From NCBI RefSeq assembly GCF_026571515.1, contig NW_026854958.1, positions 62,001 to 126,000 on the forward strand: 64,000 bases of DNA, in the 5' to 3' direction. Numbering within the stretch: position 1 is the first letter of the stretch; each line of letters begins with the position of its first letter. Below the pieces are notes generated by a model. The model was not told the DNA's origin and made no database searches. It was given only the letters and a program-made list of their open reading frames with translations. The translations under genes and the position numbers were made by a program. Shown piece after piece: positions 1 through 64,000 of this stretch. The DNA comes from Ruditapes philippinarum (taxonomy: Eukaryota).

Positions 1-666
1 GAGAAGCTTGAGAAAGTAGGATCATATCAGTTATCTTACCGGCCACAATCCGTTGTTGCTGTATCTGAGGATGAAGTAGCGATAACAAGTGGCGGTGCAT
101 TAAAGTTAGACATTCTCCATGTTAACAAATCTAATGACATAACTTTAGATAGAACAATTAAAGTGACATCTAAATATGACTCGATATGTCAAAAAGATGA
201 TAAACATTTTGTCGGCGGGACAGTTGATCATTCAACACCTGTTCGTATTATATCATCTACAGCAGAAGAGAAAGATTTCAATATTAACTTTCCGAATAAG
301 GCATATCCTATATCGACAAGCGCTTGTACTTACACAGGCAGCAGTGATAAAGTGGTGCTTACAGATAAATACGAGCATACTGTGTACATATATGACGTCA
401 AGACAAACACGAGAGTCGTGGTGAAGGATGATCAGATCAAAGAGCCGTATGGTGTAGCAGTTGGTCCCTCTGATACTATCCTGGTTTGTAGTGAAAATAC
501 AAACTCCATTGTACAGATATCACAAACTGGACAGATCTTATCATCGTACAAGTTAGATATGAAATATCCATGTAGAATTTGTGTTTCACGTGGTAAATCA
601 TTTCTTGCAATAACAAACTCATGTAATGGTAAAAGACAACTACAGAAGTTTAAGATATCATATTGA
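1..666 (+). CDS. TRIM-like gene copy 1 (unit A): C-terminal NHL/beta-propeller portion; 5' part lies outside the window
   Basis: Open frame from base 1 (EKLEKVGSYQLSYRPQSVVAV...) to TGA 664-666; closely matches the C-termini of the 576-aa ORFs; AATAAA at 703-708. Confidence 0.9.
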   Translation, partial: EKLEKVGSYQLSYRPQSVVAVSEDEVAITSGGALKLDILHVNKSNDITLDRTIKVTSKYDSICQKDDKHFVGGTVDHSTPVRIISSTAEEKDFNINFPNKAYPISTSACTYTGSSDKVVLTDKYEHTVYIYDVKTNTRVVVKDDQIKEPYGVAVGPSDTILVCSENTNSIVQISQTGQILSSYKLDMKYPCRICVSRGKSFLAITNSCNGKRQLQKFKISY

Positions 667-1194
667 AGACGTTGATTTTTGACATTGTTTTGTTTAACAA
701 TTAATAAAGCACGATAAGTCATCAGTGAAAAATAACAATATCAAAAGTTGAGATTTTTTTTAATGTGTGCAACTTTATACTTCAAAACTAAAATGACTGT
801 CTATGTTATAAGAATTAAGAAGAAGAAATCAACGTGTTGTTACTGAAATATACATTATTAATGATCATCAATATTGCATATCAATTCAATAATGTGTATT
901 ATTCTTCTTATTTTTTTATAACATCTTATATTTTGAAATTCTTTTCCGCATTATCAGCAACCATTTTCTAGTTGCTAACATTCCTATATAATGGACAAAG
1001 ATTACATTTATCTCATCTTAAATACCATGAAATCAGATTTAATTACATACTAGATTTAAGACGTATCAGTACAACATACCTGAATTTGACAAAATATAAT
1101 GAACTTTTATATGCTAAATGAATATTTCCTTCAACATAGCATTCTGTTTTAAAATCAATATTGTATATCTTTGTAGAGTGTATAATGTATTTTA

Positions 1195-1645
1195 AATTAT
1201 GAACTATTTATTGCAAATGTAATGTATCTTTTGTATTATAAATGATGAACTTTGTATTACAAATGTAATGTATCTTTTGTATCATAAATGATGAACTTTG
1301 TATTACAAATGTAATGCATGTTTTGTATTATAAATGATGAACATTTCATTACAAATGTAATGTATCTTTTGTATTATAATTTATGAAGTTTGTATTACAA
1401 ATGTAATGTATCTTTTCTATTATAAATGATGAACTTTGTATTACAATTGTAATGCATCATTTTAATCATAAATGATGAACTTTGTATTACAAATGTAATG
1501 TATCTTTTGTATCATAAAAGATGAACTTTGTATTAAAAATGTAATGTATCTTTTGTATTATAAATGATGAACTTTGTTTTAAAAATATTATGTATCTTTT
1601 GTATTATAAATAATGAACTTTGTATAACAAATGTAATGTATCTCA
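1195..1645. repeat. 46-bp minisatellite (TATAAATGATGAACTTTGTATTACAAATGTAATGTATCTTTTGTAT), ~10 copies
   Basis: Tandem unit read directly; same array follows TRIM copies 3, 4 and 5. Confidence 0.92.
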
Positions 1646-1967
1646 ATGTTTGTATAAGTCAAAATAAAATTACTATAATGTTTGTTTTCCTTGTTTATCA
1701 TTTGATATGAAAGAAAACTTTAAATTTTAACCTCATTTAAATATTATATATTTAGATTACATTATATAAAATTTATTACCGAATTAAAAATATCCCCGTT
1801 TTGAATGAAATTCCCTTTCCTTGTTTTTCTGGGGTGCAGGTCTTTTCGTTGTGAAATTGATTTATTACTTTTACTTTTTTCTGTCGTCCTTTTTTTTACA
1901 TTTTAACCTCACCTCTGACATGTACAAAAGTTGTCAGCTCCTTGCGAAAGTACGAAAGACCGGTGGG

Positions 1968-2347
1968 GGCATTTCAAAATTATGATTTCCCGATTTTATC
2001 TTCATGAATTCCCGATTTCTACTTCACGAATTAACGATTTCAACTTCACGAATTCACGATTTCAACTTCATGATTTCACGATTTCAAATTCACGAATTCA
2101 CGATTTTAACTTATGAATTCACGATTGCAACTTCTCAATGTCAAGTTCGTGAAATCACGATTTTAAGTTCATGAATTAACGATTTCAACTTCAGGAATTC
2201 ACAATTTCAATTCATGAAGTTCTAATCTTGAATTCTTGAAGTTGAAGTAGTAATTTCACGAAGTTGAATTTGAGAAGTTGAAATTGAAGGTGAATTCTAG
2301 AAGTTGAAATCGTGTATTAATGAAGATGAAATCGTGAAAGTTAAATC
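1968..2347. repeat. Foldback-like element: ~22-bp tandem repeats (CACGATTTCAACTTCATGAATT) followed by their reverse complement
   Basis: Direct repeats 1980-2215 then GAAGTTGAAATCGTG-type inverted copies 2230-2345; homologues at 43077-43281 and 54270-54656. Confidence 0.7.
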
Positions 2348-2525
2348 AAAACTCACCCAGTCTGTTCAAGTCGTGACTGTAGTGGTCCCTGTTGTCTGCA
2401 GAACTTTGGCCTCTACTTACCGTCCATTTACAGATTTCCCGTATATATAATACAACACGATTAAAGTATTTGATACCAGCATAGCAGGACTTTTTGGTTA
2501 TATTTAAAACTTATACAAAACTCAC

Positions 2526-2688
2526 CCAGTCTGTTCAAGCCGTGACTGTAGTGACCCCTGTAATCTTCAGATACCAGAAGATCAGCCAGTGATGATCCAT
2601 GTTTTTCTGAGATCCCAATTGCTTTCATACAACTTACGACAAATGCGTGAAACTCGTGCAGGGAAACAATTGATCCTTCTGACATCAT
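2526..2688 (-). CDS. Ldh_2-family oxidoreductase, unit A, first coding exon (rest of gene is left of the window)
   Basis: MMSEGSIVSLHEF...SEDYRGHYSHGLNRL; acceptor ttcacag at ~2700, phase-1 donor GTGAGT at 2525; 163 nt, same as unit B. Confidence 0.8.
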
Positions 2689-4973
2689 TGTGATATAACC
2701 TGTGAAATGAAACAAGTTTTATTAGAATAGAAATTAAGCACAATGTTGGCTATCCGTTTCATTTGTCCACTTTTATTTTATTTCAAATCTTTCTAAGTCC
2801 TACTTTACTTGTCTTTATATTTTAAAACTCGATATGCTTTTTTGTGTTAATGTAAATTATTAAACAAAATCTTGCTTCCAAGTAATGATAGGCAAATTCA
2901 ATATTAGGTAACATGAACATACATGTACATTGTAACACGTGCAAAATCGACATATTTTATGTCAGAAATATCGAATTTGGCTCGATAAAAATTGGATGAC
3001 AGGAATGAATTGCATAAACAATCATAGGTATTGTTGAAACTCATTGTTTTACAACTCATGTTTTAAGTAATTGGACCCAATCCTTGTTTGTACGTGACTG
3101 CTGGGGAAAAATAATGTTATGCTTAATTAAAGAGGTGACACTTTCTATATTTTTATCTGATATCGAGTTGTAAGAGCCGATTTGCAGTTATATGGGTAAG
3201 AGTTCGATAAAACTCCCTACGGTCGTCTTAATACAAACTCTTACCCATACTTAAAGAATCTGTTAGATTAGCATAAATCTAAACTATTTCATATATTTCA
3301 TAAGTAAAAATAATTATAACATACTCACCAGATTATATGGCACCTGTATTCACATGAACCGTGTAAATATAATTTAAAACTAAAATGACCCTCTTATCAG
3401 TATATCTATGTGAAAATTATATTGTTTGACACGTTTTCACTCTGAACATCGGCGGTATTTCATCTGCATCGCTTCATATCATGTATAATAATTATGATTG
3501 TGTAGAATTAATATGCTTACAACTTTGTAGATAAAATCATTCAACTCTAAAAGTGCGTTTGGCATTTTTCGCCACTTTGTTAAAAAATAAACGTTTAACA
3601 AGTAAAAATCAAACAAAATAAAAATGGAAAATCCAGAATTTTTAAAAATAAACTGTGAAGATTACATAGGAAGCAGAAGAATTCAACTGGACAGCGAAAA
3701 AATATGAGCATAATGTCACTGCAAAGCTGCGTCCCCACCTGTATTCACTTTGAAAATTGAAAGAAGCGAGAATATTAATTTAAAAGAAGTCTTTAATTTC
3801 AAGACCTACCTTGCTTCCATCGCATTTACACCATTGTACCATCTTGCATCGCCGGTACGGACGAAATAAAACAATCACGATTGTCCAAACGGAACATCGT
3901 ACAAAACACTTTCGTTATTTTTACGAAATATTCATTAAATTACAAAAATAGGATGTATTGATCAGGGGAAGTAATTGCTTCGGGGTGTTTACAAAACGCC
4001 TAGCTTAAGTCACTTCTTCTAGTCAGTTTAGAAGTTATGAATGTGTCAATATTACATGGGTTTTTTAACGGAACGCGCGCTCACTTTGACAAGATGAAAC
4101 GCAGTGTTTTATAGCAAATAAGTGTACAAGCAATCCATGGTATATCAGAAACGTTTTTTTATCAGAACAATTGAGTATGTAGTTATTTCTTATAACCGGT
4201 GTCACACTCGTTCATCAAAACAAGCGATTTCTGCAAATCTTCTGTTCCCTTTCTCACGGTTGTTTAGCAATACCGTGGTTTTTATGGTTAAAATATTATA
4301 GATTTACATTTTTCTTATCGCACTAATGCATTGCTGATTTGAATTACAATGATAAAGTTCGGGCGAAATGGATACGGTTCACCCCTTTTTCAAATGTATT
4401 AATTATATGAAATATTTTGTTTCAATGTGTATCTAATAATTTCTTTTCTTACTTGTTCGTGGAAGTTACCTTTACGCAAATATTAGACTATTTTTTATTC
4501 CGTATATTGTTGTTTCTGATATTGTTATGTATGTATGACTAGATGAAAGACACCTTTTTATTCGAGTCCATTATTATGAATGAGTAAGATTTCTTTCAAA
4601 CGTTCAATGTAGTAATTTGAAATTTGAATCTACTGGCATTTCCGGAAAGTGTAGGGTTGCTATAGAGAAATACATGGAGACTATCAAGTTTTGTAGTTGT
4701 GTACAACGGACAACAAAGAAGAAGTAAATTGTGGGTTTAATTTGACCACAATGATATAAATGGATAGGAGAAAAATACATATACTTAATAACACAAATAG
4801 TGTGCTTAAGAAAGCTGCAATTAGTTCGATCACGGATTTTTATAACAAATATGTTATATAAATCATATGCATGTGTAAATTATCAGAATTATATGCCTTT
4901 AGCAAAAACACAAAGTAAAAATGTTTTGACAGTGTGTCAATTTGACAGTGATCACAAAATTGCGTCCAGCCTT

Positions 4974-7900
4974 CTACAACGTTTTAATTGGTTCAATTTG
5001 TAATGACGCAGCTATATCATTCTGAAATAAAATAAAAATATTCTATTTAACATCGAGTGTATATATTGTATGTCGAGTTAATTTTAATATTTATTTGTAC
5101 ATCCATTATTCTGTATAAATTATTCCATTACCAAAGGTTCTAAAGATCGAGAGGTATGGTTGTTATATCCTTTTAGGTTCATTAAATATGTAGACGGTCA
5201 AGGACAAAAGCACAATTTCGAAAAAGTAAAATCGTATAAAGAAAGGTTCATAATTTGTGCATTACTATGCACGATACCTAGAAACCTTTAAAGCTGCACG
5301 CCAAGATGAGCTAAAATATTTCAAGAAATTCTTTAGAAAAATGTATTTAGATCTTTAAAGAAGTTAAAATATTCAATATTTAATTAATCATTTACATATT
5401 ATATGCGATTAATTACTGTATTTTTCAGTATAAATCACTATAATTCTACTGCGTAACTAATGCAGTGAGAGGTATTTATGTATAATTTGACCTCTTTTTT
5501 GTTATTAACGTAGATTGTAAGTGCCGTTTGCAATGTGTAAATTACTTTCTTTGTTCACCTCACAATATTTTACTTTTAAAAACATTTTCGAAATTTTCAT
5601 GAAAATAAGCATGAATCTGGAGGCATGCTGCTTTAAAAGTGTTTGTTAATGCTAGAATATGCATGTTGTTTTGAAATGTTGGCAGACGACAATATCGGGG
5701 CGTGAGTGCCGCAGAACGTATTGCTTCGCATGCACATGTGTACTAAATTTTCATTCAATGAAAGTATATCTGTTTACAAAATGATAGTTTCTTTGAAAAT
5801 CAGCCGGATTTCTGCTGTACTATCTAAAAAATATAATTAAAAAATCAGCACTTAAATCGGTATATTATATACAAAAGTCAACGTTGTTTTGGATAAACTC
5901 TCGGAAGTCAAAACTACTTGTTAATTAATTAATTAAGAAAAATAACAAGCTTAAATGACAAATGAGATCAAATCATCGATATATATATTTACAGGGTAGA
6001 CTTTAAAAAACTTACGGCATTTTTAATTTGGTTTGGATGGTACCAGATTCCACCTTGATTGTCACATTTTTCCATGTGTACTCTCTCCGGATCACCGGCT
6101 ACCCACACTTCAGGTTGACCATCTGCCTATTTGAAATATGTTTTTATTGATAATATTCGACTAACATATTAATTTTGACCAGTTATATATTATCTATATT
6201 GACTAATATCAAATGTTAAATTGCTGCAACGAGATTTGTTTACTATTAATTGCGCAAGAAATGAATACATACTGATTTACAGTTATATGAACTAAACTGC
6301 TTATATGCAAAGTTTTACGCTTACAAAATGGAACCATGCTTGATGAACGGGCATTCCCTCTAATTCAATCTATCAGCACCTAAAATAGTTTAACACGATG
6401 TTATTAATCCATTCACTGTTTAGGATTTTTCTAAACCACTCAGTAGCTCATTCATAAGTCAACGGACTGAAAGACAGACATGGATAGCAAAATCCCAAGT
6501 ATATTACATCCAACGAAGGGTAATAAATGTTTTCGACATCCAATGTATAGACTTACTGGTTCAAGATTCCTACAATGTTGCATGAGATCACTTAGTCTGT
6601 CTGCAAACCCAGGCGCAAACGCTTCCGGGTCTACTGCAACAAAGCACTGGCCCTGAAACGAGAGTATGATTTTTGTATCAACACAGCTATAGAAGACAGT
6701 TTGTGATTTGATGAGTCAAAAAGGGTCCGTACTCTCAGTGTCTGAAAGGCTGGACCGGCCCTCATTAAGCATAGAATACATACACAGTAATGTCAAAACC
6801 GAAATAACGCTGGCTTATTTCAATGGAATGCTGATTTCGATGGAATAACTAAGAATTTGACAATGGAAGGCTATTTAATGCAGGTTGAAATTCGTAGTAC
6901 ATTTGTTTCACTTTTATAATTACATGTATCTTTAAAATAAAATACCGGTATAACAAAAAAGCCAAAGTTAATGAATACTATTATTTTAACTTGATTCGAG
7001 CGATGTTTACAGTTGAAATTTGCTACATGCTGTCACTTTAGAATAATCGGATATTAAGTAATGCTTACTATTTATTTTATAATTTCAATTACTTTCTTTA
7101 AGACCTAAATAACGCAGAGATCGGATAAGGTTTGTGTACCAAGTTTGTTTGTCTATGAGATTCCTTCCATTTCCGGACATGGTGAGCGTAATTGGCACCA
7201 CTGAGTATTCCACAGAAAATATCTACCATCATTGACAATCCATAGCCCTTGTACCCGGCTTAAAACAAATTACAAACACATTATTCTTTGCACTGACTTA
7301 GTTGATAAAGAATTCAAAAACGGAGAAATAAAGATTAATTCATAAATTTGATAAATGACATATCATTCATATTGCAAGTCCATCATAGTGAAAGAAGCTT
7401 CAACGGATACAACCTAATTGTCCATAGTACGGAATATTTATCGTAGGTTTAGATAATTTTAGTATGGTCGGAAAATATAAACCGGGGGGTTAAAACCCCA
7501 CCCATGCCGGGAAATTCCAAACTTTTAATAATCTCGGGAAAGGATTATTTAGAAAAAAAACGAAAAAAAATTTCTAAACAAAAAAAATATCAAAATTTTC
7601 AATTTAAAAAATTTTTTAAAGAATTTTTCAAAATTTAATAATTAAAACCCCCGGAAAAAAAATACTCAAATTTGGGAACCCCGTGGAAAATTTTCCCCTT
7701 TGTTCTTTTTGAGAAGGGGCCCAAAAATTTTTTAACAATCGATTATATTGTTTTTATGTTAAATTCAAACTAAAACGCACTTTTAACGCCTTCAAATAAA
7801 GAAGAAATTATGGAGGGAGCATTCATTAATAAATTTAAAACGTGGGGGAAAATGGGGTTTAATCGAAAAATTGGGAAAAGGAGGAAAAAATTAAAGGGAC

Positions 7901-10900
7901 AAAAAGAGAAAAACGGAAAATTTTTGAGAGTAAGAAAACAAATAATAAAATTGAAAATTTTAGCATTTATATAAAAATGATAAACAAACATTTTTCCCTT
8001 AGATTGGGGGCCTTTGACCCAAGAGGACTTAAACTTTGCTTGTTTGGGATCAGTAGTTTTTGTTTAAAAGCCTTTAAATTCCAACCCGCCGACCAGCCGA
8101 AAAAAATGGGTTTGGCCCAGAAAGGGGGCGCCCCTTTATCTAAAAATTTTAAAGGTTGGAATTTTGAAAATTTTTTGGGAAAAGGTTTTCTCATTTTTTT
8201 TTCAAATTAAATATTTTTAAAACCTCATAGGATTTGGCCCTTTCATAGTATTTTTAAATTTTTGTGGGTGAGGATTTCAAAACTATATTAAAAAATACAT
8301 TTTGTGTTTTAAATTTATAAAAGGGATCACGTGGGTTGCCAAAAAAAAAATTAGAAAAGGGAAAAGGGTTTGGTTTAAAAAGTTTGTCTATACATTGTCA
8401 TTTAATGCAAAAAATTTGGGGTAACAATTTTAAAAACGGCTGGAACAATTTTGAACAAAAAATCATAAAATTTGGTTTTATGATTTTTTTTTGTGATTTG
8501 TTTTTCCTGACTTTTAAAAAGTCCTTTAGCTTTAAAGGGTTATAAATAAAATGTTACTATAAAATTTTTTTTTTTCCCCAATTTTTTTTTTCCGGGAAAA
8601 AAAAAGAAAAAAAACCCCAAAATTAAAAACCCTAAAAAAAATTTAACCTTTTCCCTAAACGCCAAATGCCAAAAAAGGTTAAGCCATATCTTTTTACGAA
8701 ACTGTTTGCCCTCTTGGGCTGGTGCCGGCAACAATATTGGTTGGTACCCCAGCAATTTTTCCCGTTTGGGGTCTTGTGGGAAAACCAAAAAAAGGGAGTA
8801 TTTATAAATACCAAAACCCTACATGATAGAAATAATATCCTTTTAGATTAACAGTGATAAAAAATGCTAATGATTCAGACTGGTAATATCTGTGGTGATC
8901 TATTGCGCAGAAAAAAAGTTATATGAAAATATAAGAGCAAGAGTATGACCTATTTTAGAAGAGTATTTGAAATAACTTATTAGTAATATCTAAAAAGAAA
9001 AAAAAACATACATTACCAAATATACATTGAGTGGTTTATATCATTTATTTATTTGAATATATCAGTATTAAAGTTGGAATATACTGGAATCCAAGATACA
9101 AATGATTTAATAGTTTGATTGTTTTTGTTTAATTCTGATAGAAATAATGTTAAAAGAATCTTCATTCAGGACATATGCATTTATTTCAATGCTTCGAACT
9201 TAACTTACAATCATTCCGTGCTTTAATGCATGCAGACCATACCAGCCGGCGATTCCAAAATGATTTGAACCTATTCAAAATAAGTTACATTATGCTTTTC
9301 ATTTTCTCAGTATTAGCTTATATTGGTGTTTCTGTTTTATTCATTATTTCATTTAAAAAAAGCATCAAATAAATGAAAAAGTACAAGTTTATAATTATTT
9401 TTGATATCAATGATAATATATGTATTATTGTATTCAAGGATAAATGGAAAGAAGCATTGCCACGAATTTGTCTACATAAAATATTGAAACATATATAAAT
9501 TGATCTAATTATCCAAGAGGACATAACAAGTACAAAGTCTGCTGCCAAACAAAATTTGTCACTTCATATCAAAGATGAAGATGAACTAACATTGAATGTT
9601 CTATTTTTGTATTCAAACATTTAAATTTCTATCATTACAATAAACTCTGAAGTTTACAATACAATACTATATGAAATTAAGGAAATTTTTTAAGAGGAAG
9701 ATATTTATTCTTAATTTACATTATCCATTCATTGTTATTGGTTTCAAGTCACGTGCGTAAGGATATACCTCGTGCCGACACCCAGCCAATGCCAGCGTCT
9801 TTTGCTTTCTTTATGGCAAGGTCCATGCAGAACCGGCCAATCACAGGTCCTGTAACAAATTTGAAAAATATGTTAATCTCGAAAACTTGCAATTTATAGT
9901 GTACGACATGGCTGTATGGAATATACATGTATGTAATGAAAATTTAGAGTACGCTTTTTTTCTGCTTAACGGTTCCCTTAAAAAAAGTCTACGTCTCATG
10001 ATAACTACGCGTAATAGTATATTTCAGAACACAATATGGTAAAAAAAATCTGCCACGTATACATATGAAAATAGCATACATAAACATACATGTAATTCAT
10101 AATTATGCTACAAATAAAAAAACGTTCAATGTATGATAAAAAAACATTTGATATTTACCTAGGATATTATTGCCTTCTACCAGCGCTGTTGCTATGGTTT
10201 CCTTGACAATTTCTGGGTTTCCTGTTGCCACGGTTGTCTTCGTTTTCACGTCAGTTATATACATGTCTAAAATGAATAAATTAATGAATGAATGAGTGAG
10301 TGAGTAAATGTGTCAATGAATGAATGAATGAATAAACGAATGAATGAATGAGTCGGATGGTCTTTATGACCAAAACAGAATGTAATGTTTCTACGAATCT
10401 AAGTTACTTGTACATATTTGATGCCAAATAACAAATTCAAGGCAAACATTTGGTGCCAAATAACAAGTTTCTAGATCTATAAATTAATTATCATTGAATA
10501 TCGTTACAGAGAACACCTTTAAATAAGTGTACATTTCAATGTTGTTAATTTCGTAATGTTATATGAAAAACCAACCTTTATTATATACACTTTAAATATA
10601 TTGATTATTCTTATCTTTTAAACTAGACATATACTATTCTATCCTGGCCTGGCACAAAACAGCATTTCATAGCACGTACTTCTATCTTGATAATTTCTAG
10701 AATTTCTCTAACAGAAATTGACCGTAAATTTTTTTTCCGTCACAATCTTAGTTTCAATGTTCCCTAGCGCTTTATAGTGATAGGAATTTACAAGAAACGC
10801 GGATTGATAAAAATTTCTTGGCCCGATGAATTTCAGGTAGTCAGAGAACCCAATTAATGGTTACGATCCTGTAGATAAAATCAGGTTCATCCTCGTAGCG

Positions 10901-13900
10901 GGACAAAAGATATCTTGAAATGTCAAGCCTGGTTCGTTTCTGGTCGTCACTCAACTGTCTTGGGACCCGTCTAGCGTAAACCTTTGACATGCCATAGACA
11001 TCAGTCAGAATTGCCTGAACTGAACCAAAGCTTATACCCACTTCCCTAGCAATACTTCGCAGGTCTCGCCGTCTGTCCCACATGACCAGACCGTACACAG
11101 CTTCAGCAGTTTCATCGTTGGTTGCCTCTTTTAAATGCCCAGGCTGCTCATTATCTCCAATGCTCTCCCTGCCCCTCTTTAATTCAGCTACCCATTTTGT
11201 ACAGTGCTATAGGAAGGGAACTCCTTCCCAAGTGTATCCATGAAGTCTTTATTGATTTCCCTGGGGGACATCCCTTTGGTCTAAATGACACACCCCTCTA
11301 CTGATGAAAGTGTGTTTTATGTTACTTAATCTGTGTATAACCGCGTGTAACTCGGTCACTTATCTTCAATAAGATATCGGTATCGACGTATCGCGTGAAA
11401 CTGTCAGTGTAGTGGCTAGAAGTTTATCGGGCACAGAACTTTTTGATCATACCTCGTAGACTGATCCGTAGTGTCAAAATCTAGTCTTGGACATAAAATT
11501 AATTAAATAAATCCAAATCAAATAGTTATGCATTTATCAAGTAAAAATTTATTCAAACAACAATAATCATAAGCAAAGAAGCTCTATCCTTCCATATTGT
11601 CATGTACAACTACTACTAATCATAGTATTTGTTTTTAAAGGCATATTCGGTATATATTGTGACATATTAATTATGTCCAAGGCTTGCGTAATTAGAAGAA
11701 TCTTACATTCGGCACAGTCTTGAATTTTATCATTTAATTAAAATCGTTAAATAAATTCAACATGTAAGATCATCTATATATCTTAATATAGATAATGATT
11801 GCATATATCCAATAATCATTGTCACACAACCAACAGATACAGTATGAATCTATCTGTGGCATTCTTCCTAGTTGATATTTGTGTTATCTCGTAATTCATA
11901 CTAAAAAGTGACAAACGATAGTACCAGTGGTAACCAGTTACAATATATTACGCAGAGGTATATAGACATTGCATTTGATTGGAATAAATTTATAATAAAA
12001 TGGCTCTAAACAACGCGGGAAATGGTGAAGTGTCCGGGCGAGTTAAGGAAATTCTGTGTTAACCATGTTTGAATGACGATAAACAAACACCAGCGGAAAG
12101 TTTTGTCCAACTTGTAATGAATTTCAGTGTTTGGATTGTTCCAACGTTCACAATACTCACGTCTTCTTAAAAAGTCACAAGTTAGTGAACGCGAATGAGG
12201 CGAAAATAAAACAAGGGTCGTTTTATATGAAAGGATTAGACAAATGTGATCAACATCAGAAAGTTTTAGAATTTTTCTGCGAAGATGATAATCAGCTCTG
12301 CTGCAGTACATGTGCCATTCTTAATCATCGTAAATGCCACAGTATTGTGGAAATTCTGAAGGTCGCTGAAAGGTCAACGAATAGAAGTTCAACTTTAAAG
12401 GTTAAAATGGAGGAAGTGAGAAAGAAGGCTAACATAATCGTGGACAGCATTGTCTCATCAAAAGAGAAACTAGATGAAGATGCTAAAGAAATACCAGTCA
12501 AAATACGTCGAAAGCGGGATGAAGTAATGAAAATGTTTGACGAGTTGGAAGTTTCCGTTCTTAAAGACTTTCAATCGTTTCGGAATGAGACATTAGACAA
12601 GCTGACAATAAACCAGTCTCGGAACGAAACATATCTAGCTGATATAACAGCATGTCTTGAAACGATTGACGAAGTGCATCAGAACGGATCTCTGGTACAA
12701 CAATTTATAGTAGAGCAGAAGATGCAGAATGACGTCAATGTTCTTCACACAAATGTCGATGCAGAATGTCATGTTTTAGAGACCGTGACTGTAAGCTTTG
12801 ATTTTGATGAAACATTAAAACCTTCTCCTCTGTCAGTCTTTGATTATGTACCAGGACAACTGACTCTAAATGTCTGTCTGTCAGAAGTAGCCAGGAATAT
12901 AGTTCCTTTTAACAAAGCAATGGTACTTACACCAGTAAAGTCCATTGATTTAAAGCAGGAAGAGGATGATATAAATGAGCCATTGTATTCAGGGATTGAT
13001 TTTTTCCCTAATGGAAGACTTGTTGCTGTTGATAATAGAAATAAACAGGTTTTAGTCTACAATGAGAAACTTGAGAAAGTAGGATCATATCAGTTATTTT
13101 ACATGCCATAGTCCGGTGTTGCTGTATCTGAGGATAAAGTAGCGATAACAAGTGCTATATAGTGCTTTAAAGTTAGACATTCGCGATGTTAAAAAATCTA
13201 ATGACATAACTATAGATAGAACAATTACAGTGACAACACAGTATGACTCGATATGTCAAAAAGATGAAAAGCATTTTGTCAGCGGGATAATTAATCATTC
13301 AAGACATGTTCGTATTATATCATCTACAGGAGAAGAGATAGATTTCAATATAAGCTTTCCGACTAAGTCATATCCTATAGATACAAGCGCTTGTAATTAC
13401 ATAAGGAGCAGTGATAAAGTGGTGCTTACAGATAGCTACGAGCATACTGTCTACATATAAGGTGACTTATAGGTGCAATGGTCCGTGTGTTTTTGTATGT
13501 ATTCTTGAAATGTATGTGAAATGATAAATGCACAATGTCACTATAATAAACAATTTACTTACTTNNNNNNNNNNNNNNNNNNNNNNNNNNNNNNNNNNNN
13601 NNNNNNNNNNNNNNNNNNNNNNNNNNNNNNNNNNNNNNNNNNNNNNNNNNNNNNNNNNNNNNNNNNNNNNNNNNNNNNNNNNNNNNNNNNNNNNNNNNNN
13701 NNNNNNNNCGTCAAGATAAATGAAAGAGTCGTTGTGAAGGATGATCAGCTAAACATGCTGAGGGAGCCGTATGGTGTAGCAGTTGGTCCCCTGTGATACT
13801 TTCCTGGTTTGTAGTTTGAGAACAAACTCCATTTTACAGATATCACAAACTGGACAGATCTTATCATCGTACAAGATAGATGTGGAATATCCAAGCACAA

Positions 13901-14127
13901 TTTGTGTCTCACGTGATAAATTTATTTTATTTTTTGCTTATATATAAACTTATACAAAACTCACCCAGTCTGTTCAAGCCGTGACTGTAGTGGCCCCTGT
14001 AATCTGCAGATACCAGAAGATCAGCCAGGGATGATCCATGTTCTTCTGAGATCCTAACTGCTTTCATACACCTGACGACAAACGCGTGAAACTCATGCAG
14101 GGGTACAATTGAGCCTTGTGATGCCAT
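4974..14127 (-). CDS. Ldh_2/YjmC-like (malate/L-lactate dehydrogenase type 2 family) oxidoreductase, unit B; 10 coding exons, ~355 aa; best candidate functional copy
   Basis: Exons 14127-13965, 10266-10159, 9849-9769, 9270-9209, ~8817-8650 and ~8149-8000 (both garbled), 7258-7140, 6652-6557, 6126-6016, 5021-4974. The 8 readable exons have GT-AG sites, consistent phases and no stops. Motifs DYRGHYSHG, SNHFGIAG, GYKGYGL, VAGDPE are read here; TNTSP and GTNP are read in paralog exons. Confidence 0.8.
5288..5636. mobile_element. TTAA-flanked MITE (non-autonomous DNA transposon)
   Basis: TTAAAGCTGCACGCC... and ...TCTGGAGGCATGCTGCTTTAA are inverted repeats; second copy at 32072-32410. Confidence 0.65.
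10270..10352. repeat. (TGAA/TGAG)n microsatellite next to the host exon-2 acceptor
   Basis: Read directly; present at the same position in units C, D and E. Confidence 0.9.
10855..11458 (-). mobile_element. Truncated Tc1/mariner element (5' TIR plus degenerate N-terminal transposase)
   Basis: IAREVGISFGSVQAILTDVYGMSKVYARRVPRQLS resembles the mariner HTH/WVPR-L region; end TA-CGAGGTATGATCAAAAAGTTC on the minus strand at 11458; absent at the homologous site in unit E (~50110-50130). Confidence 0.85.
12000..13922 (+). pseudogene. TRIM-like copy 2 (unit B), pseudogene
   Basis: ATG at 12000, TAA at codon 21 (12060-12062), frameshifts, TAG at 13109-13111, insertion with AATAAA/(ACTT)n tail at ~13459-13708 (partly N), 3' end deleted at ~13922. 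Confidence 0.92.
13565..13708. other. Assembly gap (N run)
   Basis: N bases. Confidence 1.
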
Positions 14128-15600
14128 TGTGAAATAAACTATGGAATAAAAAAGAAGTTAAATTTGAATAGAAATTAAGCACATACACTGTCGGCTATCT
14201 GTTTTATTTGTCCATTTTATATTATTATAGATCTTCTATCTGTTTTGACGTAAATTATTAACAAAATCTTGTTTCCAAGTTACGTCACGAAAATGCAATA
14301 TAAGGAAACATGTGCATACACTATAACACATGCAAAAATCGACATATTTCATGTCAGAAATATCGAAATAAGCGTGAAAAAGCTGATTTCATTGGATTAT
14401 TTCGATCTTAATAAGGAAATAGTTTTAATTCTTCAGTGCTCCATATGCACAGTAATTGCCCGATTAAGTATTAAAAGATATTATAAAATGAAGAAAAATA
14501 AGGAAATAGATAATATATGAATTAACTATAGTCGAAACAAATTTGAAACTATCGATACATAAAACAAATGCAACAACATAAGTGACATTGTTTTATAATC
14601 ATAAAGGTTTTACTCAGTTATCCGCGTGACCAAAATATTCAGAAATATTCACGTGTCAATAAGGTGACATATATGTAGTGTCACATCTTTATTAATGAAA
14701 GTGCGTATCGCATTTTGTAGCGTAAAATTACTACATTAGCTTATTGTTGAAATGCACAAGAATACATTAAGTATATGGCCAATACTTTCATTTCACACCT
14801 TATAAAATGTAATCAAATCTCCCAATACAAATGATTATTAGATCAAATCTTCTCAAATTAGCAGCATTTTCGTTTTGCCAGTCCAAAAAAAAAAACCCAT
14901 ATCAAATCGATATTGCACTCTATCAAATATGAAAAACAAGATCAACAAGGAAAGGCGGCGTTCAATGAACGCAACCCCCATATGAACCAGCAACAAGAAC
15001 CAATGGCATGGAGCCCAGGCGGACCCCAAACATAAAAAGGACAGGGCAACGACACGTTAATCATTAAATGATAAATAATTTGTAACTGATAAGGAATTCA
15101 AAGAAAATAATAATAGGCCCACAAAGGGGAAGGAGACCGGGGGAAGGGGGGGGGTAATCAAAGAAATAAAAACTAGAGGCAATGGGGAAGATACTTACCG
15201 TAGACGAGAAAACAACAAGGGACACAAGCAAAAGTGTCACCAAAACAGTATGAAACAACATAGACATACATCTGAGGAACACAGTGGGGCGCCGCCTTGG
15301 AACGGTCAGCAGCATAATAATGACTGCTGGGGAGTTTAAACCGGTTAATGGTGCACCAAACCTCGCTCTTAGCCCCACCATGTTCCTATAAACGAGACAG
15401 TGTAAATAAAATGAATCCCCGCCAAGTGAAATTCTAACAGTTGTCATGGTTACAAAAGGTTAAAGAAGTAAAACACTAAAATGATCATGTAGAAACATAT
15501 AAAAGTAAACCCAATGACCATAACAAAAGTACTCAATGTCCTAAAGGAAGACAGAGCAACAAGAAAATCACCTACAAGGGCCCGACGAAGCAAGGCAGAA

Positions 15601-15675
15601 GACGAACATTAAGACAATTCAGTCCCAAAGGGCTTTACGAACTATCCATCATAGAGTCTCCCACTTGGTCCGTCA
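15601..15675 (-). promoter_or_regulatory. SECIS-like hairpin (type II-like) with one mismatch in the core
   Basis: AUGAU-GGAUAGUUCG-UAAA-GCCCUUUGGGAC-UGAAUUGUCU-UAAU: 10-bp helix including G-U pairs, unpaired AAA, apical mini-stem; the 3' core reads UAAU instead of UGAU. Confidence 0.6.
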
Positions 15676-17617
15676 GATGCAATCAAAAGAGGAAAGCGTA
15701 GTGTCCAACTGTAAAAGGGTTGAACACTAAACATGCAGTATGTCTTAAAATAGTAGGGTCATAACCTCTTTTAATAAAACGTTTAATAATTTTAGTAAAA
15801 ACAGCAGAAAAATTACCATGACCCAAAATCTTACGAAGTTTGTAAACCACATCGCCATAAAAACCAGGCTGGCTAATCCCTTGTCGCAGAAGAGTTTTTA
15901 AATCACTATTAAATTTAGAAATTAAATCAAAGTTACGATTGTAAAATTTAGTAAAATATTTCCGTAATTTATGATAGCGGTAGCCCTGTTTTAGAAGCTT
16001 GCTGGTAATAAAAATATTCCGCTCGTTGAAATCCTTTACGTTGTTACAAGCTCTAGCGAATCTAATTAACTGAGAAACATAAACCCCGTAAGATGTTGCA
16101 TGGGGTACGTCTCCATCCAAATGTGGATAATTAACTATACAAAAGTCAAAGTCATCTCTTTTATCATAAATTTTCGTGTGAATAGAATTGTTGTTGATAG
16201 TAATATGAAGATCCAAAAATGATGTACTAAAATTTCAAGAGTTCGTTTTATTAAGTTGTAGTTCATGCGGATAAATGTCAGACACCATTTGATCAAAATA
16301 AGGATTATCTAAATTAAAAATATCATCAAGGTATCTGGAAGTATTATTAAATGCGACTATAACATCTTGTTGTTTCTCTTCAGAGAGACTCAACATAAAG
16401 TCTCTTTCATAGCAGTACAAAAACAAATCGGCGACCAGGGGTGCACAATTAGTACCCATAGGAATTCCTATGATCTGTTTAAATAGGGTATTACCAAACC
16501 TGACATAAATGTTGTCTAAAAGAAAAGAGAGTGCTCTACAAACTTCGTCACAGGTCCACATAGTATAATGTTTAACAATACCGTTAGTAAAAAAAGCTTT
16601 GTTCGAATTACATGCTAGAAAGGTAACTTTTTCCCGTGCAAAAGTTTTCTGAATTAGGGAAATTAGTTTATCATTGATTAATTTATGTGGCAAAGTTGTA
16701 TAAAGTGTAGAAAAATCGTATGTACTGACAGTTGAAGCTTGAAAGTTATTAATTTTGAATTTATCCAAGATTTCACCAGAATTTTTAATTGACCAAAAGA
16801 GATGTTTGCCTGTGTTTTCATAGACTTTATCACAATATCTAATTACATGTGTTTTAATGGCAGTCAAACAAGACGTCAATAAAATAGAAAGTTTACTTGT
16901 AGTGCAAGATGTAGAATTAGCAATAAATCTGGCTTTGTAAGGTTTTTTATGTAATTTAGGAATCCAATACATAATAGGAAGTTTGAGTTCTTTTTCATTA
17001 ATTTGGACTGTAAGATTAGAAATATTAGTAATATGATTGTTTACAATGTCTTTTTCGGAGGCAGAGGTTTTAGAATACGCATTAGTGCTATTTAGTTCCT
17101 TATGCAAAACGTTAATGTAATGGATTCGTCAAACAATTATAATATTATTAGCCGCCTTGTCCGCTGGCACCAAAACAAATTTTGAATGAAAAGCTAGAAT
17201 ATCTTTTTTCAGATGTCTTAAAGTAAGTCTTGGTTTAGGTGGCAAAAGATGTTCATTTCCACGATAAAAATTAATACGTGAATCAATAATTTTAAAGATG
17301 TTACGTTTCCATGTAACTAGAGCATTACTATCCGCATTTTCACGGCGACACCATTTGACCGAAAAATCCTCTATAGATTCAGCAATCTGACCACGACAAG
17401 CATTAAAATCAATCTCAGAAGGAATTCTGTATTTAGGTCCTTTCAAGAATAAGTTACGAATTCTTTTGTCTGCAATTATATCAAAATTACCAGTGATTAT
17501 ATGGCCAAAATCTGAATTACAGAATTTAGAAGTATTGCAGTCTCAAGTTGTTGGAGTATTAGACTGAATATCTAAGTCAGAAACCACTTTGTTGTAATTA
17601 AATATGATATTTCTAAC
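15635..17617 (-). CDS. PLE reverse transcriptase frame of 661 codons with four in-frame TGA codons (candidate selenocysteines)
   Basis: ORF pieces 17129-17446, 16235-17107 and 15683-16216 are in the same frame; interruptions are TGA at 17543-5, 17129-31, 16235-7 and 15683-5; first TAA at 15635-7. Confidence 0.75.
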
Positions 17618-20600
17618 AATCCATTTCAAATTGCTATTGTACTCCATTTAGCCTCCTCGTTTTCATTTTCAGAGTCCACAAAAATCATATCGATTCCTTA
17701 TTGTACTCAAATTATCAAAGTTCTGCAAAAATATTAAAAATTTGATGGTTGATGGTACGTCATTATGTGATACATGGTTAAGTAAAATGCTGAATCTGTA
17801 GTACTTTTACACAGCTGCAAAACCTATTATAGACTCGGCTCATCCAATATAGGATTGACAGGTGTGTAGTTGTTCCAACAGAATTCTGTATTTTACTCAA
17901 CAATGAATAATAACCTCATAATATCAACAGACAAATCTGCGCTTAAAGATCATCTTAAATTAAAGACCGATTGGACTATTGGTCGACACCGTACATAAAA
18001 CCGTTCACTTTAAAAGTTTCATATACTTTTTCGTATGCGATACAAAAATGACATTTTGATAGACCACCTGCTAACAAATGCCGTAATGTAAATTCATTAA
18101 AATCACGTTTGACTGCACTGCATAATGAAATAAGACAACTGTATCAAATATCTTTGAGATAAAACAAAGAAAAAGAACACACAAATATTTGTTTGAACCG
18201 ACAAACGGTAATCTTCAGAGCGGCCCTCTGTATAGCATTTACCTCTACAACAACCATATCATTTCTTCACAAAGTAAAGGTAACCATTATATTTTACCTC
18301 TGAAACGTAGAGTGTTGCTTTGTAGAGGATATACTGCATAGCACGAGTTTAACAACATAATCAAGTTAACGCAACATACATGTATACTTTATGAAACATA
18401 TTTACCTAACAATTCTTAATCTATAAAACACTGCTGTTAGTTAAGGAATCTGTAAGCTTAGCATAAATATAAACTTTAAACTATTTCACATATTTCATAA
18501 TAGAAAATAATTATAACATACTCACCAGTTTATATGGCACCTGTATTCACATGAACCGTGTAAATATAACTTTAAACTTCTAAAGTGACCCTCTTATCAG
18601 TATATCTATGTGAAAATTATATTGTTAGACACGTTTTCACTCTGAACACTGGCAGTATTTCATCTGCATCGCTTCATATCATGTATAGTATGATTGTGTA
18701 GAATTAAAATGCGTACAACTTTGTAGATAAAAATATTCAACTCTAAGAGGGCGTGTGGCATATTCCGCCACATTGTTAAATTATATACAGTAAACAAGTA
18801 TAAAATAACCTAAACAATTTCTTGCAAAACAACGACAACACCAACAGCAACAAAGACGAACAAAAAAAACACAAGAAAACAAACAAAATAAAAACGGAAA
18901 ATCCAGATTAAAAAAAAATAAACTGCCAAGATAACATTGAAAGCAGGGGCATTCAACTTGATAACGAAAGAAATGAGCATTATGTCACTTTAAAGCTGCG
19001 TTCCCGCTTGAATTCACTCTGTATATTGAAAGGCGCAAGAATATTAAAGAAACACCTACCTTGCTTCCATCGCATGTTCACACCATCGTACCATCTTATA
19101 TCGCGGGTACGGACGAAATAAAACAATCACGATTGTCCAAACGGAACACCGTACAAAATACTTTCGTTATTTTTACAAAATATTCATTAATGTACAAATC
19201 GCACAATAATTAAATGTAAAAAAGTATCTACTGATCAGGGGAAGTAACTGCTTCGGGGAGTTTGCACTAGCACGATTCACTTCCCCTAATCAGTTTAGAT
19301 GTTATGATTTTCTAAATATCACGTGAGTTTTTTTTAAATGGAACATGCGCATCATTTTATTTGCTCGCATCCTTTTATTTGCTTGCTTTGACGAGATGAA
19401 ACACAGTGTTTTATCGCAAATAAGTGTACAAGCTATCCATGGTATATCAGAAAGGTTTTTTATCAGAACATTTGAGTATGTAGTATTTTTGTTATAACCC
19501 GTGACACACTCATTCATCAAAACAAGCGATTTCTGCAAATCTTCTGTTCCCTTTCTATTGTTGTTTAGCAATACCGTGGTTTTTATGGTTAAAATATTAT
19601 AGATTTACATTTTTTATCCACTAATGCATTTCTGTTTTGAATTACAATTATATAGTTTGGGCGAAATGGATACGGTACACTCTTTTTTCAAATGTGTTAA
19701 AGTTATATGAAATATTTTGTTTCAAAGTGTATCTAATAATTTCTCTCTCGTTATTTTCTTTTCTCACTTTTTCGCGGAAATTACCTTTATATAAGACTAT
19801 TTTTTATTTCGTATATTGTTGTTTCTGATATTGTAATGTATGTATGACTAGATGAAAGAAACCTTTTATATTTTGGTCCATTATTATGAATGAATCAGAA
19901 TTTGATTTTAATGTTCAAGGTAATAATTTGAAATTTGAATCAACTAGCATTTCCGGAAAGTGTTGGGTCGAGAAATACATGGAGTTTAATGTTGTCGACT
20001 TTCAAATTTTGTAGTTTTGTACAACGGACAACAAATAAGAAGTTAAAGGTAGGTTTAATTTGACCACAATGATATAAAGGGATAGGAGAAAAACACTTAT
20101 ACTTAATAACAAAAACATTGTGCGTAAGAAAGCTGCAATTAATTCGATAGGCGTGTGTGAATTATCAGAATTATCTGCCTTTTACGACTTCCAGAATGAG
20201 TGTCAATCGCATCTTTTCGGCTATATCCGCAAGTCTTCGGATAATTATTGACAATAGCCGAGATGCTCCGATTGCATAAATGTACTCAATCCCAACTTCT
20301 CGGCTATTATTCTTATACGAAAATTGACGGAAAGAGCCGAGAAGTTGCGAAAATTTACTTTGTTCTACTTGTTGGCGTTTGATTCTTCCTTTATTATGAA
20401 GAAGTTATTTTTAAAGTACAACACATGTATATCATCTGTAATTGAAATAATACAGCAATAGCACATTGTAAAATTGTTTTGACAGTGTGCCCATTTTTCA
20501 AACTTATTTTATTTAAATTATTATTTGTACAGCCATTATTCTGTAGTATTGTTTTAATTACAGAAGCTTCTAGATATCAGTGTAGGTAACTGTGTTCCAA

Positions 20601-21001
20601 GTTAAAGGGACTCCGCAAGAGTCGTCACTCAAATTGGGGTAAGAATAGCATTGGAACCCGATTCTTCAATTTATTTCTGTTTATATTTCAAAATTTTCTT
20701 TTGCATTTCTTTCTGTTTAAGTGTTCCAGCTGCTCTATAAGACAAATTCAAATTTGATGTTTCAATGCTTTTTGACCCCAGTCGAGTTCCTTTAAGTAAT
20801 ATGGTTACTGCCATCTTTTAAAAGAAGTAAAATGTACAGGTCAAGTGCAAAAGAGTCCGGAAAAATAAAAGCTTATAATGTTTGTGACAGCTAATAACGG
20901 CAGGCTTATGCCTGTAAACCATTCTCGGTAGAATAACCCAGATTGTTCTTGTACGTACAACCCTCAATTCGGGAACAAAGTGGAAAAAAACACAAACTTA
21001 C

Positions 21002-24000
21002 GACATTTTTAATTTGGTTTGGATGGTACCAGATTCCACCTTGATTGTCACATTTTTCCATGTGTATTTTCTCTGAATCACCGGCTACCAACACCTCTGA
21101 TTGACCATCTGCCTAGATTAAAATATTTTTTATTGATTCATATCCGACCAGCATTTATCTATTTGACAAATTATCTATGTTTGTTTGCAAAGATTCTCGC
21201 TAACTGTATGGAACAATGCTTGATGAACAAGCATTCCCTCTTTCAACCATTCAGCAACTTAAACATTTTAGTCTTTTCTCTGTTAAACAAACCACTCAGT
21301 ATGTAACTACAATTGTTCTGCAAAACAGTGGGATGAGATATTTATTTTATTTTACCCAAAAAGGTCAATATTCAAGAACATTTTTTTTAAAGCTGAAACC
21401 AGACATTTGGAGTGAGGGCCATTCGGTTGTCAGCGGTTCGAAAATTGTTACACTCTGATGTGACATACAGCTATATAAAAAATGAATCGCGTAAGGTAAA
21501 ATAAATGTTTGTGGCATTCAATGCATAGACTTACTGGTTCAAGATTCCTACAATGTAGCATGAGATCACTTAGTCTGTCTCCAAACCCAGGTGCAAACGC
21601 TTCCGGATCTACTGCAACCAAGCATTGGCCCTGAAATGAGAGTTTGGTCTCAGTATTAGCACGGCTATGACAGACAGCGTGTGGTGTGACATGTCGAAGC
21701 CAAAATAACGATGGATGATTTCGTTGGAAGGCTTGTAAATGATGGTTGAAATTTGAAGTATCTGTTTCAATATTGAATGTATCTTTAAAATAAAATATCG
21801 GTATAACAAAAAAGTAAAAGTTAATGAATACTAGTATTTTAACTTGATTCGAGAGATGTTTGCTGTTGTTTTAGAATAATCAGACATTAAGTGCATGTTT
21901 TGGCTCATTTAAATTTTAAGTTTTTTTTAGATCTAATAACCCAAAGACCGGATAAGGTTTGTGTACCAAGTTTGCTTGTCTATGAGATTTTTTTCCATTT
22001 CCGGACATTGTGAGCGTAATTGGCACCACTGAGTATTCCACAGAAAATCTCTACCATCATTGACAACCCATAGCCCTTGTACCCAGCTGAAAACAAATAA
22101 AACACACTTTATTTTTCGTAAATAAATAGATAATAGTTAATATAATTTGTTTCGGCAAAAGCATACTTTGACCTATTATTCATGTTACAAGCTCCATCAT
22201 GGTGAAACATAACAGGAACTCAAGCTTTGACACAACGGAATTCCCATCGTTGGTGACACACGGTATATATTCCGTACATACTACAATACTTACATAATCC
22301 TTCGGTTAGCTCAATCGGTAGACTGTGAATCGGCCGACCCAGATTCGATTTCTGATTGATCAATCATGAAATCCCTTCTAATGTCATTCACGCAGTACGT
22401 ATGCTCTGGCATGTAGAGAAGTAATCAGTTCCTTGCGAAAGTGAAAATAGTGAAACTGCTTGACAGTTTACCCAGGAACGATGCGGTGGCTGAACCGTGG
22501 TCTGGTAAATTCAATATGGCTCCTTCTCGTGATAGGGAGGGTAAACTGCCAACACAACCGCCACATTACCTATATTTACTTTAATTTAATTAGTATGTAC
22601 AGAATATATATCAAGGGAAACCGAGGATGCGGGATTCCTTAAACTTTAATTGCTTCAGGAAGAAGTTTAGAACAAACAAAAGCATTGTGAACGAACAGTA
22701 GTGAAATCATGATTCATCAAATAAAAATAAGGACAATAATGGCTTTTGAAGGTAAAAAAAAGTTGAAGTGATAAGACTTATTTAAATATACACATACATG
22801 TATTCTCTGCTCCACTCAGAGGACTTAAACCTGTTGCTTGTTTAGGGTCTGTTGTTGATTTCCCATCTTTATCCACTGCCCAGCCAACAGGTATAGGTTG
22901 ATCCTTGCGGTCCGCTGATTCTATCTAAAATTATTGGCAGAATTACAGTATTGTACTTTACAATGTTTGATAATCTCATAATACGCCTGACATTGCTATA
23001 TACTTAGTAAAGAGGATTCATATCTACATTATAAATGAATATGTGTATATTCGTAGATTGCTCCTAATATAAAAGATAGAAAGGTAAAATAATTGTTCAA
23101 ATATATATTGTGCCGTAAAAATAATGTCATCAATGAAAAGATCTTGTAACATTTTAAGACGGCACCAGTCATAGACAACGTGAACATAAGTATTTATGTA
23201 AACTCTTTTTGTGATATGTTGTTCCTATTACTTTCAAGTCCTGTTACCTTAAAGTTTAGTAAAGAACTTAACCGGCCACCTCAAACGAATTTGCCGTTAA
23301 TCTATAACGAGATGGCGCACATTGTTCACTTTACTTTCAAGCAATGTCCGAAACAATGGAACCAAAATGAAAACTTAAGTTAAACATTTCCTAACTCCAC
23401 GGCAGTGGTAGCCATATCTAATACGAAACAAGTGCCATCTTTGGCTGGTGCAACAACACATATCGGATTGGTACCCAGCACTTCCTGTTAGTCTCTCTTG
23501 GGAACCAGCAAAGGTGATGTATTTGTAAATACCAAAGCCTATATAAAAGAAAAATATCCTTAAAGAAGTTTTTTTAGATTAACAGTGATAAGCAATGCTA
23601 ATATGTGGTGATCTATTTAGTAGGAAAAAAGTTATGAAACTAATAGAGCAAGAGTATGATCTACTTTTGAAGAGTAGTTAAAATAACTTAAGTAATACCT
23701 AGAGAATAACTTACATAACCAAATATACATTGAGTGGTATATAACATTTATTTATTTGAATATATCAGTATAAAAGTTGGAATATACTGGAAGCCAAGAA
23801 ACAAACGATTTAATAGTTTGACTTTTTTTGTTTCATTCTGAAACAAATAAAGTTTAATGTGATGTTATACCTATTCAAGGGTATAAGTGAGTGAACAGGT
23901 GAAAGACAAAAGAAGTTCACTTTGCCATACTTCCTTTCAATTTTATAATTTACTTTGCATAAACAATAAATAACTCATATGGCCCATGAAATTTTCGGTA

Positions 24001-25382
24001 AATATACGTCAGAGTTTATCTGTAACATTCAATTTATAAAAAGAGTGGGACAGTCCTTTAACATTATAGGCAGATTTATAATTTATCCTAAATATTTTCC
24101 AATATTATCTGTTGATCAACCACTATAACGACTATCAATATTTTAAAATATATTTAATAAATTCTGCTCTACTCTACAATGAAAAAATGAGCATAATGTC
24201 ACTTTAAGGATTCCTCATTCAGGATATATGCATTTTATGGCACCAATGCTCTTCCGTAATTTATTTTGTTCAACTTACAATCATTCCGTGTTTTAAAGCA
24301 TGCAGACCATACCAGTCGGCGATTCCAAAATGATTTGAACCTATTCAAAATAAGTTAAATATAATTTACCTTTTTCATTTTGTACAGTATTAGCTTATAA
24401 GTATCGTTTCTTTTATTATTTCATTTAAAAAGGCACCAAATAAATGGAAAAGTACAGGTTAATAATTATTTGTATATCTGTGATAATATATATACTATGG
24501 TATGCACGGATAAATGGAAAGCAGCATTGTCATGACAATGGCTACATAAAATATTGAAACATGATTAAAAATTGATCTAATAATTAAAGGGGACATAACA
24601 AGTAAAGAAACTGCTGCAAAAATTTGTGCAAGCCTTGTCACTTCATATCCAATATGAACTAACAACGTGTGATCCATTGTATTCAAACATTTGAATTTTT
24701 TATCATTTCAATAAACTCTTAGGTTTTACAATACGTACAATGCTAAATGAAAATTACAAGGAAATTTTTAAAAAGAATATATTTATTCTTAATAATTTAT
24801 ACATATAAATCCTTTCAATTTTATTGATTTTAAGTCACTTGCGTAAGGATATACCTCGTGCCGACACCCAGCCATTTCCAGCGTCTTTTTCTTTCTTAAT
24901 GGCAAGGTCCATGCAAAACCGACCAATCACAGGTCCCATAACAAATATGAAAAATATGAAAATCTCGAAAAGTTGCAGTATCTATATTTTCATATTCGAG
25001 TTGCCTTTTACTCTCCATAAATTAAGATTATAATGTACGGCAAGGCTGTATGAGATATGTAATGAACATTTTGAGTACATATTTATTCCTTCGTATATGT
25101 TCGCTTTAAACAGTCTGCGTCTCCAGAACTATGTGTAATAGTGTATTTCAAAACTCAATTTTGTACAAAAAGCTGACACATATACATATGAAAATAGCAT
25201 ACATGTACATACATGTAATTCATATGATACATATCAAAAACGTACGATGTACGATAAAATCATTTGATATTTACCTAGGATATTATTGCCTTCTACCAAC
25301 GCTGTTGCTATGGTTTCCTTGACAATTTCTGGATTTCCAATTGCCACGGTTGTCTTCGTTTTCACGTCAGTTATATACATGT
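21002..25382 (-). pseudogene. Ldh_2-family oxidoreductase, unit C, pseudogene (exons 2-9 only)
   Basis: Exons 25382-25275, ~24935-24855 (acceptor AG lost), ~24340-24279, ~23538-23386 (TAA at 23488-90), ~22923-22797, 22086-21967 (+1 frameshift), 21630-21535, 21112-21002; exons 1 and 10 not found at the expected positions. Confidence 0.9.
22300..22570 (+). mobile_element. tRNA-derived SINE (internally deleted relative to the 34448 copy)
   Basis: TAGCTCAATCGG A-box-like and GATTCGATT B-box-like motifs; homologous to 34448-34745. Confidence 0.6.
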
Positions 25383-25387
25383 CTAAA

Positions 25388-25610
25388 ATGAATTAATAAA
25401 TGAATGAGTGAGTGAGTGAGTGAGTGAGTGAGTGAGTGAAGGAATGAGTGAGTGTGTCAATGAGTAAATGTGAACCAGTGAATGCGTGAGTGAGTGAGTG
25501 AATGATTTAATGAATGAATGAGTGAGTGAATGAATGAATGAGTGAGTGAGATAGTGAATGAGTGAGTGAGTGAGTGAGTGAATGAGTGAATTAATAAAAT
25601 AATGAATTAA
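25388..25610. repeat. (TGAG/TGAA)n microsatellite
   Basis: Read directly. Confidence 0.95.
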
Positions 25611-26487
25611 TCAGACGGGCTTTATGAGTAAGAAACTAATAACAAATTCAAGACAAACATTGTATGCCAAAAAACAAGTTTCTACATCTGTGAATTAATT
25701 ATCATTGTTAATCGATATAATATTAATTATGTCCAAGGTTTTCATGATAAGAGGAGTCTTACATTCAGCACAGCCTTGAATGTTATAACTGTAATTAAAC
25801 TCGATAACAAATTCAACATGTAAGATCCTCTTCTATATATCTTAACATAAATAATGACTTCTGACCTTGTTTGTCATGATAACCAATAATCTAGTATTCA
25901 CGATTTAAAACGAAGATGTTCTACATGTGAATCTATGTTGTGCTTTCTTCTTCATTGATCTGTGTTATCTCGTAATTCGCACTATACATGTATTAAATAT
26001 CTTTAATAGCAGACGACTATATCGCCCTGCTTTTTATAATTTTCATACATAAATTCTACCCATTATTATTGTTGTACACTCAATTTTTATCTGATTGATC
26101 GAAAAAGACATTAAACCTATACATAGCGTAGAATGAGTATAAAATGCAGACAATAATGAGCAGATGAATCAACTAATAAGTTAAAAACCCATTTGTTATA
26201 CACCAATTTAATAAAGAAAAAAACATCAATCGGATCGTCCCCGGCTGTCAGTTATAATGTCCTTATCCGTAAATTGACGGAAAGGGCCGAAAAGTAGCGA
26301 TTGAAAAAAAACCCATTCGTTAGCTACCGATTAAAAAGCATAAATGCAAAGGGGATCCGTATGAATTAAATTGTTTTATTTACTTCCGCATTCCGACTAC
26401 ATGTAGCGACAGTAACCGGGTACAAAGTACAAATATAACACACAGGTATATAGACATTGCATTTGATAGGATTAACGTTATTTCAAA

Positions 26488-28216
26488 ATGGCTGAAAACA
26501 ATGCAGGAAATGAAGTGTCTGGGCGAGTTAAGGGAATTATGTGTCAACCATGTTTCAATAACAATAAACAAACAACAGCGGACAAGTTTTGTCCAACTTG
26601 TAATGAATTTCAGTGTTTGGATTGTTCCAAAGTTCACTACACTCACGCCTTCTTAAAAAGTCACAAGTTAGTGAATGCAAATGAGTCGAAAACGAAACAA
26701 GGCTCGTTTGATATGAAAGGATTAGACCAATGTGATCAACATCAGAAAGTTCTAGAATTCTTCTGCGAAGATGAGAATCAGCTCTGCTGCAGTACATGTG
26801 CTATTGTTGGTCATCGTAAATGTCACAGCGTTGTGGAAATTCTGAAGGTCGCCGGAAGGTCAACAAATACAAAGTCAACGTTAAAGGTTAAAATGGAGGA
26901 AGTGAGACAGAAGGCGTACAAAATCGTAGACAGCATTGTCTCATCAAAAGAGAAACTAGATGAAGATGCTAAAGAAATACCAGTCAAAATACGGCAAATG
27001 CGGGATGAAGTAATGAAAATGTTTGACGAGTTGGAAGTTTCCGTTGTTAAAGACGTTCAATCGTTTCGGAAAGAGACATTAGACAAGCTGACAATAAAGC
27101 AGTCTCAGAACGAAAAATATCTAGCTGATATAACAGCATATCTGGAAACGATTGACGACGTGTATCAGAACGGATCTTTGGCACAACAGTTCATAGTAGA
27201 GCAGAAGATGAAGAATGACGTCGATGTTCTTCACACAAATGTCGATGCAGAATGTCATGATTTAAAGACAGTGACAGTAAGCTTTGATTTTGATGAAACA
27301 TTAAAACTTCCTCCTCTGTCAGTCACTGATTATATACCAGGACAGCTGACTTTAAAATCCTGTCTATCAGAGGTAGCCAGTACTATATCTCCTGTTAACA
27401 AAGCAATGATACTTACACCAATAAAGTCCATTGATTTAAAGCAGAAAAAGGATGATGACAAAGAGCCATATTATACAGGGATTGATTTTTTACCTGATGG
27501 TAGACTTGTTGCTGTGGATAATAAAAACAAGAAATTATTAGTTTACAATGAGAAGCTTGAGAAAGCAGGATCATATCAGTTATCTTACCCTCCACAATCC
27601 GTTGTTGCTGTATGTGATGAGGAAGTAGCGGTCACAAGTGCCAATGGATTTAAAGTTAGACATTCTCAATGTTAACAAATCTAATGACATAACTTTAGAT
27701 AGAACAATTAAAGTGACATCAAAATATGACTCGATATGTCAAAAAGATGATAAACATTTTGTCGGCGGGACAATTGATCATTCAACACCTGTTCGTATTA
27801 TATCATCTACAGGAGAAGAGAAAGATTTCAATATTAACTTTCCGAATAAGTCATATCCTATAGGCACAAGCGCTTGTACTTACATAAGGAGCAGTGATAA
27901 AGTGGTGCTTACAGATAGATACGAGCATACTGTCTACATATATGACGTCAAGACAAACACGAGAGTCGTGGTGAAGGATGATCAGATAAAGGAGCCGCGT
28001 GGTGTAGCAGTTGGTCCCTCTGATACTATCCTGGTTTGTAGTGAAAATACAAACTCCATTGTACAGATATCACAAACTGGACAAATATTATCATCGTACA
28101 AGATAGATATGAACTATCCAAGTAGAATTTGTATCTCACGTGATAAATCATTTCTTGCAATAGCAAACGTATGTGGCGGTGAGACAAAACTACAGAAGTT
28201 TAAAATATCATATTGA
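26488..28216 (+). CDS. TRIM-like copy 3 (unit C): full length with a single +1 frameshift at ~27650 (young pseudogene or base-calling error)
   Basis: ORFs 26488-27675 and 27638-28216 join into a ~575-aa paralog if one T is removed from GGATTTAAAG. Confidence 0.75.
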
Positions 28217-28764
28217 AGACATTGATTTTGACATTATTATGTTTAACAAGTAATACAGCACGTTTAGTCATCAGTAAAAATAACAAAATCAAAAGTTGAG
28301 ATATTTTTGAATTCATGCAACTTTATATTCCAAAAAAATATATAGTCAGTCTAAGAAATAAGAATTCAGAAGAAATCAACGAGTTTTTTATTACTGAAAT
28401 ATTGTACATTGTACATTGTAAATCATTATCAATAGTACATATAAATTCATTAATGTGTATTATTCTTATTATTTTTATGACATCTCATATTATAAAATTT
28501 TCTCCCAAATTATCAGCAACCATTTATTAGTTGCTAACATTTCTATATATTGGACAACGAGTACATGTGTATCTCTTCTTAAATGCTGCTATTACCATGA
28601 AATCAGTTATTATTACATAAATCAATGTTTTCATAACGACTAGATTTTAGACGTATCGGTACAACATACCTGAATTTAGCAAAATTTAATGTTCTTAAAG
28701 AATATTTCCTTCAACATAACATTTTGTTTTAAAATCAAATATTGTATAGCTTTGTAGAGTGTCA

Positions 28765-28945
28765 AATGTATTATAAATGATGAACTTTGTATTACAAATG
28801 TAATGTATCTTTTGTATTATAAATGATGAACTTTGTATTACAAATGTAATGTATCTTTTGTATTATAAATGATGAACTTTGTATTACAAATGTAATGTAT
28901 CTTTTGTATTATAAATGATGAACTTTGTATTACAATGTAATGTAT
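28765..28945. repeat. 46-bp minisatellite, ~4 copies
   Basis: Period 46 (28771 to 28817). Confidence 0.92.
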
Positions 28946-31900
28946 CATAATGTTGGTGAACGTCAAAATAAAATTACTATTACGTATATTTTTATATTTC
29001 TTATTCTTTTGATATGTCAAATTTGTGTTTTATTGTGTTTGAATAATGGATTTAGGGCATTTTAGATGTCTAACAACTGACTAACGCAGCTCTAAATGTG
29101 AGTAATGTGTCATAAAGGTAGCAAAAAGTAAACAAAGTAGTAGTTTGACTGCCATACAAAATACTAATTCACTTTAATAATGATACCGATTACCAACAGA
29201 GCTTTAGTTGCAAAATATAGTCCATTTATATGGCAAATGAGTATTACTGTGAAAACTGTAACAAAATTCTTTTTTGGGAAATAAAAAAAAGCATTTCTGA
29301 ATCATAATGGGCCTTTAAATAAACTGAATTATTGTTGTTTCGAAATATCTTTTTGTATATTCGAGTATGTATTTCCGTTAAAAGTATATATTTTAATTGA
29401 CGACTAATTGAGTACATGAACAGGTTGCTTGATCATTAAATGTCTATATTTGTATTGTTAACACTTTATCATCATTTTTATCTTCTTTTTTTCATGGTTG
29501 TAATGGACATGCAATATGTGAAATGAGTCATGATTCTAGATTCCAAGCTTGCTATCGATTGATATTGATTGATTTTTCTGAACTTTTCTCATGACATGAC
29601 AATAACATCTAATTAATAAGACAAGATATAAAACCTAAAAATAGTAAAGCAAATAAACCCGTTTATACTCGATTGTTTTCCATTCAAACATATTTAGTTA
29701 AAATTTTGAAAAGATCATATCATTATAATATAACTAAAGTCGAGTGTTACATTAAGACTGATTGCTTTTTGTTCAATTTTTAGATTCTACAGACAGTCTA
29801 CGTCCACTCATTTCAGGCTTTCCTCAATCTGTAAAATTGAAAAGTCAAAGTCAAACAATGTTACATTTAAACAACGCTAGTAGTCCTTGTCTAGAGTTAT
29901 GGTGGTCTTCTTTGCCATATAATTCGTCAAAAACTAACTGATTCAAAACAAATTAATCTATTGCTAGATTTATTCATTTTTAAAGAAATAAAGAACTTGC
30001 GTCAGTTTAAAGAATAAAATAAAACGATTTATTTACAATGAATCTAAATTCACACTGAATATCTTCTTATATTTAATCAGCTAGAGCCTCTTCATGTAGG
30101 AACGGAAGTTAAATTTCAGCACCTTCAGCTACTACTATAAACATGTAGATCTATATTTTAACCCTGGTATGTATACTGATATATTAAATAGATCTGCACA
30201 CTAGATAATCTAGCATTTTAACATTTTCAATATTCGACATTGTTCCCACTTGAATTCATTAAGGAGCGAGAATATTTAAAAAAAAACTTCTATAGACAAA
30301 TGAATTCTGCATGTTAACTCTACAAACACAAGTACATGAATTCTACTTTTGTGTGTGTATTTGCGTTTATTTATACCCGCCACCGGTTGCCCATATGGGC
30401 GAGTCCTCCAGAAGAGTATTAGTCATTTTATTTTTTCATGAATTCTACAGTACAGTGTACGAGTTTTTATATAACTCGTGTAAAGTGACGGTCACGGTAA
30501 TGCTGTTTCTCTTGTGCAGGTCAAAACGAAATCAACTCGGGACGTTTTGAGGACACAATACCAAAATAGCAGCCATTTTGTTACCGTCCAACATACTTTC
30601 GTTATTTTTACGAAATATTCATTAATATACAAAAAGCGTAAATAATTAAATATAAAAGAAACTTAAAGTATTTGGGAGTTTAGCTTTTTAATCTTATGAT
30701 AAGGGGAAGTAACTGCTTCGGGGAGTTTGCAAAACGCATAGCAAGAGACAACTATTTTTCCCCTTGTAAAACGCAGAGTTAAGTGTGTTTATTAACATTA
30801 ATAAAATCTAAAGGTTTTCCAGAACATTTGAGTACAGTTATTATGGCAAACGAAAGCATTCGACTCACTGTCGTTTAAAAAAACATGGTATTTATATTTA
30901 AAATATTATAGATTTACTTTTGTATCGAACTACTGCATAGCTTTTTTGAACTACAATTACAATCATGTATTTGGTTCTGGCGAAACGGATACCGTAGGCC
31001 TACACCATTTGTTGTTGTTGTTCCAATTTGTTATTTGTATGCCATATTCTTTCATAGAGTGTCTCATTATACACGAGTATTTAATAACACATTATTGTGC
31101 TTAAAGGCCCATTATGCCCTAGAAATGATTTTATCTATATTTTTCAAAAGCTTGTGAATTTTAATCTCATGTTATGGTTTCCAAAAAGATTTTACCGGTC
31201 AATAACATATTTTGCTTCCGTTACTGTTTTGCAATTAGTTAGTACAATTGTAGAGATTCAGTATTTTATATGGATGTCAAAATACTATATTGATTACAGT
31301 TTGCCATTTTTATGATATATAAAAGTGCTACATTTTAGGTGACAAGCATCTTACATGCTCTAAAACCATTATTTACTCTTTATAAAACTCATGTTTGCCT
31401 TATCTGAACAAGGAAATAATTTATTTGTTTCTAAGGCATCAAGTGCTTTAAGATAGCTGCAATTATATGTGAGAATTATCTTTATAAATGTACTCAATCG
31501 GAACTTCTCGGCTATAACATGTATTCATAATTCTTGTATTAAGTTTGAAGGAAATATGTGATTGAAATGTGCTTTGTCCTTTTAGATAGCGGATGATTAT
31601 TCCTTTGTTATAAAGAAGTTTATAAAGAAGTACAACACATATAAATATTCAGTAATTGTAATAATACACAACAGTAGCACATAGTAAAAATGATTTGACA
31701 GTGTGTCCATTTGACTGTGATCTTGAATTTGCGTTCAGCCTTCTACAGTGTTTTCATTGGCTCAATTTGTAATGACGCAGCTATATCATTCTGAAATAAA
31801 ATAAAAAATATTCTATATTACATCGAGTATATATATTGTCTGTCGAGTTGATTTTAATATTTATTTGTACATACATTATACTGTATAAATTATTCCATTA

Positions 31901-32071
31901 CAAAAAGATTATAAAGATCGAGAGGTATGGTTATTATATCCTTTAAATTTCATAAAATATGTAGACGGCCGAGGACAAAAGCACAATTTGAAAAAGTAAA
32001 ATCTTATAAAGACAGGCTCATAATTTGTGCATGACTAGATTCATTGGTAAGGGCATGATAATTATAAATCT

Positions 32072-32410
32072 TTAAAGCTGCACGCCTCCAGATGAGCCAA
32101 AATATTTCAAGAAAGTCTTTAGAAAAATGTATTAAGATCTATAGAAAAGTTATAATATTCAATATTTAATTAATCATTTACATGTTATATGCGATTAATG
32201 ACAGTTTTTGCAGTATCAGTCACTGTAATTCTACTGCGTTACTAATGCAGTAAGAGGTATTTATGTATATTTTGACATCTTTTTGGTTATTAACGTGGAT
32301 TGTAAGTACCGTTTGCAATGTGTTAATTACTTTCTTTGATCACCTCACAATATTTAACTTTAAAAAAAATTCATGACAATAAGCATAAATATGGAGGCAT
32401 GCTGCTTTAA
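32072..32410. mobile_element. TTAA-flanked MITE
   Basis: TTAAAGCTGCACGCCTCCAGAT / ATATGGAGGCATGCTGCTTTAA inverted termini. Confidence 0.7.
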
Positions 32411-33073
32411 AAGCGTTTGTTAATGCAAAAATATGCATGTTGTTTTGAAAATGTTGGCAAACGACAATACCAGGGTGTGAGTGCATCAATAAATAATGCT
32501 TCGCATGTACATATGTACTAAATTTCCATTCAATGAATGTATATCTGTTAGCAAAATGATAGTTTCTTTGAAAATCAGCTGGATTTCTGCTTTACTGTCT
32601 AAAAATGTAATTTCATAAAAGTCAGCACATAAAACGGTATATTACATACCAAAAGTCAACGTTGTTGTGGATAATCTCTCGGAGGTCAAAACTGCTTGTT
32701 AATTAATTAATTAATTAATTAATTACAATAACAAGCTTAAATGACAAATGAGAATAAATCATCAATATATATTTAAGCAATTATTCACAGACGCGTTACG
32801 GTCAATCCAAGGTTAAAGTTAAAAAAACTTACGGCATTTTTAATTTGGTTTGGATGGTACCAGATTCCACCTTGATTGTCACATTTTTCCATGTGTATCC
32901 TCTCCGGATCACCGGCTACCAACACTTCTGATTGACCATCTGCCTAGATTAAAATATGATTTATTGATTCATATTCGACTTGCATTTTGATTTTTGACAG
33001 TTTTCTATATATCAACTAATATCAAATGTTAAATTGCTATAACGAGATTTGTTTATAAAATGTGCAAGAAGTG

Positions 33074-33311
33074 TGGTGGAATGGCCGAGAACTTAGCGCG
33101 CCGGACTAGTAATCTAAGGATTATATTAGCAATCTACGGATAGCTGGCCGCGTGGGTTCAAATCCTTTCAGGGGCAAGACGTTGTTTTATTGGGCAAGAA
33201 ACTTTGCACGCATTGCTTGGTACTGCTTGGTGCCAGAAACGGTTTCGAAAGTGTTCAAATACACTTTCAACACAATCGAACAAAGAGAAATTGGTAAATT
33301 AAACATAAGTG
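33074..33311 (+). mobile_element. tRNA-derived SINE
   Basis: TGGCCGAG A-box and GGTTCAAATCC B-box; absent at the homologous site in unit B (~6260); possible AAGTG target duplication. Confidence 0.75.
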
Positions 33312-34447
33312 AATGCATACTGTATTTACAGTTTTCTGAACTTAACTGTTTATATGCAAAGATTCTCGCTTACTTCAATCTATCAGCAACTAAATAAGTT
33401 TAACACGATGTAATTAATCCATTCACTGTTTAAGATTTTTGTAAACCACTCAATAGAGACATGGATAGCAAGATCCCAAGTATATAACATCCCACGGAGG
33501 GTAATAAATGTTTTCGACATTCAATGTATATACTTACTGGTTCAAGATTCCTACAATGTAGCATGAGATCACTTAGTCTGTCTGCAAACCCAGGCGCAAA
33601 CGCTTCCGGGTCTACTGCAACAAAGCACTGGCCCTGAAAACGAGAGTATGACCTTTTGTATCAACACGGCTATAGAAGACAGTTTGTGGTGTGATATGTC
33701 AAAAGGGTCCGTACTCTCAGTGCCTGAAAGGCTGGATTGACCCTTATTACGCGTAGAATACATACACAGAAATATTGAAACCGAAATAACGCTGGCATGG
33801 TGATTTCGATGGAATAACTGTGAATTTGACAATGGAAGGCTTGTTAATGCTGGTTGAAATTTGAAGTAAACTTGTATCTGTTTTAACATTACATGCATCT
33901 TTAAACCGAAATACCGGTTTGACAAAAAAGCCAAAGCTAGTATTGAAGTATTTTAATTTGTTTCGAGGAATGTTTACTTTCGAAATTTGCTACATGAAGT
34001 CGCTTTAGAACAATCGGACATAAAGTACCTGCTTATAATTAATTTAATAATTTTCATTACATTTTATATCTTATAACCCAAAGATCAGATAAGTTTTGTG
34101 TACCAAGTTTGCTTGTCTTTGCTGAGATTCCTTCCATTTTCGGACATGGTGAGCACCACTGAGTATTCCACAGAAAATGTCTACCATCATCGACTACTAA
34201 TATCCCTTGTACCCGGCTTAAAACAAATAAAACACACTTTATCTTCGTGCTGACTTGATTAACAGTTTAAGAATGGAGAAATATAAGGTAAATAATATTT
34301 TTGACAAAAGCATACTTTGCCCTATCATTCGATCCTGTTACAAGTTCCATCATTGTGAAGTTTAGCAGGGTCTCAAGCTTCATCGGAATTCCAATCGTTT
34401 GTGACACACGGTGTATATTCCGTACATACTGCAATCCTTACATAATC

Positions 34448-34745
34448 CGTCCGGTTAGCTCAATCGATAGACTGTGAATCGGACGACCCGGATTCGATTC
34501 CCGGACGGCGCTGGTCACTGTCGTTGTGATTGATCAATCATGATATCCCTTCTGAAGTCATTCACGCTGTATCTCTGCTCTGACATGTACAGAAGTTATC
34601 AGTTCCTTGCGAAAGTGAAAATAGTGAAAATGAACTGCTTGACAGTTTACCCAGGAACGATGCATAGGCTGAACTGTGGTCTGGTAAATTCAATATGGCT
34701 CCCTGTCGTGATACGGAGGGTAAACTGCCAACTCAACCGCCACAT
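34448..34745 (+). mobile_element. tRNA-derived SINE
   Basis: GGTTAGCTCAATCG...GGATTCGATTCCCGG tRNA-like head; related body fragments at ~1845-1955, ~42980-43065 and ~54195-54255. Confidence 0.7.
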
Positions 34746-37700
34746 TACCTGTATTTACTTTAATTTAATTAGTATGTACAGAATATATATCAAGGGAAAC
34801 CGAGGATGCTGGATTCCTTAAACTTTAATGGCTTCAGGAAGAAGTTTAGAACAAACAAAAGCATTGTGAACGAACAGTAGTGCAATCATGATTCATCAAA
34901 TAAAAAGGAGAAGACTGGCTTTTGAAGGTAAAAAAAGTTGAAGTAATAAGACCTATTTAAATATACACATATATGTATTCTCTGCTCCTTCCAGAGGACT
35001 TAAACCTGTTGCTTGTTTAGGGTCTGTTGTTGATTTCCCATCTTTATCCACTGCCCAGCCAACAGGTATAGGTTGATCCTTGCGGTCCGCTAAGTCTATC
35101 TAAAATTATTGGCAGAATTACAGTATTGTACTTTACAATGTTTAATAATCTCATAATATACGCCTGACATTGCTATTTACTTTGAGGATTCATATCTACA
35201 TTATAAAGACATATGTGTATATTCGTAGAAAAATCACATGATTGCTCCAAATATACAAGATAGAAAGGTAAAATAATTGTTAAAATGTATGTCGTGCCCG
35301 GAAAGAAAATAATGTCATCAATGAAAAGATCGATTTACATTTTAAGACGGCACCAGTCATAGACAATATGAATACACCATTTGTTGATAATCTTTTGTGA
35401 TATGTCGTTCCTATAACTTTCAAGTCCTGTTACTTTTAAGTTTATTAAAGAACTTAACCGGCCACCTCAAACGAATCTGCCGTCAATCTATAACGAGATG
35501 GTACACATTGTTCATTGTACTTTAATGCAATGCCCGAAACAATGGAACCAAAATTAAAACGTAAGTTTAACCTTTCCTAACGCCACGGCAGTTAGCCATA
35601 TCAAATACGAAACTATCGCCATCTTTGGCTGGTGCCGCAACACATATTGGATTGGTACCCAGCACTTCCTGTTTGGCTCTTGTGGGAACCAACAAAGGTG
35701 ATGTATTTGTAAATGCCATACCCTACATGATAGAAATAATATCCTTTTAGATTAACAGTGATAAACAATGCTAATGATTCAGACTGGTAATATCTTTGGT
35801 GAGCTATTTCGTAGAAAAAAAGTTATATGAAAATATAAGAGCAAGAGTATGACCTATTTTAGAAGAGTAATTAAAATAACTTAAGTAATATCTAAAAAGA
35901 AAAAAAAAACATACATTACCAAATATACATTGAGTGGTTTATATCATTTATTTATTTGAATATATCAGTATTAAAGTTGGAATATACTGGAATCCAAGAT
36001 ACAAATTATTTAATAGTTTGATTGTTTTTGTTTAATTCCGATAGAATTAATGTTAAAGGAATCTTCATTCCGGACATATGCATTTATTTCAATGACACCT
36101 ATGCGCCTTCGTACTTAACTTACAATCATTCCGTGCTTTAATGCATGCAGACCATACCAGCCGGCGATTCCAAAATGATTTGAACCTATTAAAAATAAAT
36201 TAAATATGCTTTCCATTTTCCATTTTTTTAGTATTCGCTTGAAATGTATTCGTTTCGGTTCTTTTCATTATTTCATTTAAAAGGGAACCAAATCAATGGA
36301 AAAGTACAGATTAATAATTATTTTGATATTTGTGATAATATATGCACTATAGTATGCACGGATAAATGGAAAGAGGCATTGTCACGAAAATGGCTACATA
36401 AAATATTGAAACATGATTAAATAGGTATTATTATAGAGGAGACAAGAAAAGCATTGATGCAAAGCATCAAAGGGCGTCCATGCAAGAAATGCAGCAAGTG
36501 AAGATGAACAAGTAGTCATCTGATGACTAGATATTCTTATAAACTTTTCAATGGTTGATTGGTTTTTACCAGAATTGTATCATATTTATGAATGGCGGAC
36601 TTGAAATTCTATCAATATTAACGATAATATCCAAAATATACAGGTCTATAATATTCAAAGTGCAATTAGTTGTTTTAATATGTTTCATATTACATTTCCT
36701 GCAAAATTCTCCAGTTCGTTATTTATAACCATAGCGCTACACGAATGACCGTTTCTTTAAACTAAAACTACTTCTATAAATAGATTTTCGGACGTTCAAA
36801 ATGTTAAGGTCATCATTCTATTTATAGGTACAGCAATACACAATTACCCACTGTGTACTACAAAATGATTAACAAGAAACCCCGAAGAGCGCGATTAATT
36901 GACGGATATGATAATTTCATTTGAATATGTTTGCATTGCGAAATTCTTAAGTTTGCGACATTTAATTTATGATCATACCCATTGGAATGATCGGCTATTA
37001 TGACTGACGAAAAGGCCCGAGAAGTTGCTGTTGCCCTTTCACAAAATCTGATTTCATTCCATAAGGGCGTCTCGCTTCGGCGCGGACGCCAATTACAAGT
37101 AAAATAATATGCTGCCAAACAAAATGTGTGCAAAACGTTAAATTAGAATTTGTCACTTATTATCCAAGATGAACTTACTATGGGTGCTCCATTTTTGTAT
37201 CAAACATTTAAAGTTACATCTTACAATAAAATCTGAAGTTACTTATCACAACTATATCTATATGAAAATTTAAAGGAAATATTTAAAAAAAAAACGAAGT
37301 CTGTCTGTTTTCAGTTCGACTTCATGTAAAATAAAAAGGAAAGGAATGAATATGAAAAGAATTTTCGTTGGTCAATTAAGAATTACAAACTGAAATCGGT
37401 GAATCTCATTGGCCATTCTTAAATAAAGTATAAAGGGTAGTCCCAAACATTCTAAAATAAAATTTAAATGTTAGCTCTAAAATAAAATGTAAATGATAGT
37501 TTAGCCACTATATAATAAAATGTAAAGGATAGTTCTAAAATAAAATGTACAGGAATGCGGATAGTTCTTAACTTTTTGGTTTATTTCTCAATGATTTCAA
37601 AATTTATAAAGTCAAGCGTAAATCAAGTTAAAGGGACACCAAAAATAGAAGTTGTCTTACTTTGATAAATCATCAATATAAATATGCTACAATTTAATTT

Positions 37701-37881
37701 CAATGCTAACAAAATGGGTATTTCTTTTAGCTACAAGAAATAACTGTTATGTCATTGTTATGCAAGCTTAGCTAACATTTCTTTTGTATTGAAAACTTAG
37801 AAATAACATTACTTTGCATGTTAACCAATTTACTTCGGCCAGGTATCTTTCTAAAAGATACTTATTGTTTCTTAATATACA

Positions 37882-38590
37882 TAAGGCCGCAACAGACGGT
37901 AGGATTTAGTTGTACAACACTAATTAGAGATAAGATGTACAATTTTCAAAGCAATACGACACTTGCATTCAGACGGTAATTCTGCATTGTAAAAATCATC
38001 TGAGGTTCCCCTAAAAATGTGCCCTCCCAATTGATCCCTTACATACTTTACTCACTGAATTATTTTTATTCTCCATGAGAAATGATTGAAACACCTCTTT
38101 TTTCATTGTTTTTTCAAATTTTTTTAAAAATGTGCAGCCTGACCCAGACTTAAACCTGGGACCCTCGGAATACTGTACTGCGACTGTACTGACTAAGCTA
38201 CCGGCCGCTGATTTAAAGTTCAATACCGTGACATAATCATTTTCGGAATAATTTGGGGTTTGGACATACCACAACTTTGGGTGTCCTGAAGAGTTTTTCA
38301 ACATCATTCTTACCCCATTTTACTACTATGCTTACCTTTTAGTTCTAATTGTTCTGGAATTTTATTCATAACACCCATTATCATGAGATAATTTGGCAAA
38401 ATGTTATTTGTCATTGCGTGAGGTCTGGTTTGTGCGACAAGATTTTCAAAATGGCACATGTCCTATCCCTTACATCTATTAAGGTTTACGAATTCAAGAA
38501 AAAGTAGCCTTCACACATTAAGATTTGCTTGTATATCTTAGTTTTAATTGGTGTTGTACTTCAAAAATCCTACCGTCTGTTGAGGCCTAA
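37882..38590. mobile_element. Non-autonomous DNA transposon with ~45-bp TIRs and an internal tRNA-like segment (~38135-38210, minus strand)
   Basis: AGGCCGCAACAGACGGTAGGATTT...TACAACACTAATTA versus TAATTGGTGTTGTA...AAATCCTACCGTCTGTTGAGGCCT; absent from the same intron in the other units. Confidence 0.75.
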
Positions 38591-39244
38591 AGTCATACAT
38601 AAGCCTTTCATTTTTATTGGTTTTAAGTCTCTTGCGTAAGGATATATCTCGTGCAAACACCCAACCAATGCCAGCCTCTTTAGCTTTCTTTATGGCAAGG
38701 TCCATGCTAAACCGACCAATCACAACAATCCTGTAACAAATTTGAAAAATACGTAAATCTCGAAAAGTTGCAGTATCTATATTCTAATATTCGAGTTGCC
38801 TTTTACTCTCCAAGATGATAGTGTACGACATGACTGAATAAGATATGTAATAAACATTTAGAGTAAATATTATTATTTTTTCTGCGTATAACGGTTCCCT
38901 TTCAAAACTCTGCGTCTCCAGAACTATATGTTATCGTGTATTTCAAAACACAATATGGTAAAAAAGCTGACACGTATAAATCTACATATGAAAATAATAT
39001 ACATATTCATAGATGTTATTCATATGCTACACATATAAAAAAACGTTCAATGTATGATAAAAATAATTTGAAATTTACCTAGGATATTGTTGCCTTCTAC
39101 CAGCGCTGTTGCTATGGTTTCCTTAATAATTTCTGGATTCCCTGTTACCACGGTTGTCTTCGTTTTCACGTCAGTAATATACATGTCTAAAATGAATGAA
39201 TGAATGAATGAGTGGGTAAATGAGTGAAGGAATGAATGAGTGAA

Positions 39245-39389
39245 NNNNNNNNNNNNNNNNNNNNNNNNNNNNNNNNNNNNNNNNNNNNNNNNNNNNNNNN
39301 NNNNNNNNNNNNNNNNNNNNNNNNNNNNNNNNNNNNNNNNNNNNNNNNNNNNNNNNNNNNNNNNNNNNNNNNNNNNNNNNNNNNNNNNN
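39245..39389. other. Assembly gap within the (TGAA/TGAG)n microsatellite
   Basis: N bases flanked by the repeat. Confidence 1.
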
Positions 39390-40232
39390 TTATGAGTATG
39401 TAATGAGTAAGAAACTAAGTTATTTGCAAATTTTGATGCCCAATAAAACAAATTCAAGACAAACATTGTATGCCCAATAAGAAGTTTCTAGATCTGTCAA
39501 ATAATTATCATTGTTAATCGATATAATATTAATTATTTCCAAGGTTTTCCTGATAAGAGGAATCTTACATTCAGCACAGCCATGAATTTTATCACTTTAC
39601 TTAAACTCGATAACAAATTCAACATGTAAGATCCTCTTCTATATATCTTAACATAATGACTGCTGACCTTTTTTCTCATGATAACCAATAATCTAGTATA
39701 CATGTGAATCTATGTTGTGCTTTCTTCTTCATTGATCTGTGTGTTATCTCGTAATTCGCAATATACATGTGTTAAATATCTTTAAAAGCAGACGACTTTA
39801 TGGCCCTGCTTTTTAAAATTTTCATACCTAACTTCTACCCATTATTATTATTGAACACTCTATTTTTATCTGAATGACCGAACAAGACATAGAACCTATA
39901 TATGGCTGATAATGAGTATAAAATGCAGACAATTATGAGCAGATGAATCAACTAATTAGTTAAAAACCCTTTCGTTATACACCGATTTAATGAAAAAAAA
40001 AAAAACATCAATCGGGTCGTCCCCGGCTGTTAGTAATAATGTCCTTATCCGAAAAAGTTGCAATTGAAAAAACTCATTCGTTAGCTACCGATTGAAAAGC
40101 ATTAATGCAAAGGGGATCCGTATAGATTAAATTATTTACTTCCGCATTCCGATACATGTAGCGACAGTAACCGGGTACAAAGTACAAATATAACACAAAG
40201 GTATATAGACATGATTAACGTTTTTTGTCAAA

Positions 40233-41963
40233 ATGGCTGAAATCAATGCGGGAAATGGTGAAGTGTCAGGGCGTGTTAAGGGAATAATGTGTCAACCATG
40301 TTTAAATAACGACAAACATACAAAGGCGGAAAAGTTCTGTCCAACTTGTAATGAATTTCAGTGTTTGGATTGTTCCAAAGTTCACTACACTTATGCCTTC
40401 TTAAAAAGTCACAAGTTAGTGAATGCGAATGAGGCGAAAACGAAACAAGGCTCGTTTGATATGAAAGGATTAGACAAATGTGATCAACATCAGGAAGTTC
40501 TTAAATTCTTCTGCGAAGATGAAAATCAGCTCTGCTGCAGTACATGTGCCATTCTTAATCATCGTAAATGCCACAGTGTTGTGGAAATTCTGAAGGTCGC
40601 TGGAAGGTCAAAAAATAGAAAGTCAACTTTAAAGGTTAAAATGGAGGAAGTGAGAAAGAAGGCTAACATAATCGTAGACAGCATTGGTTTATCAAAAGAG
40701 AAACTAGATGAAGATGTTAAAGAAATACCAGTCAAAATACGGCGAATGCGGGATGAAGTAATGAAAATGTTTGACGAGTTGGAAGTTTTGGTTGTTACAG
40801 ACGTTCAATGGTATCAGAAAGAGACATTAGAAAAGCTGACAATAAAGCAGTCTCAGAACGAAAAATATCTAGCTGATATAACAGCATACCTGGAAACGAT
40901 TGACGACGTGTATCAGCACGGATCTCTGGTACAACAGTTCATAGTAGAGCAGAAGATGAAGAATGACGTTGATGTTCTTCACACAAATGTCGATGCAGAA
41001 TGTCATGATTTAAAGACCGTGACTGTAAGCTTTGATTTTGATGAACTATTAAAACTTCCTCCTCTGTCAGTCACTGATTATATACCAGGACAACTAACTC
41101 TAAAATTCTGTCAATCAGAGGTAGCCACTACTATAGTTCCTGTTAACAAAGCAATGATACTAACACCAATAAAATCCATTGATTTAAAGAAGAAAAAGGA
41201 TGATGTCAAAGAGCCATTGTATTCAGGGATTGATTTTTTACCTGGTGGTAGACTTGTTGCTGTTGATAATGAAAACAAGAAATTCTTAGTTTACAATGAG
41301 AAGCTTGAGAAAGTAGGATCATGTCAGTTATCTTACCGGCCACAATCCGTTGTTGCTGTATCTGAAGATGAAATAGCGGTAACAAGTGCTAGTGCTTTAA
41401 AGTTAGACATTCTCGATGTTAACAAATCTAATGACATAACTTTAAATAGAACAATTACAGTGACAATAGAATATGGTTCGATATGTCAAAAAGATGAAAA
41501 GCATTTTGTCGGGGGGACAATGGATCATTCAACACCTGTTCGTATTATATCATCTACAGGAGAGGAGAAAGATTTCAATATTAACTTTCCGAATAAGTCA
41601 TATCCTGTAGGGACAAGCGCTTGTACTTACATAAGGAGCAGTGATAAAGTTGTGCTTACAGATATATACGAGCATACTGTCTATATATATGACGTCAAGA
41701 CAAACCAAAGAGTCGTGGTGAAAGATGATCAGATAAAGAAGCCGCGTGGTGTAGCAGTTGGTCCCTGTGATAATATCCTGGTTTGTAGTTATGGAACAAA
41801 CTCCATTGTACAGATATCACAAACTGGGCAGATCTTATCATCGTACAAGATAGATATGAAATATCCATGTAGAATTTGTGTTTCAAGTGATAAATCATTT
41901 CTTGCAGTAACAAACGCATATAAAGGAGAGACTAAACTACAGAAACTTAAGATATCATATTGA
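40233..41963 (+). CDS. TRIM-like copy 4 (unit D): RING-less B-box1/B-box2, coiled coil, NHL-type beta-propeller; 576 aa, intact
   Basis: CQPC..FCPTCNEFQCLDCSKVH..H; CDQH..FFCEDENQLCCSTCAILNHRKCH; heptad-rich middle; propeller repeats (GIDFLPGGRLVAVD, PRGVAVGPCDNILVC). Confidence 0.93.
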   Translation: MAEINAGNGEVSGRVKGIMCQPCLNNDKHTKAEKFCPTCNEFQCLDCSKVHYTYAFLKSHKLVNANEAKTKQGSFDMKGLDKCDQHQEVLKFFCEDENQLCCSTCAILNHRKCHSVVEILKVAGRSKNRKSTLKVKMEEVRKKANIIVDSIGLSKEKLDEDVKEIPVKIRRMRDEVMKMFDELEVLVVTDVQWYQKETLEKLTIKQSQNEKYLADITAYLETIDDVYQHGSLVQQFIVEQKMKNDVDVLHTNVDAECHDLKTVTVSFDFDELLKLPPLSVTDYIPGQLTLKFCQSEVATTIVPVNKAMILTPIKSIDLKKKKDDVKEPLYSGIDFLPGGRLVAVDNENKKFLVYNEKLEKVGSCQLSYRPQSVVAVSEDEIAVTSASALKLDILDVNKSNDITLNRTITVTIEYGSICQKDEKHFVGGTMDHSTPVRIISSTGEEKDFNINFPNKSYPVGTSACTYIRSSDKVVLTDIYEHTVYIYDVKTNQRVVVKDDQIKKPRGVAVGPCDNILVCSYGTNSIVQISQTGQILSSYKIDMKYPCRICVSSDKSFLAVTNAYKGETKLQKLKISY

Positions 41964-42504
41964 AGACGTTGATTTTGACATTATTATGTTTTACAATGAA
42001 TAATGCACGATAAGTCATCAGTGAAAATAACAATATCAAAAGTTGAGATTTTTTTAAATGTATGCAACTTTATACTTCAAAAAGAAAATGTCTGTCTATA
42101 TGTAGTAAGAATTCAGAAGAAATCAACGAGGGGTTTATAACTGAAATACTTACATAATAAATAATCATCAATATTGCATATAAATTCACTAATGTGTATT
42201 ATTCTTATTATTATTTATGACATCGGATATTTTGAAATTTTCCTCCGCAACACAATTTACTAGTTGCTAACATTTCTATATAACGGACAAAGATTACATG
42301 TATCTCATCTTAAATTCGGCTCTTACCATGAAATCATCTAATATACCATACATCAATGTTTCAGGCTAGATTTTAAACGTATCGGTACAACTAGATGAAT
42401 TTAGCAAAATTTAATATACTTATATAATTATGCTAATGAATATTTCCTTCAACATAGCATTCTGTTTTAAAATCAATATTGTATAGCTTTGTAGAGTGTA
42501 AAAT

Positions 42505-42780
42505 GTATTATAAATAATGAACTTTGTATTACAAATGCACTGTATCTTTTGTATTATAAATGATGACTTTTGTATTACGAATGTAATGTTTCTTTTGTAT
42601 TATAAATGATGAACTTTGTATTACAAATGTAATGTATCTTTTGTATTATAAATGATGAACTTTGTATTGCAAATGTAATGTATCTTTTGTTTTATAAATG
42701 ATAAACTTTGTTTTACAAATGTAATGTATCTTTTGTATAATAAATGATGAACTTTGTATTACAAATGTATTGTATCTCAA
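42505..42780. repeat. 46-bp minisatellite, ~6 copies
   Basis: Read directly. Confidence 0.92.
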
Positions 42781-43076
42781 TATTTGTACAAGTCAAAATA
42801 AAATTACTATTATGTTTATTTTCCTTGTTTAAAATTTGATATGAAAGTTAACGTTAATTTAACCCTCCATTGATATCAATATAGTTAGATGTACATGTAT
42901 ATTTCAAATATTACCGAATTAAGATATCTCCGATTTGACATGAGATTGCCATTCCTAGATGCCCTGACGGTGCAGGTCATTTTCGTTGTGATTGATTCTT
43001 CCGTCATTTACAATTTACCTCACCTCTGACATATACAAAAGTTATCACCGCCTTGCAAAAGAACGAAAACCGATAG

Positions 43077-43281
43077 GGGCATTTCAACTTCATGAATTCA
43101 TAAATTCCCGATTTCTACTTCACGAATTCCCGATTTCACATTCATGAATTTACGATTTAAACTTCTCGAATTCACCTTCGATTTCAACTTCTCGATTTCA
43201 ACTTAATGTCGTTGAAATAGTGAATTCACGAACGTGAATTCGAGAAGTTGAAATCCAAGGTGAATTCGAGTAGTTGAAATC
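43077..43281. repeat. Foldback-like tandem/inverted repeat abutting the exon-1 donor
   Basis: Same motif as 1968-2347. Confidence 0.7.
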
Positions 43282-46200
43282 AAAACTCACCCAGTCTGTT
43301 CAAGCCGTGACTGTAGTGGCCCCTGTAATCTGCAGATACCAGAAGATCAGCCAGTGATGATCCATGTTCTTCTGAGATTCCAACTGCTTTCATACACAAA
43401 CGACAAAACACACAGAGGACAAACTCGTGAAACTCGTGCAGGCGAACAATTGATTCTTCTGACGTCATTGTGATATAAACTGAGGGATGAAACAAGTTTT
43501 ATTTAGAAATAAAACGCACACTGTTGGTTATCCGTTTCATTTGTCCATTTTTATATATTTTAAATCTTGCTTAGTTCTACTTTATTTGTCTTTATATTTT
43601 AAAACTCGATATGCTTTATTTGTGTTGATGTAAATTATAAAACGAAATGTTGTTTCCAAGTTACGACACGCAAATGAAATATCTAGGAAACATGTACATA
43701 TACTAATACACGTGGGAAATAGACATATTTAAGTAAGAAATATCGAAATTGGCGCGATAAAAAGCTGATTTACTTGCATTATTTCGTTCTTAACTGTATT
43801 ATAATAGATATCATGGTAATGCTATAGATGATGTTGTTGTTGATGATGATGATAATTATTAGAGAATAGTTTTAACTCTTCCGTGCATTAAATTGTTGTT
43901 AGACAGTGTGCTCAGTAATATGCCCCAACAATTATCAAATAGTAAACCGTACAATATTATAAAATAAAGACAAATATAAGAAAAAAGATCTTATATGAAT
44001 TAACTATGGTCGAAACAAACTTATAACTATGGATACATAAAAAACAAAAGCAACGTGAGATTGTTTAATAAACTCAGTTAACTAAGCGACCAAAATGTTC
44101 AAACTTTGTATGCGTTAATTAACTGACATATGCACTGTCACATCGTAAATTATAAAAGTGCGTATCGCATTTTGTAGCGAAAAAATACTAAGAAAGCTTA
44201 TTGTTGGAATTCACAAGAATACATCGAGTATATGGCCATAAACATACAATCTTTAACCCCTTATAGAATGTAATCAATGAACTTTTAGCGTTTGGGCCAT
44301 GTGGTCTCTTTATACAAATAATTATCTGACCAAATCTTATCAAATTAGCAACAATTTAATTTTGCCAGTAAAAAACAAAAAAAACAAAACAAACAAAAAT
44401 CACCATACATGTATCGCATCTATATTGCACCCTATCTAGATTCGTTTCTTATTTTCCGAGTCCAAAAAAATCGATTTTAAATCGATATTGTACACCGTTT
44501 AGCCTCGTTCTCGTTTTCATTTTCAGAGTCCACATAAATCATATCAACTCCTTGTTGTACTCAAATTATCAAAGTTCTGCCAAAATGTTAAAAATTTGAT
44601 GGTTTTAATCATATATGTACGTCATTATGTGATATATGGTTGAGAGCAATGCCGAATCTGTAGTACTCGTACATAGCTGCAAAACCTATATTAGACTCCG
44701 CTCATCCAATATAGGATTGACAGCTGTGTAGTTGTTCCAACAGAATTCAGTATTCAGAATTCAACAATGAATAATAACCTAATAATATCAACAGTCAGAA
44801 CTGCTCTAAAAATCAACATACGGGTATATACGTAATGATATTTAGCTAAGAACTTATAATCTAAAAAACAAACGCTGCTGTTAATTAAAATAATCTGTTA
44901 GCTTAGCATAAATTAAAACTTTAAGCTTTTTCATATATTTCATAAGTAGTAAATTATTATTACATACTCACCAGATTACATGGCACCTGTATTCACATGA
45001 ACTGTGTAAATAAAACTCAAAACTTCTAAAATGACCTTCTTATCAGTATAATTATCTATGTGAAAATTATATTGTTAGACACGTTTTCACTCGGAACACC
45101 GGCGGTATTTCATCTGCATCGCATTATATCATGTATAATATGATTGTGTAGAACTAATATGTCTACAACTTTGTAGATAAAATTGTTCAACTCTTAGATG
45201 GCGTGTGGCATATTTCGCCACATTGTTAAAAAATAAACGTTTAACAAGTAAAAATCAAACTCAAAACAAAATAAAAATGGAAAATCCAGATTTTTTAAAA
45301 ATAAATTATGAAGATTACATATGAAGCATAGGCATTCAACTTGTGAACGAAAAAAATATGAGCATAATGTCACTCCAAAGCTGCGTCCCCACCTGAATTC
45401 ACTTTGAAAATTGAAAGAAGCGAGAATATTAAGGAAGTCTTTAAATGTAAAGACCCACATTGCTTCAATCTCTTTTTCACCATCGTACCATTTTGCATCG
45501 CGGGTACGGACGAAATGAAAAATCACGATTGTCCAAACGGAACACCGTACAAAATACTTTCGTTATTTTTACGAAACATTCATTAATGTACAAAAATGGA
45601 ATGTATTGATCAGGGGAAATAACTGCTTCGGGGAGTTTACAAAACACCTAGCTTGAGTTACTTCCTCTAGTCAGTTAAAAGTTATGACCGTGTCAATATC
45701 ACGTTTTTTTTTTAAACGGAACGCGCACATCTTTTCATTTGCTCACTTTGACGAGACGAAACGCAGTGTTTTATAGTAAATAAGTGTACAAGCAATCCAT
45801 GATATATCAGAAAGGTTTTTTATCAGAACAATTGAGTATGTAGTTATTTCTTATAACCGGTGTCATCAAAACAAGCGATTTCTAGCAAATCTTCTGTTCC
45901 CTTTCTCACTGTTGTTTAGCAATAGTATATATGGTTAAAATATTACATATTTACTTTTGCATCGCACTAATGCATTGATGTTTTGTACTACAATCATATA
46001 TTTCGGGCGAAATGGATACGGTACACTCCTTTTTTTCAAATTTGTTAATTATATGAATTTTTGTTTCAAAGTTTATCTAATAATTTCTCTTTCGTTATTT
46101 TCTTCTCTCTTTTTCGCGGAAATTATTTTTACGCAAATATAAGACTATTTTTTCATTTCGTATTTTATAGTTGTTTCTGATATTGTAATGTATATATGAC

Positions 46201-47974
46201 TAGATGAAAGAATCTTTTTTGCTGGATAGTTTAATTATAAACGAGTCAAAAAAATCATTTTGAATGTTCAATATAAAAATAATATGAACGTTGATTAATA
46301 AACTAGCATTTCCTGAAAGAACTGGGTCGCTATAGAGAAATAGATGGAGTTTGATGTTGTCGACTTTCAAGTTTTGTAGTAATGTACTACACACAACAAT
46401 AAAAAAGTAATAGGTAGGAATTAATAAAATATCAAAAATGAAATCAATAAGTTGGGCGTAGATTGATTAACATATTCGTAGCTGCTAATTGATTCTATAG
46501 GTATGCTTAGGATGTTACCATATTCGAATATGCTTTAACAATCAAGAAATCAATTATAAGAAAAGGGAGTAAGCACATAAAAATAAAACGCTTGCTTGGG
46601 TATATCAACGGAAAGCCATTTTATAGAGAATTATTCTATTGTTGTGTCAGTCTCGAATCCGAGAAATCAGTGTTTTAAGGAGGTATGGTTTGAATTATCT
46701 TTAAAATTTCAGTTTATATCACCTAATGCGAAAGATGAGACACTTTAAAACACTGAAAACAAAATATTCAACAGAAACACGGAGTGACGTATACAATGTA
46801 AAACTATGGTATAAACAATTTCTTTGGAATTTTCTCTTTTTTTCAGATTGAGTTAAGCTTTAAAGAATCAATGTTATAATGCTAATAAACCTCGTCAAAA
46901 TCAAAATAATATTAAGAATTTGTCCAATATATTACAATAATATTTTTTAATAAGAATCAGATCTTTGCTAGCATCTATCTCAACTTCTGTTTATTTGACT
47001 ATAAAAATGAATACATATATTTACAAAAAATATCACTACAGAAAGATGTTTCTACTGCATTATTTAATAAGTTGCATACTTCTGCAAGCAATGACATATA
47101 TATATTCTTTATTATGCATAGTCTCATTTATGCATATTTAAAACATAGACAGATATACAACTTAAACAATGTACACGTATAGCCATATAAGACATGTCAT
47201 GTACGTTCCAAATCTTTTTATATCACCAACTTTAGATAACGAGTTGGCGAGCATCCTTTTATGTGCGTGAGGAATTTATCTTCCTGATGAAATATCTTAA
47301 ATATTTCGAATGCAAACTGAAAGAGTCGAGTTGAGAATAAAAACTGTTAAAGACAATATTTATTGTCTTCAACATTGACATTATACGCACTTAAAAATAT
47401 TTTAAGGGGCCGAATGATCGTGCGATACTACATCTAAGCTGATTAATACGATAACATTTCGTTAAACTAAAACATTTAAGCTGTTGTGTTTGTATTAAAG
47501 TCAAACAGATCATTTTAAAGCATATTTTCCTTGATTGTATCTCATGTAAAGTTATGATGAAACGAAAGAACAATAACAAAGAAAAAACTTGTTAAACATT
47601 TTTTAAATTATTACAATAGAGAGACACCTGGCTATGTTTTGTTTTTCTAATAGTAAATAACTTTTGAACTTTTTAAAACAGTGTCAAAATTAGACTTTGT
47701 GCAATTTCTCTTACATTCAATACATGTACTTGATGTCATTTTCTAACTATATATAAAGACAATTAGTAATTGCAAAATTACATGGCATCAATTTGCTTCC
47801 GTACTTTATGTGTTCAACTTAAATCATTCCGTGCATTAATGCACACAGACCATACCATCCAGCAATTCCAAAATGATTTGAACCTGTTAAATAAAAGATT
47901 AAATAAGTTTGTCTGTTTTTCATATTTTTAGTATTAGCTGACATTGGGGTCACTGTTCCTTTTTATTATTTCAA

Positions 47975-48336
47975 TTAAAGGCACATTTTGCCTAAAAAAA
48001 TGTTTTCTTCTTCCGAAAATGGAAATATTAATTTTATAATGTTAAAATAATAGTTAACGACATGTTATATGCTTATCGCCTGAATGATATAGCGATAATT
48101 GTGAAATAATTTGTCATAAATATAGCAAAATGTAAATAAAGTAATAATTTGACCTTCATACAAAATATTAAATCTCTAAATCTCTATATCTACTAATTGC
48201 CAAAACGATACAGAAGGGCAAGATGGTTTAGGTAACTGGCCAATGATTAACTTTTTGGAAACTACAACAGGAAACCAAAATCACGGCTTTTGGGAAATTA
48301 AAGTAAAAGCATTTCTAGGGCATAATGGGCCTTTAA
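47975..48336. mobile_element. TTAA-target MITE (Kolobok- or piggyBac-like)
   Basis: TTAAAGGCACATTTTGCCTA / TAGGGCATAATGGGCCTTTAA; the empty site in unit C (~24425) has a single TTAA; related ends at ~29315, ~31100 and ~49350. Confidence 0.75.
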
Positions 48337-49655
48337 AAAGGCACATGTGAAATAGGAAAGAACTGGTCAATCCTGGTCAAGGTTAATAGTGAAATTATTT
48401 TGATCTCTGTGATAATATTATAACTACTGTAATTTCATTAACTAAATAAGATAGACGGCTAAAAAATCAAAGGAGCTTTGTGACAAAAACGGTTACATAT
48501 AAAATATTGAAACAGAAATAAATAGAATAAACTATCAAGGAGGACATTTACATAACATGTAAAAGTAGCGGCTATTTTATAAAATGACAACAGGGCAATA
48601 AAGAATAGGATGATTTTAGTAAGAAATTGTCACTTCATGTTAAAGATAATCTCACTATATGTGCTCCATGTTTGTATCAAATATTTAAATTTACATTTAA
48701 ATTTACTATACACAACTATATGAAAATTAAAAGGAAATATTTAAAAAGGGGATATTTATTCTTAATATATATTAGCCTTTCATTATTATTGGTTTCACTT
48801 GCGTTAGGATATACCTCGTGCCGACACCCAACCAATACCGGCTTCTTTTGCTTTCTTTATGGCAAAGTCCATGCAAAAGCGACCAATCACAGGTCCTGTT
48901 ACAAATATGAAAACCTGATAAGATGATAGTGTATAACATGTGTAAGTAAGATAATTATGAAATGAACATTTAGAGTACTTTTTTTCTGCGTACGGTTCCT
49001 TTATTGGCAGATGCCTCAGAACGAAAAATTTGTTTCCTTCTGTGGAAGGGCAAATATGTGTTTTTCAATGTTGAAATAATGTATGTAGAACATATTAAAT
49101 GCCTATCACCAGAGAAGCTAACATTGTATGTGAAACAATTTGTCATAAAGGTAGCTAAATATAAATAAAGTCGTATTTTGACTTCCATACAAAATAATAA
49201 ATCACTATATAACTGTATATACTCATCGCTAAAACACAAAAGAAGCGAAAGTTGTCTCAGATATATTGCTAGTGACTAAACTTTTGTAACTGGACGCCAA
49301 ATAAGAAATGAAAAATAAAACTGACAATATGTTTAGGCTTATTGGGCCTTAAAAAAGTCGGCGTCTACAGATCAAGTATTTCAAAACACAATATGCTATA
49401 AAAGCTGACATTTTTACATATGAAAAAGTATACATGCATGTAATTCGTATGCTACGTTCCATATTTCATACCAAAAACGATCAGTCCATTATAAAAACAA
49501 CAGGAAATTTATATAGTTTATTGTTGCCTCCTACCAGCGCTGTTGCTATGGTTTCCTGAAGTCAGGATTTCTGGATTTCCTGTTGCCACGGTTGTCTTCG
49601 TTTTCACGTCAGAAATATACATGTCTAAAATAATTGAATGAATCAGTGGGTGAGT

Positions 49656-49882
49656 NNNNNNNNNNNNNNNNNNNNNNNNNNNNNNNNNNNNNNNNNNNNN
49701 NNNNNNNNNNNNNNNNNNNNNNNNNNNNNNNNNNNNNNNNNNNNNNNNNNNNNNNNNNNNNNNNNNNNNNNNNNNNNNNNNNNNNNNNNNNNNNNNNNNN
49801 NNNNNNNNNNNNNNNNNNNNNNNNNNNNNNNNNNNNNNNNNNNNNNNNNNNNNNNNNNNNNNNNNNNNNNNNNNNNNNNNNN
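49656..49882. other. Assembly gap within a microsatellite
   Basis: N bases; flanked by (TGAG/TGAA)n and (TTAA)n to 49990. Confidence 1.
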
Positions 49883-50607
49883 TTGGTGGGTTGGTGGATG
49901 TATTTTGGGTGACTGTGTGAGTGAGTGAGTGAGTGAATGAATGAATGAATGAATGAATTAATTAATTAATTAATTAATTAATTAATTAATCGGACGGTCT
50001 TTATGATCGAAACAGTGTGTAATGATTCTACGAATCTAAGCAGCATTTCATAGCATGTACATGTAAATATTCCTAATTTCTATAGCTGAAATTGACCGTA
50101 AATATTTTTAAGAATAATGCAAGATAGGCTGATCCGTAGTGTAAAAAAGTAAGTTTAAACAAAACGGCTTTACATGAAAATAATTAGAAAAGTCTTTCAT
50201 ATTCTGAAGTACAATTATTCATTATCAATGAATCTTTTTTTTAAAACGTATGTTTATGCTGAGTCATATTAACTTTGTCCAAAGTTTTCGTAATTTGAAG
50301 AATTTTTTTTGGCACAATCTTGAATTTTATCACTTTAATTAAACTCACATGTAAGATTGTCTATATATCTCAATAAAGATAATGACTGCGGACCTTAAAT
50401 TCTTTGATATTATAACCTATAATCATTGTCACACAGCAAACAGATACAGAGTGAATCTATCTAGGACATTCTTTCATATTGATATATATGTGTTATCATA
50501 AATGTGTTTAATATCTTTATGCCGTTAAAAAAAAACAGACCAATATATCGCCCTGTTTATTATACGTTTCATACATAATTCTACTCAATATTTAATAATC
50601 ATGTTGA

Positions 50608-50672
50608 AATATGATAAACAAGATCAACGAGGAAAGGCGGCGTTCAATGAACGCAGCCCCTACACGACCCAG
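50608..50672 (-). mobile_element. Short 3'-terminal fragment of the same Penelope-like family
   Basis: AAACAAGATCAACGAGGAAAGGCGGCGTTCAATGAACGCA matches 14934-14973. Confidence 0.75.
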
Positions 50673-51091
50673 AACACTCAATCTTTATCTTAATGGCCAA
50701 ACAAGATATAAAACCTATAAATGGCGGAGAACGATATAAAAAACGTTAAAAACCCGATTAAAAAAAATAACAACCCCAATAAAAATAAAATGCCATAATA
50801 TATTATTCAAAATATACTTATCCAAAGCCTGAGGGAAAAGGGGCCCGAAAATTCGATGGGAAAGCATGATACAATCGAAACTACTGGGCTCTTTCCTCAT
50901 TCTTCGATCGGTTATCGGATAGATAATAACCTAGGACGTTTGATTGGCATACATTCTAAAGGGATCCGAGTGAATAAGATAAATATATTTACTTTCGCAT
51001 TCCGACTAGAGATAGTACCAGTAGTAACCAGGTACAATATATTACCCAAAGGTATATAGGCATTGCATTTGTTCAATAACTTTATATCAAA

Positions 51092-52822
51092 ATGGCTGAA
51101 AACAATGCGGGTAATGGTGAAGTTTCGGGGCGAGTAATGGAAATTTTGTGTCAACCATGTTTGAATAACATTTTACAAAGAACAGCGGACAAGTTTTGTC
51201 CAACTTGTAACGAATTTCAGTGCTTGGATTGTTCCAACGTTCACTACACTCACGCCTTCTTAAAAAGTCACAAGTTAGTGAATGCGAATGAGGTGAAAAC
51301 GAAACAAGGTTCGTTTGATATGAAAGGATTAGATCAATGTGATCAACATCAGGAAGTTCTAAAATTCTTCTGTGAAGATGAGAATCAGCTCTGCTGCAGT
51401 ACCTGTGCCATTCTTAATCATCGTAAATGTCACAGAATTGTGGAAATTCTGAAGGTCGCCAGAAGGTCAACAAAAACAAAGTCAACTTTAAAGGTTACAG
51501 TGGAGGAAGTGAGACAGAAGGCTTACAAAATCGTAGACATCATTGTCTCATCAAAAGAGAAACTAGATGAAGATGCTAAAGAAATACCAGTAAAAATACG
51601 GCAAATGCGGGATAAAGTAATGAAAATGTTTAACGACTTGGAAGTTTCCATTGTTAAGGACGTTCAATCGTTTCGGGAAGAGACATTAGAAAAGATGTCA
51701 ATAAAGCAGTCTCAGAACGAAAAATATCTAGGTGATATAACAGCATATCTGGAAACGATTGACGACGTGTATCAGAACGGATCTCTAGTACAACAGTTCA
51801 TAGTAGAGCAAAAGATGAAGAATGACGTCAATGTTCTTCACACAAATGTCGATGCACAGTGTCATGATTTAGAGACCGTGACTATAAGCTTTGATTTTGA
51901 TGAAACATTAAAACTTCCTCCTCTGTCAGTAACTGATTATATACCAGGACAGCTGACTCTAAAATTCTGTCTATCAGAGGTAGCCAGTACTATAGTTCCT
52001 GTTAACAAAGCAATGATACTTACACCAATAAAGTCCATTGATTTGAAGAAGAAAGAGGATGATGTAGAAGAGCCATTTTATGGAGGGATTGAGTTTTTAC
52101 CTGATGGTAGACTTGTTGCTGTTGATAATAACAACAAGAAATTCTTAGTTTACAATGAGAAGCTTGAGAAAGTAGGATCATATCAGTTATCTTACCGGCC
52201 ACAATCCGTTGTTGCTGTATGTGATGAGGAAGTAGCGGTCACAAGTGTCATTCCTTTAAAGTTAAACATTCTCCATGTTAACAAATCTAATGACATAAAA
52301 TTAGATAGAACAATTAAAGTGACAACAAAATATGTCTCAATATGTCAAAAAGATGATAAACATTTTGTCGGCGGGACAATTGATCATTCAACACCTGTTC
52401 GTATTATATCATCTACAGGAGAAGAGAAAGATTTCAATATTAACTTTCCGAATAAGTCATATCCTGTAGACACAAGCGCTTGTACTTATATAAGGAGCAG
52501 TGATAAAGTGGTGCTGACCGATAGATACGAGCATATTGTCTACATATATGACGTCAAGACAAACACGAGAGTCGTGGTGAAGGATGATCAGATAAATGAG
52601 CCGCGTGGTGTAGCAGTTGGTCCCTCTGATACTATCCTGGTTTGTAGTAAAGGAACAAAGTCCATTGTACAGATATCACAAACTGGACAGATCTTATCAT
52701 CGTACAACGTAGATATGGACTATCCAAGAACAATTTGTGTCTCACGTGATAAATCATTTCTTGCAATAACAAACTCATGTACTGGTGAGATAAAACTACA
52801 GAAGTTTAAAATATCATTTTGA
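51092..52822 (+). CDS. TRIM-like copy 5 (unit E), 576 aa, intact
   Basis: Uninterrupted ORF with the same architecture as copy 4; AATAAA at 52859. Confidence 0.93.
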   Translation: MAENNAGNGEVSGRVMEILCQPCLNNILQRTADKFCPTCNEFQCLDCSNVHYTHAFLKSHKLVNANEVKTKQGSFDMKGLDQCDQHQEVLKFFCEDENQLCCSTCAILNHRKCHRIVEILKVARRSTKTKSTLKVTVEEVRQKAYKIVDIIVSSKEKLDEDAKEIPVKIRQMRDKVMKMFNDLEVSIVKDVQSFREETLEKMSIKQSQNEKYLGDITAYLETIDDVYQNGSLVQQFIVEQKMKNDVNVLHTNVDAQCHDLETVTISFDFDETLKLPPLSVTDYIPGQLTLKFCLSEVASTIVPVNKAMILTPIKSIDLKKKEDDVEEPFYGGIEFLPDGRLVAVDNNNKKFLVYNEKLEKVGSYQLSYRPQSVVAVCDEEVAVTSVIPLKLNILHVNKSNDIKLDRTIKVTTKYVSICQKDDKHFVGGTIDHSTPVRIISSTGEEKDFNINFPNKSYPVDTSACTYIRSSDKVVLTDRYEHIVYIYDVKTNTRVVVKDDQINEPRGVAVGPSDTILVCSKGTKSIVQISQTGQILSSYNVDMDYPRTICVSRDKSFLAITNSCTGEIKLQKFKISF

Positions 52823-53374
52823 AGACATTGATTTTTGACATTATTATGTTTTACAATTAATAAAGCACGATATATATGTCATCAGTGAAAATAACAATAT
52901 CAAAAGTTGAAAACTTTTTTAAATTATGCAACTTTACACTTCAATAATAAAATGTCTGTCTTTATATATGTAATAAGAATTCAGAGGAAATCAACGCGTT
53001 ATTACTGAAATATGTACAGTAATAATATTCATCAATATTACATATTAATTCATTAATGTGTATTATTCTGATTATTTTTTTATGACATCTTATGATATTT
53101 TGAAATTTTTCTCCCACATTCACAGCAACCATTTACTAGTTGCTAACATTTCTATACAATGAACAAAGATAGCATGTATCTCATCTAAAATTCTGCCATT
53201 ACAATGAAATCAGCTATTCTAACATACATCAATATATTCAAAGCGACCAGTTTTTAGATCTATCGGTACAACGTACATGAATTTGACAAAAATCAATGTG
53301 CTAAATGTATATTTCCTTCAACATAGCGTTTTGTTTTAAAATAAAAATTGTATAGCTTTGTAGAGTGTAAAGTG

Positions 53375-54078
53375 TATGATGAATAATGAACTTTGTATGA
53401 AAAATGTTATGTGTCTTTTGTATGTATCTTTTGTCTTATAAATGATGAAATTTTTATTCCAACTTTAATGTATCTTTTGTATTATAAATGATGAACTTTG
53501 TATTACAAATGTACTGCATCTTTTGCATTATAAATGATGAACTTTTTATTACAAATGTAATATATCTTTTGTATTATAAATGATGACCTTTGTATTACAA
53601 ATGTAATATATCTTTTGTATTATAAATGATGAACTTTGTATTACAAATGTAATATATCTTTTGTATTATAAATGATGAAATTTGTATTACAAATGTAATG
53701 TATCTTTTGTATTATAAATGATGAATTTTGTATTACAAATGTAATGTATATTTTGTATTATAAATGATGAACTTTGTATTACAAATGTAATGTATCTTTT
53801 GTGTTATAAATGATGAACTTTGTATTACAAATATGATGCATCTTTTGTTTTATAAATGATGATGAAATTTGTATTACAAATGTAATGTATCTTTTGTATT
53901 ATAAATGATGCACTTTGTATTACAAATGTAATGTATATTTTGTATTATAAATGATGAACTTTGTACTACAAATGTAATGCATCTTTTGTATTATAAATGA
54001 TGAACTTTGTTTTACAATTGTAATGTATCTTTTGTATTATAAATGATGAACTTAGTATTACAAATATAATGTATCTCA
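53375..54078. repeat. 46-bp minisatellite, ~15 copies
   Basis: Read directly. Confidence 0.93.
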
Positions 54079-54269
54079 ATGTTAGTATTAGTCAAAATAA
54101 ATTTACTATTATGTTTATTTTCCTTGTTTATATTTCGATTTATACGTTAATTAGACCCACCATTGATACCAATACAATTTATTTACTTTTTACAGTCATT
54201 CACAATGTACCTCACCTCTGGCATGTACAAAAGATATCAGCTCCTTGCGAAAGTAACGAAAGGACCAGT

Positions 54270-54656
54270 AGGGGCATTTCAACTTGAAATTCCCGATTTC
54301 ATCTTCATAAATAATTTCCCGAATTCTAATTCACGAAGTCACGATTTTAACTTCATGAATTCCCGATTTCAACTTCTCGAATACACCTTCATGAATTCAT
54401 GATTTCAACTTCATGAATTCATGATTTAAAGTTCATGAATTCACGATTTAAACTTTACGAATTCACAATTTCAAAATTCAGCTTCTAGAATTCACGATAA
54501 CAGCAGTTTACTTCGTGAAGTTGAAATCTTGAATTCGTGAAGTTGAAATAGTGAATTCACGAAGGTGAATTGGAGAATTTGAAATCAAAGGTGAATTCGA
54601 GAAGTTTAAATCGTGTATTCATGACGTTGAAATCGTGAATTCGTGAAGTTAAAATC
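54270..54656. repeat. Foldback-like tandem/inverted repeat abutting the exon-1 donor
   Basis: Same motif as 1968-2347. Confidence 0.7.
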
Positions 54657-57254
54657 AAGAATCACCCAGTCTGTTCAAGCCGTGACTGTAGTGGCCCCTG
54701 TATTCTGCAGATACCAGAAGATCAGCCAGGGATGATCCATATTCTTCTGAGATCCCAACTGCTTTCATACACTTCACAACAAACGCGTGAAACTCGTGCA
54801 GGGAACAATTGATCCTTCTGACGTCATTGTGATATAAACTGAGGAATGAAACAAAGTTAAATTTGAATTGATTGAAATTAAGGGCAAACACTGAAGATCA
54901 TTCTTTTCATCTTTCATCTTTCATTTTATTTTAAATATTGCTATGCTCTTCTTAATTTACTGTTGCTTTTATTTTATTTTAACATAGTTACTATATTGTG
55001 TATTTGTTTTGACGTACTGTCATTGCCTGAACTTATAAAAAATAATCTTGTATCCAAGTTACGTCACGCAAACACAATATAAGGTAACATGTGCATACAC
55101 TATAACACGTGCCAGGTCGACATATTTCGTGTAAGAAATATCGAAATTGGCGTGAAAAAGCTGATTCATAGTTTTAATTCTCCAGTGCACTATGTACGCA
55201 GTAATGTGCCTGATTAAGTTTTAAAAACCCGTGCAAAATAATAAAATAAAGAAAAATAAGAAAATAGATCTTATAATTGAATTAACTATAGTCGAAACAA
55301 ATGTATAACTATGGATGCATAAAAACAAAAGCAACGTGACATTGTTTTATAATCATATAACCACGTCACAAAAATGTTCAGAAATATTCACGTGTCAATT
55401 GGGTGACAAATGTAGTCTCATCTTTATTGATAAAAGTGTGTTTCGCATTTTGTAGCGTTAAATTACTACGTTAGCTTATTATTGAAATGCACAAGAATAC
55501 ATTGAGAATATGGCCGATACTTTCATTTCACACCTTATAAAATGAAATCCAATCTCCCAATACAAATAATTATTAGATAAAATCTTCTCAAATTAGCATT
55601 TCTTCGTTTTGCCAGTCCAAAACAACCCATATCAAATCGATATTGCACTCTATCAAGCTTTTTTTTTCCGAGTCCAAAAAATCCATTTCAAATTTCTATT
55701 GTATTCCATTTAGCCTCGTTTTCATTTTCAGAGTCCACAAAAATCATATCAATTCCTTATTGTACTCAAATTATCAAAGTTCTCCCAAAGTATTAAAAAG
55801 TTGATGGTTGATGGTATATATGTCCTTCATTATGTACATGGTTAAGTACAATGCTGAATCTGTAGTACTCGTACAAAGCTGCAAAACCTATATAAGACTC
55901 CGCTCATCCAATATAGGATTGACAGCCAACAGAATTCAGTATTGTACTCAACAATGAATAATATCAACAGTCAAAACAACTCTTAAAGATCAACATTTAA
56001 ACGTTATGATATTTAGCTATTAAAACGCTGCTATTAATTAAATAATATGTTAACTAAGCATTAATTTAAACTTTAAACTATTTAATATTTTTCATAAGAA
56101 GTAAATTAATTAAAAATTAAATAAGTAGTAAATTATTATAACAGTTTTATATGTGTATGGCATCTGTATTCACATGAACCGTTTAAATATAGCTTAAAAC
56201 TAAAATGACCCTCTTATCAGTATATCAATGTGAAAATTATATTGTTAGACACGTTTTCGCTTTGAACACCGGGGGTGTTTCATCTGCATCGCTTTATATC
56301 ATGTATAATATGATTGTGTAGAACTATTAATATATCTACAACTTTGTAGATAAAATTCTTAGAGGGCGTGTGGCAAAAGCATTTATTTTTTTACATTGTT
56401 AGATAATATACGGTTAACATTCATGAACAGTTTCTTGTAAAACAACAACACTCACAACCACAACAACAACGAACAAAATCAACAACAACAACAACAAATA
56501 AAACAACAACAACAACAAAAACCAACAACAACTAAAACCGGAAAACCCAGATTTATAAAAAAAATGTGAATATTAGATCAACATAGGAAACAGAGGAATG
56601 GTTGAAATCTATAAAGTTTTTTAAATTAGGTTGTTGTTTTTGTTGTTGTTTTTCCCCCAATAGTTTCACAATGATAGATCTACCCGTACTGTATTTGTGC
56701 TCTGTTCTTATACTTCAGTTATGGAAAAGATTAATGCTGTGAACTGTTCCAGATTATGTTAGTCTTAATATTGGTGTCAGTATCATGAAACGTATCAAAA
56801 TTCATAATTTTGGCTAATTATTGCTCCGTAGAAATTGCATGTAGGTAAATTATCATCACTTTGTGAATTATATTATGCCATTGATGACTGATATTTAACA
56901 CCACATTTCTAGTGCGTGACTAACGCTGTAAGAGCTATATATTTTGTATATTTTGAACATTTTTGTAATTTACGTGTATTTTATAATTGCCGCTTTACGT
57001 ACATTTTAATTTTTTTATGAAAATTAACATGAATCTGGCAAGTTGCTTTAATTAATCTGACAGATAAAAGCCTACAGTAGGGAGTTTGTGGGCTTTCGTC
57101 TAATAAAAGCCTGGCTACAGAATGCTAATAATGAAGCACAATAAAACAAAACCGTGTTGCATACTATATTATGTTGACAGTAGATTATGACAATTTAATT
57201 GAAAAGGTATTCGTTAAATATTTAGACAAGATGGCGGTGAGTAAAAACGCGATC

Positions 57255-59142
57255 ATTGTGGTGAACTCCTTTAGTAAAATGTCAGATTTTTTCACAAGTC
57301 ATACAGGTGTTAGGCAAGGTGAAAATCTTTCGCCTGTTCTATTTTCTTTGTTTTTGAATGATTTAAACCAGTTTTTGTCACAACATTATAATGGTCTAGT
57401 TTCATTATCTTCAGTAGTAAATGATACTCTGAGTAACTTCGATGTTGAGGTTTATTTTAAATTGTACATACTACTTTATGCTGATGACACTGTAATTTTT
57501 GCTGAAACTGCAGATGAATTGCAAAAGGCACTTGATGCAATGAGTAGTTACTGTAATATGTGAGTCTCCAAGTTAATCCTGCAAAAACTAAAATTGTTGT
57601 ATTTTGTAAAAATGTACGTGGTATTCGTAATGCTCCTAATTTCATTTTTGAAGGTAATATGTTAGAAGTAGTCGACTCTTTTTCATATCTTGGCGTAAAG
57701 TTTTCGTATAATGGTAAATTTACTAAAAACAAAAGAATACTTGTTACAACAAGCTAGAAAAGCAATGTTCTCTGTAATAGTAAAGTCAAGAAGGCTGAAC
57801 CTGCCTATTAGTATGCAAATACATTTGTTTGATACAATGGTAGCACCCATTTTGTTATATGGAAGTGAAGTGTGGGGAATTGAAAATTTAGACTTGATAG
57901 ATCAATTTCAGTTAAAATTCTATAAACTTATTCTTCGGTTAAAACAAAGCACTCCTAATTGTATGCTATATGGTGAACTAGGGGTGCTACCTTTGTCTAT
58001 TCATGTTTAAGGCTCATATTTTATGTTACTGGAATAGAATTTTAAATGCTAAACCTGAGAAAATATGTCATATATTGTATAATGTTTCTTATAAGTTGTA
58101 TAGTGATGATAACAATGTAAAACTACCTTGGATCAATTATGTACACAATTTATTGGACTCTCTGGGCATGTCAAATTACTGGATGTATAATATACCTTCT
58201 TCACAGCAATTGTTCAAGAACATTGTTAAAACTAGATTGAGAGATCAATATTTTACAACAATGGCATAGTTTTGTGGCTGAGTCCAGTAAAGCCTTAATT
58301 ACAGAATGTACAAAGATTCCTTTGTTTTTGAAAATTATCTAGATACTTTGCCTTACCATTTGTCTAATGCTATTTTAAAGTTCAGATGTACGAACCATAG
58401 ATTACCTATAGAAAAGGGAGATTCTTTGGTATCCCGAGAGATGAAAGAACATGTCATTTATGTAATACAAACTCTTTAGGGGATGAATTTCATTACCTGT
58501 TTGTGTGTGACTTTTTTAAGCAGGAGCGTCGTAAATATATTTCAGTAAGATATACTAGTAATCCTAATACTTTGAAATATTCATTGCTAATGAATAGTAC
58601 AGACAAAAACGAGCTTGTTAAACTTGCTGTTTATTGCAGGAAAGTAATGCATGTTTTCAAATGATAAACGAGGTTGTGTAATATATGTATACATTTGATA
58701 GTAAATAGTATTGTGTAGTATAATATTATGTTTCTTAAGGCTAACATGTATTTTTATCACCTATGTGTTAGAAAATGGCCTCAGTGTCTGATATTGCTCA
58801 AATTTGTCTGATATTGCTCAAATTTAGTCTGATATGAATAACTTTCTGTTTATCTAGTCATAGCAAATTTGTATCAGGTCATTTGTTCATGTTATATAGC
58901 AAATTTTCCTATGTGTTAGAAATGGCTCAGTGTCTGATATTGCTCAAATTTTGTCTGATATTTCTCAAATTTAGTCTGATATGATAATTTTCTGTTTATC
59001 TAGTCATAGCAAATTTGTATCATGTCATTTGTTCATGTTATATAGCAAATTTGTATTACGTCATTTGTTCATGTTTAATATGTTGTGTTCTGATGCCTCT
59101 CAGAGGCCTAGAATTTGAAAATAAAAGTTCAAAGTTCAAGTT
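57255..59142 (+). mobile_element. 5'-truncated, frameshifted non-LTR retrotransposon (LINE; CR1/L2-group-like)
   Basis: GVRQGENLSP, LLYADD, KTKIVVF, FSYLG, PILLYGSEVWG and C-terminal CHLC...DEFHYLFVC; tail AATAAAAGTTCAAAGTTCAAGTT; ~150-bp duplication in the 3' UTR (58759-59055). Confidence 0.88.
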
Positions 59143-59892
59143 TTAGTTATTATTGTGATTTTTGCTAAAAATTGATATCAAAATCTCATGTTTAAATGTT
59201 AGATATATGATAAATAATACGACTAAAAATGTGTAAAATATTTTTTGAAAACAAATTTAGGTTTTATATATATGCGCACATTTATTTACCGGTCTTGAGT
59301 AGACGTGTACTCGGATATGTTTTGAAATCATCCGAACGATCCTTTGTGGTCACATTAAAATCTATGCTGTATAAATGAAGAACATTTCTGTGTTAAATAT
59401 CTTTCGCGACTCATTGTTAACTTTATATAGGTCATGTTTATTGCCAATTTATTAACTTGCTAAGTACTTGCTTTGTGTTTGTGTGTTTCTTTCTTCACAA
59501 AATACACTGATTGACAGTTTCCGAACTAGCAGATGACAGGCTACTCTAATTAGTAGAAATGCAAGTAAAGATAACTGGCTGTGTATCTCACTGTATATAA
59601 CATATGTAAAATGGTCTGACTTGTGGTAGGTTTAACCGTAAATTTGAATACCTTTTGTGTCTAACAATGTGTTGATATAATATAACAGAAGGCTTTCACA
59701 TTTCAAAAAAAGGAGAATGCAAATCTAAAACATAAGGTATATAGTACAGATGTATATACAAGTAATCAATTCCCAGGTTACTATATGTTTAATACGATCC
59801 CGGATCCCGGCTTTTCTATAGTATAGGCAATTCCAGGGATTTTCCCCCCCACCTAAGCATTGTAAGTAAGAAATGTATGTATGAGCCTTAGG

Positions 59893-60682
59893 TAATTAAG
59901 TCGGTATGACTAAATACCGAATATGAACTCATATTCGCGAATATGAATTCATGTTCGCGAATATGAACGGGAGTACCGAATATGAATTTTATGTTCATAA
60001 AAAACAGCTGTTTTGGGATATTTTTCGTCCACAGAGAATATATAATATCATTTTCTTGTATCATGTCTTTGAATGAAAGAAAATAAATTTATATCTGACT
60101 TTAATTTGTTATAAATATTGTGACCAGAACGGTAGGCCTATCCGAATATTAACAAGAATAACGAAGATGAACATTAGGCCTATTGTTTATAATCTTCTAA
60201 AAGTATAGAAAAGAAAGTTAAAAGTTAAAATTATATATGTTATGTTAATATTTGCTTTATTCAACTTTATTTAGTCACCACGGCCAGAACGACGTACAGT
60301 ATATATACATGTATATACATGTATATGTGAATACGAGGTTGTTGTTTTTTCTTTTATTTTTTTTTTTACCCCTATTGTTAATTATTCGGTTACTAATAAA
60401 AGTCTGAAAGAAAGAAACCTTGATTAAACATGGATGACAATTTATATTTGCTAGGTTAATTGCAAGTTATCGCACCTTATAGAGATATGTAATTCATATT
60501 CGTTCACGAATATACCGAATATGAATTTTAAATATACAGTAACTCAATATGAAATTTGTTGGAAAAGTTTTGTCGATAGAGACTACCATTTACTGCATCA
60601 TATCTTTGAATAAAATTAAATGAATTTAATCGCTGGTCCCAAATATCGTGACCAGAAATGAACGAGACTACCGAATATGAAA
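59893..60682. repeat. Dispersed (T)ACCGAATATGAA motif cluster, possibly the subterminal repeats of a DNA transposon
   Basis: Motif at ~59915, 59938, 59957, 59975, 60513 and 60670. Confidence 0.4.
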
Positions 60683-62930
60683 ATTATTTCAATATATGTT
60701 CAACAATATTTCACAGAAGAGAAAAATAGACATTGTATCTTTAATATGGTATCGTACCCAAAAAGATTCCCGAAAGAGAAATTCAAAAGCAAAAATTATA
60801 TCTTTTATATATCATCATGTGGTTACAAATATTATATAGAAAGAACGAATCATCATAATTTGAACACGAGATTTTATATGAAAAAAATACCTCATCGTTT
60901 TTGTTTTTGTCACTAATAAAAGACGGAAATAGAGATTTGTTTAAACATAATCTACCGATTATATTTGCAAGATGAAATGAACTATTTTTTGTAAGTTAAT
61001 ATAGCTAGAAAGAATTCTGATATATACGAGAATACCAAATTTTAAAAAATGTAGAACTATTATTAATTGAAATATTGCTACTGCTACTGTTATTTTATAT
61101 GTAATATTGTCAACAAGACATTATTTGGGGGAAAAAACATTATTGATTGCTGAAATATTCATAAATATATATAAAGAAACAAAACATTTTCGAAATAATA
61201 AATAGCATAAGGGTTGGTCCAAAGTTAAAAAATGTCTAACTGAATATATATTTATTAACACCACTGGTGGCATTTTTATGAGAAATTGTTACATGTATAC
61301 GCTTAATAGCGACCATCAGAAAAACTTGATAGAGTTAAACATCAAAAAGATTATAAGAAGAAAGTATATAAGACAGAATAGAAAAATTATATATATAATT
61401 TATAATATGTCGACCACGGTGGTTAGGATCCAGCATATAAATATACGTCAAAGGATCCGAACATCTATATATGAGCTAGGTCCAAAGTTAAGATTTTCTT
61501 TACTATAGTTGAATATATAAAACACGTATTTCATAATGCACATATATCATATTTTACTTTTGCTGAGTGATAGACAGTACGAGAACATTTTCAAACATAA
61601 AAGGGAATACAGTCCTTAAGAAGCATATATCAGAAATAGGTCATTCATACTGTAAAATGTTTTAAATAAGCCCCCGAGAAATATTGTGACTAGGTCATAC
61701 ATTAACACACAATGTATTCAACGTACACACGTGCTATTGGAATGGTATTGTAAAACTAAGTAAATTGTTTAAGTTCAGATATTTTTGTTGTGTTTTTTTC
61801 TTCATATCAAGTATATATTGCATGGTGGCTGTGTCACCTGTCAATTTTTGCTCCATACCTTCAACATCAAACACCTTTTGATAAGAGGCTGCTGAATTTG
61901 TGTATAGAACTGTGTTACTGCCCCTTCACACCTTCGAATTGCAGTACCTGACAGGTAATCATGACATTTGTTTTTTAAGTTTTAAAAGTCTGTGTATTAT
62001 GTGAAAATTTAATTATGGCATATGATTCATTAACTGGTATACTAAAGAATGGAAGAATCCATGAATCGGTTCCATTCAATTCAAATCTACTCATTTTTGC
62101 TAGTTTTGAAATATTAGTTGAACATTCTGTAAGGCGTTCGCTAGGTTTTCCTTGGTGATTTGTTCCAAAGAGTTTTGCAAGGTTTCTAACGCATAATTGT
62201 GGGCAATGTGGCCCGCGAGGTTTTTCACCAAAAGTGTGAAGAAAATTTTCTAACATTGACTTTAAGTTGTGGTCTTCTCTAGAAATGGATTATCTCTGTA
62301 GATCTTGCAGGTCTGTGAGTGGCGACGGATTCGATTTTGACTACATGATGGGGATGCAACGTCTGACTAAGGTAACATATTTTAAATCATCTAATAGCTA
62401 AGACTTCAACTTTTCTTCTCATTGCAGCCAGGTGAATTTATGATGAAAGGGCTGCGTTCCCTTACCCTAGCGGTGTCCCATATAGAAATACCCTGAGTTA
62501 TCAAAAAATAAAAACTGACTTAACCATATCAAATAAGCTTATTTTTATGTAGAGCAAGGTCTATACAAAAAATTAGTCCATGATGATTCTAGATGAATAT
62601 TTTATAAAAGATTGGCAATGGTAACTTGTAAAGATTCTCGGTACTTTAATTAAAATACAAACCATGGGAGATTTGCGGGAGGGGCAACGGAAACAAAATT
62701 TTAAAAATATTACAAATAAAAATACTTATTGGAAATAAGATTTTTATGAATATGCATTAGTATGTGATGAATAAATGAATATTTTGTTTTCTATAAAAAT
62801 AATCTAAAAGCAATGTTTTCTTTATTAAACGCATTGTTTTATTGTAATACCGTTCATATCTCCGTTGTGCCGATGAATTTTAGTTCAACGGAGATTGATT
62901 TTTTTTTTCAAAGCTACCAAATAGTGAAAT

Positions 62931-62982
62931 TTTTTATTAGTCCCCTACCGGTTTAACCGGAGGGGACTTTAGGTTTACCCTC

Positions 62983-63014
<32 letters not shown>

Positions 63015-63996
63015 CGTCCGTCCGTCCGTCCGTCTGTCTGTCTGTCCGTCCGTCAGTCCGTCCGTCCGTCCACAAAAGTGGATCCCGCGATAACGCAAAA
63101 ACTTTATATATGGATAGATGGCAGTATGGAGATTATGCACGTCTTTTTCTTTTCTTCCTATGTTGAAAATTCTGGTTGCTATGGCAACAAATAGTCTGAA
63201 AATATGGCAAATTTAACACATAAACTGTATCCAGTGATAACTCAAAAAGTACTAAAAATATTTTTATGAAACTTAAAATATGGGTAGATGACAGTCTGCA
63301 GATTACGCACATCTTTTTCTTTTCTTTCTATGTTGAAAATTCTGGTTGCAATGGCAACAAATAGTCTGGATTTCAAGATTTCTGATTTAAATTTTTCAGC
63401 TTTTTCACTATAAGTTCTTTATTACTTAAGGTGTTTACTTCAAACTTTAAATATAAGTTTCTGGTCATCAACCACATCATATGTGACAAGGTTTACAACT
63501 CTAGCACAAAAATTATCAGTATTACCTCCCTTGAACTTAGAATTTTTATAAAAAAATGTTGTCTTTTTTAAATAACTTCTTTATTTTCTAATGTATCTAC
63601 TACAAACTTCATATATATGTTTCTTATTATCACTCAACATAATCATTTTTGAGAAGGTTAAATACTCTAGCAAGACTATTTCCAGAATTATGTCCTCCTT
63701 GAACTTAGATTTTTTTCGAGAAATTGGTATTTTTTACTCCAACTTCTTCATTCCTTATAGGATTTACTTTAAAATCCCACATCGTAATAATATGACTAGG
63801 TTGTACAAACAATATTTCCTTACTAGGAAGGGAAACTAAATAACACATTACTATGAAATAGACAAACTTAGAACTCAAAAGATTTAAGTTCATTCATGTC
63901 ATTCATTCACAGGTAAAATTAAAATCAGAATGTTGCTGGGGTTCTAACCGGTAGGGGACTTATGGATTGCTTGAAATACTATGATAATTGCTTGTT
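62931..63996 (+). mobile_element. Non-autonomous Helentron-type (pearl/DTC84/DINE-like) element
   Basis: T-rich start, subterminal inverted repeat AGTCCCCTACCGGTT (62939) / AACCGGTAGGGGACT (63946), 5' hairpin, (CTGT/CCGT)n microsatellite 62982-63070, ~180-bp internal repeats, CTTGTT end. Confidence 0.78.
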
Positions 63997-64000
63997 GAAT

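Follow-up and report, generated by a model that had tools for sequence, protein, structure and literature searches.

The stretch of DNA analysed here, called the window, comprises 64,000 nucleotides of contig NW_026854958.1 of Ruditapes philippinarum. A self-BLAST of the window revealed five colinear direct repeats between position 1 and about 56.6 kb, which confirms the five tandem units with a nested TRIM-like gene described in an earlier note on this DNA. Another unit covers 75% of positions 1-56,600, while the coverage of positions 56,601-64,000 is 0%. The five units (A to E) lie head to tail and measure 11-14 kb each, with aligned blocks that are 78-95% identical. Each unit contains a single-coding-exon gene for a RING-less B-box/NHL-propeller protein (TRIM) on the plus strand, located within intron 1 of an Ldh_2/YjmC-like gene of 10 exons (the host) on the minus strand. 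In units B, D and E, the TRIM coding sequence lies wholly between host coding exons 1 and 2; the intron around it has GT-AG ends, and the two exons join in frame. In the window, unit A has only host exon 1 and unit C only the exon 2 flank. This exon mapping agrees with the layout proposed before. One N run is present between exons 1 and 2 in each of B, D and E (144, 145 and 227 bp), and two of the three are inside a (TCAT)n tract, which in C is 189 bp long and unbroken. The exon 2-TRIM adjacency is N-free in B and C, and the TRIM-exon 1 adjacency in A, D and E. The TRIM intron, the TRIM strand and the flanking sequence are alike in all five units, in support of the earlier proposal that one insertion preceded the amplification. 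The TRIM paralogues have diverged beyond allelic level (pairwise dS 0.10-0.17). A 46-bp minisatellite lies 3′ of TRIM A (1186..1643, 10 copies) and recurs in units C (28767-28946, 3.9 copies), D (42504-42777, 6 copies) and E (53422-54076, 14.2 copies), but is absent in unit B. The array continues to the left of the window, where units were placed through database proteins that probably belong to the same contig.

Two TRIM genes, D (40233..41963) and E (51092..52822), are intact and encode 576 aa each, the 576-codon ORFs having been kept at a dS of 0.17. TRIM A is represented by its 3′ part, encoding the propeller (1..666), which is open as far as seen; the 5′ part is beyond the window. TRIM C (26488..28216) has its full length, but its frame is interrupted by a single additional A within an A run at about 27644, either a sequencing error or a recent lesion. 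TRIM B (12000..13921) is a pseudogene with stops, −1, +4 and +1 frameshifts and a 246-bp insertion. Its 3′ end is deleted, plus about 550 bp of upstream DNA. Of the five TRIM 3′ ends listed earlier, those at 666, 28216, 41963 and 52822 are stop codons, but TRIM B, because of its 3′ deletion, has no stop and its homology ends at 13921. Using private changes, we obtained an omega* of 0.33 for TRIM C (p 0.005), 0.52 for D (p 0.02), 0.56 for E (p 0.04) and 0.81 for the TRIM B pseudogene (p 0.35); the value for A, 0.68, is indistinguishable from neutral. The neutral spectrum was taken from 1,204 columns with 242 changes, including one block later recognised as host 5′ region. In flank alignments of the TRIM, inspected by eye without a formal test, neither a poly(A) tail nor a target duplication was seen.

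In unit B, 8/8 readable host exons are open and the TRIM is dead. Host B coding exon 1 (13965..14127) carries G25R at an invariant position. Exons 2 (10266-10159), 3 (9849-9769), 4 (9270-9209), 7 (7258-7140), 8 (6652-6557), 9 (6126-6016) and 10 (5021-4974) have GT-AG borders. Exons 5 and 6 lie in a garbled low-quality stretch (7393..8830) in which their open or broken status is unreadable. The junction 13965|GT...AG|10266 is in frame and yields the RLDMY of database proteins. Of host A, which looks degenerate and lies mostly outside the window, coding exon 1 (2526..2688) is open and carries R19S and A41E, two changes at positions where 14 molluscan relatives do not vary. The hosts of units C, D and E are pseudogenes. 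Host C (exons 2-9, 21002..25382) lacks exons 1 and 10, has lost the exon 3 acceptor and carries a stop in exon 5 and a +1 frameshift in exon 7. In host D (exons 2-10, 31743..39186), we found frameshifts in exons 3 (+2) and 5 (−2), two stops in exon 7 and loss of the donors of exons 3 and 6, and its coding exon 1 (43291..43468) has a 15-nt in-frame insertion. Host E (exons 2-4, 47822..49624) lacks exons 5-10 and the donors of exons 2 and 4, with a +4 frameshift in exon 2 and a −1 frameshift in coding exon 1 (54666..54827). All these exons are on the minus strand. Each of the three pseudogenes has at least five disabling lesions, though the coding region is about 60% of the TRIM length. The broken state of hosts C-E and of TRIM B had been overlooked earlier. 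Invariant host positions are altered at 11/110 sites in C, 8/129 in D and 2/92 in B, compared to 0/112 in the off-window protein P0157. The private-change omega* of the host exons was 0.29 for B, 0.31 for C, 0.48 for D and 0.44 for E.

Seven of the eight host exon translations scanned matched PF02615 in model order, exon 9 being without a match. Two exons exceed the whole-protein cut-off on their own, and the full-length database host protein P0121 carries the same domain. The exon lengths add up to 355 codons and a stop only when exons 5-6, garbled in B, are borrowed from paralogues. The previously assembled host protein of ~355 aa therefore fits in length and domain order, but no single unit in the window yields it. 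Database models off the window, inferred to be on the same contig, include two different full-length host proteins. The fates of the two genes differ, which is new here: most enzyme copies are broken and most inner TRIMs are intact, whereas in unit B this is reversed. The description of the host as a passenger holds insofar as three of the five hosts in the window are disabled and a fourth is degenerate. It is not a pure passenger, since its omega* is about 0.3-0.5, two full-length host models exist and unit B has open host exons but lost its TRIM.

TRIM D consists of two B-box motifs, a helical middle and a six-bladed NHL-type propeller. The Pfam scan of TRIM D and E gave no match to any RING family at E 0.05, the B-box motif beginning at residue 20, and none to a filamin domain. 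B-box 2 (PF00643) scored 38.6 and 33.8 bits in D and E (cut-off 24.1), while B-box 1 (PF22586) remained under its cut-off of 27 (18.7 and 16.8 bits) with a nearly invariant Cys/His pattern. NHL (PF01436) reached 22.9 bits in TRIM E, above the cut-off of 20, and 18.1 bits in TRIM D. The helical appearance of residues about 121-300 was judged by eye only. Predicted with an alignment, the propeller model had a pLDDT of 92.3 and 24 strands, corresponding to a six-bladed NHL propeller; single-sequence prediction was poor (pLDDT 52.9). Its best fold matches are the NHL domain of Brat (1q7f, TM 0.74), LIN41 (6fq3) and TRIM2 (7b2r). TRIM variation is concentrated on one propeller face. Among 12 relatives, 14 propeller sites have at least five states, 12 of which belong to the 76 positions of the d-a and b-c loops and two to strand-a starts; none is among the 53 positions of the opposite-face loops (Fisher p 0.0014). 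At this variable upper face omega* was 1.1-1.2, compared to 0.50 elsewhere (p 0.014), and outside the upper face of the TRIM B pseudogene it was 0.93. For the upper face, however, omega* is statistically indistinguishable from 1 (p 0.58-0.88) and gives no evidence of positive selection.

Host 5′ regions were recognised on the minus strand in units A (3329..4830), B (18529..20148) and D (44814..46410). In A, a candidate non-coding exon would end at the GT at 3328, and a homologue of the upstream exon is found at about 3810-3825. In B, a candidate non-coding exon lies at about 18529-18620, and an exon at about 19060-19075 encodes the MRWKQ leader of the database isoform P0151. Unit B alone harbours a high-copy insertion upstream of coding exon 1 (14926..17618, minus strand), which contains an RT-like ORF (16235-16972), gave no Pfam match and is presumably Penelope-like. 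The last homology to other units is a truncated host E 5′ region (56021..56599, minus strand). Of the host 5′ region present in A, B and D, about 1.1 kb is missing from unit E, including an upstream exon, and array homology ends about 0.5 kb short of a reverse-transcriptase fragment of a decayed retroelement at the right edge (57171..57563, plus strand; RVT_1, 50.4 bits). Homology does stop at ~56.6 kb as stated before, but the missing 1.1 kb and the stop near this fragment indicate a truncation of unit E rather than a proven array boundary. Candidate exons at 61.8-62.4 kb gave no Pfam match.

The data are best explained, with reasonable probability, by insertion into a host intron, tandem copying, and birth and death with the TRIM favoured. 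A single-coding-exon, RING-less B-box/coiled-coil/NHL copy from a large clam family would have inserted antisense into coding intron 1 of an Ldh_2/YjmC-like gene that was then single-copy, an event that probably postdates the split from Mercenaria. Through unequal crossing-over, a block of 13-15 kb comprising host and nested gene may then have given rise to the copies, of which there are at least six, and the array would now be under birth and death. Most TRIM copies remain open, with a scaffold that appears constrained and a fast-changing upper propeller face, and their products may be ligand-recognition adaptors, probably immune. The extra enzyme copies would have been constrained for a while or homogenised and then mostly decayed, except for one or two that were retained, possibly B and copies beyond the left edge of the window. 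From this pattern, it is more likely the TRIM that benefited from the amplification, with the host for the most part carried along, though not from the start and not in every unit.

It is possible, but rather doubtful, that the nested pair is un-nesting, with one partner retained per unit (host B; TRIM A, C, D and E) owing to a cost of antisense interference. This reading draws on the loss of upstream DNA and the 3′ end in TRIM B, and of the promoter and first exon in host C. Freed copies may seed other loci, as the proteins P0001 and P0004 fall inside the array clade though they are on other contigs, and enzyme mRNA may splice across units. Less likely still is a neutral amplification of a duplication-prone block, in which both genes decay at random and the TRIM survives more often merely for lack of splice sites that could be damaged. 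It would accommodate the dead TRIM B, the frameshifted TRIM C and an upper-face omega* of about 1, and the host-open unit would be the TRIM-dead unit by chance in one of five cases (two of five if C is dead). However, three TRIMs have significantly fewer amino-acid changes than neutral expectation, change is limited to one face in the open TRIMs, unlike in B, and the hosts bear coding frameshifts and stops besides splice losses.

Predicted database models join host exons 1 and 2 across the TRIM. No exon-exon joint was found among the 15 listed of 1,124, which neither supports nor refutes the 13965-10266 splice. Reads were compared at 80% likeness over 2300-18900, a comparison swamped by transposon reads, and 40 of 1,971 variants were seen; none of the read contigs spans the stretch. 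RNA contigs of run X17 cover host-exon and TRIM bins and are not assignable to one copy at this likeness. Run X24 is registered as RNA but was not accepted as evidence of expression: it is unstranded, its depth tracks the DNA runs and its loose ends begin with GATC, a Hi-C-like reading. It seems improbable that the host transcript is stitched across units, with B exons 1-4 joined to exons 5-10 from a copy beyond the left edge of the window. The database isoforms XP_060585798-800 are modelled in this way, with several TRIMs enclosed in introns; P0155 is identical to B at 135/135 compared residues in exons 1-4 and differs at 7/123 in exons 7-10, and B exons 7-10 have no model among 10 cluster members. 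Nevertheless, the garbled B exons 5-6 would shift spliced alignments to the next copy and create such a model. In that stretch, 20-23% of bases are in runs of at least five, compared to 1.5-2.7% in paralogues, and read depth is low. Moreover, at 10217 in exon 2, the X17 RNA contigs carry a letter other than that of B (39.4 of 39.4 depth), whereas the DNA run X5 has the B letter alone at this position. For this enzyme, the database isoforms may be cross-paralogue chimeras resulting from an assembly flaw.

The nearest named proteins to the array genes are those of R. philippinarum. In Mercenaria, the orthologue of the host is XP_045169151 (91-92% identity), which appears to be single-copy; the solved chains nearest to the host are 1v9n (E 6e-69) and 2x06, L-sulfolactate dehydrogenase. 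As far as searched, the host is tandemly multiplied only in this clam. Judged from annotated proteins, a word-limited search and inferred contig placement, none of the 50 Mercenaria TRIMs among the 120 proteins listed is on the contig inferred to carry XP_045169151; 29 of the 50 are on one other chromosome and 13 on short unplaced contigs. Given the apparently single orthologue and the lack of a listed related TRIM on its chromosome, insertion and amplification look lineage-specific. A Mercenaria TRIM (P0104) and a YjmC paralogue (P0205) share one 64-Mb contig, but their accessions suggest no adjacency and we attributed this to chance. In a quick tree without bootstrap, the array TRIMs fall within a clade that includes no named Mercenaria sequence (SH-aLRT 100). 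An old nesting common to venerids, lost or missed in Mercenaria, with amplification alone recent, has an equally low probability as the stitched transcript. Related Mercenaria TRIMs do exist at about 64% identity, but the clade in which the array TRIMs are deeply placed otherwise contains, among named sequences, Ruditapes proteins encoded on other contigs (74-79% identical), as would be expected if a member of that radiation had inserted recently. An assembly artefact, that is mis-stacked haplotypes or lesions that are sequencing errors, is very unlikely: one 1.3-kb stretch is clearly unpolished, three N runs occur, the frameshift in TRIM C lengthens a homopolymer and all four runs have another letter than the window at 6081, but the units are 5-22% divergent in aligned blocks, with unit-specific insertions and whole-exon deletions, most lesions are not homopolymer changes, and contigs of run X1, which may be the source sample, differ from B-specific stretches at only 3 of 499 and 4 of 433 letters.

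In the literature covered, consisting of main texts with few subscription journals, no paper on this locus was found; the comparisons below refer to the available parts of the papers cited. In vertebrates, nested pairs are known to have been duplicated together with subsequent loss of one partner, and the clam array, as a young tandem case, varies this modestly and alters no general principle. Like the clam array, the LRRTM/alpha-catenin pairs show one antisense intron insertion, whole-pair duplication and, in some copies, later loss of one or the other partner, but they arose through vertebrate genome doublings and are ancient and dispersed, whereas the clam array is young and head-to-tail with decay legible per unit (PMC3933685). 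Table 1 of the same paper lists TRIM32 nested in ASTN2. Similarly, the antisense omp gene was co-duplicated with capn5, and in some lineages the nested copy was pseudogenised in an intact host, as in unit B; there, two copies stem from the teleost genome doubling and the hosts were kept, while most clam hosts were lost (PMC13378369). In Drosophila, about 71% of nested genes are antisense, most are duplicates inserted into an intron, and they evolve faster than their hosts (PMC3814207, PMC13343718); one of these surveys was limited to single-copy genes (PMC13343718), and the available parts of both contain nothing on whole pairs in tandem arrays. Bivalve C1q and TNF expansions share the lineage-specific tandem birth and death of recognition-type genes, but each clam unit carries a 10-exon metabolic host around the TRIM (PMC8905726, PMC6835236). 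The host shares the PF02615 profile of Ldh_2 'YjmC-like' oxidoreductases and differs in its tandem multiplication. With five dated copies, the array is a compact natural series in which the differing fates of host and passenger after tandem amplification are legible, and it allows complementary loss to be tested as a resolution of nesting.

The clam TRIM belongs to a mollusc B-box and NHL expansion. It shares B-box motifs and a six-bladed propeller with Brat, LIN41/TRIM71 and TRIM2, but has no RING and no filamin domain and is 14-17% identical to them. The upper propeller face binds RNA in LIN41, according to the available part of PMC5908797, whereas in the clam TRIM it is hypervariable. In this farmed clam, that face of the unstudied mollusc B-box/NHL proteins is a candidate surface for diversifying recognition.

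Self-comparison of the window resolved positions 1 to 56.6 kb into five colinear direct repeats (units A to E), with periods of ~13.3, 14.2, 13.7 and 10.9 kb and 78-95% inter-unit identity in aligned blocks. Every unit holds a plus-strand gene with a single coding exon, the TRIM-like inner gene, and minus-strand exons of a 10-exon host gene. In a profile search, host exons matched PF02615 in model order (seven of the eight exons scanned). The TRIM stop codons lie at 666, 28216, 41963 and 52822 on the plus strand, and TRIM B is truncated at 13921. Host coding exons 1 and 2 flank the inner gene in units B, D and E; only exon 1 was seen in unit A and only exon 2 in unit C. The junction of host exons 1 and 2 in unit B (13965/10266) is GT-AG and in frame. 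Self-comparison, exon map and PF02615 order thus bear out the five-unit repeat with an antisense TRIM inside the host, and the flanking exons of each unit, as proposed in the earlier note. The spliced host protein of ~355 aa that it had assembled can be obtained from no single unit of the window.

The inner gene scored above the cut-off for B-box 2 and showed a weaker B-box 1 motif, and neither RING nor filamin was matched in the profile search. Its product is predicted to form a six-bladed propeller (pLDDT 92.3), with the NHL domains of Brat and LIN41 as best fold matches, and its language-model neighbours are mollusc B-box and NHL clusters. As modelled, it would act like a TRIM-NHL adaptor. 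It is not a canonical TRIM, as these possess a RING whereas the clam gene does not. The host is orthologous to Mercenaria XP_045169151, with which it shares 91-92% identity; its nearest solved chains are 1v9n and 2x06. For both genes, the nearest named proteins carry the label Ruditapes philippinarum; public annotation already lists the clam genes as uncharacterised models.

The single nested layout is present in five diverged copies that have decayed unequally. TRIM A is open across the 221 codons visible in the window. Host A exon 1 is open, yet two invariant positions (residues unchanged among 14 molluscan relatives) are altered, and a database model beginning with this exon, altered at 4 of 52 invariant positions, ends at 138 aa. 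TRIM B is disrupted by stops, three frameshifts and a 246-bp insertion; its 3′ end and ~550 bp of upstream DNA are missing. In host B, eight exons (1-4 and 7-10) remain open and are bounded by GT-AG; exons 5-6 fall within a 1.3-kb homopolymer-ridden stretch (7393-8830) that looks like unpolished long-read sequence and across which DNA read depth falls. TRIM C is split by a single extra A within an A run, and host C, which lacks exons 1 and 10, additionally carries one stop and one frameshift, with one acceptor lost. TRIMs D and E are intact; host D carries two frameshifts, two stops and two lost donors, and host E two frameshifts and two lost donors, with exons 5-10 missing. An open host is seen only alongside a dead TRIM. 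This hints at a complementary pattern, which with five units has a chance probability of 1 in 5 to 2 in 5.

Four sequencing runs were aligned to positions 2300-18900 at 80% likeness, and transposon matches dominated the output. In this transposon-dominated alignment, the 13965-10266 joint was not among the 15 of 1,124 read joints listed. At position 6081 (host B exon 9) all four runs have T where the window has C, either a private allele or an assembly error. Run X24, recorded as RNA-Seq, was rejected as RNA: it is unstranded, with DNA-like depth and loose ends at GATC, and resembles genomic DNA or a Hi-C library. Contigs of the RNA run X17 span host-exon and TRIM bins. In host exon 2 they carry a non-B letter, in contrast to the B letter in the DNA run X5. 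This weakly hints that unit B does not supply most host expression in the X17 library, which counts against B as keeper of the enzyme.

As copies outside the window we took database proteins inferred to share the contig (313,580) with its TRIM proteins. These include a further intact TRIM, P0002, and a full-length host, P0121, that matches no window copy. In the host isoforms P0151, P0155 and P0157, exons 1-4 equal those of unit B, and an off-window copy supplies exons 7-10; P0155 differs from unit B at 0 of 135 positions in exons 1-4 and 7 of 123 in exons 7-10. None of 112 invariant positions is altered in P0157. On the evidence of these proteins, the array extends to the left, by at least one more unit and probably two, and the best-preserved host exons (P0157) sit there. 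Real cross-unit splicing is an alternative for the three isoforms, which would most simply be annotation chimeras arising from the garbled stretch. On the right, homology among units stops at 56,599, where the earlier note had placed an array boundary; beyond that point is an RT fragment at 57.2 kb, and the last 7.4 kb of the window has no unit match except two short repeats. This edge is a truncation of unit E; the array probably ends here, though this is not certain. Units A, B and D have ~1.1 kb of host 5′ region, with the MRWKQ leader exon in it, that is absent from unit E. At 61850-62380 (minus strand), GC-richer open stretches with splice-like ends and no Pfam match may represent exons of a neighbouring gene.

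A quick tree of 40 rows grouped TRIMs B-E and P0002 with P0001 and P0004 of other contigs (SH-aLRT 99). This clade is nested in a 25-row clade without a named Mercenaria protein (SH-aLRT 100), inside which the partial TRIM A was unplaced. P0001 (13-kb contig) and P0004 (624-kb contig) would be either unplaced array units or copies that moved out of the array. Among the 120 matches listed, 29 of 50 Mercenaria TRIM rows fell on a single 88-Mb chromosome and 0 of 50 on the contig inferred to bear the host orthologue, and one of the 10 members of the host orthologue cluster is from Mercenaria. In these annotated proteins, the TRIM distribution and the single Mercenaria host favour a scenario in which the TRIM was inserted, and the pair amplified, within the Ruditapes lineage.

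For selection, private changes were counted against the mutation spectrum of 1,204 non-coding columns (omega*). With small counts, and gene conversion possible, omega* was 0.33 for TRIM C (p 0.005), 0.52 for D (p 0.02), 0.56 for E (p 0.04), 0.68 for A (p 0.42) and 0.81 for the TRIM B pseudogene (p 0.35). The host values were 0.29 for B (p 0.01), 0.31 for C (p 0.009), 0.48 for D (p 0.12), 0.44 for E (p 0.10) and 0.9 for A, from 7 changes. Among 12 close TRIMs, sites with at least five residues numbered 14 of 276 in the propeller versus 4 of 300 elsewhere. Twelve of these 14 lie in the d-a and b-c loops (76 positions), which form one face by standard propeller geometry, and none in the 53 opposite-loop positions (p 0.0014); the remaining two are at strand-a starts, a class added post hoc. 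On the variable face omega* was 1.1-1.2, not significantly above 1, versus 0.50 elsewhere. The open TRIMs combine a constrained scaffold with variability on one face. In LIN41, the upper propeller surface is reported to bind RNA (PMC5908797).

The array may have begun with a single TRIM insertion out of the clam TRIM radiation, and unequal crossing-over would have multiplied the nested pair. Selection may have favoured the TRIM copies, which by analogy might serve immune-type recognition; in oyster, TRIM transcripts are reported to track Perkinsus tolerance (PMC9892467). Antisense nesting by insertion is described as common (PMC3814207). The LRRTM/alpha-catenin (PMC3933685) and omp/capn5 (PMC13378369) nested pairs are reported to have been co-duplicated, with loss of the host or its nested partner; those pairs multiplied via genome doubling, whereas the clam pair forms a tandem array. 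In the part of the literature covered, we found no account of this locus or of a whole nested pair arrayed in tandem.

Several repeats accompany the genes. A high-copy insertion at 14926-17618, with an RT-like ORF and no Pfam match, is presumably Penelope-like; near 50.6 kb, a short piece sharing its end lies upstream of TRIM E. The high-copy insertion at 10736-11588, found in intron 1 of unit B only, we take to be a mariner-like transposase remnant. In host B intron 9 (~5510-5640) there is a short, very high-copy element, with a depth above 20,000 in DNA contigs. A 46-bp minisatellite lies 3′ of the TRIMs at 1186-1643, 28767-28946, 42504-42777 and 53422-54076 (10, 3.9, 6 and 14.2 copies, respectively), and a 22-bp satellite adjoins the exon 1 donor in units A, D and E. 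In unit A, the 3′ end of host exon 1, GT donor included, is repeated at 2337-2402, ~125 bp into intron 1, and may provide an alternative donor.

Follow-up and report, generated by a model that had tools for sequence, protein, structure and literature searches.

In Ruditapes philippinarum, a minus-strand Ldh_2/YjmC-like oxidoreductase gene carrying an antisense TRIM-like gene in an intron is repeated in tandem in about ten copies, and the decay of this nested pair is lopsided: most copies keep the inner gene and have a broken enzyme gene, and one copy shows the reverse. The nested partner, a RING-less B-box/coiled-coil/NHL TRIM-like gene, lies on the opposite strand and wholly within one spliced-out host intron; a contig of the RNA-type set X4 joins host exon 1 (at 13965) to exon 2, and the RefSeq host proteins join the same two exons across the TRIM-carrying intron. 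We analysed a window of 64,000 nucleotides (Table 1) and scored ten units, i.e., the four of a preliminary description plus six more. Unit H and a second TRIM on contig C6551 (noisy, with 124 and 104 indels) were left out before counting, as were two host 3' fragments on C13359, which carry no TRIM on the stretch examined. The TRIM frame is open in 8/10 units. A host without stop, frameshift, splice or start loss was found in one (unit B; up to 3/10 if Z and F are counted), and none of the ten units scored is cleanly intact for both genes.

Table 1. Features of the array, in positions of the window.
Feature	Position	Strand	Remarks
TRIM-like A, 3' part	1..666	+	whole gene at contig 60936-62666, open 576-codon frame
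Host A exon 1	2526..2699	-	exons 2-4 left of window
Host B, Ldh_2/YjmC-like oxidoreductase gene	4974..14138	-	10 coding exons; X4 contig with exon 1 spliced to exon 2
Host B exons 1-4	14138-13965, 10266-10159, 9849-9769, 9270-9209	-	
Host B exons 5-6	8817-8648, 8139-7999	-	garbled
Noisy consensus stretch with host B exons 5-6	7470..8820		colinear with F/Z, homopolymer-inflated
Host B exons 7-10	7258-7140, 6652-6557, 6126-6016, 5021-4974	-	
TRIM-like B pseudogene	12000..13921	+	stops at codons 21 and 371; frameshifts; insertion; 3' deletion
Host B upstream exon u2, 3' end	18526..18535	-	matches loose end of X4 exon-1 contigs
Host B upstream exon u1, 3' end	19060..19075	-	in-frame ATG; RefSeq isoform MRWKQV..., P0031
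Host C pseudogene	21002..25382	-	exons 2-9 only
TRIM-like C	26488..28216	+	one +1 at 27643 in A run, otherwise open
Host D pseudogene	31743..43479	-	all 10 exons present
TRIM-like D	40233..41963	+	intact, 576 aa
Host E pseudogene	47822..54838	-	exons 1-4 only
TRIM-like E	51092..52822	+	intact, 576 aa

The host enzyme (P0002) matches Ldh_2 (PF02615) at 383.3 bits against a cut-off of 38.8, over profile positions 3-328 of 333, and the structures 1v9n (E 2e-69) and 2x06 (E 1.5e-64). This full-length match likens the predicted enzyme to the type-2 malate-lactate dehydrogenase family (YjmC-like; AllD, ComC, DpkA), of which six further loci lie on other contigs. The 576-aa frame of the inner gene, modelled by RefSeq at 573-578 aa, opens with B-box1 at residue ~20 and gave no RING match in Pfam, and we therefore call the protein TRIM-like rather than a canonical TRIM ligase. 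Its zf-B_box match is above cut-off, the B-box(es) are followed by a coiled coil, and profile positions 20-223 and 85-232 match TRIM28 and TRIM72, respectively. The NHL score lies on either side of the cut-off of 20 (22.9 bits in E and 18.1 in D), and the C-terminus gave partial matches to Brat, Thin and TRIM2/3/71. B-box1, B-box2, coiled coil and the putative NHL-like C-terminus recall TRIM-NHL proteins (Brat, TRIM2/3/71, Thin) and incomplete TRIM-like genes; unlike TRIM-NHL proteins, the clam genes have no RING, a single coding exon and a lineage-specific expansion in venerid clams. The TRIM-like gene presumably has an immune role. Most members of this large family are free-standing (76 matches scored among 2014 candidates), and no host exon was found within the 10-30 kb examined around each of the next-closest TRIMs on nine other contigs. 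In Mercenaria, the closest TRIMs lie largely on an 88.1-Mb record; the orthologue of the host is on another, of 82.4 Mb, which is named by none of the 120 TRIM matches listed. The insertion into the host intron was presumably lineage-specific.

The eight readable exons of host B (1-4 and 7-10) had been described as lesion-free. This holds for stops, indels and AG/GT sites (8/8 kept), but conserved residues are changed: the allele carries G25R, E244D, A269T and L311W at sites where 27 homologs have G in 26, E in 27, A in 26, and L in 22 with M in 5. Over the noisy stretch, identity to F is 0.61-0.76, and 210/237 of the bases inserted in exons 5-6 repeat a neighbour, against 2/9 in the Z/F control. 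Both exons are present and colinear, and by this pattern the garbling is that of an unpolished consensus; a real lesion may lie beneath it. Several unpolished stretches occur on the contig carrying the array. The exact end of u2 together with its donor occurs only once in the contig.

TRIM B carries a TAA at codon 21 (12060), a -1 at 12097, a TAG at codon 371 (13109), a +4 at 13159, an insertion of ~250 nt at 13460-13708 (partly N) and small indels at 13754 and 13788. Compared with sister unit F, a deletion after 13921 has cost TRIM B 1374 nt, among them its last codons and 3' UTR. Stops, frameshifts, insertion and 3' deletion thus agree with the preliminary description; its "two early stops" do not, since the second falls at codon 371 of 576. 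The region upstream of TRIM B is kept, with 84-94% identity to intact F over 540 nt.

TRIMs D and E had been reported as perfect, TRIM C as near-perfect and their hosts as broken by stops, frameshifts, lost splice sites or missing exons, and we found them so: D and E have open 576-codon frames, and C has its single +1 together with an in-frame 3-nt deletion. Host C has lost the exon 3 acceptor and carries a stop in exon 5 and a +1 in exon 7, and a search for its exons 1 and 10 and for u2 found none of them. Host D has a +2 and a lost donor in exon 3, a -2 in exon 5, a lost donor in exon 6 and stops in exon 7, and host E has a -1 in exon 1, and a +4 and a lost donor in exon 2. Hosts A and E have a common exon 4 break, with the donor lost, and both lack exons 5-10, which indicates that the host was truncated first and that a unit of this kind was then copied. 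Unit Z lies left of the window and combines an intact TRIM with an open 364-codon host frame; its host is clean in the 3' half, has lost the exon-1 ATG and carries R44S at a residue invariant in 27/27 homologs. In unit F the TRIM is intact and the host has a +7 in exon 2, through which RefSeq reads to give a full-length model (P0002, identical to F at 354/354 compared residues). B and F are sister units (bootstrap 100 and a common intron insertion) with opposite lesions. The upstream host exons are partly or wholly lost in C, E and F; A, D and Z keep both, and their hosts may therefore still be transcribed. The TRIMs of the units differ by a dS of 0.07-0.20.

The earlier proposal that each unit retains either the host or the TRIM is not borne out by this survey: both genes of unit C are broken in the assembly, and Z has both frames open. 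Nor is complementary loss beyond chance supported; one-sided Fisher tests gave p = 0.25 or 0.50 within the window (four units) and p = 0.10-0.53 over all ten, the value depending on the scoring of C, Z and F. Only in unit B does a dead TRIM accompany a host without stops or frameshifts, so that reciprocity amounts to one event. Retention favours the TRIM, with 8 TRIM-only units versus 1 host-only (sign test p = 0.039, the units not being independent), or 6 versus 1 (p = 0.125) when the hosts of Z and F are counted as intact.

Constraint was measured by pairwise and private-change counts. Hosts C, D, E and G evolve near-neutrally (omega 0.69-0.89), whereas Z, B and F are under purifying selection (0.19, 0.26 and 0.23; 21 synonymous and 14 nonsynonymous changes versus 37 and 78 in A, C, D, E and G, p = 0.005), and B does not differ from Z and F (p = 0.74). 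Hosts Z and F are constrained beside intact TRIMs, which argues that a functional host and an intact TRIM coexisted along most of those branches. Gene conversion from B could mimic a low omega in hosts Z and F. Within host B, private omega rises from 0.06 in exons 1-4 to 0.62 in exons 7-10 (3 synonymous, 6 nonsynonymous). Among intact TRIM copies constraint persists (pairwise omega 0.41-0.62), and pooled private omega is 0.39 in the B-boxes versus 0.98 in the NHL part (p = 0.012), as would be expected of a diversifying recognition domain. Constrained hosts tend to go with a higher TRIM omega (Spearman -0.59, p = 0.12, n = 8; -0.49, p = 0.26 without B), and the same contrast when pooled gave p = 0.053 with B and 0.19 without.

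Whether antisense nesting carries any cost is debated. That the losses relieve antisense interference, as had been suggested, is not supported, given the constrained Z and F hosts beside intact TRIMs, the host frame still open in Z and the retained upstream region of TRIM B. Stops and frameshifts do not halt transcription, and most of the lesions are coding and therefore bring no relief from transcriptional interference. The 3' deletion in TRIM B takes away the TRIM's own 3' end.

In X4, a B-type host exon 1 is spliced to exon 2 and departs from B at one position in 110 nt (5 expected for F), which supports B as the copy of the host whose splicing is visible in RNA-type contigs of one run; a second exon-1 contig, among the differences listed, departs from B at 7/110 sites. 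No B-type TRIM contig was found in X4, where the diagnostic sites 12442, 12725, 12774, 13069 and 13436 all have a non-B letter among the differences listed. Such contigs can document presence but not absence, and the transcript of a pseudogene may simply be unstable. The RNA run X23, of which about 6 in 100 was read, gave a depth of at most 0.19 over host exon bins, too shallow for unit assignment. X21, recorded as RNA, was rejected as such and treated as DNA because introns and both strands are evenly covered and its loose ends stop at GATC. Comparison of B with other samples drew on 40 of 1223 differences, with most of the listings taken up by high-copy repeats, and a second comparison on 40 of 256. 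Among those listed, other clams carry B-type 3' host sequence with 0-2 differences in 225-320 nt, B-type sequence differs by ~0-3% between clams, and TRIM variants of the B type occur again in three further samples. Other clams mostly have the conserved letters at the changed residues of host B (differences listed), so these changes look allele-specific. The codon-21 stop of TRIM B is absent from 6/6 contigs in sample X1 and 6/6 in X5, and the +4 is seemingly present in part of the X1 depth (43.6 of 91.4) and in 1/4 X21 reads (differences listed), which suggests that the TRIM B lesions are at least partly allele-specific.

The array as a whole is probably best explained by amplification of a multi-gene module with decay of a passenger, as in the human RCCX module. 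The Ldh_2-family gene was copied in tandem as one unit with the antisense TRIM-like gene in its intron. Extra TRIM copies were likely favoured, TRIM copy number presumably being under selection, and one working enzyme gene would have been enough, so that in most units the enzyme gene, as a passenger, probably fell into decay. The loss of TRIM B is likely a case of ordinary birth-and-death, and we infer that its coincidence with a spliced host is due to chance. Against passenger decay, the sole multi-lesion dead TRIM sits in the unit whose host is seen spliced. This coincidence is what interference-driven un-nesting would predict, host transcription silencing the antisense TRIM so that the TRIM of a working host decays, TRIMs with dead hosts are kept and duplication would resolve the conflict, an account that we consider unlikely. 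It is favoured by the opposite lesions of B and F, the B-type host exon and non-B TRIM contigs of X4, the loss of host upstream exons in C, E and F, the non-significant negative trend between host and TRIM constraint, and the support for nested-gene interference in Drosophila (PMC5174743). It has to contend with a single event (p = 0.10-0.53), constrained Z and F hosts with intact TRIMs, upstream exons kept in A, D and Z, the second X4 exon-1 contig, the retained region upstream of TRIM B and the limits of contig evidence given above. Opposite-strand nesting is moreover the commoner, tolerated arrangement (PMC5174743, PMC8467205). That tandem duplication is itself a route of un-nesting, the unit with a transcribed host silencing and losing its TRIM and the others shedding the host, is similarly doubtful. 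If true, interference could be measured in cis along the array, whose units would grade from host promoter lost through coding-dead and recently dead to alive.

We regard it as improbable that the enzyme is encoded by a stitched transcript or that B of this haplotype is itself decaying, either of which would make retention of the host by B an oversimplification. RefSeq isoforms X1-X3 (P0031, P0035) consist exactly of B exons 1-4 and Z exons 5-10, and Z lacks the exon-1 ATG and R44, yet is clean in its 3' half. However, an aligner facing unreadable B exons 5-6 would be expected to yield such an annotation, and the splice would have to bypass ~28 kb along with four intact exons of B and its 3' end. 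Decay of B would account for its changed conserved residues and the rise in private omega towards exons 7-10; the counts are small, and the B-type 3' sequence with mostly conserved letters in other clams points to an allele-specific effect. Very improbable is an assembly artefact in part, with the +1 of TRIM C, the +7 of host F and the join across the B noise as errors and some units as tandem-placed alleles. The unpolished stretches, noisy unit H and C6551 TRIM, and the reading of P0002 through the +7 in F would agree with it, but TRIM dS between units is far above the divergence of B-type sequence between clams, the multiple lesions seen in TRIM B and in hosts A, C, D, E and G are not polishing errors, and B-type TRIM variants recur in other samples.

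Passenger decay in the clam array is an analogy with RCCX, not homology. The human module (STK19-C4-CYP21-TNX) is likewise a tandem multi-gene module with opposite-strand overlap; several copies of the immune gene C4 are functional, CYP21 and TNX each have one working copy and are otherwise represented by pseudogenes, and chimeras arise by recombination (PMC8362596). The clam likeness lies in a TRIM open in 8/10 units against a host in 1 (to 3) of 10. In contrast to the intronic nesting in the clam, the RCCX overlap concerns 3' ends, and a working C4B accompanies the working CYP21A2 in its segment, whereas the clam unit with the working enzyme has lost the immune-type gene. The clam array is also older, with about ten copies. 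The clam pair resembles nested pairs of Drosophila and mammals, described as an intronless young duplicate on the opposite strand within a conserved multi-exon host (PMC5174743, PMC8467205). Un-nesting is rare there (in human and mouse, 4 cases as against 56 nestings after the split; PMC8467205), and these surveys, as far as consulted, score 1:1 orthologues; co-duplication of a pair with differential loss is not among the cases they describe (PMC5174743, PMC8467205). Among the records listed, literature searches brought up nothing relevant on this locus or on co-duplicated nested pairs with reciprocal loss. About ten SNP-distinguishable copies in different states of decay would let stranded RNA-seq test interference within one genome, and even on the plain reading the array is a clear bivalve case in which an immune-type gene drives module amplification and a housekeeping passenger decays. 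RefSeq models at the array need care, given the B/Z chimera and the read-through model of F.

The window carries a tandem array with a unit size of 11-15 kb. In each unit an Ldh_2-family oxidoreductase gene of ten coding exons (the host) lies on the minus strand, and the intron between its coding exons 1 and 2 contains a single-exon gene on the plus strand. The 576-aa product of this nested gene has two B-boxes, a coiled coil and an NHL-like end; as no RING is present in it, we refer to the gene as TRIM-like (TRIM for short), a class with an incomplete tripartite motif that is recognised according to PMC2533329. Drawing also on the remainder of this contig (C3445, of which the window is 62001-126000) and on other contigs of the 1.41-Gb genome, we arrived at ten scorable units: Z, to the left of the window; A-E, which touch it; F and G, further along the contig; and one each on contigs C12361 and C6551. 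We excluded unit H, two host fragments on C13359 and another TRIM on C6551.

The TRIM frame is open in eight of the ten units (Z, A, D, E, F, G, C12361 and C6551), TRIM C carries a single +1 and TRIM B many lesions. Hosts are broken in A, C, D, E and G as well as on C12361 and C6551, the last two scored from exon 1. Retention favours TRIM by 8 to 1 (p = 0.039), or by 6 to 1 (p = 0.125) if the hosts of Z and F are scored as intact. In host F the one lesion, in exon 2, is a 7-nt tandem duplication, which the RefSeq protein P0002 (a full 355-aa F host, identical to F at 354/354 compared sites) reads through; this may represent either a corrected assembly error or a real lesion papered over. Host Z keeps every splice site and has no stop; its exon 1 ATG is TTG. 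With upstream exon u1 spliced onto exon 1, as in RefSeq isoform P0031 for B, host Z has an open frame (364 codons), though it bears R44S at a site invariant in 27/27 homologs.

The preliminary description had proposed that units keep either host or TRIM. The lesions it listed are present in the sequence, the array is real and well resolved, and its decay is lopsided, but reciprocity is unproven: Fisher tests gave p = 0.25-0.50 in the window and 0.10-0.53 across the ten units, which are non-independent because A and E have a common break and F is the sister of B. Reciprocity comes down to a single event. The B/F pair makes the best case for the proposal, because each member, as assembled, lost the opposite gene.

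Private-change omega is low for host B (0.26, p = 0.008) and also for hosts Z (0.19, p = 0.002) and F (0.23, p = 0.11), which lie beside intact TRIMs. The remaining hosts gave 0.48 (A), 0.69 (D), 0.81 (C and G) and 0.89 (E); as a group, Z, B and F are distinct from these (p = 0.005), and no difference is seen between B and Z plus F (p = 0.74). Constrained hosts therefore coexisted with intact TRIMs over the greater part of the branches leading to Z and F, provided that conversion did not homogenise them. Within host B, private omega is 0.06 for exons 1-4 and 0.62 for exons 7-10, and four strongly conserved residues are changed in this allele, at sites where other samples mostly have the conserved letters. 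Pairwise omega among intact nested TRIMs is 0.41-0.62, with the B-boxes lower than the NHL part (0.39 versus 0.98, p = 0.012). TRIM B (15 syn/41 nonsyn) and TRIM F (10/21) do not differ (p = 0.63), and the negative relation between host and TRIM constraint is non-significant. Codons 347, 388, 520, 521 and 564, all in the NHL part, are hypervariable, with 5-7 different residues among nine copies.

The unreadable stretch spanning host B exons 5-6 is colinear with sister units, and 210/237 of its inserted bases copy a neighbour versus 2/9 in a control. By this pattern it bears the signature of unpolished consensus, and exons 5-6 are therefore present, albeit unscorable. RefSeq isoforms X1-X3 (P0031, P0035) are chimeras of B exons 1-4 and Z exons 5-10, ~28 kb apart; the simplest explanation is probably that B exons 5-6 defy alignment. 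Further unpolished, indel-rich stretches occur on the contig and in the second TRIM on C6551, and unit H looks like a noisy copy of G.

Features of the array region, in window positions or, where C3445 is named, contig coordinates
Feature	Position	Strand	Remark
46-nt minisatellite, 4-14 copies	window 1186-1643, 28767-28946, 42504-42777, 53422-54076		3' of each TRIM
Host A exon 1 duplication	window 2355-2402		3' end and donor, partly duplicated
Unreadable stretch	window 7470-8820		host B exons 5-6
Host B exons 1-4	window 9209-14138	minus
High-copy element	window 10500-11450		~550 nt upstream of TRIM B; common to unit F; presumably contains a mariner-like transposase fragment
High-copy insertion	window 14864-17700		upstream of host B exon 1; no Pfam match at cut-off; taken from motifs to be LINE/Penelope-like
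Broken reverse-transcriptase-like frames in this insertion	window 15683-17542	minus
RVT_1 fragment	window 57135-57563		50 bits
Two similar 675-683-codon open frames	G000:C3445 about 17900 and 188000	minus	flank the array region
Host Z exons 5-10	C3445:39727-43471	minus
Indel-rich stretches	G000:C3445:160000-166500, 226000-241000		unpolished
Units F and G	C3445, 196-224 kb
Host F exon 2	G000:C3445:201405-201519	minus	7-nt tandem duplication

Expression was assessed in contigs from run X4, which we took by guess to be RNA, its intron bins being without depth. In a 191-nt contig, host exon 1 runs directly into exon 2 sequence, which shows that splicing removes the intron bearing TRIM. The main contig for exon 1 departs from B at 1/110 sites (F would give 5, the others 11-20), and its loose end agrees with B upstream exon u2 in a string present once in contig C3445; another contig for this exon, a weaker one, has 7 differences from B. 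At five sites specific to B, the TRIM contigs carry other letters. This one sample fits a host transcribed from B and a TRIM from elsewhere, although contigs cannot prove absence. B-type sequence was also found in runs X1, X5 and X21. The TRIM B lesions are at least partly polymorphic, because the codon-21 stop is missing from contigs of X1 (0/6) and X5 (0/6) and the +4 seems to occur in some of X1 and in a single X21 read. X21, recorded as RNA-Seq, was rejected as such; with GATC loose ends and intron coverage it behaves as a DNA proximity-ligation library.

Nested genes show an opposite-strand bias, with interference evidence in Drosophila and rare un-nesting, in the accounts of PMC5174743 and PMC8467205. 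The proposal that relief from antisense interference drove un-nesting here is unproven and not needed, and the lesions match it poorly. Upstream host exons are physically lost only in C, E and partly F; A, D and Z still have both, and TRIM B keeps its upstream region, its deletion taking the 3' end (together with the minisatellite) ~40 nt from the host donor. Moreover, most lesions are coding, and a stop or frameshift does not switch off a gene's transcription.

The data establish the nesting, the amplification, the lesions, the contrasts in selection and one spliced B-type transcript. From these we infer a history in which TRIM would have entered the host intron in this lineage and the unit would then have been copied by unequal crossing-over. 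Additional TRIM copies would have been retained, their NHL ends diversifying, while the enzyme, of which one working copy would suffice and which has paralogues at other loci, would have decayed as a passenger. Lineage-specific entry is suggested because no host exons lie next to the next-closest TRIM relatives (74-87% nucleotide identity) in the flanks fetched, and because in Mercenaria the closest TRIMs among the matches listed and the host orthologue are on records of differing size. The array resembles, by analogy only, the human RCCX module as outlined in PMC8362596, and one table of PMC8382680 gives a B-box orthogroup as expanded in bivalves. We found no account of this locus, or of a co-duplicated nested pair with reciprocal loss, in literature mostly outside subscription journals. 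The similar open frames around the array suggest another duplicated gene.
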